This document shows, in pieces, positions 1 to 64,000 of a stretch of 64,000 bases of DNA. Positions within the stretch are counted from its first letter, which is position 1. Every line of letters starts with the position of its first letter. Source of the stretch: Lepidodermella squamata. Its lineage: Eukaryota; Animalia; Gastrotricha. The stretch is taken from positions 1-64,000 of the forward strand of contig JBLDXI010000073.1 in the NCBI GenBank assembly GCA_047495785.1, written 5' to 3'. The notes under the pieces are model-generated. The model was given only the letters and a program-made list of their open reading frames with translations, searched no databases and was not told the origin of the DNA. Both the position numbers and the translations under genes were made by a program.

Positions 1-3000
1 ATTCGATATAGCCACGGCACTTGGTGAATTTTTTCGAGGTCGCGTCAAAGCACCTGATGTACTTTTTAGCTGCGTTGCAGTCCTGTTGATTCTGATTCAG
101 GTTTTTATTCGGGTCTGCAAAGTCATCTCCCTAAATTGAATATTGAAGTTTTATAATGAAGCTTCAATTTCAAAAAGCTTCAAATTCTCACCTTGACATC
201 AGCTTGGCTTGAAGTGCAGCCGATCTTTTTCGATGGGCAGTAGATCTCTCCTGTTGCCGTCAGGCAGCTCACAGCTTCCTGGAAATGAAATAGTTAACTT
301 CGTCGGAAAATCGTAAATTAAAGCCGTATTTACGTAGTTCGAGCATGCGTCGTATGTGGTGAAATCAGCCTATTATTGAAAGGAATAGCAAGGTACGGAT
401 TCCAAAGTTCAGATCGGTCTTACCTGCTGGTCTTCTGAATCTGCATCGCACCATTGAACCCCGCTGAGCTCGGGAATGTAGCCGTGGCACTTTGAGAACG
501 TAGTCTCGCCTTTTTTGAGGCAGCGAATGAACCCCTTCTTCTGAGCACATTGATTTTCATTATCAGCTGCGTTCGCTGCTTTCGAGAATAACAAGCCCTG
601 AAATGAGAATATAAAATAAAAAAAATCGAAAAATTCAAATTAACGATTCACATTCTCAGATCCTCGAAAAAAAAGAAATTCAAATTATTTTGAAAAAATT
701 TAAATTTTTTTGAAAAATAGTACAGAAAATTTCGGAAAATCGAAAAAATTCAAATGAAAGATTTTTTTTACCAAATTATCAAACAATTAAATTTAGACAT
801 TTTTTTTATTTTCTTTTCCTTTATCAGAATTTATTCTGATTTTTCTAGAGAACTCACAGTTACGACGACGCTCTGAGGCTCACCACAGCCATCTGTACTG
901 GGTTTGCAGTAGTAAGACTGGTCCGTTGCATCGGCCAAGTTGACGCAAGACCGATATCTCTGAGATGCGAAATTCAAACCAAGTTAAGCCACCTTACACT
1001 CATCTTAAAACTCACGAATTTCATACAGGACTCGAACGAAGTAGCTAAAGCAGCCTGGAATCATGATTCGATAGAAATTATATCATTTAGCGATTGCTTT
1101 CATTACCCCGCCTGGGATTTGCTCATCGTTCAATAAACAAGGGCTACTGAAAGCATTGGCCTGGATGAAAGTGCCGCGGCATTGCGTAACCGCCAGGGTG
1201 TCGCTGCGCTGGCACAGGATGTACCTAACCGCTAGCTTGCATGTTCGCATGGGTTCTGGGAACTGAGAGCCGTCAGCGCCAAAAACTGACCCAACCTAAC
1301 AATTGCGGTTGAAAATTACGAATCACGTAGTTGTGATACAGCTCAAACTCACTTGCTCATCAGAGCCACATGTAGCATCTGGGGAGCAGTAGACAAGCGA
1401 CGTTAGACGATCCCGACATCCGCGAGCAGTCTGGAGAATATATCGAAAACGATACATTTTGAGTAGGAATCAATTGAATCGATTTTACCAGGGAGGAACA
1501 TTCGGCTAAGCTGTCGTAAGGATCTGGCCCGGCGCCCGGTGAGCTCGGAGCCTAAAATGAGAGATGATTCATCACTAGTCTCAGGAAGTACAAATTCATT
1601 TGGGATTCGTCACTTACAAATGATTCGCCATCCAAGCAGCTTGATTTGCCATCGCCGTAGAAGGCACGACATGCCGTAAAGCCGGAAGCATCAAAGCAGC
1701 GGACCCACTTGGCGTCGTTTGAACACTGGATCAAGTTTGTTGAATAGTCGATAAACTTGACATATTGCTTTATCTGCAAAAGAAGAAAAGAAAACGACGA
1801 TTAACGCGTAAATATAAATTATAGATTCTAAATGACCCCTAGATCTAGCTGCATGCAACAAATGTAAAGTTACGAGGTGCTGAGATTGAAACATCACGAA
1901 GGCTGAAAAATAGACCCCTTTGGTTGAGATTCCCTATCGTCTCAACCTGATAGCCAAGAAGGACATTTAAAGCTGTTAGCAATTTGAAAATCGGTACACC
2001 CGATACACCCGATCCCCCCAAACTTTGCGCACTGAAACCGAAGATGGAGAATAGCGAATAGCAAATCAGAAAAGCTTTGGCGTCGAGGACTTATTGCAAA
2101 CTATCTTCGCAGTAGTCCTATAAGTTGAATAGAATGCATTTAAATCGACTCACCTCGACATCGTTGCCAATGCAGCCAGGTTTAGATGGGTTGCAGTAGT
2201 ATTGACCGTCTGATTTCGATAGCAGCCAGAGGCAGCCTGGTGACGAGAGATGTTAAAGAAACAGCCTAAAAGCTGGGAAAAAACCTAACAAAGCGTGTGC
2301 ATTCTTCATAGTTGTCGTAAAGAGCTCGTCCAGGCAGCTGAGAACAAGAAACAGAATAATTTGCACACTTTCAAATGATTGAGTGTAAACAACCTCGAAT
2401 GTTCCGTACGGGCAGCTGAAGCTTACAACAGACGGCACGTTAACTTGGCAGTCGAAATCAATGCCAGGCGCCTGAATGTTGCGGTAGCACCTTGAGTACT
2501 TGAAAAGACTTCGGCAGCTTGAATAGGCTGCGTCGAAAGTGTTCTCGTTCGTTATTGACCAGACCTGTTGGAGAAAGAAAGAGGCAATAGGGTCGATAGA
2601 AGAAAATTGGCCTTCGCAATTACCTCATCATGCCCGGCGTAACAGCCGAGGTCGTGAGCCACACAGTAGCCGACTTTACTCGTAGGGATGTAGCAACCCT
2701 TCGCCCACTACAAAAATAATTTTTTATTAGTGAAATGATTTACGAAGGAAAATCTTTCAAAATTTCAAAATTAAATTTTTTTCTAAAATCACCGATTAAA
2801 TTCAGTTTTCCGCTCCAAAATGGTGGTAGAAATCATTTTCGCAGCCAACATTTCGAAAACGTAATGTAATTTAAAATTAAAAATGCAAGTTTTCCTAATT
2901 AATTAATTATCATAAATATAAATTAATGTCCCCCGAGTTGAATTAACTTGAATTATTCTGAAAGTCCCATTTTTGATTTTCAAAATGTGTGCGGAATGTG

Positions 3001-3796
3001 TGCGCTTATTAAAAACTGAAATACTCACCTGAGAACAAAACCGTAGACTGTCATACAGAATGCCGTACTAGATTGAATATTTAATAAAGTTCATGCGTCA
3101 TGCGATTCGCAGTAAACTCGTATTTTCCTACCGCTTGCTCGCCATCTGGAATGAACATAGTGTTAGTATCCAAGTCAACGGGCCGGCACCCAGCAAAATC
3201 GCCAATGTTGTTCGTTTTGTAAACACGTGTCCATTTAACCCTATTAAAACACGCCTCTGCGGACGCTGGGTAGGTTTGAGATGATGCTGATCCAATCACT
3301 GCCAGCTAGTTGAAAAAAAATAAAAATTTTAGAAAAATATTGAAAAAATTGATAGACTTTTTTAACCTTGTTGTACCCCTCAGGGCAGGTGGTTCCATCA
3401 GCACATAGGTAGAATCCGGTCCGAGTGTCGACGCAAGAGCTAACAGCCTATAAAGCGATTTCATCTTCATGTTGGAGCCATTTAAAATCAAGATAATTTA
3501 CCCCGGTTTCGCAGAGGCTTTTCGAGGCAAATGTACCAGCCTGAAAAATTAAGATCAATATATAAACATTTTTCGCAGTAATAAAAAATAATTAATGAGC
3601 TATTTTCATTCATAAATATAATAAAAAAAAAAATTGAAAATAAAATTGTTACCGAATATTCGAGCACGCCGCATCGATCTTCGCGGCAGCCAACAAACTG
3701 TTCGGTTATAAAGATTTTGCATCGTTCGAAAACGGCTGCGTTGGCAGTGGTCGATATCAGCCCGATGAGCAAAATTATCGCGGCGATATCGCGCAT
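1..3796 (-). CDS. Mirror copy of the 5' part of the giant Cys-repeat gene; runs off the window edge; 1-bp frameshift at about 2214
   Basis: Reverse complement of 11350-15146. Reads TATCGAAATCAG where the right arm has the in-frame TAT CGA AAA TCA GAC. Confidence 0.8.
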
Positions 3797-4565
3797 TTCA
3801 AATCACTCGAAATTCGCTAAATTCAAAATAAATCTGGTGTGTGAAAGTTTATGGTAAAAATGTATGGTTTCAACGAAAATAAATTTAGTGACTGGATTTT
3901 ATTTCGTACAATCGCGTGGAATTTTCACTATATCGTAAAAAAATGAATGGCGTAGTGGTTTTTACGGCGTAAACAACTGCTACAAACACTGACACGTGAT
4001 TAGACAAACCCGGTTTGACCTAAAAAATAGCTGATTTTTGCGTCGTTTTCTTAAATAGTAAACAGTCAATAGGCTGCTAAATGAAATGAGGCTTTTTACC
4101 AAATTTGTTTGCGTCTACCTCCGCCTTTAACCAGCATAGCGCTTTTTGAGATTCCCAACGTATTAAAAATGGGAGGCTAGGACGAAGAAGATTTGTTGTA
4201 GACAAGAAAAGAAACCCAGTGATGGATAAAACGAATTATTGAATTTCAATAGCGGACCAGAATAATTACGAGCAAAAACTCAATCTCGAAAAAACTTGCA
4301 AAGGAAAATGTCTCATCTAATGGAAGAATATTGAAATTTACTCACAAATTGAGAGCAAAGCTAGAAAGTTAATCAGAAAGTCTGCTAGCAAAGCTGGTTC
4401 TCAATTGAAGCAGGAAAGAAGTTTTTGTTTGCCACGCAGAGATCGACGGTATAAGTTATCAGTGGCCAATGCGCCTCAGTGACCAGTGTTCGTTTCCCTG
4501 CAGCCCCAAGCCTTTTTATTTTGCCTCACACTTTTCTATTTCATGCATATTCAGATACACAAGCC

Positions 4566-4599
4566 TGTTGCGAATCAAATCACTCAAAGACACGGTCCG
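4566..4599 (+). promoter_or_regulatory. Candidate snRNA proximal sequence element (PSE) of the U2 gene
   Basis: TGTTGCGAATCAAATCACTCRAAGAMACGGTCCG at about -61 to -28 is conserved upstream of the diverged U2 copy at 33290. The position matches animal PSEs. Confidence 0.65.
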
Positions 4600-4626
4600 C
4601 GATTATCCGGCCTGAGCCCTTTCTTT

Positions 4627-4820
4627 ATCGCTTCTCGGCCTTTTTGGCTATGATCAAAGTGTAGTATCTGTTCTTTGTAGTTTAATATCTACAACGGCCT
4701 CCATGTGGGGCCTACGATATTAGCCCGATTTTTGGCCAGCCGGGCAGGTGCAACCAGCTTGCTGGACCCTGCCCACGAGTCGGCCCGGTATTGCAGTGTC
4801 TCTGGAATTCGGCTCACCCC
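4627..4820 (+). ncRNA. U2: U2 spliceosomal snRNA, copy 1
   Basis: Starts ATCGCTTCTCGGCCTTTTTGGCTATGATCAAAGTGTAGTATCTGTTC (branch-point recognition GTAGTA). Sm site ATTTTTG at 4728-4734; SL IV loop ATTGCAG. 3' end approximate. Confidence 0.96.
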
Positions 4821-5399
4821 CATTAGTGGGGGCATAAAAACAACAACAAGTCAACAAAATACATCGTTTCCCAGAGTTTTATCGCTTTATTTATTACTTT
4901 CAGCAGATTCATTTATTTGCCCTTTGCCCTTTCAATTCTTCGATGCAAAAACGAAAATATTGTAAGTATTTCAAACTATGTGCAACCAAACATTCAAATT
5001 AAGGGAAATCTTAATCTTAATAGCAACAGTGCCAATATAACTAAATACAACAAAATCCCAATTACAAGGAACACTACAAGACTATACAAGAAGCACTACA
5101 AAGAACATAAAACTGCCGACAAAGAGGTGCCGCCTGGGCTTGTTTTTAGATTTGGGAAGTTACGATATGAATTGAGGGGATTTAGATTTAGCTATTGGCA
5201 AACTTTGAAGGCTCGGAGCTAACGAGCTTCATTCTTCCAAGAAGTGACCAAATATTTTTCGACAATATCGTTACGGCAAGCGAGAAACGCGATCTATATT
5301 TAGCGAAATTTAATGAAGGTATCACGAACGAATGAAGGAAAAAACATTCAAGTCATGTCATGAATCGTAGAAGTCAGTCCAACTCAGCTAGATATTCAC

Positions 5400-7490
5400 T
5401 CAAGCAAGGACTTCGCACAGGACAGGGTAGACGAGGGCGCAATCCGACAGCTCGAGTTGCATTTGGTCGGTAAACGCCATGCCTAAAATTTCGACAGCAG
5501 TTAAAATCAATGTAAAACATGTATTCAAATTGCATTTCCCCGTTACCCGTTACATAATATATATAACTAGAAATAGGACAGCATTAGATTTCCTCGTAAA
5601 CTTTGATTATCACATCACAAGAAAAGAACCCTATTCCTGCCTTCAGCCCGAGCAGTTGGCGTAGCAACTGCTGACGGTAAAAGCGAATCACTGCATTGTG
5701 CGAAGAGTACTACGTCTAACTTGATGTTGCTTACATTGGCTGGGTGGATTTGAGGAACCGTAGATGTTTTCTCCATCGTCGTTGAAGTGGAACAGAGCAA
5801 TGGCGCTGCGTCGCCGTGCACCAACCAGAATGGCTCCACTTTCTGGGAACTTCGCTGCCAGATCAGCCATCGACTTCACATCTTCGACTAACGGCAGAAT
5901 TTTGCTACTGTTTCGACAAAGCAGATCGGCATTTAACCAATTAGATTGTTTATTCTCAAGAAGCGCGACTCTGCCCTGAAAGAAACGTCCAATTAAAAAT
6001 ATTGAAAGCACAAAATAGGGATCAGATTATTCCAAATTATTGCACACGAATGGACACTTCGAAAACTTTAATAGAGAGGCTCCTGGATGATCGATATTTT
6101 TTGTAAAATTATTCGTACAAACAATAACGGAAGCGAACACTTAATCTAAAAAATAGATATGAGACTCACGTTTTTCGGATTAGAACAGTAGACGAAATTC
6201 GCCAAGAATCCCTTGCAGTTAACATCTTCGTAGCCATAGTCTTTAGCCGATTTGATACGCAAAGCAATACCTGCGGATAACACAAATGTTTTGAAGAATC
6301 GAAAAAATTGGGTTCCAGGTTGAGAGGGACACAGTTCTAGTTTCTGAGCATTTTCTGGCTACTCCACAGGGCTTCTGTTGGTAATTAGTAGGGTGGGCTA
6401 AGTACCCATGAACCATAAATCATAGAAAAACTAACAAGCGCCTTCGTTGTTGGGCTCGTTAGCGTACCAGCCGGGTGTGAGGCCCCAGTCTAGCGGCGTA
6501 CCATCCGACCAAGTGAACGAAGCCGAGGCCGCCGTCCAGGCATATGGTGCTCTCCGCATTAGAAGTTTCAGAGTGGCCCGATCAACATCGAATTTTGGGT
6601 GGGCAAGTTTGCCGCCCTGTGCCCGGCACGCTCTTGCCCCAGCTACGTAATTCATTGAGCCATTGGTTGCGAGAAAGAACTTGGCTGGAGGAATCGAAAT
6701 TGAGAATATTCAAATGATTGAGCAAGCGAATAGATAACACTCACATATCGAGCAAGATTGGCCGACCCAATCCTCCGGGCAGACGCATTGGCCATCGTAG
6801 CAAGTTCCGCCGTTCTGGCACTTTGGTTCGCACACGCCTACCTCTAAAAATGAAAAATACCGAGTCATAGCTATGAATGCAGCTGAGAGGATATGTAATC
6901 CACCCTACGCTGTAATTTTGAAAAACTGTCACATTTAATCACTAAATAAAGATATGGTACCTTCGAATTTGTGCAATAAACCTGTTTTATCTCCACGCTC
7001 TAATACCACCCGACGAGAAATCGTTTTATCATTATGACATTGGTATGTGGTATGTGGTATGTGGAACTATAGAGACAATTGATCGCTCGTTAAAGTTACC
7101 AAGTTCGCAGTATGGCCCAGTGAAGCCGGGGCGGCATGTGCACCCGTCGTTAAGTTCGTTTACATCACCTCCGAAACAAAGGTGCTATGGAACAGAAGAA
7201 TTCGTTGAACCTCATTCGAGAGTTTCTGAAAACATATCCCTACGCGATCTTTAGGTGGAAGGTGAAGTGTTGCCCGGCAAAGCTCATAGTTCGACGAAAA
7301 GCCACGAGTCGTATTGAACAAGGCTACCTGAAAGAAATTAGTAGAAATTAAAAAATTAGTCAGAGCCATGGCGTAATTTCATCAATCTTGTCCAACTCAC
7401 CGGGTAGTAATCTGGCGGACAGACATCGTAGCAAGCGGGATCACTACTCACATTACCGAAAATACGTCGGCAATTAACGGCATATTGAAT
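5400..7490 (-). CDS. 5'-truncated gene: Cys module + 2 EGF + 2 C-type lectin domains (left-arm copy)
   Basis: Exact mirror of 7656-9746. Confidence 0.75.
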
Positions 7491-7655
7491 CTGCAACGCG
7501 CCAAAAACACAAAGAATTTCATTGTCAGTCATCAAATGCATAATATCAGACAACAAATCCACACAATTAAAGAAACAAGTTCGTTATGTTGATGCGAGTT
7601 CTCATGGGACGAACGCGAATTTGGCGGCCCCAAATTGGTATTTTGGCGATTGCAG

Positions 7656-9746
7656 ATTCAATATGCCGTTAATTGCCGACGTATTTTCGGTAATGTGAGT
7701 AGTGATCCCGCTTGCTACGATGTCTGTCCGCCAGATTACTACCCGGTGAGTTGGACAAGATTGATGAAATTACGCCATGGCTCTGACTAATTTTTTAATT
7801 TCTACTAATTTCTTTCAGGTAGCCTTGTTCAATACGACTCGTGGCTTTTCGTCGAACTATGAGCTTTGCCGGGCAACACTTCACCTTCCACCTAAAGATC
7901 GCGTAGGGATATGTTTTCAGAAACTCTCGAATGAGGTTCAACGAATTCTTCTGTTCCATAGCACCTTTGTTTCGGAGGTGATGTAAACGAACTTAACGAC
8001 GGGTGCACATGCCGCCCCGGCTTCACTGGGCCATACTGCGAACTTGGTAACTTTAACGAGCGATCAATTGTCTCTATAGTTCCACATACCACATACCACA
8101 TACCAATGTCATAATGATAAAACGATTTCTCGTCGGGTGGTATTAGAGCGTGGAGATAAAACAGGTTTATTGCACAAATTCGAAGGTACCATATCTTTAT
8201 TTAGTGATTAAATGTGACAGTTTTTCAAAATTACAGCGTAGGGTGGATTACATATCCTCTCAGCTGCATTCATAGCTATGACTCGGTATTTTTCATTTTT
8301 AGAGGTAGGCGTGTGCGAACCAAAGTGCCAGAACGGCGGAACTTGCTACGATGGCCAATGCGTCTGCCCGGAGGATTGGGTCGGCCAATCTTGCTCGATA
8401 TGTGAGTGTTATCTATTCGCTTGCTCAATCATTTGAATATTCTCAATTTCGATTCCTCCAGCCAAGTTCTTTCTCGCAACCAATGGCTCAATGAATTACG
8501 TAGCTGGGGCAAGAGCGTGCCGGGCACAGGGCGGCAAACTTGCCCACCCAAAATTCGATGTTGATCGGGCCACTCTGAAACTTCTAATGCGGAGAGCACC
8601 ATATGCCTGGACGGCGGCCTCGGCTTCGTTCACTTGGTCGGATGGTACGCCGCTAGACTGGGGCCTCACACCCGGCTGGTACGCTAACGAGCCCAACAAC
8701 GAAGGCGCTTGTTAGTTTTTCTATGATTTATGGTTCATGGGTACTTAGCCCACCCTACTAATTACCAACAGAAGCCCTGTGGAGTAGCCAGAAAATGCTC
8801 AGAAACTAGAACTGTGTCCCTCTCAACCTGGAACCCAATTTTTTCGATTCTTCAAAACATTTGTGTTATCCGCAGGTATTGCTTTGCGTATCAAATCGGC
8901 TAAAGACTATGGCTACGAAGATGTTAACTGCAAGGGATTCTTGGCGAATTTCGTCTACTGTTCTAATCCGAAAAACGTGAGTCTCATATCTATTTTTTAG
9001 ATTAAGTGTTCGCTTCCGTTATTGTTTGTACGAATAATTTTACAAAAAATATCGATCATCCAGGAGCCTCTCTATTAAAGTTTTCGAAGTGTCCATTCGT
9101 GTGCAATAATTTGGAATAATCTGATCCCTATTTTGTGCTTTCAATATTTTTAATTGGACGTTTCTTTCAGGGCAGAGTCGCGCTTCTTGAGAATAAACAA
9201 TCTAATTGGTTAAATGCCGATCTGCTTTGTCGAAACAGTAGCAAAATTCTGCCGTTAGTCGAAGATGTGAAGTCGATGGCTGATCTGGCAGCGAAGTTCC
9301 CAGAAAGTGGAGCCATTCTGGTTGGTGCACGGCGACGCAGCGCCATTGCTCTGTTCCACTTCAACGACGATGGAGAAAACATCTACGGTTCCTCAAATCC
9401 ACCCAGCCAATGTAAGCAACATCAAGTTAGACGTAGTACTCTTCGCACAATGCAGTGATTCGCTTTTACCGTCAGCAGTTGCTACGCCAACTGCTCGGGC
9501 TGAAGGCAGGAATAGGGTTCTTTTCTTGTGATGTGATAATCAAAGTTTACGAGGAAATCTAATGCTGTCCTATTTCTAGTTATATATATTATGTAACGGG
9601 TAACGGGGAAATGCAATTTGAATACATGTTTTACATTGATTTTAACTGCTGTCGAAATTTTAGGCATGGCGTTTACCGACCAAATGCAACTCGAGCTGTC
9701 GGATTGCGCCCTCGTCTACCCTGTCCTGTGCGAAGTCCTTGCTTGA
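7656..9746 (+). CDS. 5'-truncated multi-exon gene: Cys module + 2 EGF + 2 C-type lectin domains
   Basis: Spliced exons IQYAVNCRR..CYDVCPP; EGF GCTCRPGFTGPYCE; EGF CEPKCQNGGTCYDGQCVCPEDWVGQSC; CTL with WSDG..WYANEPNN..YEDVNC..YC; second CTL ending DCALVYPVLCEVLA* (TGA 9744-9746). No start or signal exon before the palindrome centre. Confidence 0.8.
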
Positions 9747-10325
9747 GTGAATATCTAGCTGAGTTGGACTGACTTCTACGATTCATGACATGACTTGAAT
9801 GTTTTTTCCTTCATTCGTTCGTGATACCTTCATTAAATTTCGCTAAATATAGATCGCGTTTCTCGCTTGCCGTAACGATATTGTCGAAAAATATTTGGTC
9901 ACTTCTTGGAAGAATGAAGCTCGTTAGCTCCGAGCCTTCAAAGTTTGCCAATAGCTAAATCTAAATCCCCTCAATTCATATCGTAACTTCCCAAATCTAA
10001 AAACAAGCCCAGGCGGCACCTCTTTGTCGGCAGTTTTATGTTCTTTGTAGTGCTTCTTGTATAGTCTTGTAGTGTTCCTTGTAATTGGGATTTTGTTGTA
10101 TTTAGTTATATTGGCACTGTTGCTATTAAGATTAAGATTTCCCTTAATTTGAATGTTTGGTTGCACATAGTTTGAAATACTTACAATATTTTCGTTTTTG
10201 CATCGAAGAATTGAAAGGGCAAAGGGCAAATAAATGAATCTGCTGAAAGTAATAAATAAAGCGATAAAACTCTGGGAAACGATGTATTTTGTTGACTTGT
10301 TGTTGTTTTTATGCCCCCACTAATG

Positions 10326-10519
10326 GGGGTGAGCCGAATTCCAGAGACACTGCAATACCGGGCCGACTCGTGGGCAGGGTCCAGCAAGCTGGTTGCACCT
10401 GCCCGGCTGGCCAAAAATCGGGCTAATATCGTAGGCCCCACATGGAGGCCGTTGTAGATATTAAACTACAAAGAACAGATACTACACTTTGATCATAGCC
10501 AAAAAGGCCGAGAAGCGAT
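10326..10519 (-). ncRNA. U2: U2 snRNA, copy 2 (mirror of copy 1)
   Basis: Reverse complement of 4627-4820. Confidence 0.95.
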
Positions 10520-11349
10520 AAAGAAAGGGCTCAGGCCGGATAATCGCGGACCGTGTCTTTGAGTGATTTGATTCGCAACAGGCTTGTGTATCTGAATATG
10601 CATGAAATAGAAAAGTGTGAGGCAAAATAAAAAGGCTTGGGGCTGCAGGGAAACGAACACTGGTCACTGAGGCGCATTGGCCACTGATAACTTATACCGT
10701 CGATCTCTGCGTGGCAAACAAAAACTTCTTTCCTGCTTCAATTGAGAACCAGCTTTGCTAGCAGACTTTCTGATTAACTTTCTAGCTTTGCTCTCAATTT
10801 GTGAGTAAATTTCAATATTCTTCCATTAGATGAGACATTTTCCTTTGCAAGTTTTTTCGAGATTGAGTTTTTGCTCGTAATTATTCTGGTCCGCTATTGA
10901 AATTCAATAATTCGTTTTATCCATCACTGGGTTTCTTTTCTTGTCTACAACAAATCTTCTTCGTCCTAGCCTCCCATTTTTAATACGTTGGGAATCTCAA
11001 AAAGCGCTATGCTGGTTAAAGGCGGAGGTAGACGCAAACAAATTTGGTAAAAAGCCTCATTTCATTTAGCAGCCTATTGACTGTTTACTATTTAAGAAAA
11101 CGACGCAAAAATCAGCTATTTTTTAGGTCAAACCGGGTTTGTCTAATCACGTGTCAGTGTTTGTAGCAGTTGTTTACGCCGTAAAAACCACTACGCCATT
11201 CATTTTTTTACGATATAGTGAAAATTCCACGCGATTGTACGAAATAAAATCCAGTCACTAAATTTATTTTCGTTGAAACCATACATTTTTACCATAAACT
11301 TTCACACACCAGATTTATTTTGAATTTAGCGAATTTCGAGTGATTTGAA

Positions 11350-14300
11350 ATGCGCGATATCGCCGCGATAATTTTGCTCATCGGGCTGATATCGACCACT
11401 GCCAACGCAGCCGTTTTCGAACGATGCAAAATCTTTATAACCGAACAGTTTGTTGGCTGCCGCGAAGATCGATGCGGCGTGCTCGAATATTCGGTAACAA
11501 TTTTATTTTCAATTTTTTTTTTTATTATATTTATGAATGAAAATAGCTCATTAATTATTTTTTATTACTGCGAAAAATGTTTATATATTGATCTTAATTT
11601 TTCAGGCTGGTACATTTGCCTCGAAAAGCCTCTGCGAAACCGGGGTAAATTATCTTGATTTTAAATGGCTCCAACATGAAGATGAAATCGCTTTATAGGC
11701 TGTTAGCTCTTGCGTCGACACTCGGACCGGATTCTACCTATGTGCTGATGGAACCACCTGCCCTGAGGGGTACAACAAGGTTAAAAAAGTCTATCAATTT
11801 TTTCAATATTTTTCTAAAATTTTTATTTTTTTTCAACTAGCTGGCAGTGATTGGATCAGCATCATCTCAAACCTACCCAGCGTCCGCAGAGGCGTGTTTT
11901 AATAGGGTTAAATGGACACGTGTTTACAAAACGAACAACATTGGCGATTTTGCTGGGTGCCGGCCCGTTGACTTGGATACTAACACTATGTTCATTCCAG
12001 ATGGCGAGCAAGCGGTAGGAAAATACGAGTTTACTGCGAATCGCATGACGCATGAACTTTATTAAATATTCAATCTAGTACGGCATTCTGTATGACAGTC
12101 TACGGTTTTGTTCTCAGGTGAGTATTTCAGTTTTTAATAAGCGCACACATTCCGCACACATTTTGAAAATCAAAAATGGGACTTTCAGAATAATTCAAGT
12201 TAATTCAACTCGGGGGACATTAATTTATATTTATGATAATTAATTAATTAGGAAAACTTGCATTTTTAATTTTAAATTACATTACGTTTTCGAAATGTTG
12301 GCTGCGAAAATGATTTCTACCACCATTTTGGAGCGGAAAACTGAATTTAATCGGTGATTTTAGAAAAAAATTTAATTTTGAAATTTTGAAAGATTTTCCT
12401 TCGTAAATCATTTCACTAATAAAAAATTATTTTTGTAGTGGGCGAAGGGTTGCTACATCCCTACGAGTAAAGTCGGCTACTGTGTGGCTCACGACCTCGG
12501 CTGTTACGCCGGGCATGATGAGGTAATTGCGAAGGCCAATTTTCTTCTATCGACCCTATTGCCTCTTTCTTTCTCCAACAGGTCTGGTCAATAACGAACG
12601 AGAACACTTTCGACGCAGCCTATTCAAGCTGCCGAAGTCTTTTCAAGTACTCAAGGTGCTACCGCAACATTCAGGCGCCTGGCATTGATTTCGACTGCCA
12701 AGTTAACGTGCCGTCTGTTGTAAGCTTCAGCTGCCCGTACGGAACATTCGAGGTTGTTTACACTCAATCATTTGAAAGTGTGCAAATTATTCTGTTTCTT
12801 GTTCTCAGCTGCCTGGACGAGCTCTTTACGACAACTATGAAGAATGCACACGCTTTGTTAGGTTTTTTCCCAGCTTTTAGGCTGTTTCTTTAACATCTCT
12901 CGTCACCAGGCTGCCTCTGGCTGCTATCGAAAATCAGACGGTCAATACTACTGCAACCCATCTAAACCTGGCTGCATTGGCAACGATGTCGAGGTGAGTC
13001 GATTTAAATGCATTCTATTCAACTTATAGGACTACTGCGAAGATAGTTTGCAATAAGTCCTCGACGCCAAAGCTTTTCTGATTTGCTATTCGCTATTCTC
13101 CATCTTCGGTTTCAGTGCGCAAAGTTTGGGGGGATCGGGTGTATCGGGTGTACCGATTTTCAAATTGCTAACAGCTTTAAATGTCCTTCTTGGCTATCAG
13201 GTTGAGACGATAGGGAATCTCAACCAAAGGGGTCTATTTTTCAGCCTTCGTGATGTTTCAATCTCAGCACCTCGTAACTTTACATTTGTTGCATGCAGCT
13301 AGATCTAGGGGTCATTTAGAATCTATAATTTATATTTACGCGTTAATCGTCGTTTTCTTTTCTTCTTTTGCAGATAAAGCAATATGTCAAGTTTATCGAC
13401 TATTCAACAAACTTGATCCAGTGTTCAAACGACGCCAAGTGGGTCCGCTGCTTTGATGCTTCCGGCTTTACGGCATGTCGTGCCTTCTACGGCGATGGCA
13501 AATCAAGCTGCTTGGATGGCGAATCATTTGTAAGTGACGAATCCCAAATGAATTTGTACTTCCTGAGACTAGTGATGAATCATCTCTCATTTTAGGCTCC
13601 GAGCTCACCGGGCGCCGGGCCAGATCCTTACGACAGCTTAGCCGAATGTTCCTCCCTGGTAAAATCGATTCAATTGATTCCTACTCAAAATGTATCGTTT
13701 TCGATATATTCTCCAGACTGCTCGCGGATGTCGGGATCGTCTAACGTCGCTTGTCTACTGCTCCCCAGATGCTACATGTGGCTCTGATGAGCAAGTGAGT
13801 TTGAGCTGTATCACAACTACGTGATTCGTAATTTTCAACCGCAATTGTTAGGTTGGGTCAGTTTTTGGCGCTGACGGCTCTCAGTTCCCAGAACCCATGC
13901 GAACATGCAAGCTAGCGGTTAGGTACATCCTGTGCCAGCGCAGCGACACCCTGGCGGTTACGCAATGCCGCGGCACTTTCATCCAGGCCAATGCTTTCAG
14001 TAGCCCTTGTTTATTGAACGATGAGCAAATCCCAGGCGGGGTAATGAAAGCAATCGCTAAATGATATAATTTCTATCGAATCATGATTCCAGGCTGCTTT
14101 AGCTACTTCGTTCGAGTCCTGTATGAAATTCGTGAGTTTTAAGATGAGTGTAAGGTGGCTTAACTTGGTTTGAATTTCGCATCTCAGAGATATCGGTCTT
14201 GCGTCAACTTGGCCGATGCAACGGACCAGTCTTACTACTGCAAACCCAGTACAGATGGCTGTGGTGAGCCTCAGAGCGTCGTCGTAACTGTGAGTTCTCT

Positions 14301-17300
14301 AGAAAAATCAGAATAAATTCTGATAAAGGAAAAGAAAATAAAAAAAATGTCTAAATTTAATTGTTTGATAATTTGGTAAAAAAAATCTTTCATTTGAATT
14401 TTTTCGATTTTCCGAAATTTTCTGTACTATTTTTCAAAAAAATTTAAATTTTTTCAAAATAATTTGAATTTCTTTTTTTTCGAGGATCTGAGAATGTGAA
14501 TCGTTAATTTGAATTTTTCGATTTTTTTTATTTTATATTCTCATTTCAGGGCTTGTTATTCTCGAAAGCAGCGAACGCAGCTGATAATGAAAATCAATGT
14601 GCTCAGAAGAAGGGGTTCATTCGCTGCCTCAAAAAAGGCGAGACTACGTTCTCAAAGTGCCACGGCTACATTCCCGAGCTCAGCGGGGTTCAATGGTGCG
14701 ATGCAGATTCAGAAGACCAGCAGGTAAGACCGATCTGAACTTTGGAATCCGTACCTTGCTATTCCTTTCAATAATAGGCTGATTTCACCACATACGACGC
14801 ATGCTCGAACTACGTAAATACGGCTTTAATTTACGATTTTCCGACGAAGTTAACTATTTCATTTCCAGGAAGCTGTGAGCTGCCTGACGGCAACAGGAGA
14901 GATCTACTGCCCATCGAAAAAGATCGGCTGCACTTCAAGCCAAGCTGATGTCAAGGTGAGAATTTGAAGCTTTTTGAAATTGAAGCTTCATTATAAAACT
15001 TCAATATTCAATTTAGGGAGATGACTTTGCAGACCCGAATAAAAACCTGAATCAGAATCAACAGGACTGCAACGCAGCTAAAAAGTACATCAGGTGCTTT
15101 GACGCGACCTCGAAAAAATTCACCAAGTGCCGTGGCTATATCGAATCTCTTGTCTCAAAAAATCACCCATTCTGCCTCGCAACCGAAGTTCAGGTGAATT
15201 TTTGGACAAGAATATGAAACAATTCTACAATAATTTTATTTTCAGGATGTGAACAGCTTGACTTTTAGCGACAGTGGCGAATGCGAACAATTTGTTAGTC
15301 AATTTTTCATCTTTTTCTCGATTCTTGGTGAACTTATTTGTTTGCTATAGCAAGCTATCAGCTGTGTCGATCCCACGGTGACTACAGCTAATTCGTTCTA
15401 CTGCATGCCAAGCGAACAAAATTGTGTCGAAAAAGATGCGGTTTGTTCATTTCAATTAAATTACTGAAAATTCTAATTTCTCGCAATAGAATGGCGCGGT
15501 TGTGAAACAAGATGAAATTGTAAGCTAGGAAACTCAAATGCGACAGCTTTTCAACGAATATTTTCAAAGGGTCCAATCCTCGTTAGCTCGAAAACTACCT
15601 TCATTGCGAATTTGCTGGAATGCCTCGACCAAGCTTCGTACATTCGCTGCTACGACGCTAATGGCCAATACAGTGCTTGCTTGGGAAATGCTCCGACTGT
15701 TTCTTGCGCTCAGGGAGAAACACAGGTCTTGTCCTATTTATCAATTGCCAGTTTCGCTAATTTTGATATTTCAGGTTGGACCTTTCTTGGCACCGGACGC
15801 TTACACCCACTGCACATCAGGATTCGTGAGTTTCAATCAAAAAATATTCAAACGAATTATTGGTATTTTTTATAATTCGATAACTTTGTTTGGAATTTTC
15901 TATAAGATTATCTAAATTTCTCATTTGTATCTCTGAAACAGCAAGCGGTCAGTTGTCTGAACCCGAAAATCACAACTGTGGATTCGTATTACTGCATAGC
16001 GCAGTCTACGGGTTGTGGTTCCGACCTGACTGGCTATACCTATCAATCTGGAAAGCTGATCGCGGACAATTTGGATCTTTGTGGAACTAACCGTGCGTAC
16101 GTTCGCTGCTTCTCTAAATCCGACGGCTCGTTCACTGGCTGCCGTGGATACTCGCCGAGCCACGATGGAAATATCTGCGACTCTGCTACCGAGAGTCAAG
16201 GTTCTATTGTCGCCGATTATGCAGATTGCTCAGATTTCGTGAGTTTTGTAATTGTTTACTGTTGGAATAGAAATCTTCTGAACAACATTTCGATAGTCAC
16301 AGAGGAATTAGCATCGTTTTTAATAAATTCCAAATTCAGAAGATTTCCAGAAAGAAATTTATTAAAATTCCTGAGCTGTTAAGAGTGAGGAATTATTTTG
16401 AGAAAACGAATGTAAAATTCTAAATTCTCACATGATATTTTCCTTAGGTAGCCCAGCTGTGTTACGACCCCTCAACGGCGACTGCAACTTGTGGAAAACC
16501 ATCCGACTGCTCGACCCCCAATGTGAGACCTTTCCAAGCACTTAATCTCATTAAACAATGTTTTACTCAATGCCTATAGCTGAAGGCCGATATCTACTTC
16601 TCGGAAGCTACGCTTGCTCTTAACATCGCCAAATGCAAAGAATCCATTCAATTTATCAAGTGTTCCGCGTTCTCAATTTTCCAAGATTGCCGGCCCTATG
16701 TTCCGTCTCTCGGCTTGCAGAGCTACTGCCTGACCGGGGAAACACAGGTATTACCTACATGTTCGCTTCGATGTGTCTAATCCTTATGTCCTGCATGCAG
16801 GATACGAATATTGTGTTCAAATCGTGCTCAGAGTTCGCTCAATTATGCTACAACCCTACTGACGCGACCGCCTCTTGTCTCGCTAAAGGAGCTTGCGATG
16901 GCGGCCGCTCAAAGGTGAGAAGCAACGAATTTCGGTCTCGATATTTCAACCCTTTTTGCAGGCTGATCTCTTCTCGGCAAAGGCGACTCTGGCCGACAAC
17001 GTGAAAGACTGCCAGGACGCGCAGCAGTACATCAAGTGCTACAAAGATTCTGTCTTCCAAGCGTGCAGGCCTAACGTCCCTCTCTTGCAAGGTCCGTACT
17101 GTTTAACGGGCGAAACCCAGGGTCAATCTGCGCCGGTTTCGCTTGAAATCTGTACCGATTACGTTGCAACTAGCTGTGTCGATCCGAATACGAACTCGGC
17201 CGCGTCCTACTACTGTATCAGTGCGAAAACAGGCTGCAGAAATGGCGATTTAACGGTAATTGATTGTGATCCTGAATTTTTCGCCTTTATAGCAAAATTG

Positions 17301-20300
17301 GTGAAATCTTTTGATTCGATATTTGTAGAATTTCCATAACTTTCTAAAGATTTAGAAATCAATTTAAAATAATGGGCTTATCAGAGCTTATTTTTTTATA
17401 TTGTTAAAATATGACAATTTGCGCCATATTTTCGTCTTAAATTCGGGCCATAGTGATAGTTTGAAAATGAATTTTCTACTATTCAGGGTGTTTCGTACTC
17501 AGCTGCGGAAACTTACAAAGAGAACAACGATCAGTGTCTCCTCGACACGAAATTCACGCGATGCTACGACCAAACGACGAATGATTACGTGCAATGCCTC
17601 GGCAGCACGGCGAACATCCGATCAACGTGCCCAGCTAGCCAGTACAAAGTAAGATTTTACTCCTTACTCACCTCTGAATCATTCCAACAATGACGTAATC
17701 GCTTTTCAGAAATTCGACTTCCCATCTTGGGCTGATTGTTCTAAACCTTTCGTGAGTTTTTAATTTGCTGAATTCTTCAATCTTGAAGTGGCGTAATTTT
17801 TCGAACAGGCTGCTCTAAGCTGTGTCAATCAGAATGATATTAGCGCTAGCTCTATTTCTTGTGGTCCTCTTGAGACTGGTTGCGGAGCTAACGTTCAAGT
17901 AAGCTCCATTTTCAGTGCATTGATCAAATCGGTTTCGTTCAAATTCATCATAGGGCAATGGTTACGATGACCTGAAGACAGCTGAGGAGAATCTGAACGC
18001 CTGCGACGCATCTAAAGCTTACGTCCGTTGCTATGACCTGGATACAACCCGTTTCAATGGCTGTCGCGGTTACATAACTGGAAAATCCGGCAATCAGTGT
18101 TTACTAACGGAGAAAGAGGTAAGGGGTAGGATTATTCCAAGTTAACAGGTAACCAAAAAATCATACCTCTCCCACCTGGCTGTTGTTATGGTGGCGATAG
18201 TTCATTGATGCGATCTCTTCTCTTAGGGACCAAATTTCCCCAAGTTTTCCGACTGCTCTTTGAACTTCGTAAGTTCCTATTCAGCTAGATAGAAGAGAAA
18301 ACTATCGATTATCCTCCTGAACTAGCGTGCTCGTAGCTGCATCAACACGAAACTTGATTCATCCGAATCCTACTACTGTGTCAATGCCGATACTCAATGC
18401 AATACCGGAGATTTACAGGTAAATATTGATAAATTCTGATAGGTGATTCATACCAGATTGGATCTATCAGGGCGATATATTCGATCAAAAATCAACGTTA
18501 GAATTGAATCTTGGGGGCTGTCAAGCAGCAGCTTCGTATGTGAGGTGCCGTCAGCCTGACAACACATTTTTAGGTTGCCGCGGCTACGTCGCTAGCCAGT
18601 CTGGAAAAATTTGCGCAGCTGGTGCTAATGAAGTGAGATCTGATGAAATACCAAAGTGGTAAATTAACTAGCAAATTCTCATTGCATAGGGACCGAAAGC
18701 TGCTACCTATGCCGAATGTTTGCAATTCGTAAGTTTCAGGGTCTACCAAAGTCAATTTTATATTATAATTTGTCCAGGTTCGAGTCGGATGTTTGAGCGT
18801 AGCGAAAGGTATCTACTCTTGCATCGACCCTAAATCCTGTGTTTCCCCAGCCGAAATTACCAAAACCTACGACAAATTTGACAATGCGACTGAAAACGAG
18901 CAGCAATGCGCGTCTGAAATTCAATTCGTCCGCTGCTACAACCAAGCCACACCATCTCGATTCGTGGCCTGTCGTACCAAGGTCCCTATCGAGCCTCCCC
19001 ACGTCGCTCCGGCTTCGTTCTGCTTGAATGGTGAGACCCAATTAGGCGAAGCTTTTGGGTCTTTGGATAGCTGCGCTGCCTTTGTTAGTTTTCTTTTTTT
19101 GTTGAAAATGGGATTTTTTCTGTACTTTGAATTACAGAGGGCACAACTATGCTACAACATGGCTGATGGCCTTCTGTCTTGCTCATTCTTCAACAGCGGC
19201 TATTGTGGAGTTGGAAAAGTCTACGTAAGCTCAGCAAAGCTTCCTTTGATGCCAAACGTCCAGGTTCATGATTTAAGGCTGAGATTTTCGACTCGAGGCC
19301 TACTACGGACGAAAATATCGCCGATTGCGAACTTACGGCGAAATACGTTCGTTGCTACAACAGCAAAACTAAGAAATTCAAAGCATGCCGGGGATTCATT
19401 CCCAACATCAAGACTGGATTTTGTGGTGTAGGAGAAAGCGAGGTAAATATTACCTTTTCCATCGCAGGAAGTTAATCGATTTTCAACAGATGGTTCCACG
19501 ATGGGTCTATAGCTCACTAGATGCCTGCAAAGCTCACGTGAGTTTGGCAGTTTATGTTAGCCTTAAACTTGATCGATCTGCCGTTTCTAAAACAGAAAGT
19601 AATGGCGGTTCAAGATCAGAAATTGCCGTGGTTCGAAGCTCACCTCGATTGTCTCGCCAAAGGAGCCACCTTGGCTATCATTCGTGAACCCACCGATTTT
19701 ACACGAGTTCTAGCCATCAGCCGTGGAAAACCAACCTGGGTCGGGCTTCGGCAAGTTGAGCGCAAGTGGAGCTGGATCGACGGCAATCCTCACGACCGAC
19801 AGCTAGTACCTTGGTTCCAAAGCTTGACCCGCTGGGAACCCAGTGGAAACGGCGATTGTAAGCATTATTTTCTAAATTTTCCACGCGATGTTAATTAGCT
19901 GTGGAAGTTAACGCGATTTATCTTTATCAGGTGTTGAAATGCTGGGTGGATCCCGTCAGTTCACTCTGAACGACCTGAACTGCGACGAGAAGCGCTTCTA
20001 CGTCTGTCAATTTTCAAGAGTCGTATGTTGATTTCCCTCACATTTTTTTGCAATATTTGCTCCTTTTAAAAGTATGGAACGCGATACGTTGTTGTGAATT
20101 CTCCTGGGAGTGCGGTATCTTGGGACGCTGCGTTTGATCTATGCCGGTTGTACGGTGGCCAGCTAGCTGTCATTCTCACGTTGGATGATTTAACGGAAAT
20201 TAGAGCAGCTATCAGTGCTAAAGGTTCGAGTAGTATATTATCGCTTAGTAAATTCCTAAAAATGTCAAATTAAAGATTAAAGAAGGAAAATTAAATTTTC

Positions 20301-20663
20301 AAATTTTATTATTGCATTTTTTCCTAAATCAATTTGTTGATTTTCCTTTTTCAATTTCATTGTTGATAATTTCCAGTTTTCGACGAGATTCCGAAAGTTT
20401 GGATCGGTTTGCAAAAGGCTGAGACTGAAACGTGGCGTTGGATCGATTCGATCCCTGCTTATTCGAAAAATTGGGCTGTTTCGAGCGAATCCGATGCCGA
20501 CGGTCCTTGTAAGACTATTTCCGTCCTATCTATCTAGTCTTGGAATTCGTCATGTTATTATCATTCAGGTGGTTACTACTCCAAGGCAGGATTCGATGGC
20601 TGTGAATGCTCGAGCGCTAAGCCGTACATTTGCGAATATTACGAGCAACGATTTCAAGGTTAA
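11350..20663 (+). CDS. Giant secreted protein: signal peptide + about 16 Cys-rich repeats + 2 C-type lectin domains (dozens of short exons)
   Basis: Signal-like N-terminus MRDIAAIILLIGLISTTANA. Recurring motif C-x5-[YF][VI]RC[YF]-x6-F-x2-CR-x8-C-x2-GE. CTL1 WVGLRQ..WIDG..EPSG..LNDLNC..YVC; CTL2 WIGL..WRWID..KPYICEY. Stop TAA at 20661-20663. Confidence 0.88.
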
Positions 20664-22107
20664 ACAACGGGATAGTGACCTGAAGTTGGCTATTTGATTG
20701 CTTCAAATCTGAGAGAATCGAGGACTTTGAAACACGCATGCGAATCATAAGAGTATTTATTTCTTTCCTTTTGATCTGTTTTCCGAGAATAAACTTGATA
20801 ATCATCGAATAATATTTAGCAGTAAAATTGTCTGTTACATGTGACTTGAATTACGAACGCGATAAAATCATACTTCTAGTTATTAACACAATGGAAAGTT
20901 GAAGGAAATGTCATTCATGTTGAACGAGTTCAATTTGGTTTAGCTATTAAGCGAGCACCGGCTGGAATGGCACTGACATTAAATCGTTGATAACATTGGA
21001 CGAGTCCAGTTTTTCTGCGTGATACATCTATGAAGCGTTTGTGTTCGAAACAACATTCATTCATGCGGCTACGGTTCGGAATCATATCGCAACATTCGTC
21101 TTTCACAAATATTTGCCAGCATGAAAAAGCCTTGTCCGAGTCCGCCGAGTCCGTGAATCTAGCTAAACTCTAAACGACTTTCCACAACAACAACCCTGAT
21201 CACCGTGATCACCAGCTCTGAAAAGGTCAATCGGATGGGCCGATATTCTGCCCAGTCGAACGAGCCACGGAGTTTATTTATCGAATGACCGGCGTTACGT
21301 TTCACCCTTGTGCCAGTCGGGGACACCAGGCAGGCGCACTGCCATTTAATAAAGAGTTTAAATGGACCGAGAAGGCCAGAAGACTGTGTGGACTTAATTA
21401 CTATGAACAGTCAGAAATACATAATATGTGCTTGTAGTGTAAAAGCGGCTCATAAAAAACGCAACTCTAGTGCGTGTTCACACGCGAACAATGATGCGTC
21501 ACAACACGCCAAAGACAGTAACTAGGGCAAAAATAGCTATAAAACGCGAGCTGAATGCATTGAAAAAATCAGAGTTTCATCGATACTTAGTTTTTGAGAT
21601 TTTCTGATCTTTTTCTGGTAATTCTACTGGCATTTTCATGGCTTCTGGCGCAAGGGCACTAGGTGGACCTGCTGAATACAGTGCTGGCTATCAATACCGA
21701 AAACAATCAAATTGATGCGGCCTGAATCGCGCGCTACCTTGCCAATTCAATCACTAATCAATGAAAACCTGAACTATTTATTTTTATCATTTTTTATTTT
21801 TGTTGATGATTGTTGATGATTGATTATTGTTGATTTTAAAGAAGATCGTTGACATTCCTGCGATTTCCGAATAAAAATGGTCAAAATCATGAATAAAATT
21901 AGCATATGGGCGTGTTAAGACGCCTCATTAGCGTGTCGAGACGTCTTAGTAATTTATTTTCGCAACTTGCGGGTATAGACGTCGAGTTTTTGAAAAAGCG
22001 GGTATACGCGTCCAAGTTGACGTGTAAACGCGCAAAATCACCGAAAAACGCCTTTGCGTGTATAGACATAGACACGCGCTGCCGTAGGCGCTGGCGGGTT
22101 AATTTCA

Positions 22108-23430
22108 TTTTGAAAATTGCAACATCCCGAGGAGGGGCGGCGGGAGCTTCTGCCCGATTTTCCAATTGCTCTGATCATATTAGGCCATTTGAATGGGAAT
22201 CAGACATCAGACCATGCCTGAGAGATAATAATTCATTCATTCAATCGATTTTCCTATCGAATCGGCGTGTCCTCTTGACGGCCTTATGACTTGAAATTAC
22301 GAAGTTTGTGATCGCTCAATCCCATTAGTTCGATGAAATTCATAAATCAAAAATATCAAAAATATTACAAACTATTTTGGGAAACTCTTCGATACCAGCT
22401 GCTTCGATACAAGCTTTATTGTCCTTGTCACGAAAAAGTCCTAGTTGGAATTTACTTAAATTTTGAAAGATACATTTATTATAACGTATATGGATGGCGT
22501 TCTCTCGATTTAATGGGATCATCCATCGACAAGACTAGCTTGAAACTGGCTTCTAAAGTATGACCAATATTTTTTTTGCCTCGCATTTTTTCAATAACTT
22601 CGTGACCATGAGGAATTTTTTGGAGCGGTTTTCACCATTTGATAAATCAGGTCTTCGGTAAACTTTCCTCAAATTTTCGTCAAAATTGCGAAGAAATTGG
22701 TGACAAAAATGCCGTTTGCGGTTTCAATTAAGAATTCTCATTTTTGAAAAATGGCATTTTTCAGGTTTTTTGGTTTGGCGGCATCATCCTGTGGAAAAGC
22801 TTTATTCGGTCATTTTCTTCGTTGGGAATTAGATCAATAACACGTCTCCAACAGAGAAATTCATCTTGACACCCACAGAAAAGTTCTTATCCACCAACAG
22901 CGATCCGAAATGGCTTTTTGAATTTTTTTGAGTGGTCTGTGCCAACCTGGTGATGCCGCAAGTTTCGGACAGTCGTATGATTTCTTTTTTGGAATCGGTG
23001 ACTCCGATTAGTCACAGGCCATCTCTCAAACGGCTCAAATCCTCAGGGAAGAGTGATGATCAGCTCTTGCCATATTGGACGCAAAAACGCCATTTTTCAA
23101 AAATGAGAATTCTTAATTGAAACCGCAAACGGCATTTTTGTCACCAATTTCTTCGCTCTGAACCAATTTTGACGAAAATTTGAGGAAAGTTTACCGAAGA
23201 CCTGATTTATCAAATGGTGGAAACCGCTCCAAAAAATTCCTCATGGTCACGAAGTTATTGAAAAAATGCGAGGCAAAAAAAATATTGGTCATACTTTACC
23301 TATTCACCGTTGATTTGTTCAACATCCTGGCGATTACGTTCAATATTTTAACCATTTTTATCATTTGAATTTGACTTTGAAAATCGTAACATCCCGAGGA
23401 GGGGAGGCGGGAGCTTCTGGCCGATTTTCC
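22108..23430 (+). repeat. Two copies of a about 55-bp GC-rich direct repeat (about 22108-22162 and 23376-23430)
   Basis: TTTGAAAAT..AACATCCCGAGGAGGGG.GGCGGGAGCTTCTG.CCGATTTTCC occurs at both sites. Confidence 0.7.
22554..23298. mobile_element. Non-autonomous foldback DNA transposon, about 745 bp, with about 200-bp TIRs
   Basis: TAAAGTATGACCAATATTTT... and ...AAAATATTGGTCATACTTTA are near-perfect inverted arms. No coding capacity. Superfamily unclear (TA or degenerate TTAA flank). Confidence 0.85.
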
Positions 23431-23630
23431 TACTAGGCTGGCCTTCACTCCGCTGATTTGCCAGTCGGTGGTTACTATTCTATCGAGATCCTACGCCTCT
23501 GCATACGAAATACTATCGTTATTTCTGTTGATAGCTGGTAGCCTAGATCTTGAAATTTAACTCTGAAGGTTTTTAAAATATTTATCCTTTTAAAATTTTA
23601 TATCTGAACTCAGGTGTCTCACTGTTTTAT

Positions 23631-26600
23631 TTATTGATATTTAGCTTTGAATTCGTCCGCCAGAATACTAACGGTATGCGTATGTCCCTTTATAGCAGCT
23701 GCGTACCAGGGCGTATGGCCGTTTTTATCAGTTGCATTAACATCAGCATTGAATTCCTCAGCAAGAATTCTAACGATTTCCGCTTTTCCTCGCGCGGCAG
23801 CATCGTACAAGGGTGTCTTGCCATCTTTATCACGGGCATTAACATCAGCTCTAAAATTCCTCACCAGCTTTTTAACGGTATCCGCAAATCCATTGCTAGC
23901 AGCTGCGTGTAAGGGTGTCTTGCCATTTTCATAACGGGCATTAACATCAGCATTGAATTCCTCCGCCAGAATCCTGAACGCTTCATCATGCCCTCTTGCT
24001 GCTACAAGTAAGGGCGTCCAGCCATCATTGCGATTTGCTTCAACATCAGCTTCGAAATCCCTCGCCAGCATTCGAACGATATCCGCATGTCCTTTGCTAG
24101 CAGCAGCGTGCAAGGGTGTCTCGCCATCTTTATCACGGGTATTAACATCTGCTTTGAAATCCCTCGCCAGCATTTCAACGATATCCGCATGTCCTTTGCT
24201 AGCAGCTGCGTGCAAGGGTGTCCAGCCATAATCAGAGAGTGCATTAACATCAGCTCCGAAATCCTTCGCAAGCATTCGAACGATTTCCACATGTCCGTTG
24301 CTAGCAGCTGCGTACAAGGGTGTCTTGCCATTTTCATTGCGGACATTAACATCAGCTTTGAATTCCTTCGCCAGAATTCTGACGACCTCCGCATGCCCGA
24401 AATAGGCAGCAGCAAATAAGGGCGTCCAGCCATCATTGCGATTAGCTTCAACATCAGCTTTGAATTCGTCCGCCAGAATTTTAACGATATCCGTATGTCC
24501 GCTGCTAGCAGCTGCGTACAAGGGCGTCTGGCAGTTTTTATCAGTTGCATTAACATCAGCTTTGAATTCCTCCGCCAACATTTTAACGATTTCCGCATGT
24601 CCTTTGCTAGCAGCAGCGTGCAAGGGTGTCCAGCCATAATCAGAGGGTGCATTAACATCTACTTCGAAATCCCTCACCAGCATTTCAACTATTTCCACAT
24701 GTCCGTTGCTAGCAGCTGCGTGCAAGGGTGTCTCGCCATATTCATCACGGGAATTAAAATCTGCTTTGAATTCGTCCGCCAGAATTCTGACGACATTCGC
24801 ATACCCATATCTAGCAGCTGCGTGTAAGGGTGTCTTGCCATGTTCATCACGGACATTAACATCAGCTTTGAATTCCTTCGCCAGAATTCTGACGACCTCC
24901 GCATGCCCGAAATAAGCAGCAGCAAGTAAGGGCGTCCAGTCATCATTGCGATTAGCTTCAACATCAGCTTTGAATTTCTCCGCCAGAATTTTAACGGTAT
25001 CCGCATGTCCCTTGCTAGCAGCTGCGTGCAAGGGTGTCCTGCCATATTTATCACGGGTATTAACATCAGCTTCAAATTTCTTCGCCAGAATTTCAACGTT
25101 TTCCACATGTCCGTTGCTGGCAGCAGCGTACAAGGGTGTCCAGCCATAATCAGAGGGTGCATTAACATCTACTTCGAAATCCCTCACCAGCATTTCTACG
25201 ATATCCGCATGTCCGTTACTAGCAGCTGCGTACAAGGGTGTCTTGCCATGTTTATCACGGGCATTAACATCAGCTCTAAATTTCTTCGCCAGAATTTCAA
25301 CAATATCCGCATGTCCGTTGCTAGCAGCTGCGTACAAGGGTGTCTTGCCATTTTCATCACGGGCATTAACATCAGCTTTAAATTCATTCGCCATAATTTC
25401 AACAATATCCGCATGCCCATTTCTAGCAGCTGCGTTCAAGGGTGTCTTGCCATTTTCATCACGGGCATCAACATCAGCTTTGAAATCCCTGGCTAGAATC
25501 TTCACTATTTCCGAATGGCCCTTCGCGGAAGCAGTGTGCAAGGGTGTCAATCTTTTTTCTGGGGCATCATTATTCCCTTGATTGAACAAATTAATTTTAC
25601 GCCCATCGTTAAAGGCTTTCCCTCCGCGTGGAATATCAACGTTCGCGCTGAATTCTACACCAAGAATCAGCACAATTTCTACGGATCCCTTCTCAACTGC
25701 AAGGTGAAAGGGCGTATTGCCTTCATCATCCAAGTCATCAACGTGTACCTTCAATTTTCCGGCTAAAAATCTAACGATCCCTTCGTTTCCATTTATAACA
25801 GCCATATGCAAGGGTGTCTTTCCATCATTCGACTTAACATTTGCATCCGCTGAGAATTCAACTCCAAGCAAGTTTACCATGTCCAAGTGGCCTCTCATCA
25901 CTGCCAAATGCAGCGGTGTGTAACCCGAAATCATTTTTTTGTTCACATTCTTGATGAAGTTCGCAGCCAGAAATCTTGCTACCTCAATTTGACCTTCCAT
26001 AGCTGCAACATGCAACAAATTCATGCCTTGCGCGTTTGTTATTTTTGCATCAGCCCTCATTTGTTTTGTCAAAATTTCAACAATCTTAGCGTGGCCGTTC
26101 TCCACTGCCGCCCATATTGGCGTCTTACCATCAGCCGCAGCAAGGTTGACACTTACTTTTGAATAGTCCCCAAGAATTTTTATCGCCTTTGTTCGACCAC
26201 AATCAGCAGCGATGTAGAAAGGAGTTCTCCCCAATAGATCTTTAGACAGGGGATCAGCCTTGAATTTGGTTATCAGAAGACCTACTATATCATCACGACC
26301 CTCTTGTGCAGCCAGAAACAACGGGGTAATGCCGTCATCACTCTTGCAGTTCACGTCCAATTGCAGATCTGAGTTTGATAACAACAATTCAATTTCGGCA
26401 GTTTTGTGTTGTCTTATGAGTCGAAAGAGAAACTGAAACGAAGTAGAAGAAATGAATTGAAAATCTCACAATCAAATTTGCATACCCTCTGCGCAACTTT
26501 TGGATCAAATAAATCTGGAAAACTGATCTCATGAGCGGTGAACATAATTAGCTGGGAATTCGGATCATCCAACGAGTTAAAAAGAGTTAGCGGCTCGATA

Positions 26601-27826
26601 CGCCTCGAAATATCTCTGATAAAAAATCCCATAATCATTGTTCGGAATACGGGCGAATAACCGCGCGATTCATCGAAAGGTTTCTGACGGTTTCTGTAAA
26701 TTGATTATCTTAATTTTTCAAAAAACACTTCAGAGCAGGATCATACTCTATGATATCTGGTGCATTTTCAAACTGAAAAGAGGCCTCATGATGAAGTCAA
26801 GTACATAAAACATGATTGAGAAAACTAACAGGCCTGTAAAAATTGGCTAGCTCGAACAAAGTCACACCCAAAGACCACCAATCGCTCTGGTTTGAGTACT
26901 TGCCGTTCCTGTAAAATAATTCCGGCGCCATGTACTGCTCGGTGCCAAGCCTGAAGTTGTACACTGACTGTTGATTGCTATTCGAGGAGCTATTGACGTT
27001 GATGACAGTTTTTAGATAACTGATAATGGCGAATAGATTATCATTCTTACCATTCTTCATAAATCTTCGTCACACCAAAATCCCCAAGCTTTACTGTACC
27101 ATTGTTCAGGAAAATATTCTCTGGCTTGATATCGCGATGGAGCGCTTGCTGAACATGCAGAAAGGCCAGTGCCGAAGCAAGCTGCCCAGCCCATTCTAAC
27201 AGCAAAGCCTGAGGGATGGGAGCTTGTGCCTTCTTCATGTAATCACTCAAATCGCCACCCGAGCAGTATTCCATGACAAGGTAATAAGCAAGAGATCCAG
27301 GCGTTTTCTCCTCTGGGTTAAGAAAAGAATCAGCCGTGTTACAAGGGAAATCCGTCTCGGTAGCAAGGATGATTTCATTTAAATAAGGAGTTTTATTTCA
27401 ATATGAGTTTAGGCGAACGAAAACCACGTTGTTCGGCAGAGCCCGTGCCGATCTGGGTTCAAACTTTCCTTGGCCCCCACTTACCTATAAAAGCTCCAAA
27501 AACATAAACAACATTCGGGTGTGACAATTTGACCAGTTTCACATGCTGCAAAATGTGTAAACGGCATATTTATAACAAATGGAAATGAAGCACGCTGAAG
27601 TTGTTACTTCTTCCTTGCTCAAATTGACCAATCTTTGGGCCATATCAGGTTTATCCGCGTGCTTTTCTAGTATTTTGCTGAGGTTGACTTCTTTTACAGC
27701 GTAAGGCGCCCCGTCGTTGCAGGTCCGCCTGCAGAGCATCGTTGAGCCGAAGTAACCTCTTCCTAAAAACCTCTCGACCATGAAATCCTGGATTGAACAA
27801 TACTTATTCTCCACAGCTTTAGCCAT
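23631..27826 (-). CDS. Kinase-ankyrin protein A: NEK-like Ser/Thr kinase + 26 ankyrin repeats, apparently intact
   Basis: Spliced exons give GRGYFG, YAVK, KEE, HPNVV, MEYCSGGDL, HRDIKPEN, DFG, YMAPE, SDWWSLG. The last exon holds a 918-aa ORF with 26 TPL-type repeats of about 34 aa. Confidence 0.92.
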
Positions 27827-28116
27827 GATTACAACTCGTAGAATCTGATCAATTTTAACACTAATCTGGGCTAATATAGCAGCAACACAGAAAAATCTTG
27901 TTTTCAAGTCATTTTATTAAGCTGATAAGATAAAACTGGCGTTGTGCGCCTATCAACTACTATGCCGCTTCTAAGTCTAACTCTAGATAAGCAGACGCGA
28001 TGGTATGAAAGTTGAATAAAACTAAATTATTTTTGGCGAAGATAATACTCGCCGTTTCCATTCACGTGTCAACAATTTCAGGACTTTCGACCTAACTTTC
28101 AGAGATAGGGATCATT

Positions 28117-29437
28117 AGCCCCTTTTACACTACTACTATGCGCATGGTAAATGATGGTAATTGATGGTAATTACTCAATTGTTGAATAACAAGGATTAGC
28201 TTGCATTTCAATTTTTTACAGTTTTATCGATCGCGATTTAGAGTGAACTAGAAGATGATAAAAGCATTTCATTTATTTTGTGCCTTATTTCGAGAGGCAA
28301 TAAAAGTTTGAGTAAAACTGGATCTGATTCCCGAGCTATATTCGTGCCTTAGCATATTTTATCGCGAAAAAATAATCGTGAAAATTAGAGAAGCCCTTGA
28401 CTTGAAGTACATTTTTTGGAAAAATTGCTTGCTGCATAATTTATTCAGGAGCTAATTTTTGAATATTTTTCTCCTGGTTCCAAGGTGTTTATTGACTGCT
28501 GACTGCTTTCCCCACGAAAAATTGGCACAAAATAATTTCAGTGGAACCAAATTTCTAGGAACAATTTCGCTAAAATGCGTTTACCAAATTTTGTCTCATT
28601 TCACGATTAATTTGAAAAATCGAAATAAATGATAGGTAAGTATACTCCGTGATGATCGGTTTGAGGCATGGGCGTCGATTCAAAAGGCAAATTTACTTCC
28701 GCTAAAAATATTTTGAAATCCTTATTGAAGATGTGTAGCATTTTGTGAGCTTCTGATTATTAAAAAAATCGTCTTGGGTAAACCGCTTCGTCGGCGCTTC
28801 GAATTATGTTCGCAAATAAGAAATGTTCGCAACTTCGAATTATGGTTTATAACGATAATTTTAGAAAGTCAAGAAATCGTCGTAATCCATATATCAAAGG
28901 GACTCCTCAAAATGTTTCTGAAAATTGTCTGATTTTAAGCCTGATTTCCTGTCATTTTCTGATAATTAATACAGAAATTATATTAAAAAAATTGGATAGG
29001 CATCAATTTTTTGAATAAGAAGAGTGGCAGTTATTTTTCAGTTTCTTCAACGAAGAGTAAAAAATGCGGCAATTATCGAACCTTGATCGGAAAATAAGGA
29101 AGTTCGTTTTATCGGTTCCGTTAAAATTGATTAATGGGTATGCTAAATTATTTCGGTTTTCATTCCTGAACATAGCCTATAGGAAAATAAATTCTCCCGT
29201 TTCAGAATTATTGGTTGTATTTCCCTCAATTTATTAAGTAATCCGAGGCCATATTTCGAAGGCCATAACGTGAACTCGAATAAACGCTATGAATAAAAAC
29301 GAATCTGTTAAAAATCGAAAGCAGCAAATTCTTCATTTTGCTGTGTTACTCACTCACCATCTGTTGTCACACAATCATTTGTAATTACCATCATTTACCA
29401 TCATTTACCATTCGAATGGTGTAGTGTAAAAGGGGCT
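28117..29437. mobile_element. Non-autonomous PIF/Harbinger-like element, 1321 bp
   Basis: TIR AGCCCCTTTTACACTAC...GTAGTGTAAAAGGGGCT with internal ATGGTAA(A/T)TG repeats; 3-bp TSD ATT (28114-28116 and 29438-29440). Confidence 0.85.
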
Positions 29438-29440
29438 ATT

Positions 29441-29849
29441 CTCACATTTTCAATTTAACAGGAATCTTATGATCCATGCACCATACCATAAAGATCTCAA
29501 CTGCTGTAACATCAGCGACTTCCAGTTCAACATGCAACGCGGTATCCCCTTCTAGGATATTGATTTTGGTTTAGTTCAGCCTATGAAAGCTCCAAAAACC
29601 TAAACAATATTAGTAGGATGTGAGATGTGACAATTAGGCATATTTCTTATGCAAAAATACATAATGTAAAAAGGTTGTAAATAGAGCGTGATTAAAATCT
29701 TCAACTCCCCCCACGCAACTTTACTAGCCTGTCTGCGAAATTGAGTTTCGCAGGCGGACCAGGCCGAATATATTGCAGAGTTGGATGGATGCCACCAGGT
29801 CGGATCCTTACTTTCACCATAAATAGTTTCGTGTTTTCAGCGAATGTCA
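29441..29849 (-). pseudogene. Degraded relic of the 5' kinase exons of a kinase-ankyrin paralogue
   Basis: Minus strand reads FADRLVKL (cf. FAERLVNL) and ..CATCCTACTAATATTGTTTAGGTTTTTGGAGCTTTCATAGG (cf. the HPNVVQVFGAF exon), with stops and indels. Confidence 0.55.
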
Positions 29850-30029
29850 TGGACGATTCTCTCTGTTGAATAGCCTTCGGGCTTCTTGCAAACCTTTCAA
29901 TAAGTATGAATCGTTGCACGCAAAAATGTTCCAACATTTAGCTTACCTTTTCATTTCCGATATTTTGCCGGAAAAGCTCCCCATTAATCTCACAATTTAG
30001 TTATAGAGTTTCAACCATTTTCGTTTCAG

Positions 30030-31373
30030 ATCGGCAATGTTGCACGCCCCACTTCGATTTTGTTGGTCGGAGCCTGAATGGCGAGGCAATAAATGGCCAG
30101 CTGCTTGGATAGGAGTCCTACTCAAACGGTGAGTTCAACTTTACAAGATTCAGATAAGGAACACTTTTCCGACGTGATTTTAGCCAGGAAGGTGGTCCCA
30201 TCCTAAGTTTCCTCGGGTACAATTCAGACTCTTTTCCTCAACCTTGATGTATTTTGCCTTGATTCCAGGCAATATCGGCAATTATGTACCGTGAATCTAA
30301 TTCAGATTTCGATAAATACGTCGATATACCCATCGATCACTACTTCATACCTGCGAAATTTCCGTCACGTTTGAAACCTGAAATGTTTGACATTTCAGAC
30401 TAATTTGAACTCGCTGTATTTCAGACATTGTTGAAGATCCGATTAATGGAAATTACGACAAGCCGTACGATACAGATTACGACGTAGGAGTAGCTCACTT
30501 ACGTCTTTCAAGCTCGACCAATCCTGATTTCACGAGCCAGCGCGCCGAAGAGCGGATTCTGTGCTTGCCGGAAAGTTGGGAAGATTTCGAACCAATGAGG
30601 CAAACTATTTATCGCGATTGCGTATCATTGGGTAAGCTGGAGAATCCAATCTTCCTGAATTCACACAACCTAACTAAACCTTCCAACCTCCAAATTTCTT
30701 AGTTTTATCGACCTGAAAATTCTATTATTTTAATGCCTTTCAGGATTTGGAATCAGCAATATTTCAAATTTCAAATTCAAGGCTGTATAAGGCTTTGGCA
30801 GCTCGGCAGCAATTAAGGGACTTCTCGTTCTGCCAGAAGCATTCAAATGTCAAAGACGCGAATTCTAAACGATTTTGCACAACAGCAACCCTCCGCGACC
30901 CTCTCGATTTTGATTGGACTAACAAAACTGTGGTGGCGATGATTCTTGCGAATCAAACGCTACGAGCTCAGTTGATCAAGTCTTTCGGCCAAGTACCATG
31001 TAAAGGCGACTCGGGTGGGCCGATGTTCTGCCCTGTCGAAGGAGCTCCGGAGTATATTTATCGATTCTCCGGCGTTGCGTCTTACCTTTACCATTCAAAT
31101 CCGGTTATGAAAAATATTTGCGGCTTAGGATACCCGGCGATTTTTGTCAATACTGTGAAGCACGTGGAGTGGATTCGACGGCTGATACGTGGCTGGCCTG
31201 AAATGATGAAGACTTTGGAGGCCGATATCAAAAATGCTAAAAAGGAGGCGTTACAGAAGTCGTACATTCATTACCGAGGGATGCTGACACAACTGTTGTT
31301 TGGAAGCCATTTGTTCGCATTAGGAGCAACGATGGAGTTACACACGGACGTAGTGGCTATTTCCGCGATGTAA
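30030..31373 (+). pseudogene. Trypsin-like (S1) serine protease gene, 5' part damaged or missing
   Basis: Exons with IDHYFIP, DYDVGVAHL (Asp), ILCLP, CVSLG/FG, CKGDSGGPMFC (Ser), PAIFVN..EWI. No TAAHC His motif found; in-frame stops upstream. Confidence 0.7.
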
Positions 31374-31444
31374 ACTGATAAAATCAATGAAGGAGCAGCC
31401 TGTAAATCTATTGGATTTCTAATTAAATCTTCCAAAGAAGCATA

Positions 31445-33024
31445 CACTGTAAAAAATAGGGGGGTGATTACCCCGAATTTACTCCATTCAATTGTATGGC
31501 GCTTGGGGGGTAAAATGCACACGGGGTGCATTGAAATTACTCCTCTGAGTTTTTTTCGTAAGGATTATTTACCACAGAGAGGGTAATTATCTTCCAGCAT
31601 GTCTTTCATTGCTGAGGGGTAATTACCCTGAAATTATTCTTAATTATTTCAATTAAATTTTTTGGAATTTATTTTTGAATAATTATTCAAATAGATCATT
31701 TTAACTTATTCAATTAAATAATTAATTATTCGAATTAATAAGGAGGGTCCCAAGGTATCCGGATGGCACCAAAGGCCACCGGGTTACCTTTGATAACACC
31801 GGAAAACGTAACACCCTTAACACACCTATAACACGGAAACCTGCAACTTTACTTACGCGCGATTTTACTTTTTCAATTGTCTTCTTTTTATTTCACATTG
31901 CAAATGAATGATTAGAGCTAGTTTTTAGCAAGGAGGCCTTTCTATGCAGCAGCGCTTACGAGCGAATCGACTGATTTGCATATGCACTAGGCTGAGTTCA
32001 GCCATTTTTTAGAATTCGGCTGATTTGAGTTATGAGATTGAATGCCGTACCGAGATTGAATGAGATTGAAGTCATTTCGCAAAGCAAATCGATAAAGTTG
32101 ATACTCCAAAGTTGCACCACCGAATAGCGCTAGCTCAATTGGGAAGCCACTGCTGATTGAGTGGAGGTGATATTTTAAAGGTGAAAACTGACTTGACTAT
32201 TGACTAGGTGGAGCTTCTTAATTGCTTTGATTAATTGCTTAGGAATTGGAGTTAAATTGAGTTGAACCAGTCATTTCATTTAGATTTATTTGATTAAGAT
32301 TTAGCGAGGACCCTGTTACTAATTGAGAGTTATAATCTAGAATCCGATTGAAGAACGATTTTAGAGAGTTGGCGATGCTAGCCACGTTGCCGGCACTAAA
32401 ATTAGCTGAAATTTTGCGTCATCCCATAGATCTTGACAATTAGCTGCGATTATTGGTTATTTTTGTTTATGTTTAAAATCCAACCCTGAAATAACTCGGC
32501 TACGGTATACCGTATCTACCGTATTATCAGGGAGGGACTTCTAATTTATTAAGGGACCTTTTTGCCTGGCTCAGGTGGCTGCAAAATCGATATCGAAATC
32601 TCTGAAAGGATCTTACTGCGCATCATATCAGCGCTGCACATACGAAGGTATACGGTAAAATTCAGACTCAGGATGTCATTGTGTTTTGACCATCCTCGAC
32701 CATGAGACATTTACCAGAGTTTATCCTCAACTTCTTTTACTTATGCTAACATGTTTTAGAGGTTTATAACACTAATATTTCATAATTAAAAATCAAATAA
32801 ATAATTTATTTATTGAAATAGAATTAACAAATTTGCGCGAGGGTGATTGCCCTTAGATTGCCACCCAAGAAAAGAATTGCCACAGTTAATTACCACCCAA
32901 GGGTATTTACCCCACTTTTACCTTGGAGCGAATTACCACAAAGGAATAGGCGAGAGCATTTACCCCTCAAAAAATTGAAAAAGGGTAAATACCCAGGGTA
33001 ATCAGCACCCTATTTTTTACAGTG
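31445..33024. mobile_element. Non-autonomous CACTA/EnSpm (CMC)-like element, 1580 bp
   Basis: TIR CACTGTAAAAAATAGGG.G.TGATTACCC at both ends; 2-bp TSD TA; subterminal GGTAATTACC-like repeats. Confidence 0.88.
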
Positions 33025-33096
33025 TATCTTTTCAGCTGTTTTACCTCTAGCTCCAAGGTTAGTTCAATTGTTGTTATTTTCATTCCCCCATTAATG

Positions 33097-33290
33097 GGGG
33101 TGAGCTGAAACCCGGAGGCACTGCAATACCGGGCCGACTCGTGGGCAGGGTCCAGCAAGCTGGCGGCACCTGCCCGGCTAGCCAAAAATCGGGCTAATAT
33201 CGTAGGCCTCACATGGAGGCCGTTGTAGATATTAAACTACAAAGAACAGATACTACACTTTGATCATAGCCAAAAAGGCCGAGAAGCGAT
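33097..33290 (-). ncRNA. U2: U2 snRNA, copy 3 (diverged paralogue)
   Basis: Same 5' sequence as copy 1. Substitutions in SL IIb, III and IV; perfect SL IV stem CCCGG..CCGGG; conserved upstream PSE-like block. Confidence 0.96.
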
Positions 33291-34012
33291 AAAGAAAGGG
33301 GCTAGGCCGGATAAGTACGGACCGTTTCTTCGAGTGATTTGATTCGCAACATTCTAGCATTTCTGATTATGCATGAAATATGAATTCCTCGAAAAAGTAA
33401 AAAAAAACGTTTGAGGCGGCCGGGAAACGAACGCTGTCAACCAGCCGCTAAGAAGGAAATTCGGGGTAACTATTCCTGAAGCAATTTTTGTTCAGACATG
33501 ATGTGCTTTTTCTAAAGCCCGGGCGAACATTGGAGATGGGCGATTTGGTTGACACTGGCGTCTGGACATGGCCTACTATTATCAGCCCTCGCGCACCCTC
33601 TTGAGAAGTTTTGGATTCAAAACGTGTATCAAAGGATACTATGAAAGCCTGACATGCTCTAAGGCAACCATATCAATGGATGAATAGATAGATCAATAGA
33701 TGAATGTCGTTGGTGCATCCCAGGTCAACAATATAAAAAGAGGTGGTTGCTTTCTAACGACTGAATGGGCTTTACGAAGCCTGTCCATCATTTCAATATT
33801 TCACAGGCATGAACATTGAACAAATTTAGATTCGTCAATTCTCGGTGCGGCCTAACCAGAAATTTTCTTTGTGCTGGTGAGGAAGTCGGCAAGTGAGCCA
33901 AGAATCAATTTTGTTCAGGCACCATCGCCTGCCCCATCGAAAAGCGATCATAGACCTTTGACCTTAGCTTATCTCGAAATCAATTTGTTCAACAAAGGGC
34001 AATCATTCAATC

Positions 34013-36640
34013 ATGGCCGCAGCAGTGGAGAATACTTTTTCAATAAAAGATTTCACAATCGAAAAGTATTTAGGACGCGGCTATTTTGGCTCAACAATGT
34101 TGTGCAGGCGTAACTGCAACGACGTGGCGCGATACGCTGTCAAAGCAGTAAACCTCACGCTAATTCGTGAACTCCACGCGGGGGAACCACATTTCGCCGA
34201 AAGAATGGTCAATTTGTGCAAGGAAGAGGTCAGCATTATTCATGTTACAATTTTTACTAAGCCATTTCTGCATTCTCAGCATGAGAAATTGTTCAAACTG
34301 GCACACCCTAATGTTGTTCAAGTTTTCGGAGCATCTCATGCTAGGTTGTACGAATGCACATACCAGCAGGTTACCCCATGAACACTACAAATTAGTACAA
34401 TCTTAATCTCTTCTATCAGACTTCTCTCACAGCTCACAACAATGCCGATTTTGTTTTTTTTCACAACAGAGAGGGACGCTTCTGGAGCTGAAATGTGTTA
34501 CCTTGCCATGGAGTACTGCTCAGGAGGCGATTTGGGTGAGTACATGAAGAAAGCCAAAGCTCCAATTCCTCAAGCTTTGCTGCTTGGATGGTCGCTACAA
34601 CTTGCTTCAGCCCTCGCTTTTCTGCATGAAAAGCAAGCCGTCCATCGCGACATCAAACCGACTAATATTTTTATACACAACGAAAATGTGAAACTCGGTG
34701 ATTTCGGCTTGGCAAAGATTTATGATTGGTAGGAGCATCACAACCTTTCGTTATGATAAGTTGACTACTTTTCCAAATCAGCTCTTCAAAAAGTATCCAA
34801 CAGTCATCGTACAACTTCAGGCTTGGTACAGAGCTTTACAAAGCGCCTGAATTATTCGGAAAAATAGGGCATTCCGTCGAGAGCGATTGGTGGTCGTTGG
34901 GTGCAACCTTGTTCGAGCTAGCCAATTTTTACTTGCCTGTAAATTTATGGGCTTTGGTTGTATCATAACAATTTGTAAATTCAAATTACTTTTTTCAGTT
35001 TGAATATGCCTTGGATATCATGACGTAGGTTTCAGCTCAACATTTAAAGTTGATAGCCAATGAGAAAATTTTTCAGAAATCGTCAAAAAAAGTTCGACGA
35101 ATCGCGTGGTTATTCGCCCGCGTTCCGAAACGTCATTTTGGCATTTTTCATTAGAGATAGTTCGAGGCGCATTCCGCCGCTAACTCTTCTGAACTCATTG
35201 AATGATCCGAATTCACAGCAAATCGTAAATAACGGTCATGAGGTCAATTCGGCAGAGTTATTAGATCCGAACTCTCCGCAAATGGTATGCCTAACAAATC
35301 GATAAATAAGTTTTGAATTACACTTCTACATCCTTTCAGCGTCTCTTCCGTCTCATCAGATCTGCAATTGGACGTGAACTGCGAGAGTGATAAAGGCTTC
35401 ACTCCGTTGTTTTTGGCTGCTCAAGAAGGCTGTGATGATGTAGTAGATCTTCTGGTGACAAAGTTCCAAGCGGATCCATTATCTGCGGACCTATTAGGAA
35501 GAACGCCGATGTACGTCGCTGCTGAAGCTGGCCGAGCAAAGATTGTTCGAATTCTTGGGAAAATGCCACAGAGAAGCGTTGAGACAGCGACTGCAGATGG
35601 TAAGAAGCCTATATGGGCTGCTGCGGAGAACGGCCACTCTACGATGGTTAGAATATTGGCGAAAGAAATAGGAGCTAACCCTCAAATAACGAATGAGCAA
35701 GGCATGACATTGCTGCATCGCAGCTCTGGAAGGTCACGTGGAAGTAGCGAGAATTCTAGCAACTGAATTCATCACAAATGTGGAATCGCCTATGCATTCG
35801 GGCTATACACCCTTGCATTTGGCCGTGCTCAGGGGCCACGTGGACGTGGTGAGTTCACTTGTGGCAGAATTCAAAGCTGATGCAAACGCAAAATCGAGAG
35901 ATGGCACGACGCCAGTGCACATCGCAGCACGGGAAGAACACGCAGAGATCTCAAGAATTATTGCCACAGAAGTCAATGTTGAAGCCGCTGATGATAAGGG
36001 CGAGACTCCATTGCACATCGCTGCTAGGAATGGACACGCGGAAGTCGTAAGAATTCTAGCCGAGGAATTCCGTGTTGACGTTAATTCAATCAATAAATAT
36101 GGCTCGACACCCTTGCATCACGCTGTCGATAGGGGATACTCGGAAATTGTGAGAATTCTAGTCGGAAAATTCCATGCTGACGTAGATTTCTCAGACAAAG
36201 AGGGTTCAACTCCCTTGCATTACGCTGTTTTGAATGGAGACGCCGAAATCGTGAGGATTCTAACCGGAGAGCTCCATGCTAACGTTAATGCATCTAATAA
36301 AACTGGATCGACTCCCTTGCATTATGCGGCCGATGGGGGACACGCTGATATCATGAGAATTCTGGTCGGAGAATTCCACGCTGACGTTAATGCTTCCGAT
36401 AAAAACGGCTCGACTGCCTTGCACATCGCTGCTTGGAACGGACAAGCGGAAATCGTGAGAATTCTAACCGATGAATTCCAAGCTGACGTGAATGCCAGAA
36501 ATAAAAAAGTAGACTCGACCATGCATTCGGGCTATACACCCTTGCATTTGACCGTGCTCAGAGGCCACGTGGACACGCGGCAATCGTAAGAATTCTAGCC
36601 GAGGAATTCCGTGCTGACGTTAATTCAATCAATAAAGATT
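34013..36640 (+). pseudogene. Kinase-ankyrin paralogue B, pseudogene
   Basis: All kinase exons present (GRGYFG, HRDIKPTN, DFG, APE). 44-bp deletion at about 35360 and 2-bp deletion at about 35718 relative to paralogue C. Scrambled, truncated 3' end after about 36505. Confidence 0.88.
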
Positions 36641-37429
36641 TATCTTGTATCTCCCGCTCGTGCAGAAGTGCAAATTGCTCCATAGGGGTCCAGGTGGCGT
36701 CACTGAATTGAATTACAGCCAATCGCTCCTTGGAGCGCACCTTTGACTGAATGAGCTTTTTGGCGAGGTCACCTGCCTTCTTCGCTAGGAAGGGATTAGC
36801 CATTCGGAGACAGTTGCAAAAGCGATAAGGTATTCAGTATTCAAAAATCTCAAGAACGGCAATTTATATATTGTTCTCAGAATAAGTTGAGATAACTGAG
36901 ATATGTTGAGCCGATCCAATTGCTATGGGGGTGATCAAGGAAAGACAAAAGACGTAAGACAGTCATTTCGCCGCTACATCGTCAGCAACCATGTTCAACT
37001 GTCGACTCGACAATTGCGACCATGGTGACCATGACCATCGAGTGCAACTCATGATATCGATTACTGCATATGCGGATAAGCACATATAGTCAACAAGAGC
37101 CCGCTCATATGACTAACTTGGTGGTGCTTTACTCTGCTCAGCCTGGCGTCATTTTTCACACTCACAGTAGGTGGCCAGCTTATTGAAATGCTAAATTTGC
37201 TCATTTTAACTTGTTGACTCATGCTGACTTAATTATTTATTGGCTTGGAGTTTAGGAGTTATTTTAGACATTTTAGATAAGGAAATAGAGAATTTAATCC
37301 AGAAATATGTTTCATCTTTTTTCTATTGATAATTTTTAGCTTTTAGAGAAAAATTCACCATGTTTCAATAGTAATGCTGGTTTGGAATACATAAATTCCG
37401 AAAAATTTCGATTAAATCAGGTAATTGAA

Positions 37430-37567
37430 ATTATCGGTCTTTGGTCTTTGGTCTCTGGTCTTGAGCGAAAGACCTACTTGGAATTTTGGTCTTGGTCTTG
37501 GCCTTACTCTCAAGTAGTATTGTATGGTCTTGGTCTAACTCCGAAAAAAGGAGTAGACCGAAAGTCT
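37430..37567. repeat. GGTCTT(GG) repeat cluster, probably a DNA-transposon subterminal relic
   Basis: About 8 GGTCT motifs in 130 bp; partner end not found. Confidence 0.35.
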
Positions 37568-40500
37568 GCATATTTCATATTTTAGGCTCAGAACTACCTG
37601 ATTTCGCGGAAAATAGCCCACAAGTTTGCTGGCCAATAATAAGGTTTGGCCGTCAGTAGGAGATAATGCGGAAAGGAAAAGCGGAAATTATTAAATGAAG
37701 TTGTTGTATTGTTTACCTGGACGAATAAAGCCCTTAATTCTTATTACCACATGCCCATAGCTAAACATTTTAATTTTGTTTTTAGCATAGTGATTAGATT
37801 AACCATGACGGAGAGCGAACTATCAGGCTTCTAGGGTGTCCGAGTTCCGAGATGGGAAAAGGCTGAAAAACCAAAGGAAGGAGGTTTTTGTTACATCATC
37901 TGCGTGGATCCCAAAACATTCCAGCTGCGAGCCATCCTACTTCGCACCCTGATCCATAATTGGACACATTTTTATTTTCGGATTTGTTGCATCTCCGAGA
38001 TGTGTTTATCCAGCATTTAGAAAATGAAGTGGAACTGAGCTGGGGAGTAAGATCCCCCATCCCCACTAATTGCATACACTCATGTTGAGTTAAAATCACT
38101 TTTAACCTCAATCAGTCTTCCCTCAAATGAAGAAGTCGACAAAACAGCCCCAAAATCTGTGAGATTATTGTCAGAGGCCAAACAACTGAATGCTGGCTTC
38201 GAAGAAAAACTGCGAGCGGATGTTTGCTATTTTGTAGAATATTGAAATACTTGAATGTAACGGATTGAATGTGAAGGTCATTAAAAGATGGCGGAAAAGC
38301 TGCTTAGCTGGGATTTTTTCGCGGATGCAGCCTCATAGCAATGGCATCATTGCTATCTCTTAACGATGTATAGCGGGGGCTCATTAGCGTTTTTTTCTTC
38401 TTCATTAAGAAAGGGATGCGAATAAGACTGTCATTGAGCATTTTATTCAACTAATTTTCAATGCGATATTTCATCATGAAATTAGAATTGTCTTGCAATT
38501 TCGAGAAATGAATAAGGAGATGTAGGAACCCTATAAGTGATTTCTATTTTAATCCACTATGGGAGTGCTTACTTCCAATTTAAGCGATTTTAAATTAATT
38601 TTAAAAGATGGTAATTAAGTTTAATTGAAACCTAATATTAATTGCTGATTCGGAGTGTGGCTTCCAACTCTGATATGAATGCATTTGCTGGTTAAGAGAG
38701 TCTGTTTTCACGATATTATCACAAAAATCGCTCCAATCTCCACGTTGTGCGTATATGCGTATTGGTGACCTGGTAATAATGACAGCAACAGCTTTGTGAA
38801 TGTGGTGAATATTCACAACAAAAGAAAAAAACTACACAAACAAGGAAGTACTGGGCACTTGATTCTGAAACGCACTGTATTATCTGACTATATAACTAAA
38901 CCACACGTTAAAAAAGAGGCATCATCATGAATACGTGTATACGCAACAGTTTGTTAGCATTACAAAATATTATTTTCAAAACTTCAACCACGAAGAATGA
39001 ACAAATGCAATCAGTCGCGTTCGTTTCTACTCTGTTGATGATCGAATTGTGTAACTGCTGCTCACCATCGATTGTTTCAAGACAGGTTATTGCGAATTAA
39101 ATTGCTGTCACTGCTAATTTTAGCCGACAACAGACTGAAAGCCCAGCTGTGTTTCGGCCCTTCGATTCAATTTAGGTGATATGTGTGGATAAGCCAACGA
39201 ATACAATGCGGTGCAGGCTAGTAACAAACAACAATAATCCATGCCTGGCGTCTGAAACCAAACTGTCTGGGGTATAGACTCTTAAAATTTATGTATTTGA
39301 GCAGCCGCCATTTCATAACATCCATTTTGCGACAGGCAATTTATCAAAACCAGCAAGATTGCTCAAACGCAATAACAGATCCACCCGTGAGACATTTGAT
39401 TTGTTAACACTTTTTTATTAATGTCTCTGCGTTGCATTGTAAAGTGTGAACCATCATGCAAGAACGATGGCTATTGCAGCAAGGGGAAATGTGTTTGTAC
39501 GACAAATTTTGCTGGCTCTGATTGTTCCACTGGTGAGTGAAAACGTTTGAAATCATCTTGATTATTGCCTCATGATTTGAGCTTCTCCGCAGCCAAGTGC
39601 TCTCCGCCCTGCTTGAATGGAGCAACTTGTGTCGAGACAAACAAATGCTCCTGCCCGCCCACTTATTCCGGAACCACCTGTGATAGACGTAAGCTTAACA
39701 TTGTATAGAATGCTCTCAGGATAAAAGCAAGGAGTCGTAGCCTGTTAATTTAACAAGGGGAGCTTTCGTCGAATTCCCCGTACATCTATTTAGGATTACG
39801 CGGAAGCGATAAATCGGCAGCAGTTGGGGCGCTAATCTTGTTCGATTATCGGACGCACTGTTGTCATGTTCTGGATAGGCGAGTGGATAGGAAAGAAGCC
39901 ATTCTCTTATTTAAAATTATGGTTTCTCCCCATGCGATTATTGGGTGAACTAAGTGCCTAAATCTGTAAACCTTAGTTAACAATCATCAGGAGGAGTACA
40001 ATTAAAAATATATAGCCAAATCAATATTTCATTTAAATTAGTGGGTACTTATAGTAGTTATTAAAAGAACTTGAATGAATAGGGACTAAATCCCTTCACT
40101 CACTTCTGAACTAACTACATAGTGCAATGCACAAATGCGTGTCAAAATGGAGGAACGTGCACGAATGTCGACACTTGCACTTGCGTCTCTGGATGGAAAG
40201 GACCGTCATGTTCTCAATGTAAAACTTGTTAATATATTTTCTCAATGAAGTTTATTTCTGCTCCAACAGTTGAATGCGTTGTCCATGCGTGTATCAACGG
40301 CGGGGGTTGCACTGGCCCAAACACTTGCACGTGCCTCGATGGTTGGACAGGTCCGGGTTGCGCGACATCAGAAAGCCAGGTAAAATTAGCCTTAATCATT
40401 AATTATCGTCTTCGATCTACGAACTTAGTGAGCTAAGCCTAAGAGTATCAACTCAGAAATTAACTCGCCATTGCTTTTTATTTTGTTAACGAATTTTCAT

Positions 40501-43500
40501 TCGTGATTCTTGCCTTAGAGTTGAATTTACATGTTTGTCATACCAGCTTCGTGAAATGTACCAGCAGTTGGGGACTTACATTGGTTATACGCCGGATGCG
40601 GCTCAGGTGCGGCGTCTCGTGGCGGACATTGACGCGGCCACTGGAGGCAATTTCAACCCCAACTTGAACGATCCTTATCAAATGTTCCCTAGATCATGTT
40701 ATTCTACTTATTTCATGTCCAGCAGAAATGTTACGCTGCTTCATTACTTGACGGCGTGTGATTCAGCGGGGCAGCAAGCGGATCAGCGGCTAGAAATCGC
40801 TCGGCTGTTTGTAGATCGTGGTGCTGATATTAATGCAATGGCGGAATACTACACGGCGTTGATTCTCGCGGCCAAAAATGGGCACGTCGAAATAGTTCGA
40901 CTCCTACTTGATCACAACGCTACCGTCGATGCGAAGTGGGTAGATGGCATGACGGCGTTACTGTGGGCGGCCGCGATGGGGAGGGTCGAAGCAGTTCGAC
41001 TGCTGCACTGAGAGGCTTTTTAGGCGTAAATGCGCATAATTTTAAGCGTAAGCGTATTTCGAATATTTTACCCCTAAATTGTCTTGCTTTTACGCTTAAA
41101 AGCGTAGGTGCGTGATTTTACCCGTAAAATTGCGCGAAAATTTTTAAGCGTAAATCGTTCAAGCTTTACGCGTATAAGATTAATATTTTAAGCGTAAAAT
41201 TAGTTTCAATTTTACGAGTAAACTCGGCAAATTTTACGCAGAAAATGTGGGTCTAATTATCATTCGTTTTACGCATTAATTATTCGAGGTCATTATTATC
41301 GCTGACGTAATTTATATCATCATTATCTCTCGCTTTCCCACTTTTTCATCATTATCATCATTTTCATCATTTATGTTTTTTCAACAGGAAGGTTATAGCG
41401 CGGCGTTCCTCTATTAATCGTTCGTGCGGCCGCACGCGCCTGTCGACCTGGCGCTGGTAATTGAAGATGAGCGATGACTTCATCAAAACTTATCTTATTT
41501 TCCTCTGATGAGAGAAACAGAAAACAGTCATAGAAAGTGATAAAAAGAAATAAAACATTGCTGTTTGGAAATGAAACGCCGGAGAATAAATAAATTCAGG
41601 ATTTATTGCGTGGAAGTGATGATAATAACGTGCGCTATTCGGCCTATATTTTTGCGCGCGTCTAAATTACTTAGTTTTACAAGCGCGCGCGCGCGCGACT
41701 TATTAGGTAGTATTTATTTGCTAAAATTTACTATAACGCAAAATCTAGGGCGAACATTCGGTATGCAAAAGTGTTTTCCTAAATTTTTCTGAATTTTGGT
41801 AATTTTGTCATTTTCCCCATTAATTCAAATTAAATCAAATTCAACGATGATTGAGCAACGCTGAATTTTCAGTAATAATTGAATTGTTTTTCGATAAAAG
41901 CTATCAGGAAACATCTCAAATGCCATCAATTTTAACATAATGAGACGGTCGCGCCGCATATAACAGCACAATAAACTTCAAAAGCGCGGCGCGGCTTTAA
42001 TCCGCGCTGTTGCCGCCTTGCGAAAACGTGCAATAAAGCAATAGATATAAAGTGATAGATAAGTGATGAAACAGTGCAAATAGGTGTATCAAGTATTAGC
42101 GGTGCATGAAGTGATAAACGAATAATGAAAATTGTTGTAATACACGTTTTGAATTAATGATGGCTAACCTTGTCGCTGTGTTATTTTTCCTGTATTAAAC
42201 AAGCCGAATACGAGGCAATAAAATAAAATAGGGCAATAAAATAACCAACCGTCCGATGATGGCGATGATGATGATGATGATATCAGAGATATTAATTTGT
42301 AAATTAATCTGGTTAGAGCTGATGGTAACGAGATTCAAACACGATGAAAATAGTGAATAAAACATGAACGCTCGACAAGTTCAAAATTTCAAATGCTGGC
42401 AGCGCACAGCCTTTGTAACTGACGCGCGGCTAAAAGCGGCGCCTTTGTGCGCGCGCGGCGGCTCGTCCTTTATGATGCAACAAACTGAGGCGCTGGCAAA
42501 TTTGATTTGATGCGCGGTATTCCTAATGCGCCACTCAACCTGTACCCATTTTTTTCATCACTTTTTATCACATCATTTCACCAGCCTTTATCACTGCGGC
42601 CGGAAATAAAAACAGACTACAATAATAGGAAAAGGGCAACACCTGCAATACCTGTTTGCAACGGAGAGATGAAAAGTCTTGATTGCAGGGCGTGTTAGCC
42701 GCCGGTCTTTTAACGAGCCGCAAAGCGGCCGCTGTTAATTTAACAGGTGGCTGACGGTGTTGACCTGCAAAACCTGGATCAGTACTTCACGGCAAGTAAT
42801 TGACATTTAATGAGAGTGTACACGTCGCTCGGGTCGCGCGAGTCACACGCAGCGTGAAGTTGTTGCCACGTGCGCGGCGTGAAAAACTGCGGAGGCGTGA
42901 AGTTGTGGTTCGGCGCGCCCAGCCCAATGCGCGCGTCGTTTTATCGTAAAATCTAGGCGCCAAATTCGAATTCAAAATATTGGCGCCAAAATGTGGACAC
43001 CTTGTTCTGCCTTGCAGCCGGCGGATGGGCGGAGCTGAACTGCTGCCCTCCGGTTGCTGGCTGCAATGCCTAATTTAACGCCGAACTACCTGACCGGTGT
43101 TTTCATTACATTATTAGACATTATGACCTGAAACGTTATTGCTCTCCCCTCGGCTGTGTATCCCCAGATTGCATGCTCATCAATGCATATCATTATTATT
43201 TCACCATGTTTATTTCTAGGTTTTCGCGTTATTCGGCCTGCGCCGTTGTTACGTGCTTCTGATTTCTTTCTTGAAAATCAGGATTTTTAATTAATTCTTT
43301 GACAAACATCTGAATTTTATCACGTTTCAATTTCGCCAAAATTTTCTTAATAGCTTTTAAGGTATACTGCTTCAAATTTCAGGGTTGCAGTTTCGTTCCC
43401 GAAATCCAACTAGAAATTTTTTTTAGCTCGGTTGTATTTACATGTTTTAGCTCAGATTATTTTTCGCCCGCATGATTTTGCTGGTAAGAGAGACACATTT

Positions 43501-44273
43501 GGCTCTATTCTCTCCTTATATCTCTCCTTATATCTCTCCTTATAGCGGTACCAAATTTGCTTTTTGCAGAATTTTTTTACCAGCTTTTAGCGGAACCAAA
43601 TTTCAGTAAAAAATTTGAAAATTGCAGCGAATTAAATTTTGAGCGGAATCATCCGGTTGCAACTTGTCCCGCCCGGCCGCTCTGCCGCGGATGAGTTGTC
43701 TCAAATTATTGCATATTTTTAATTTTTCACCGAAATTCGGCTCCGCTAAAAGCTGGTAAAAATGTTCTGTTTACTTTTGCTATAATCAAGTTGGGTAGGT
43801 AATGCTGCCGTCGTTCATTTTTATTAATAACAATTTTGAAGTTGATATTTCGGAAAATTTTTAAGCATGTAAGCACGTAAAGTTTTATATCATTTTTTAA
43901 TAATTTACGGTTATTTTCTCACTTTTCAATTTGTCGTTTTCACGGCGTCGGCTGCTATAGAAAGCCGGCCTGATTTTTTACCGCTTTCATACGGCCAAAC
44001 AAAGCTATCAAGACGACGTTATTTAATTTAATTTACATAATTTTTGTGAAAATTTCGGGCTTTGAAATAAGCATAACAGGCGTTCCTATAATTTTTCTTC
44101 AGGGACCACCTTAGCCCTAAATTGAACTTCAGCTGCTTCCCACAGCCACCTTAAGATACCCAACTTTTTGAAAAAAAATTTCATATACTTGATTTTTTTC
44201 TAAGCACAATTATTTCGTGAATTTATTTAAATGCTTAATTTTTATATTCGCATGCTAGAGAATTTTCACTATA

Positions 44274-47200
44274 ATGGCGGGTCGTAAGAGACGACTCCCG
44301 GACTTTTCTATCCAGTTCATCTGCCCGGTTTCAGGCTGTAAATTTGCTCATCATGTGATGTCGACTTTGGAAAGTCATCTGCGGCAACAGCATCCCGATT
44401 CGTTTCGGCTGGCTCTGAATTTTCGTTGTCCCCGAGATTGCAATCAGACATCAAGCATCAGTTATTTGCACGACTTCAAAATCCACGTAAGCAACTGCGA
44501 TGCCCCGGTTAAATTGCAAAAAATCGACTCGGTCGCTCTACCTATGCCGCCTCTGCCGCAATCGCTTCAGGGTGATCAGATGTTTCCGGTCGGCGTTCCG
44601 GATATTTCCGTGCCCGATTCACCTGAAGATGACCTCGCGCCCTTGGTTGTGCCCACGTCGAACTTTGTTCCTACGTCGAATCTACCTGTGCGATACACCC
44701 GAAATCAACTCGAGCGTCGAGATGTCGATACTGAAAACTTTAATGAAGTTGTGTCAGATTGCCTTGACATGCGCATCAGCGGAAGCATGTTGACGGAAAT
44801 CGACCGATACGTCGCGGGTCGATTGAATCAACTTCGTCGATACGGCCACTTCCCTGCGGCACAACTACTCGGCCCGATGAAAACCGAGCGTAGCAGAGAG
44901 CGGTATTTCAGCAACACCGGCCAACTGATCAAGCCCGTGCCGGTTGTATTCCCGTCGAAAAACAAAGGCTACGTCATACCTTTTCTGCCCACGCTGAAAG
45001 CTGTTCTCAAAATGCCTGCTGTTCAACAGCAAATTTTCAACCCGGTGAAACCGCCAGTCGATGGAGCAATGACCGACTTCTGTCACGCTCCATTTTTTCA
45101 AGACATTCAAAAGCAGAGTGGCTTTGACACTTGCATCGGAATAATGCTTCACCTCGATGATCTTGGGATGACAAACGCTTTAGGTGAGTGTATTTTCGAT
45201 TTATATATTTTCAAAAATCTGTCATTTTTTTAAACAAATTCCTTGAAAATAGAAAATTAATCTCCAATAAATTCTAAAATTGATAAATTGCATGTCGATA
45301 AAATTTCTGAACTATTATATGAGTTATTCACGATCAAATTTGGCTTGGTATGTATTACAGGGTCTATTTTAAATCGGGGTTCCGGTTCAGTGAATTTGAG
45401 ATGATTGTTTTAGTTGAACACCTCGCATTTTTTTATGTAGTGTCCCAGAATTTGTGCAACAATTTTTTAATTTGCCAGCTTGTTGTAGGAAATTCAACAA
45501 TTTTTTACAATTGAACCTACCGAGAGAAAATTCCATCTTTTATCCGCGATTTAACCGAAGAAATAGAAAATTTACTGGAGAAAAGCCGGAAAACCCCGAC
45601 GATAACTGATTCGGTAATTTTCCGTCAACAAATTCAAATTTTTCCGAACGTTTTTAATCTCATTAAGAAGTGACATACCTAATTACTTTTTTCGTGATTT
45701 TTTCGAATTTTTTTCAGGTGCCCGCCGCGGAAGCAACTTGATGCGAATAATTCAATGGCAACCTTCTAACCTCTGGCAGTATATCCGTTCGCGAATCACT
45801 TCGCACGTGCCGCTAGCCATAGCTAACGCGAAAGAATTCAAGTTTGGCGGCGACAAACCTTGGCGTGTGGTTCTGTCCGATTTTCTGGAAGCGATGCGTG
45901 ACCTTTGTCTCAACGGCATTGAAATTCCTGGTTGCAAGATCAGAGTGGGTGTGCAGTTCCTCGCCCTTCTGGGTGACGGCAAGGCTTGCCACGAAATCCT
46001 TGGCATGTTCGCATCATTCGGTTTCTACATGAAGTCCTTATGCTCGCAATGCATGATCGGCGGCAGTCAAATACGTAAGTTATGAATTTTCTTTTTATTT
46101 TCAATAATTTTAAATTCCCAAATATTTCCCTATGAATTCAGAACTACGGTTTATTTATATCAAATTAAAGCTCGATTCTCCTTTATTTTTGGTGAATTTT
46201 GTTTAAACTATTCAAATTTATCAAAATCTGTGATATTCCAAATTTTTAAAATTGATTGAAAATTGATTGAAATTATTTTCGAATCATCAGCTCATGTTTG
46301 TGTTGCCGATAAATTCGTGCGAACTCGCGGAAGCATCATCGCGCAGCTGAGGCGTATCCAAAATGCCCGCAATCCAAAAGAACGTGAAAGGCTGAGGAGC
46401 ATTTTCGGCTTGCACTTCCGAAGTGCGCTGTTCGACATGCCGATTTTCAGCTTCAAGCAGCATCTCTTTGATGCTTTTCATGTATTCTTGCAGGTACCAG
46501 TTCAATAAAATATTAATATTATGCTGGTTTCTAATAATAAGCTTATATAGGGCGTTGTCGTTCGAGAAATTCGCCTGCTTTTCAACTGGCTAATCAATGT
46601 CGAGAAAGTGATCAATTTCCAGCAACTCGCCGATAAATTGGCCTCGTTCAAGACGTTTCTCGCCAAGCACAAGTTGCCGTTGGTCAAGAAGACGGATTAC
46701 TCCCCAATCGGGAAAGGAATCGAGCATCTGCTACTGCTGGTCTATCTGCCACTCGCCCTTGAACGAGTCCTACCAACCGACTGCGTTCAATTCGCGTCGA
46801 TCCTCCAGCTGGCTTTGATGGTTCAACTCATTCTTTCGCCCATCATTGATCAGAAATCAATTGAGCAAGTCAAAGCTCTAACTACTGCTCATCACATCGC
46901 GTTCAAGAAAGCCTACCCTAAATCGAAACAAGTCGCCAAGCATCACTGGAGTCTACACTTCGTTCCACAAATGTTGGAATTCGGCCCGGCTCGAAATTAC
47001 TGGGCCATGAGGTAAGGTTATTTCTAATGTTGAGTTTACAATTATTCGCTAGTTCTTCGAGATTAGCTAAATATTTTGTTAAATTTGCCTGGCCCTTTTA
47101 AAATTATTTGATTTTTCATTATTCGAAATTTGTGGTGTCATTACTGGATTTCTTCATTTTTTCGATGGATTTTTTCCAGACAAAAATATCTACATTATTC

Positions 47201-48083
47201 GAGAATATAACTGAAATTCGGGAATATTCAAACAAAATTCAGCGATTCCAGTCAGCGATGAAATGAAACGTGTAGAGAAGCGGGATCATTAATAACCATG
47301 GTTTTTCTTATTTCCCCGAACTTTTACATGGAAAAACTTTTACGATCGCATTTTGCATGTATTTTATTGAACGAGAAGTTAAGGTGGCATTTTACGAATT
47401 TTTTCTCGATTTCTAAAATTAATTGCCGTTTCAAAACTTGGGCGCGAATTTCTACTGTTATCATTCTGTCCTCAATGCCCGTGTGGAAACTGCCCAATTT
47501 TATCAAACTGAAAATAATATCGGTCATCATTGTATTTTACTTTAATTTGCCTGCTCCATTTTTTAGGTGGGAAGCCACATACGCGCCGATTTCGCTAAAA
47601 CCTTGGCGAAATTTCGTTAATATGCCAAAATCAGTGGCCGATTTCTTGGCGTATCGTCTGGTCAAATTCGGCCTCGAATCGAAAAATCAAATCCGAGAAA
47701 TCGAGTCCATTGGAAAAGCTGTGGATGGTCGAAAGGACGTGGCTATGCTGGGAATCGATCACGCTGTAATCGAATCGGTTACCTGGCGCGGATCGACGTT
47801 CAACTCGAATGACATCGTCCTGGCTAACGGCTGCGAGCTTATTTTTTTTAAAATTGAACACTTTGTATATAACCGCAGCGACGGTGAAATTTTAGTTCGA
47901 CTACTGGAAGCGAATTGCAATTATTTTATGGGAACTAATTCGTATCAAATTGTGTCTTATGGTGGCAAATCCATCTTAGCTCCTCTGTCTCAAATTAGCT
48001 TCCCTTGGCCGGTACTGCGTAAGGCAGACCGCTTATTGTTATTAGCAACCCCAAGGGTGTTGTTTTTAATCGAAACCGAATAA
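44274..48083 (+). CDS. EnSpm-type DDE transposase with N-terminal zinc fingers, 5 exons, about 815 aa, frame intact
   Basis: CPVSGC..H..H finger; LHLDDLGMTNALG; ALLGDGKACHEILG..CSQC; FDAFHVFLQG; KHHWSLHF..FGP..WAMRWE. Intron phases 1,1,0,2 join correctly. Confidence 0.9.
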
Positions 48084-48134
48084 TTTAATAAATTATTTTT
48101 TTAGGAGTCGATTGTTAATTTCATTTTTTTTGTC

Positions 48135-49601
48135 ATGGATCGTTATACGAAGAAGCAACAGAAGCAACACGCAGCGCTTTTGCCGCCTGAATTGCGCGAT
48201 TTCAACTTCCCCACGTGTTTTCCACGACCTGACGAGCTTTCTGAACTGGGCCGCGCTTTCGCTGATGGCCACGACGTTTCAGTGAAGGCTCAAAAATCGT
48301 TTCGCAACGAAATCACGAATTACCTATGGTAAGTACTATTTTTTCATCATTTTTTTTATCATGGAAATCAATTTTTAATTTTTAATTTTATTTTCAATTT
48401 ATTTAAAATGTAAAAATAGTTTTCTTCGATAGAAATGTTTCAGAAATTTTTAGAAAATTGATTATAAAATCGTAGCAATTGTATGGAAATTATTATATAT
48501 TTTGTTTATTTTCTGAATTTTTTATTAAAATGTAAAATGTGGGGATTAATCATGTAAAAAATTGAAGCTTATGATTTAGAAATTTTGATTGAAAGATTTG
48601 AGAAATTTTTCGAAATAAAATTTTGGTAATCACTAATTAATTATTATGATAAATTTTAAAATTATGTAATAATTTTGAATTTTTGAATTTTGTTTTATAT
48701 GCATTTTTTATTACAGGAAATTTGTTCCTCGAAATGTTGGCAACCCAGTGCAACGGCGAATTATGTTCGCCAATTTCTTCGACACCCTGCTCCTCAACTA
48801 CCCAGCAATCCCCGGGATTCCAGTGCTTACGGACGGTCGCTCGAATGCAAGGGTGAGTTCGCCTACAACTTGGATAGTGAATTTATAGTCATTTTTCTAT
48901 TTTTCCAGCCCCCGGTATTCGACAAGATTACCTCTGCCATACGCATGCGGGAAAATTGCGGGTTCAATACTCGCCACCAGCGCCCTACTCTGACTCCCTT
49001 GCAGCCTCCGCCCACCCTATTTCTCCAGTCAACACCTACATCTCAAACACCGGCTATTTCGACACCAGAACAGCCAGCTTTTTCAATCCAGCGAGCACCC
49101 TCGGGTGATGAAAATCGCGCTGATTCTCTCAGCGGCAACGTGAGCGGAATCTTTCCGACAGCCGCCGAAATGCCGGAAATGGGTGAATTCTCGGAATTTC
49201 ATCCGCAAGCGCCTTATCAACACGTGCCGGCGGACCTCGTGCAGTCTAGCAGTTCTTCCACGCCCACCTACGCCGTTCTCACCCCGATCAACCCTCAGAC
49301 CTACCAGCAGCCAACTTTTCAAATGGCCCCGGTAGACTACGCTGTGCGTCGCCTGGCTCCAATTTCAATGCCAACGCCTGGCTTGGAGAAGAATATGCCA
49401 GCTGTGGATAATAACTTGCCCGAGTCGCTCAACACAGCTACGGAGATGATTCTAGTCGAGATTCCTGGCAGCAGCGACGGCCAGAAGGCAAATACCAGCA
49501 GTACCCCCGTAATCAAAATTGGCTGCCGTAAACGTGGAGGAGCGTCGAAACAAGATACGGCTGAAGCGGCTCCGCGAGCAACTCGGCAGCGTAAGCAGTA
49601 G
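48135..49601 (+). CDS. Transposon accessory protein (3 exons; P/S/T/Q-rich C-terminus, basic NLS-like tail)
   Basis: Exons 48135-48328, about 48717-48852 and about 48909-49601 splice in frame; lies inside the TIRs; ends CRKRGG..RATRQRKQ*. Confidence 0.7.
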
Positions 49602-51410
49602 CTGTTTTTGCCTCATGTTCGTCTCATATTATCCAAATAGTACACAACATACATCCGATAGTTCAAAATAATTTCGCTGATTTCTAAACTCTCGTTGCTT
49701 CCAATTTATTAGTTGTTAGCTCGAATCGTTTTTGCAAAATAATCTTCCGAACACTCCTCTTCAAACTATATTCAACGAAATTCAACGCCTTAATTTATCC
49801 AGCGACAATAAACATTGTTATTCCGTTTCATGCTTTATGTTTTATGGCGTCTAGTGTAAATATTTTTCTGTTTTGAGCGGTGTATTTTCCATGTGGTCGC
49901 GTCTCCTCCATAATATTATTGTATCATACTGTATTTATGCTGTTATTATATAAGCCTTTTTGTTAGGGAAAAATTCAAATTGTAAATATTCAATTTTTTA
50001 ATCGAGAATAATAATATCTCTGTATACTACTACATGTGTCTTCTTCATCCCGTTGTGACTTCTCCTCATTCTTTCTCATTCTTCCTTTGATTTCGTGTAT
50101 CATCACCTATATTTTGTATGAAACGTGCGCTCATCGAAGGATTTCAAATTATGAAGCAAAAATGTAAATCTCTTGTATTTATCTTGTATCTCTTGTATTT
50201 TAATGCATTTTTATTAAACAAAACAACATATTAATTAAACCTAGAAACACGCTGGAAAATTAATTAAGAAAAAATTCAAATACCACGTTTAACCTGAAAT
50301 AAAACACGCTTCGTATAATCAATGGTCTTTTTGTTGAGTTTATTCCTCATGTGCGCAAGTAGAGGAATTTTCCCGAGATTCATTTCAGAATAATATCAAT
50401 AATAACGTTTGATTGAGGGTTTACGCGTTAATGTCTGCCTAGTCGGGATATTAACGCGTAAATTTAGGTCAATATTGAAGCGTAAAAGATATTTAAGCGT
50501 AAAATTAGGCAATATTTACGCGTCATTTTTATTGAGAGGTTTTACCCGTAAACGCGCTCAAATTTTACCCGTAAATAGAGATTAAGCGTAAATTGCCTGT
50601 GAGTGTGCTCGACCGAAACGCTTACATCGAGACCAAGTCCCACGATAACAGGAGGGCGTTGCATCACGCGGTCACGTCTGGACACGTCGAAACAGCAAGA
50701 CTGCTGCTCGATCGCAACGCTGACATCGAGGCAAAGGGTTACCAGGGCGCGGCTGCGTTGCTTCTAGCGACCTACCTTGGGCGCGTCGAATGTGTCCGGC
50801 TATTGCTCGACAGGGGCGCGAATATCAATGTGAAAACCTACAATGGCTATACATCCCTGGATTTAGCAGTATGCACAGGCCAAACCGAATTAGCCGATCT
50901 GCTACGGACACGCGGCGCATTTCCATCACACCAGCCATGCCCTAATGCTTTCTTCAGCTGAATATAATATATGAAGCAGCAGCTGAATATACGTCGCCTC
51001 AAAACAGCGCGACTAAGCGCAAACCGTCTCAGTTCAGCTCCTTTTCTTAGCGTTAATGATTCATCGAAGTCGCGCTTACAAGCGTGAACTGTCTCGGTCC
51101 AGCTGTTTTGCCTAGTGTGGATGATTTAAATCGAAATAAAATCGAAATAATATAAGGAGAATACACGCGGCTCGATAAACATTTATTTCGCCTTACTCAT
51201 TTCTTGAAAAACATTTTGATCACGAAGGTACGAGGCTTCATGGAGTTCAGCTCCTTTTCTTATTGTTAATGATTCATCGAAGTCGAGCTTGCAAGCCCGA
51301 GGTCGCCCAGGTTCACTTCCGTTTCTCAGTTTTGATTTTTAAAAATTTTTAAATCATATTAAAATCATATTTGTTTTGATAGATGAAAAACATTCCCAAA
51401 TCGATAACAG

Positions 51411-53680
51411 CTCTTCAAAAACCATCCAACAGACATCGTACAACTTCAAGCTTGGTACACAGCTTTACAAAGCGCCTGAATTATTCGGCAAAATAGGGCA
51501 TTCGATCGAAAGCGATTGGTGGTCTTTGGGTGTAACATTGTTCGAGCTAGCCAATTTTTACTTACCTGTTAGTTTTTCTGGCTTTGGTTGTACAATTTGT
51601 TATCCTATTTCTACTTTTCAGTTTCAATATGCCCTGGATATCATGACGTAGGTTTCAGCTCAACATTAAAGTGCATAACCAATGGGGAAAATTTTCAGAA
51701 ATCGTCAAAAAAAGTTCGACGAATCGCGTGGTTATTCGCCTGCGTTCCGAAACGTCATTTTGGCATTTTTCATTAGAGATAGTTCGAGGCGCATTCCGCC
51801 GCTAACTCTTCTGAACTCATTGAATGATCCGAATTCACAGCAAATCGTAAATAATGGTCATGAGGTCAATTCGGCAGAGTTATTAGATCCGAACTCTCCG
51901 CAAATGGTATGCTAAATAAATCGATACATAAGTTTTGAATTACACTTCTGCATCCTTTCAGCGTCTCTTCCGTCTCATCAGACACCACAAAACGAGAGAA
52001 ATTGAAGCGCTGTTATCAAACTCAGATCTGCAATTGGACGTGAACTGCAAGAGTGATAAAGGCTTCACTCCGTTGTTTTTGGCTGCTCAAGAAGGCTGTG
52101 ATGATGTAGTAGATCTTCTAGTGACAAAGTTCCAAGCGGATCCCTTATCTGCGGACCTATTAGGAAGAACGCCGATGTACGTCGCTGCTGAAGCTGGCCG
52201 AGCACAGATTGTTCGAATTCTTGGGAAAATGCCACAGAGAAGTGTTGAGACAGCGACTGCGGATGGTAAGACACCGATATGGGCGGCTGCGGAGAACGGC
52301 CACTCTACGATGGTTAGAATATTGGCGAAAGAAATAGGAGCTAACCCTCAAGTAGCGAATGAGCAAGGCATGACATTGCTGCATGTCGCAGCTCTGGAAG
52401 GTCACGTGGAAGTAGCGAGAATTCTAGCAACTGAATTCATGACAAATGTAAACTCGACCATGCATTCGGGCTATACACCCTTGCATTTGGCCGTGCTAAG
52501 AGGCCACGTGGATGTGGTGAGTTCACTTTTGGCAGAATTCAAAGCTGATTCAAACGCAAAATCGAGAGATGGCACGACACCAGTGCTCATCGCAGCACGG
52601 GAAGGACACGCAGAGATCTTAAGAATCATCGCCACAGAAGTCAATGTTAAAACTGCTGATGATAAGGGCGAGACTCCATTGCACATCGCTGCTAGGAATG
52701 GACAAGCAGGAGTCGTAAGAATTCTGGCCGAGGAATTCCGTGTTGACGTTAATTCAATCAATAAAAATGGCTCGACACCCTTGCATCACGCTGTCGATAG
52801 GGGACACTCGGAAATTGTGAGAATTCTAGTCGGAAAATTCCATGCTGACGTTGATTTCTCCGACAAAGATGGTTCCACTCCCTTGCATTACGCTGTTTTG
52901 AATGGAGACGCCGAAATCGTGAGGATTCTAACCGGAGAGCTCCATGCTAACGTTAATGCATCTAATAAAACTGGATCGACTCCCTTGCATTACGCGGCCG
53001 ATGGGGGAAACGCTGATATCATGAGAATTCTGGTCGGAGAATTCCACGCTGACGTTAATGCTTCCGATAAAAACGGCTCGACTGCCTTGCACATCGCTGC
53101 TTGGAACGGACAAGCGGAAATCGTCAGAATTCTAACCGATGAATTCCAAGCTGACGTGAATGCCAGAAATAAAAATGGCCGGACTCCGTTGCACAACGCT
53201 GCTGTGAAAGGAAGTGCTGAAACCGTGAGAATTCTAGCTGGTGGATTCGATGCTGATGTTGACGCCTCGGATAAAAATGGCTGGACTCCCTTGCACACCG
53301 CTGCTCAGTATGGGCAAGTGGAAACCGTAAGAATTCTAGCCGTGGAATTCAAAGCCGATGTAAATGCTCTATGCATCAACAATGAGGTCTCATCTCGGGT
53401 GTCGAAGATACTCGGTCAAGATCCACCATCTGGAAAATGGATGACACCGCTCATGTGTGCGTCAGTGAATGGTCACTACGCAGTTGTAGATGTTCTAACT
53501 CGCGAGTTGGGAGCCGATGCCAATTACAGAGTGCCGTCTACTGGCTGGTCGGCTCTACTCCTCGCAGAGAATTGCGGCGATGGAGTCTCGGAAGAAAACA
53601 AGCTTAAAACCATAGAAATTCTCCTCTCAGCCGGAGAACAGAATGATGTGCATCCTCCCAAGAAAATAAAGGTTAATTGA
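51411..53680 (+). pseudogene. Kinase-ankyrin paralogue C: only kinase C-lobe exons plus an intact 15-repeat ankyrin exon
   Basis: Starts at the exon with GTQLYKAPELF..SDWWSLG; no N-lobe or HRD/DFG exons upstream; highly similar to B at DNA level; 581-aa open ankyrin ORF. Confidence 0.8.
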
Positions 53681-55196
53681 AGCATTGAAATTCCGAATTG
53701 CATTGAGAAGACTTGAATTAATCGTGTATATTAAAACACTGGTACACGTTGTTCTTCATTAGGGTTTCATTTTAGGGATCCTATTTAGGGTGCGAAGTAT
53801 ACCTCAGCTCCAGGGTCCAACTGCATGGGGGACCCTTTGGTTTCTTCGGCTGGGTCCTTGAAAACAAGTAGGAAACACCTCGAAAAGATGGCAGGTTGAT
53901 TTATCTTCCATACTTTCACGTCGGCTTATCAAGGGGCGAAACCACAAGGTAGCCTCACAGTCGGCGATAACACATGTAACGTCAGTTTCTACCTCAATTG
54001 ATCATTGATAAAAAGTATTAAAAACTAATCTAATTGCTAATTTTTCTAATTGCAACCATGGCTGCAGCTGTAGAGAAAAAGTATTGCTCAATGCAGGAGT
54101 TCGCCTTCGTGAAGTCATTAGGAAGCGGTTCCTTTGGCTCCATGATGTTATGCAGGCGGAGCAACGACGTAGCACCTTACGCTATCAAGGTGGTAAACCT
54201 CACGCAAATTCGTGAAAGGTTTACCGCGGAACCGACGTTCGCCGAAAGGCTGGTAAATTTAAGCAAGGAAGAGGTTGCATCTTGAGCATGCTATATTTTC
54301 CTACTCTATAAACGCCTTATTGCATTTTCAGCATGAAAAATTGGTAAAATTGGCGCACCCCCATATTGTTCAGGTGTTTGGAGCTTTCACAGGTAGGTTG
54401 TGCCAGAGATAACTGCTGCTTCTGAAATAGCACCCTATTCGAGAGCATAACTTGAACTAAACTTGAATTGTGTAGCAGGCTCTAACTAATACAATAAGCA
54501 AAAAAACCCCGAAAATCCCGAAGAAGTTACTTTGATGTTGATGTTGATTTGATTTGATTTCAACTGTAAATAACAAAATATTTAACACATATTTCGATTT
54601 AACATGTTTCGAAGTTTTAGTGTATAGTCACAAATTCTCTGTAAAAGCCACAAAATATCGCCTAAATTACCTCGACGGAATTATCGAGCGCTCCATCGCG
54701 ACATCAAGCCGCAGAACATTCTACTGCTCAATGGCAATGTAAAACTAGGGGATTTTGGGTTGACGAAGATATATGATGAGTAAAATTACAACTGTCCTCT
54801 ATAGAATTTTTCATGCGTCTTGTAGCCCTTCAATCAGTAACCAGCAATCGGCGTACAATTTCAAGATCGGTACAGAGCTTTACAAGGCGCCTGAATTATT
54901 TGGTAAGAAGGAGCACTCGCACGAAAGCGACTGGTGGTCTTTGGGCGTAACTTTGTTCGAATTGGCCAACTTTGACAGGCCTGTTTGTTTTACTTCTTGT
55001 TTTTTTTTCCTTCATCATGGCTCCTTTTTAGTTTGATACTATCCTGGATATCATTGCGTAAGTTTCAGCTTGGAAATATGTTAAAGCGGAAACCAAAACA
55101 ACAAATTTGCAGGAATCCCCCAAAAGAATTTGATGATTCACGCGGTTATTCGCTCGCGTTTCGGAACATCATTTTGGCATTTATCCATCATAAAGA

Positions 55197-57579
55197 CATT
55201 ATGTTTCCGATTTTCCGGGTCAAAGTCCATTGTCAGCCATTGCTGTCATCCATCAGCCACAGTCAGCTCGCGTGTTGTCGTCCAGAGAGCTTGGTGACTT
55301 GGTGACTTGGTGACTTGGTCGTGTCATTGCAATTTTCAATGCAAATTTCGCATTATTTTTCCAGGTGTTACTTATTACACTGCAGCACCTATAATGTGTT
55401 CAGAAAATGATCGGGAAGTCTCTTGCAACCTGCTATCAAGAAACGGGTGAATTGCGGTTACGTCTATGTTAACCTCTTGCTTTTAGTTCGGAATGAGTTT
55501 TTCAAGTAATTTAGGGACTTTTAACTTTTAACCGCTGTTTAAAAATATGGCCAACGATGGTGGATCAAAATGATGCAATTAAACATTTTACAGGTTTGGT
55601 GCTACAAAATCATGACAAGAGTAAGACTGTGATTTGCCAAGCGGGCGCAACTCAATGTTACCATGTGTTAATTGGAGTCAAATAGTGATGCGCTCCGATT
55701 TTGGCTGATCGCGATTAAATCACGATTAAGTCGAATCGAATTTTAATCATGGCGCTCGTCCCAAAATCGTCTTTCCTGGCATCGATTAATCGCCCGATTA
55801 ATCGCCCGATTAATCGGCTATGATAGATGTTCTGACAAGACAGTGTAGAGGCGAATCTGCTTACGTTCATTCCTATTTCTTTTTTTCTTCTATTGCATTC
55901 TTTTTTCTAAGCATAAGAAAAATCTATTCGCTATTTGAAAATTGCATGCATAACAGGAAACTGATTGATTATCGATTATCGATTATCGATTTGCGCTCAT
56001 CCAATGGTCTCTATCAATTAACGGTTCGCATCATCTTGTTCAGCGTAAAAAGTTACCCTAGAGCCCAAATTTTCATCAAAACAGGGTGAATGGTTGTGAA
56101 GAAATCGCGCAATCAAAATTTGGTTTCCGGCTATTGAATTGATCAATTAATTGGATTATAAAAATAAAAATCTCAAAGAAATCGGCAAAACCGCTTCTTT
56201 TCATGTCGAAACCCCCCTTAGAAACCCCGGAGGGGGTAGTTTTTCCCGAGGAATCAGAATCTGCTTTCAGAATTTCAATAGCCATCATACTTCCGGAGAT
56301 AATTAGTACTAATTAATAAATTTATTGCTTTATTGCACTCAATTTATTTTGCATCACCAAAACCAATTTAGGTCGAGTAACACATAGAATTACTCAGTTT
56401 TTTGCGTAGAATCTCGTGGAATTGTCAGATTGAGGATACGAGTTGATAGTAATGCTAGAAGCGCGTTCAAATATTTGTTACAAACAAGCCTATCTGATTT
56501 ATGATTTTACTTGAATTTAATACAGCGCCCACGATTAATCGATTTGATTTGTCGGGCGATTCGATTGACGATTTAATCGCGATTAACACGATTCGATTAT
56601 CGTGGAAATCGAATTTTAATCGATTAAAGAAAAAATAATCGGCGCGCATCACTAGAGTCAAATCAAAGCTAATTTCCGTCTTTTAGGTGAAAAGGAGACA
56701 TCACACCAAGATGTATGCTTATTATCAAACAGAATATTTTTAGGAGAGCCAAATTTGCTTGTTGTATACAATATCCGGGTGGATATCATTGATGGATAGC
56801 ACGATGGATATTGGCCTGAAGGCAAGAAGGCTTTCTATGTGGGCCAAGGGCGCAGCCGAAGGCCGGAATCGTGGCCTGAAGGACGAATATCCATCGCTGT
56901 CCATCGATAACACCCGCATATGGTTGTTATCCGGCGTCAAAAATCATAAAATCCGGATAACGGAGCCTAAGTTTAGATCCTGGCACCATCAACGCAACCA
57001 AGTTAAAAGCAGTGACTTCTTTAAAAATGCAGGCAAATCAGGCAAAGCAGGCCATGATCTCAAGAAGCGATGATCAAGCCTTATGCAGAAAATTGTTTTG
57101 GATTTCTGCTTATCAATCGCGATATTCCAGAAATATTTGAAAATTCATTACTTCTGCAAATGCATTCTGCTTCCCATCTTATTCGGTTTTACCCCAAGCT
57201 AAAAGTCAGTAAAAAGTGAATCCAAATATTTATGTTTTCCTTTCCCCTAAATTCAATTTCTCAAAACAATTTGTTTGTACTTAAGTCATCAAAGCATAGA
57301 TACCTTGACCTGAAAAATTATCAAAACGAAAAGCTGATCGATGATGTCATGGTTATTGATGATACAGGTACAAAATAAAGGTTATAGGTGCTGAAGTGTA
57401 ATAAGTAACACCTGGAAAAATAATGCGAAATTTGCATTGAAAATTGCAATGACACGACCAAGTCACCAAGTCACCAAGTCACCAAGCTCTCTGGACGACA
57501 ACACGCGAGCTGACTGTGGCTGATGGATGACAGCAATGGCTGACAATGGACTTTGACCCGGAAAATCGGAAACATAATG
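55197..57579. mobile_element. Non-autonomous element, 2383 bp, about 198-bp TIRs, 2-bp TSD
   Basis: CATTATGTTTCCGATTTTCCGGG... inverted at 57579; TSD GA; TTGGTGAC tandem repeats inside the TIR. Removing it restores ..HKDSSRR.. of paralogue D. Confidence 0.9.
55683..56654. mobile_element. hAT-type non-autonomous element nested in the 2383-bp element
   Basis: TIR TAGTGATGCGC(T/G)CCGATT; 8-bp TSD GAGTCAAA; many AATCG/CGATT subterminal repeats. Confidence 0.9.
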
Positions 57580-59914
57580 GATAGCTCAAGGCGCGTACGA
57601 CCACTCGATTTGCTCAACTCAGAGATTGATCCAATTTCACAACAAATCCTCGGTTCTGCCAATGAGATCAGTGTTACAGAGTTTTTGCATCCAAGCGCTT
57701 CTCAAGTGGTACGCCAATTTCATTGTGAATTTTTAGACATGATGTTACCAATCCGTTCTAGCTTCTGTTTCGACTCATCAGGCAACACAAAACGAGAGAA
57801 ATCGAAGCACTGTTATCAAATCCAACTTTCAACTTGAGCGTGAACTGCAGAAATGACGAAGACTTCACCCCGTTGTTCATAGCTGCGCAAGAGGGCCACG
57901 ATGACATTGTCGATCTTCTGACGAAATTCAACGCTGATCCGCTTTGTAAAGACTTGATGGGGAGAACGCCCATTTATGTCGCTGCTGACTGTGGTCGAAC
58001 GAAGACCGTTCAAATTCTCGGAAACTTTTCGAGAGAAAGCGCCGACTGTGCGGCTGCGGATGGTAAGACGCCAATATGGGCCGCAGTGGAGAACGGTCAT
58101 GCTAAGATTGTGACATTGCTGGCAAAAGAAATGGAAGCTAACACTCAAATAACGAATGGGCAGGGCATGACATTGTTGCATGTCGCAGCTCTGGAAGGTC
58201 ACTATGAAGTTACACAAATCCTTGCTAAGGATTTCATCAAGAATGTGAACACCAAAATGATATCGGGTTATACACCTCTCGCGGTGATGAGAGGCCACTT
58301 GAACGTAGTGATATTGCTCAGGCATGCATTCTCAGCGAATGTAAATGCAAATACGAAAGATGGCACGCCCTTGCATATTGCATCTCGGAATGGGAGCGCT
58401 GTGCTCGTAACAACTTTGGCCGGATTATTTAATGCGGATGTTAATATTAAGGACGGAGATGGCCGGACTCCCTTACACATAGCTGCTCAGCATGGACACG
58501 CCGGAATCGTCAGAATTCTAGCCGGAGAATTCCGAGCTAACGTTAACGCCCGTGATAGGCTCGGCGAGACTCCCTTGCATAGAGCTATTTGGAATGGAAA
58601 ACCGAAAGGATACGCGGATGTTGTGGGAATTCTGCTGGGAGAATTCAATGCTGATGTTAACGCCGTGGGTTTATATGGCCAGACTCCATTTCATCACGCT
58701 GCTAAAAATGGGGACATGGAAATCGTTCGAATTCTCGGCGATGAGTTTAACGCAAATGTCAACGCGTCGATTTGTGAACGCCATCCCCCTCTTCATGCTG
58801 CTGCTAGCATAGGAAATATCGACATCGTGAGATATCTCATCTTCGAGTGCGATTGCGAAGTCGATGCACGGGATGAAAATAGTAAACGCCTTTTCACTTC
58901 GCTGCTTTCTGCGGCCAAGTTGAAATGGTGCGGATTCTAGCTAGTTCAACGCAGACGTCAATGCTCTGTGCAATGATCACGCGAACAGCATTGCTTGCAT
59001 CGATTGCCGGTCACTATTCAGTCGTGGAACTGCTGATACGAGAACTGAGAGTTGATGTCAATTAACGAGTGGCATCGACAGGTTGCACAGCTTTGCTAGT
59101 GGCACAGAATTGTCTTGATAGCGTTTCAGATGAAGACAAGCGTCGAACTGTTGACGTTCTTCAAGCAGCCGGGGGACAACGTAGATTCAGCTCATCAGTC
59201 AATACGGAAAGAAACAAGTTTAGAGATGGACTCAATCGCTTTTTACCAGCTATATATGATACTTGGAGCTACGTTTTGAGCCGACTTGCCACCCGTTCGG
59301 GTAAATGTTTAATGGTCGTGCCAGGGTGGGTCGCCAGATAGGGCCATCACCGCAAGAGAAAACATGTTTTTGATATGTTTTCGACGGTTTCTTGTAAATG
59401 ATTTGTTTAAGCAGAAATAGTCCCAACGCAGCATTTATGATTGAGACACTCCCGCTCAGGTCCATCGTCCATCGTCCATCGTCCGTGCACTAATAGAGGG
59501 AGCAACACAATTCAAAATCGCTCAATTCCGGACCCCGCTTAGTTCCGTGCAGGTAAAAGTTTAAAAATTCCGCCTTTTCCCTCATTTTCTTCACGGAAGT
59601 TCGATAATTTTATTGCCTAACCATTTTCATTTATCAACCGACCAAGCTGTCCTCTTCTTGGAGTTATGACTCCTCAAATAAATTAATGAATGAATAAACA
59701 AGAAAGAAAATAAGTCACGACAGCTTGTATGATAGCACACGTATTTATATGCTTGCATAGACTTGTTTAACTTGTGTGCATCTCTCAGCAAACTATTTTT
59801 TGACAAGAAGAATGGCGTTATAGAGCGCAGTGAGCGATCCTACGAGGTTAATTTTCCTTCCCTATCTGCCTCATTTATAGAGTTTTTACCGATATTATCA
59901 GTCATTATACATTT

Positions 59915-60519
59915 GTAAAGCATGCGCAATATTTCTTTTCATCGCATTTTTTCATTCACGGCATAGACATGAAGGAATGTTTTGATGTGGTTTTCCCCAG
60001 TGGGTAGATCTGATCTGCGGTAAACTTTCCTCAAATTTTCGTTAGAATCGCGTTTAAGAGAATAAATTGAAGACGAAAATGCTGTTCACGATTTTGTTAA
60101 AAGTTCTCATTGTTGAAAAACTGCATTTTTCAGGATCTGAGGTTGGATGGCATCATCCAGTGAAAAGGCTTTATCGGAAGTTTTCATAACAGGAGATTAG
60201 GTCACACAGCGCCGTCAGAAGGAAAATTCGGCTTACCGACCACAGAAAACGTCTTATTCCCCAACTGTTATCCGAAACGATTTTGCGGAGTTTTTGGGGT
60301 CAACTTTATGAATCGTGGAGTTTCGGATAGCGGTACACTGTTCGCTCAGAAATCCTTTACTAAACCCTACACGCACAATCTCTCAAAAAAACTTGAAGCT
60401 CAAATTACAATCAACTCAGGCTCAAATACTAGACTCAGGCAATCTATCGACTGGGAATCAAAATATTCCTTCATGTCAATGCCGTGAATGCGATGAAAAA
60501 AATATTAAGCGTACGTTAT
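59915..60519. mobile_element. Diverged relative of the 22554-23298 element
   Basis: Shares GGTAAACTTTCCTCAAATTTTCGT, GGCATCATCC..GAAAAG.CTTTAT and CCACAGAAAA..TCTTAT in the same order; ends approximate. Confidence 0.6.
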
Positions 60520-60618
60520 CAAGCACTGCAGGTAGTGTTTCGTTGTAGGCTAGAGTTGATGTCAGTTTTTTTGAATTGAAAGAGATGAATACAGAATGAA
60601 TAGAATGAACCAGCACTG

Positions 60619-63600
60619 TTATAGTAGTCGTTCACATAATCCTTGGTGGGGTCTGCTACAAGCTTCCTGCCACAGCAGTCCAACCCGGCTGACAGCCACG
60701 CCTAGCAAATGAAAAAGCGAGAATGAAAGTCATTTCAACTCGTTATTCGACTAACATGGTCTTTCGAAATAAGGGGGGAAGCTGAAGTTAAGAAACGAGC
60801 TGATGATGAACGGCTCGCCTGTTATCCAAGAGAAAGACACATCCTCAGTACGCTTAGCTCCGATGTACAATCTATCGCTGTTTGAATTGAAAGTTGATAG
60901 AGCAGCATTGAAAGTTGTCTGGTCTTTGATGATCGCCAGTTTTTTCCCATTGCTCTGGCATTCTGCAGCTACGGCTGATCTATTGCCGGGCGTTGTTGTG
61001 CGAACAAAGCCAGAAACCATCTGCAATATGTACGATTGAACATTGGTATTGAATACGTTGGAATAACAACGACTTACATCACCGCAAATGCCATTCAACA
61101 ATAATCCTGAACAGCTATCATCAACGAAGCCTTTCTGAGACATAACTACGCCTGAAAGCATAGAAACACAGTAAAATAGTAGCTTGGGGTATTCACTTCC
61201 TCCGAAGTGAACTGTCTCCCCCAGTGGACCCCAGCCAGAGAAAGGCTGAAAAAGCCACAGGGGGACCTTTTGGTTTCTTCCGCTGTTTCCTAGAAATTAA
61301 GTAGAAAACACCCCGGCTCCCGTAGACCTGAATCCCTAATTTTTTCTCTCCGGGACGCTCATTTAGATCTAAACGCCATTTTTCTGGAAGCTTTGCGTTT
61401 TTGGTCACTTTTGATGAATTTTTCACCTGTCCAACTACCGTATGTACCGGATTACAAGTTAACACCTAATCAGTAGGGGGGCCTATTTAGCAGAGAGGGT
61501 CTTATAAACGAGACATGCCCTCTATTTTGACCCTGCCCTGTATTTATATAAATGAACTTTGAGCTGTGGTACACAACAGTTTTCGAGCTAGAAGCACTAG
61601 AAATCGCCCTGTTTCGCCTCACTTTCAGCTTTGATGTGATCATAAGGAGAGCATTAAGTGAATAAAACCGTACATTCGCACGATTCACGCGAGTTTTAAC
61701 CCTTGAGAAGCTGCGGGGTGCCAATTGAGACATGCACCTAAATATGGCCCTGCCTTCTCATTGGGTCCTGCCCTGTATTTCGGTCCTGCTTACTAAATCG
61801 GTATATACGGTAGTAGTGAGTCCTTTCCGGTATATACGGTAGCTCTGACCTAACTATAGACCATATATTTGGACGCAGCACATCCTGGGCTTTCCAGCAA
61901 TATTAGTTTCATCAAAGTTGCACCGTAGGCCGACATTAGCCTACAACTGACACTTCTCCTTTAGCGCAAGCGAGTTATTTAATCGAAAAGATAACACATC
62001 CAGTCATATGACCCATTGTTACATAGAGCGAAGTAGGACCGCGGAACTGCTAGGGATTGCAAAAATCGACATAAGGGTCCCCCCTTTGGTCTTTGACTGA
62101 GCTCACCTTGCGGACCTCATGAACTGGTAGGGATGATCCCTACCATCCCTAGCGGTACTTCGCTCTCTGCATTGTTAACCCCGCTTTTGATAGGATTTTT
62201 TTGGCGGTTCATATTTCAGTACTTTTTCGGTAATAATGCGCACATTTTCAGGCCCGCCTACGTTACGGCTCTGCGCGCGCTCCTATTGGCCAGCTCATTT
62301 TGAACTGTAATCAAAGGGCACTCTATGAATTTCACGTCGGCTTTTACATCAAAGTGAAGTAAATTGAATTCTCTATCGATTGAATATAGATTTGTTGCGA
62401 TTGAAATTTGAGAATTAAACATTTTACGTGCATATCTTTTACTTGGTGTTGCGCTCGCGTGAGGTCACCCGCCCTAATTTTTCAGTGCGCGTAAAACTTT
62501 TTCCCTTTCAATTTTTCGAGCGAGAACCCTATATTCAATCGATAGAGGATTCAATTCTCTTCATTTTGGCATAAAAACCGACACAAAAAATTCAAGTTAC
62601 TCTTTGACAACTGCGCGCGCGGTAAAATTAGCGATTAATAACAGTGCGCACGACTTGGGCGAGTGAGCGTGCCTTGTAAATGTGTCCTGAAGTTAGCCAT
62701 GTTTGCTTATTTTTCGTACCTACCATGCACATTTTATATCGATAGATGAGGATTTTTTCGGTTGAAATTATGTTTTATAAATCTGATAAAATATATGCGA
62801 AATGCGCAACTTTTTTGGGTTAAAATTGATTTAGTTGTGCACGCGCGCACTTACGGCGCGCATGTGTTGCGTAACAGTGTGCGCGAAATGGCCGGCCAAT
62901 AGGAGCGCGCGCAGAGCCGTAACGTAGGCGGGCCTGTGCTAATAATGCCGGAAAAGTACCGAAATTTGCCGCGTAATTAAACCCCCATATACGGTGCGAT
63001 GAAACCACCATTTGCCACTATACTAAGTATCCCTGTTTCAATATTGTTGAAAAAGTTGTTGATCAAGCTCGAGTGGTCCAGGACAGAAAACCCGAAACCT
63101 TTATATGAATTTATATGAAAAAGATAATAGATAACTAACATGTTCCGCTATTCTCAAGTTTACTGTAGTCCCATAAAGGCGATTGCATGTCAACGAGACT
63201 GTTGTCGTCCCATCGATAAGTCGCCACCAACCCGGACCAGACCGTTTCAGAGCTTACAATCAGCCCCGCGGCCTGGGCTAGATCAGCTTGCGAAGATATA
63301 ACGGCCAGGCGGCCGCCCGCATTCCTACAAGCCTCCATAGCCGGGCGGAAGTACGAAATCGCGGAAATGATTTCGCTGCTGGCGTCGCCTCCTTCATACA
63401 GGCTGCGTAGTTCTCCGCAAAGTTGGTCGAGTTCGCATAGATGGCCACCTTAGCAAATCAAATTAAATTAGGTAGCATTGAGTATACTCAAGCTGCCCAC
63501 CCTAGTTGAACCTTCGGGACAGGTGTCGTAGCACTTCTTGCCGTTTGAAGACTCGCACTGGACAGCAAACTGGAAAAACAAAGATATCCACAGTGTAAAT

Positions 63601-64000
63601 AAGAAGTTCATTGAAGGTCGTTGAAATATATGCTTATTTCTAATTTAGGTGGTGCTGTTTATTGATGCGGTGCGATGCGGTGATTGGGTCCGATGCTACT
63701 CGCAATTCGATGACAAATTCACTGATTGCCGCGAATTACCCACTGGTTGCTTTCGATTATTACGTGAATATCAAGTTGAAAGCTTGCAATATCAAACGGT
63801 TTTTCTTGTGTACCATTCCAGCGCCGGGGTATTTTCGATGTACTTACCAAACAATTCGACCCCCAGATTAATAAATTTTCTTGAAGTTCATTGGATTCTA
63901 AGATCATTGGTCAATGTCCCGAATCTTTCTGACGCATCGTTATTACGTAATTGCTAAAAGACGCGAACTCACCTGTGAGTATGCGGCGTTTTCCTGCAAA
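60619..64000 (-). CDS. 3' part of another Cys-module + 2 C-type lectin gene (5' end beyond the window; possible frameshift at about 63340-63400)
   Basis: Exons FAVQCESSNGKKCYDTCPEG; VAIYANSTNFAENYAAC; CTL EACRNAGGRLA..WSGL..WDD; C-VVMSQKGFVDDSC..GIC; second CTL ECQSNGKKLA..LYIGA..W; ends GLCERLL* (TAA at 60619-60621). Confidence 0.72.
61438..61839. mobile_element. Tc1/mariner-like MITE with a duplicated right end
   Basis: TA-CCGTATGTACCGGA.. / ..TCCGGTATATACGG-TA; a second right-end copy finishes at 61810; internal CCTGCCCTGTATTT repeats. Confidence 0.5.
62022..62169. mobile_element. 148-bp hAT-type MITE
   Basis: TIR CA(T/G)AGAGCGAAGTA; 8-bp TSD CATTGTTA (62014-62021 and 62170-62177). Confidence 0.85.
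62249..62936. mobile_element. TIR element with a perfect 43-bp GC-rich inverted repeat
   Basis: CAGGCCCGCCTACGTTACGGCTCTGCGCGCGCTCCTATTGGCC at both ends in inverted orientation; no TSD seen; flanks are also weakly inverted. Confidence 0.65.

What the first reader, a model, noticed from the sequence alone, without database searches (positions are those of the whole stretch)
23631..59341. Birth-and-death cluster of NEK-like kinase fused to variable ankyrin arrays: candidate intracellular sensor family
Seen: five paralogues in 36 kb (A intact with 26 repeats; B pseudogene; C with 15 repeats but no kinase N-lobe; D pseudogene; relic at 29.4-29.8 kb). The first five repeats are shared (TPLFLAAQEG, GRTP.Y.AA, GKTPIWAA, LLHVAA.EG, SGYTPL); the distal array differs in number and sequence. 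Known: kinase-then-ankyrin order occurs in RIPK4/ANKK1, which are TKL kinases, whereas MEYCSGGDL / HRDIKP.NIF / KLGDFG here is NEK-like. Inference: a lineage-specific receptor family with a constant signalling end and a variable binding end, analogous to repeat-variable NLR-like sensors.
Basis: partly seen in the sequence, partly recalled or inferred. Interest (0 to 1): 0.8.

Follow-up and report, generated by a model that had tools for sequence, protein, structure and literature searches.

The report
Decaying cluster of kinase-ankyrin genes
This stretch of a small invertebrate's genome (probably the gastrotrich Lepidodermella squamata) holds one complete and four broken copies of a gene joining a NEK-like protein kinase to a long, variable row of ankyrin repeats; the family is large and restricted to this lineage as far as the searches reach, and nothing shows it is an immune sensor.

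Summary
The window has five copies of one gene type, a NEK-like Ser/Thr kinase followed by an ankyrin array.

- **A** is a complete seven-exon ORF of 1245 aa with 26 repeats.
- **B** is a pseudogene: lost splice donor, two frameshifting deletions, truncated array.
- **C** is a 5'-truncated duplicate of a B-like copy, with exons 4-7 and 15 repeats.
- **D** is a pseudogene: half of exon 3 lost, a transposon in exon 6, a frameshift and a stop.
- The fifth copy is a 170-bp relic.

About 33 close copies exist in the genome, and more than 150 related kinase exons. Kinase exons and the first five repeats are under purifying selection (dN/dS 0.13-0.40). The middle of the array varies in number and sequence. 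Most relatives also keep a conserved C-terminal cap, which A lacks.

The "sensor" reading is not supported by any direct evidence. A's repeats vary most at the usual binding positions, as ankyrin repeats generally do, but show no excess of amino-acid change there (pN/pS 0.46-0.89).

The scan has already reported this family many times on other DNA of this genome (43 notes).

The parts
27608..27826 (-). Gene A exon 1: start codon, G-loop, VAIK lysine, start of helix C
   Evidence: NEK1 is the best PDB match
27485..27545 (-). Gene A exon 2 (beta4 region, HVKLVKLSHPNVV...)
   Evidence: AG acceptor and GGTAAGT donor, conserved in paralogues
27051..27312 (-). Gene A exon 3: MEYCSGGDL, HRDIKPENIF, KLGDFG
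   Evidence: Pfam Pkinase E 4e-19
26830..26989 (-). Gene A exon 4: activation loop, YMAPE, DWWSLG
   Evidence: Pfam Pkinase E 2e-11
26747..26772 (-). Gene A exon 5 (26 nt); donor position fixed by comparison with eight paralogues
26486..26693 (-). Gene A exon 6: end of the kinase C-lobe plus a family-specific linker
23631..26432 (-). Gene A exon 7. Linker, five to six conserved N-terminal ankyrin repeats, then about 20 distal repeats (26 in all). 102-bp period x 18.1 and a 408-bp higher-order period. The stop lies inside a repeat and there is no C-terminal cap.
29584..29754 (-). Relic: end of exon 1, intron 1 and exon 2 of a fifth copy, with a stop and a 10-nt insertion
   Evidence: nhmmer E 6e-21
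34013..36589 (+). Gene B, a pseudogene. Kinase exons keep their motifs. The exon-2 donor is GT->CT. A 44-nt deletion lies at 35355/6 and a 2-nt deletion at 35717/8. The array is rearranged after about 36507.
51408..53680 (+). Gene C, a 5'-truncated duplicate (93.5% identical to B). Exons 4-7 only, with an open 581-aa last-exon ORF, 15 repeats and the conserved C-terminal cap. No in-frame start lies upstream of exon 4.
54058..59200 (+). Gene D, a pseudogene. Exons 1, 2 and 4 are readable. The 5' half of exon 3 is replaced (54400-54684). Exon 6 is split by a transposon. A frameshift lies near 58890 and a stop in the cap.
55190..57585 (.). Non-autonomous TIR element inside exon 6 of D. TIRs of 198 bp are 99.5% alike (55197-55394 / 57382-57579). 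A second, roughly 0.97-kb repeat is nested inside it. Many copies exist genome-wide, one of them in another family member at C42:109.8-111.2 kb.
22551..23299 (.). 750-bp MITE with 216-bp TIRs, 332 bp downstream of A's stop. More than 30 copies in the genome, up to 99% identical. A diverged copy lies at 59913-60295, downstream of D.

Best explanation
The region is one cluster of a large gene family, restricted to this lineage as far as the searches reach, in a small-intron animal genome. The genome's size and contig number match the published Lepidodermella squamata assembly.

**Architecture.** Each full gene encodes a cytosolic protein of about 1200 aa:
- an N-terminal NEK-like Ser/Thr kinase in six short exons;
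- a family-specific linker;
- one long last exon that holds a conserved module of five to six ankyrin repeats, a middle block of 34-aa repeats variable in number and sequence, and usually a conserved two-repeat C-terminal cap.

**How it most likely works (inferred).** The ankyrin solenoid is a protein-binding arm that brings an active kinase to partners or to a place in the cell. The conserved N-module and cap do a job common to all members. The middle block sets the specificity.

**How it evolves (shown).** Evolution is by birth and death.
- Tandem and dispersed segmental duplication: B and C are a recent pair with dS about 0.1, and A's sister lies 75 kb away.
- Unequal exchange inside the array: 408-bp block duplications, and last-exon open frames of 149-1504 aa.
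- Loss by frameshifts, truncation and transposon insertion.

Only A in this window could still make a full protein. Even A has lost the cap.
For: - Gene models and lesions.
- Pfam finds Pkinase and 23 Ank stretches and nothing else.
- Family size: at least 150 scored matches of 486 candidates to kinase exon 3. About 33 copies keep the specific linker plus first repeats at 49% identity or more, on ten contigs and often in tandem.
- The same exon structure and the kinase-then-ankyrin order recur in most of the 20 fetched paralogues.
- Purifying selection: dN/dS is 0.13-0.26 on kinase exons and 0.18-0.40 on the first five repeats.
- Catalytic Asp residues are kept in all but two of about 24 copies inspected.
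- Tree: A + C73:101k (100/99). B + C (100/100) sit inside a separate 14-member clade.
- The C-terminal cap is conserved even in distant subfamilies.
- NEK affinity.
- No transmembrane-like stretch.
- No close relative of the ankyrin N-module in two word searches of 5.8 billion proteins or in JGI metagenome contigs.
Against: - No transcript, protein or functional data. Expression and splicing of A are inferred from open frames, GT-AG sites and conservation alone.
- A lacks the cap, and its young repeats show weak constraint (framework pN/pS 0.81), so A itself may be on its way out.
- Exon 4 gives no NEK-specific signal, and the activation loop is not NEK-like.
- Absence from other species is weak evidence. 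The databases appear to hold no gastrotrich proteomes, and one kinase fragment from another sample (P0228) resembles the family.
Confidence: 0.72

Rival explanations
1. Intracellular non-self or damage sensor family. The variable ankyrin array binds pathogen or foreign ligands and the kinase signals, by analogy with repeat-variable NLRs.
For: - Large copy number, rapid turnover and variable array length.
- In A's distal repeats, five of the six positions randomised in designed ankyrin binders fall among the six most variable of 34 (p about 1e-4).
- Fungal NLRs with ankyrin repeats show comparable variability (PMC4986451).
Against: - Those positions are the variable ones in ankyrin repeats generally, which is why they were chosen for DARPin libraries (my own knowledge).
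- At those positions dN/dS is 0.89 over all repeat pairs, and pN/pS is 0.46 among the youngest pairs. Both are below 1, and the second is below the framework value.
- Repeats are only 75% identical on average, not the near-identical type of fungal NLR arrays.
- No NACHT/NB-ARC, TIR, death or other immune domain is present.
- No infection or polymorphism data exist.
Confidence: 0.13
2. Diversified ciliary or cytoskeletal targeting kinases, as proposed for the Giardia Nek-ankyrin proteins. Each paralogue places a NEK-type kinase at a particular structure of a heavily ciliated animal.
For: - NEK affinity.
- Giardia precedent: 198 Neks, 133 with 1-26 ankyrin repeats. Deleting a repeat changed localisation, and several Neks sit on flagellar or disc structures (PMC3218828).
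- Long-term purifying selection on the kinase and on the constant ankyrin modules.
Against: - A housekeeping structural role fits poorly with about a third of close copies having short or broken last exons, and with four of five copies dead in this window.
- No localisation data exist.
- The Giardia repeats are a different subclass (TALM motif), so this is convergence at best.
Confidence: 0.25
3. Mostly non-functional, passively amplified DNA: segmental duplicates in a repeat-rich, transposon-active region, with open frames surviving by chance.
For: - Four of five local copies are dead.
- Young transposons lie in and beside the genes.
- A lacks the cap and shows a relaxed pN/pS in young repeats.
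Against: - dN/dS of 0.13-0.40 across old paralogue pairs with dS 0.5-1.3 means the genes were selected as proteins through most of their history.
- Catalytic residues, splice sites and the cap are conserved across subfamilies.
Confidence: 0.08
4. Assembly artefact: the copies are chimeras or false duplications from the whole-genome-amplified long-read assembly.
For: - The likely source assembly was made from MDA-amplified DNA (PMC11660948).
- The first 15,146 bases of this window form a 99.4% palindrome.
- Some family copies elsewhere are identical to each other.
Against: - The five local copies differ by 6.5-30% and carry distinct lesions and transposon insertions. Collapsed or chimeric reads cannot produce that.
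Confidence: 0.02

Closest known systems
Giardia lamblia Nek-ankyrin kinases (with the Protein 21.1 family), Manning et al. 2011, PMC3218828
   Same: - N-terminal Nek-type kinase followed by a variable ankyrin array of 1-26 repeats.
- Hundreds of copies, with repeats gained and lost between close relatives.
- Kinase-less ankyrin-only relatives, which resemble copy C here.
- Some very recent duplicates.
   Different: - The Giardia family is in a protist. Its authors stated that the Nek-ankyrin association was seen in no other species.
- Giardia repeats belong to a TALM subclass that is absent here.
- 71% of Giardia Neks lack catalytic residues, whereas this subfamily keeps them.
- Here the array has a conserved N-module and C-cap, and the genes have introns.
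- Common descent is not shown; convergence is likely.
NEK1/NEK3/NEK5-type NIMA-related kinases of animals
   Same: - Best solved-structure match is NEK1, then NEK2. The only named database hits are Nek3 and Nek5.
- The HRDIKP-NIFL catalytic loop and MEYC-GGDL hinge resemble NEK motifs (my own knowledge).
   Different: - Only 34-43% identity.
- The activation loop reads GT..Y.APE rather than the NEK form.
- Canonical NEKs carry coiled coils, RCC1 or other tails, not ankyrin arrays.
- Placement inside the NEK clade was not tested on a full-domain tree.
RIPK4 / ANKK1 (TKL) and DAPK1 (CAMK): kinase followed by ankyrin repeats
   Same: Domain order: kinase, then ankyrin repeats.
   Different: - None of these kinases appears among the top 60 solved-structure matches.
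- They are conserved single-copy genes with 8-11 repeats.
- DAPK1 adds ROC-COR and a death domain, neither of which is present here.
Fungal NLRs with highly conserved, hypervariable ANK/TPR/WD repeats (Dyrka et al. 2014, PMC4986451)
   Same: Repeat arrays that change length by internal recombination, and large variable families.
   Different: - No NACHT/NB-ARC domain is present.
- Repeats here are only about 75% identical.
- No excess of replacement changes at binding positions.

Membership tests
Eukaryotic protein kinase, catalytically competent | G-loop, VAIK Lys, helix-C Glu, HRD Asp, DFG Asp, APE | tested here: met
   All are present in A's exons 1-4. B keeps them too. D has lost the helix D-E segment, and C lacks everything before the activation loop.
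NEK (NIMA-related kinase) family | Closest similarity over the catalytic domain is to NEKs | tested here: met
   - NEK1 is top for A's exon 1.
- NEK1 is the best Ser/Thr kinase for the exon-3 profile.
- For a contiguous 179-aa distant paralogue: NEK1 86.6 bits and NEK2 73.9, against 69 or less for others.
- The named database hits are Nek3 and Nek5 only.
- Exon 4 is uninformative.
NEK (NIMA-related kinase) family | Placement inside the NEK clade on a full-domain kinase tree with reference kinomes | not tested
   This needs the spliced kinase domain, and that joined step was left out. No named reference set was available locally.
NEK (NIMA-related kinase) family | NEK-type activation loop (GTP.Y.SPE) | tested here: not met
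   The family consensus is LGT.LY.APELF. The feature is recalled from my own knowledge of NEK sequences.
Giardia-type Nek-ankyrin | N-terminal Nek kinase followed by a variable ankyrin array, in a large expansion | tested here: met
Giardia-type Nek-ankyrin | TALM motif at the start of the repeats | tested here: not met
   Repeats start TPLH/TPLY/TPLF, with no TALM in A or C. Definition from PMC3218828.
RIPK4/ANKK1 (TKL kinase-ankyrin) | Kinase domain of the RIPK/TKL type | tested here: not met
   No RIPK or ANKK1 among the top 60 PDB matches.
NLR/STAND sensors | Central NACHT or NB-ARC NTPase between the effector and repeat domains | tested here: not met
   Pfam finds only Pkinase and Ank families in A and C.
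Hypervariable repeat receptors under diversifying selection | dN/dS above 1 at predicted binding positions of near-identical repeats | tested here: not met
   - dN/dS is 0.89 at binding positions against 0.58 for the framework, over all pairs.
- pN/pS is 0.46 against 0.81 among the youngest pairs.
- Mean repeat identity is 75% at the nucleotide level.
- Counts are small.

The most novel reading that the evidence does not exclude
The family is an animal counterpart of repeat-variable intracellular receptors. Its members would be active NEK-like kinases whose middle ankyrin block is reshuffled by unequal exchange to recognise changing, possibly foreign, protein ligands. Such a recognition system would have arisen independently of NLRs and in parallel with the Giardia Nek-ankyrin expansion.
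Probability: 0.12. Interest if true: 0.8.

Novelty: new variant of a known kind. Interest (0 to 1): 0.45.

Why it matters
The fusion of a Nek-type kinase to long ankyrin arrays, in hundreds of copies, was reported as unique to Giardia. Finding the same design, independently built and still mostly catalytically intact, in an animal raises a question: is this a general way to aim one kinase at many targets?

The family also offers a natural series of ankyrin binders with fixed caps and a variable core. This particular locus adds three things:
- a dated series of decay states: intact, cap-less, truncated, transposon-hit, relic;
- the finding that the arrays have two conserved ends;
- a negative test for positive selection.

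The family itself is not new to the scan, which had already noted it elsewhere in this genome.

Tried and rejected
- **Big profile search.** I searched 1.84 billion representatives with a profile of exon 3. The top 150 were dominated by proteins with several kinase domains, and ten checked had no ankyrin repeats. The search therefore gave neither a classification nor outside relatives, apart from the fragment P0228.
- **P0033 and P0087.** These kinase-plus-ankyrin proteins came from the first word search. Their kinases are only 39% and 28% identical to exon 3 and are not relatives.
- **Protein atlas look-up.** It returned only 'protein kinase'.
- **Exon 4 for classification.** It is generic, with AGC kinases on top.
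- **Shared flank idea.** I considered that the repeats just downstream of A and D were a shared ancestral flank. They are copies of a common MITE.
- **Fusion of C with its upstream gene.** I considered that C is fused to the upstream ankyrin gene (ORFs at 40.5 and 50.6 kb). That gene ends with a stop at 50961, and no frame links it to C.
- **Expression evidence.** None could be obtained.
Full report
**What the sequence is**

The window is G000:C73:1-64000 of a 121.2-Mb, 151-contig animal genome. It has low gene density, short GT-AG introns and about 41% G+C. Size and contig number match the published Lepidodermella squamata assembly: 122 Mb, 157 contigs, MDA-amplified DNA and HiFi reads (PMC11660948). 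An earlier scan note suggested this species. The match rests on assembly statistics only. That paper mentions neither kinases nor ankyrin repeats.

**Checking the observation**

tblastn with the pieces of copy A, plus a self-blastn, locate four full or partial copies and one relic.

*Copy A (minus strand).* I read it by hand and fixed its exon borders by comparison with paralogues.
- Exons: 27826-27608, 27545-27485, 27312-27051, 26989-26830, 26772-26747, 26693-26486, 26432-23631.
- All six introns are GT-AG, of 62/172/61/57/53/53 nt.
- The frame is open throughout: 3738 nt, 1245 codons.
- The kinase keeps GRGYFG, the VAIK lysine, HRDIKPEN, DFG, YMAPE and DWWSLG.
- The last exon encodes a linker and 26 repeats of 34 aa. 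Tandem Repeats Finder gives 102 bp x 18.1 at 75% matches, and a 408-bp higher-order period.

*Copy B (34013-36589, plus strand).* It keeps readable kinase exons but has four lesions:
- a GT->CT change at the exon-2 donor;
- a 44-nt deletion at 35355/6;
- a 2-nt deletion at 35717/8;
- an array that departs from C after about 36507 and stops at 36589.

*Copy C.* It is 93.5% identical to B from 51408 onward. That point lies in intron 3, so C lacks exons 1-3. Its exons 4-7 are open, and the 581-aa last-exon ORF holds 15 repeats. No in-frame start lies upstream of exon 4.

*Copy D (54058 to about 59200).* It has four lesions:
- the 5' half of exon 3 is lost;
- a 2.4-kb composite non-autonomous element with 198-bp terminal inverted repeats (99.5% alike) sits inside exon 6;
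- a frameshift lies near 58890;
- a stop lies in the cap.

*The relic.* At 29584-29754 (minus strand) it matches the end of exon 1, intron 1 and exon 2 with nhmmer E = 6e-21.

- Most relatives end in a conserved two-repeat C-terminal cap. It is present in C, D and 11 of 20 fetched paralogues, including distant subfamilies. The array thus has two constant ends and a variable middle.
- A, its sister copy and a few others stop inside a repeat and lack the cap. 'Intact' for A means an open frame, not the full family architecture.
- A 750-bp MITE lies 332 bp past A's stop.

**Family size and history**

- Kinase exon 3 finds at least 150 scored matches of 486 candidates in the genome.
- The family-specific linker plus first repeats finds about 33 copies at 49% identity or more, on ten contigs and often in tandem. 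Their last-exon open frames run from 149 to 1504 aa. About a third are under 450 aa, a rough sign of disruption.
- Most of the 20 fetched loci show the same exon order and the kinase-then-ankyrin design. Two of about 24 copies have lost a catalytic aspartate.
- I built a tree on the first 650 nt of the last exon. A pairs with a copy 75 kb away on the same contig (100/99). B pairs with C (100/100) inside a separate 14-member clade that also holds copies from three other contigs. The window's cluster is therefore not one local burst.
- dS is about 0.1 for B-C and 0.5-1.3 for the other pairs. dN/dS is 0.13-0.26 for the kinase exons and 0.18-0.40 for the first five repeats. The proteins were under selection through most of their history.
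- The same transposon family that broke D also sits in another family member on contig 42.

This is birth-and-death evolution in the ordinary sense.

**Kinase class**

Every search used single exons or contiguous open frames by reference.
- A's exon 1 has NEK1 as its best solved-structure match.
- A's exon 3 has NEK1 second, behind a JAK-family hit (TYK2).
- A profile of 18 family exon-3 peptides has NEK1 as its best Ser/Thr kinase, close to GCN2 and ULK.
- Exon 4 is generic.
- A distant paralogue carries exons 1-3 as one 179-aa open frame. It gives NEK1 86.6 bits and NEK2 73.9, with everything else at 69 or less.
- In the word search of 5.8 billion proteins, that paralogue's only named hits are Nek3 and Nek5.

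'NEK-like' is supported, but membership in the NEK clade is not proven.

**Distribution**

- Two word searches with the ankyrin N-module, covering long and short length classes, returned only generic ankyrin proteins at 40% identity or less.
- A scan of JGI metagenome contigs did the same, at 47% identity or less.
- One 189-aa kinase fragment from another sequencing run (P0228, Logan SRR21279729) resembles the family. It is at most 62% identical to any copy here, so relatives probably exist in another organism.
- The databases seem to hold no gastrotrich proteomes, so 'lineage-specific' is provisional.

**Testing the sensor idea**

- In A's distal repeats, five of the six positions that designed ankyrin binders randomise are among the six most variable of 34 (hypergeometric p about 1e-4). 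This holds for ankyrin repeats in general, so it does not single out a receptor.
- At those positions dN/dS is 0.89, against 0.58 for the framework.
- Among the ten youngest repeat pairs, pN/pS is 0.46 at those positions and 0.81 in the framework.
- Repeats average 75% nucleotide identity, with a maximum of 95%. That is far from the near-identical arrays of fungal NLRs (PMC4986451).
- Earlier scan notes report an excess of replacement changes in the youngest arrays elsewhere in this genome. That pattern is not reproduced in this gene.
- Pfam finds no NTPase, TIR, death or other immune-type domain.
- No exon has a membrane-spanning stretch, so the protein is cytosolic.

**Comparison with the known**

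The closest precedent is the Giardia Nek expansion: 198 Neks, 133 with 1-26 ankyrin repeats, plus ankyrin-only relatives. Its authors described the Nek-ankyrin association as unique to that species (PMC3218828). Three differences stand out:
- the repeats here lack the Giardia TALM motif;
- most kinases here look active;
- the arrays here are capped at both ends.

Independent origin is the likelier reading. Literature searches found no description of such a family in animals.

**Verdict**

- The family, its two-part logic and its turnover are real.
- The immune-sensor reading is an analogy without evidence. At this locus it fails the one test I could run.
- The scan has already reported this family on other DNA of the same genome: 43 notes hold 'ankyrin kinase'.

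This window adds a well-resolved decay series, the conserved cap and a negative selection test.

Noticed in passing
window 1-15146: The first 15,146 bases are a 99.4% inverted repeat of themselves (a palindrome centred near 7573) at the very start of contig C73. Given an MDA-amplified assembly, this looks like a chimeric fold-back. It overlaps the 'Cys-rich lectin' region that another note covers (11350-19540).
   Followed up: partly
window 39000-50961 (+): A separate gene with ankyrin-coding ORFs at 40535-41011 and 50593-50961. It ends with a stop 450 bp upstream of copy C, and no reading frame links it to C.
   Followed up: partly
window 30747-31373 (+): An ORF with a weak trypsin-type serine-protease match (GDSGGP motif, Pfam Trypsin E 0.003) lies between copy A and copy B.
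   Followed up: no
window 50961-51400: Two copies of a short repeat lie between the upstream ankyrin gene and copy C, at the 5' breakpoint of the B-to-C duplication. They were seen only as two similar translated stretches.
   Followed up: no
G000:C36:397890-414018: Three family copies spaced 7,916 bp apart are identical over the 650 nt compared. This is either a very recent tandem triplication or an assembly duplication.
   Followed up: no
G000:C7:2296-2299k and G000:C32:111-114k; also C8:55-58k and C42:1850-1853k: Pairs of family loci on different contigs give identical or mirrored matches, which suggests retained haplotigs or recent segmental duplications.
   Followed up: no
L021 (Logan SRR21279729 contig, 602-1171): A 189-aa kinase fragment from another sequencing run has the family's N-lobe features in one uninterrupted frame. 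It is at most 62% identical to any copy in this genome, so it probably comes from a related organism.
   Followed up: partly
L017 (G000:C42:1848500-1858000): Two neighbouring distant paralogues of the kinase have fewer introns, and no ankyrin array lies within 5 kb downstream. They are possibly the ankyrin-less, older form of the family.
   Followed up: no
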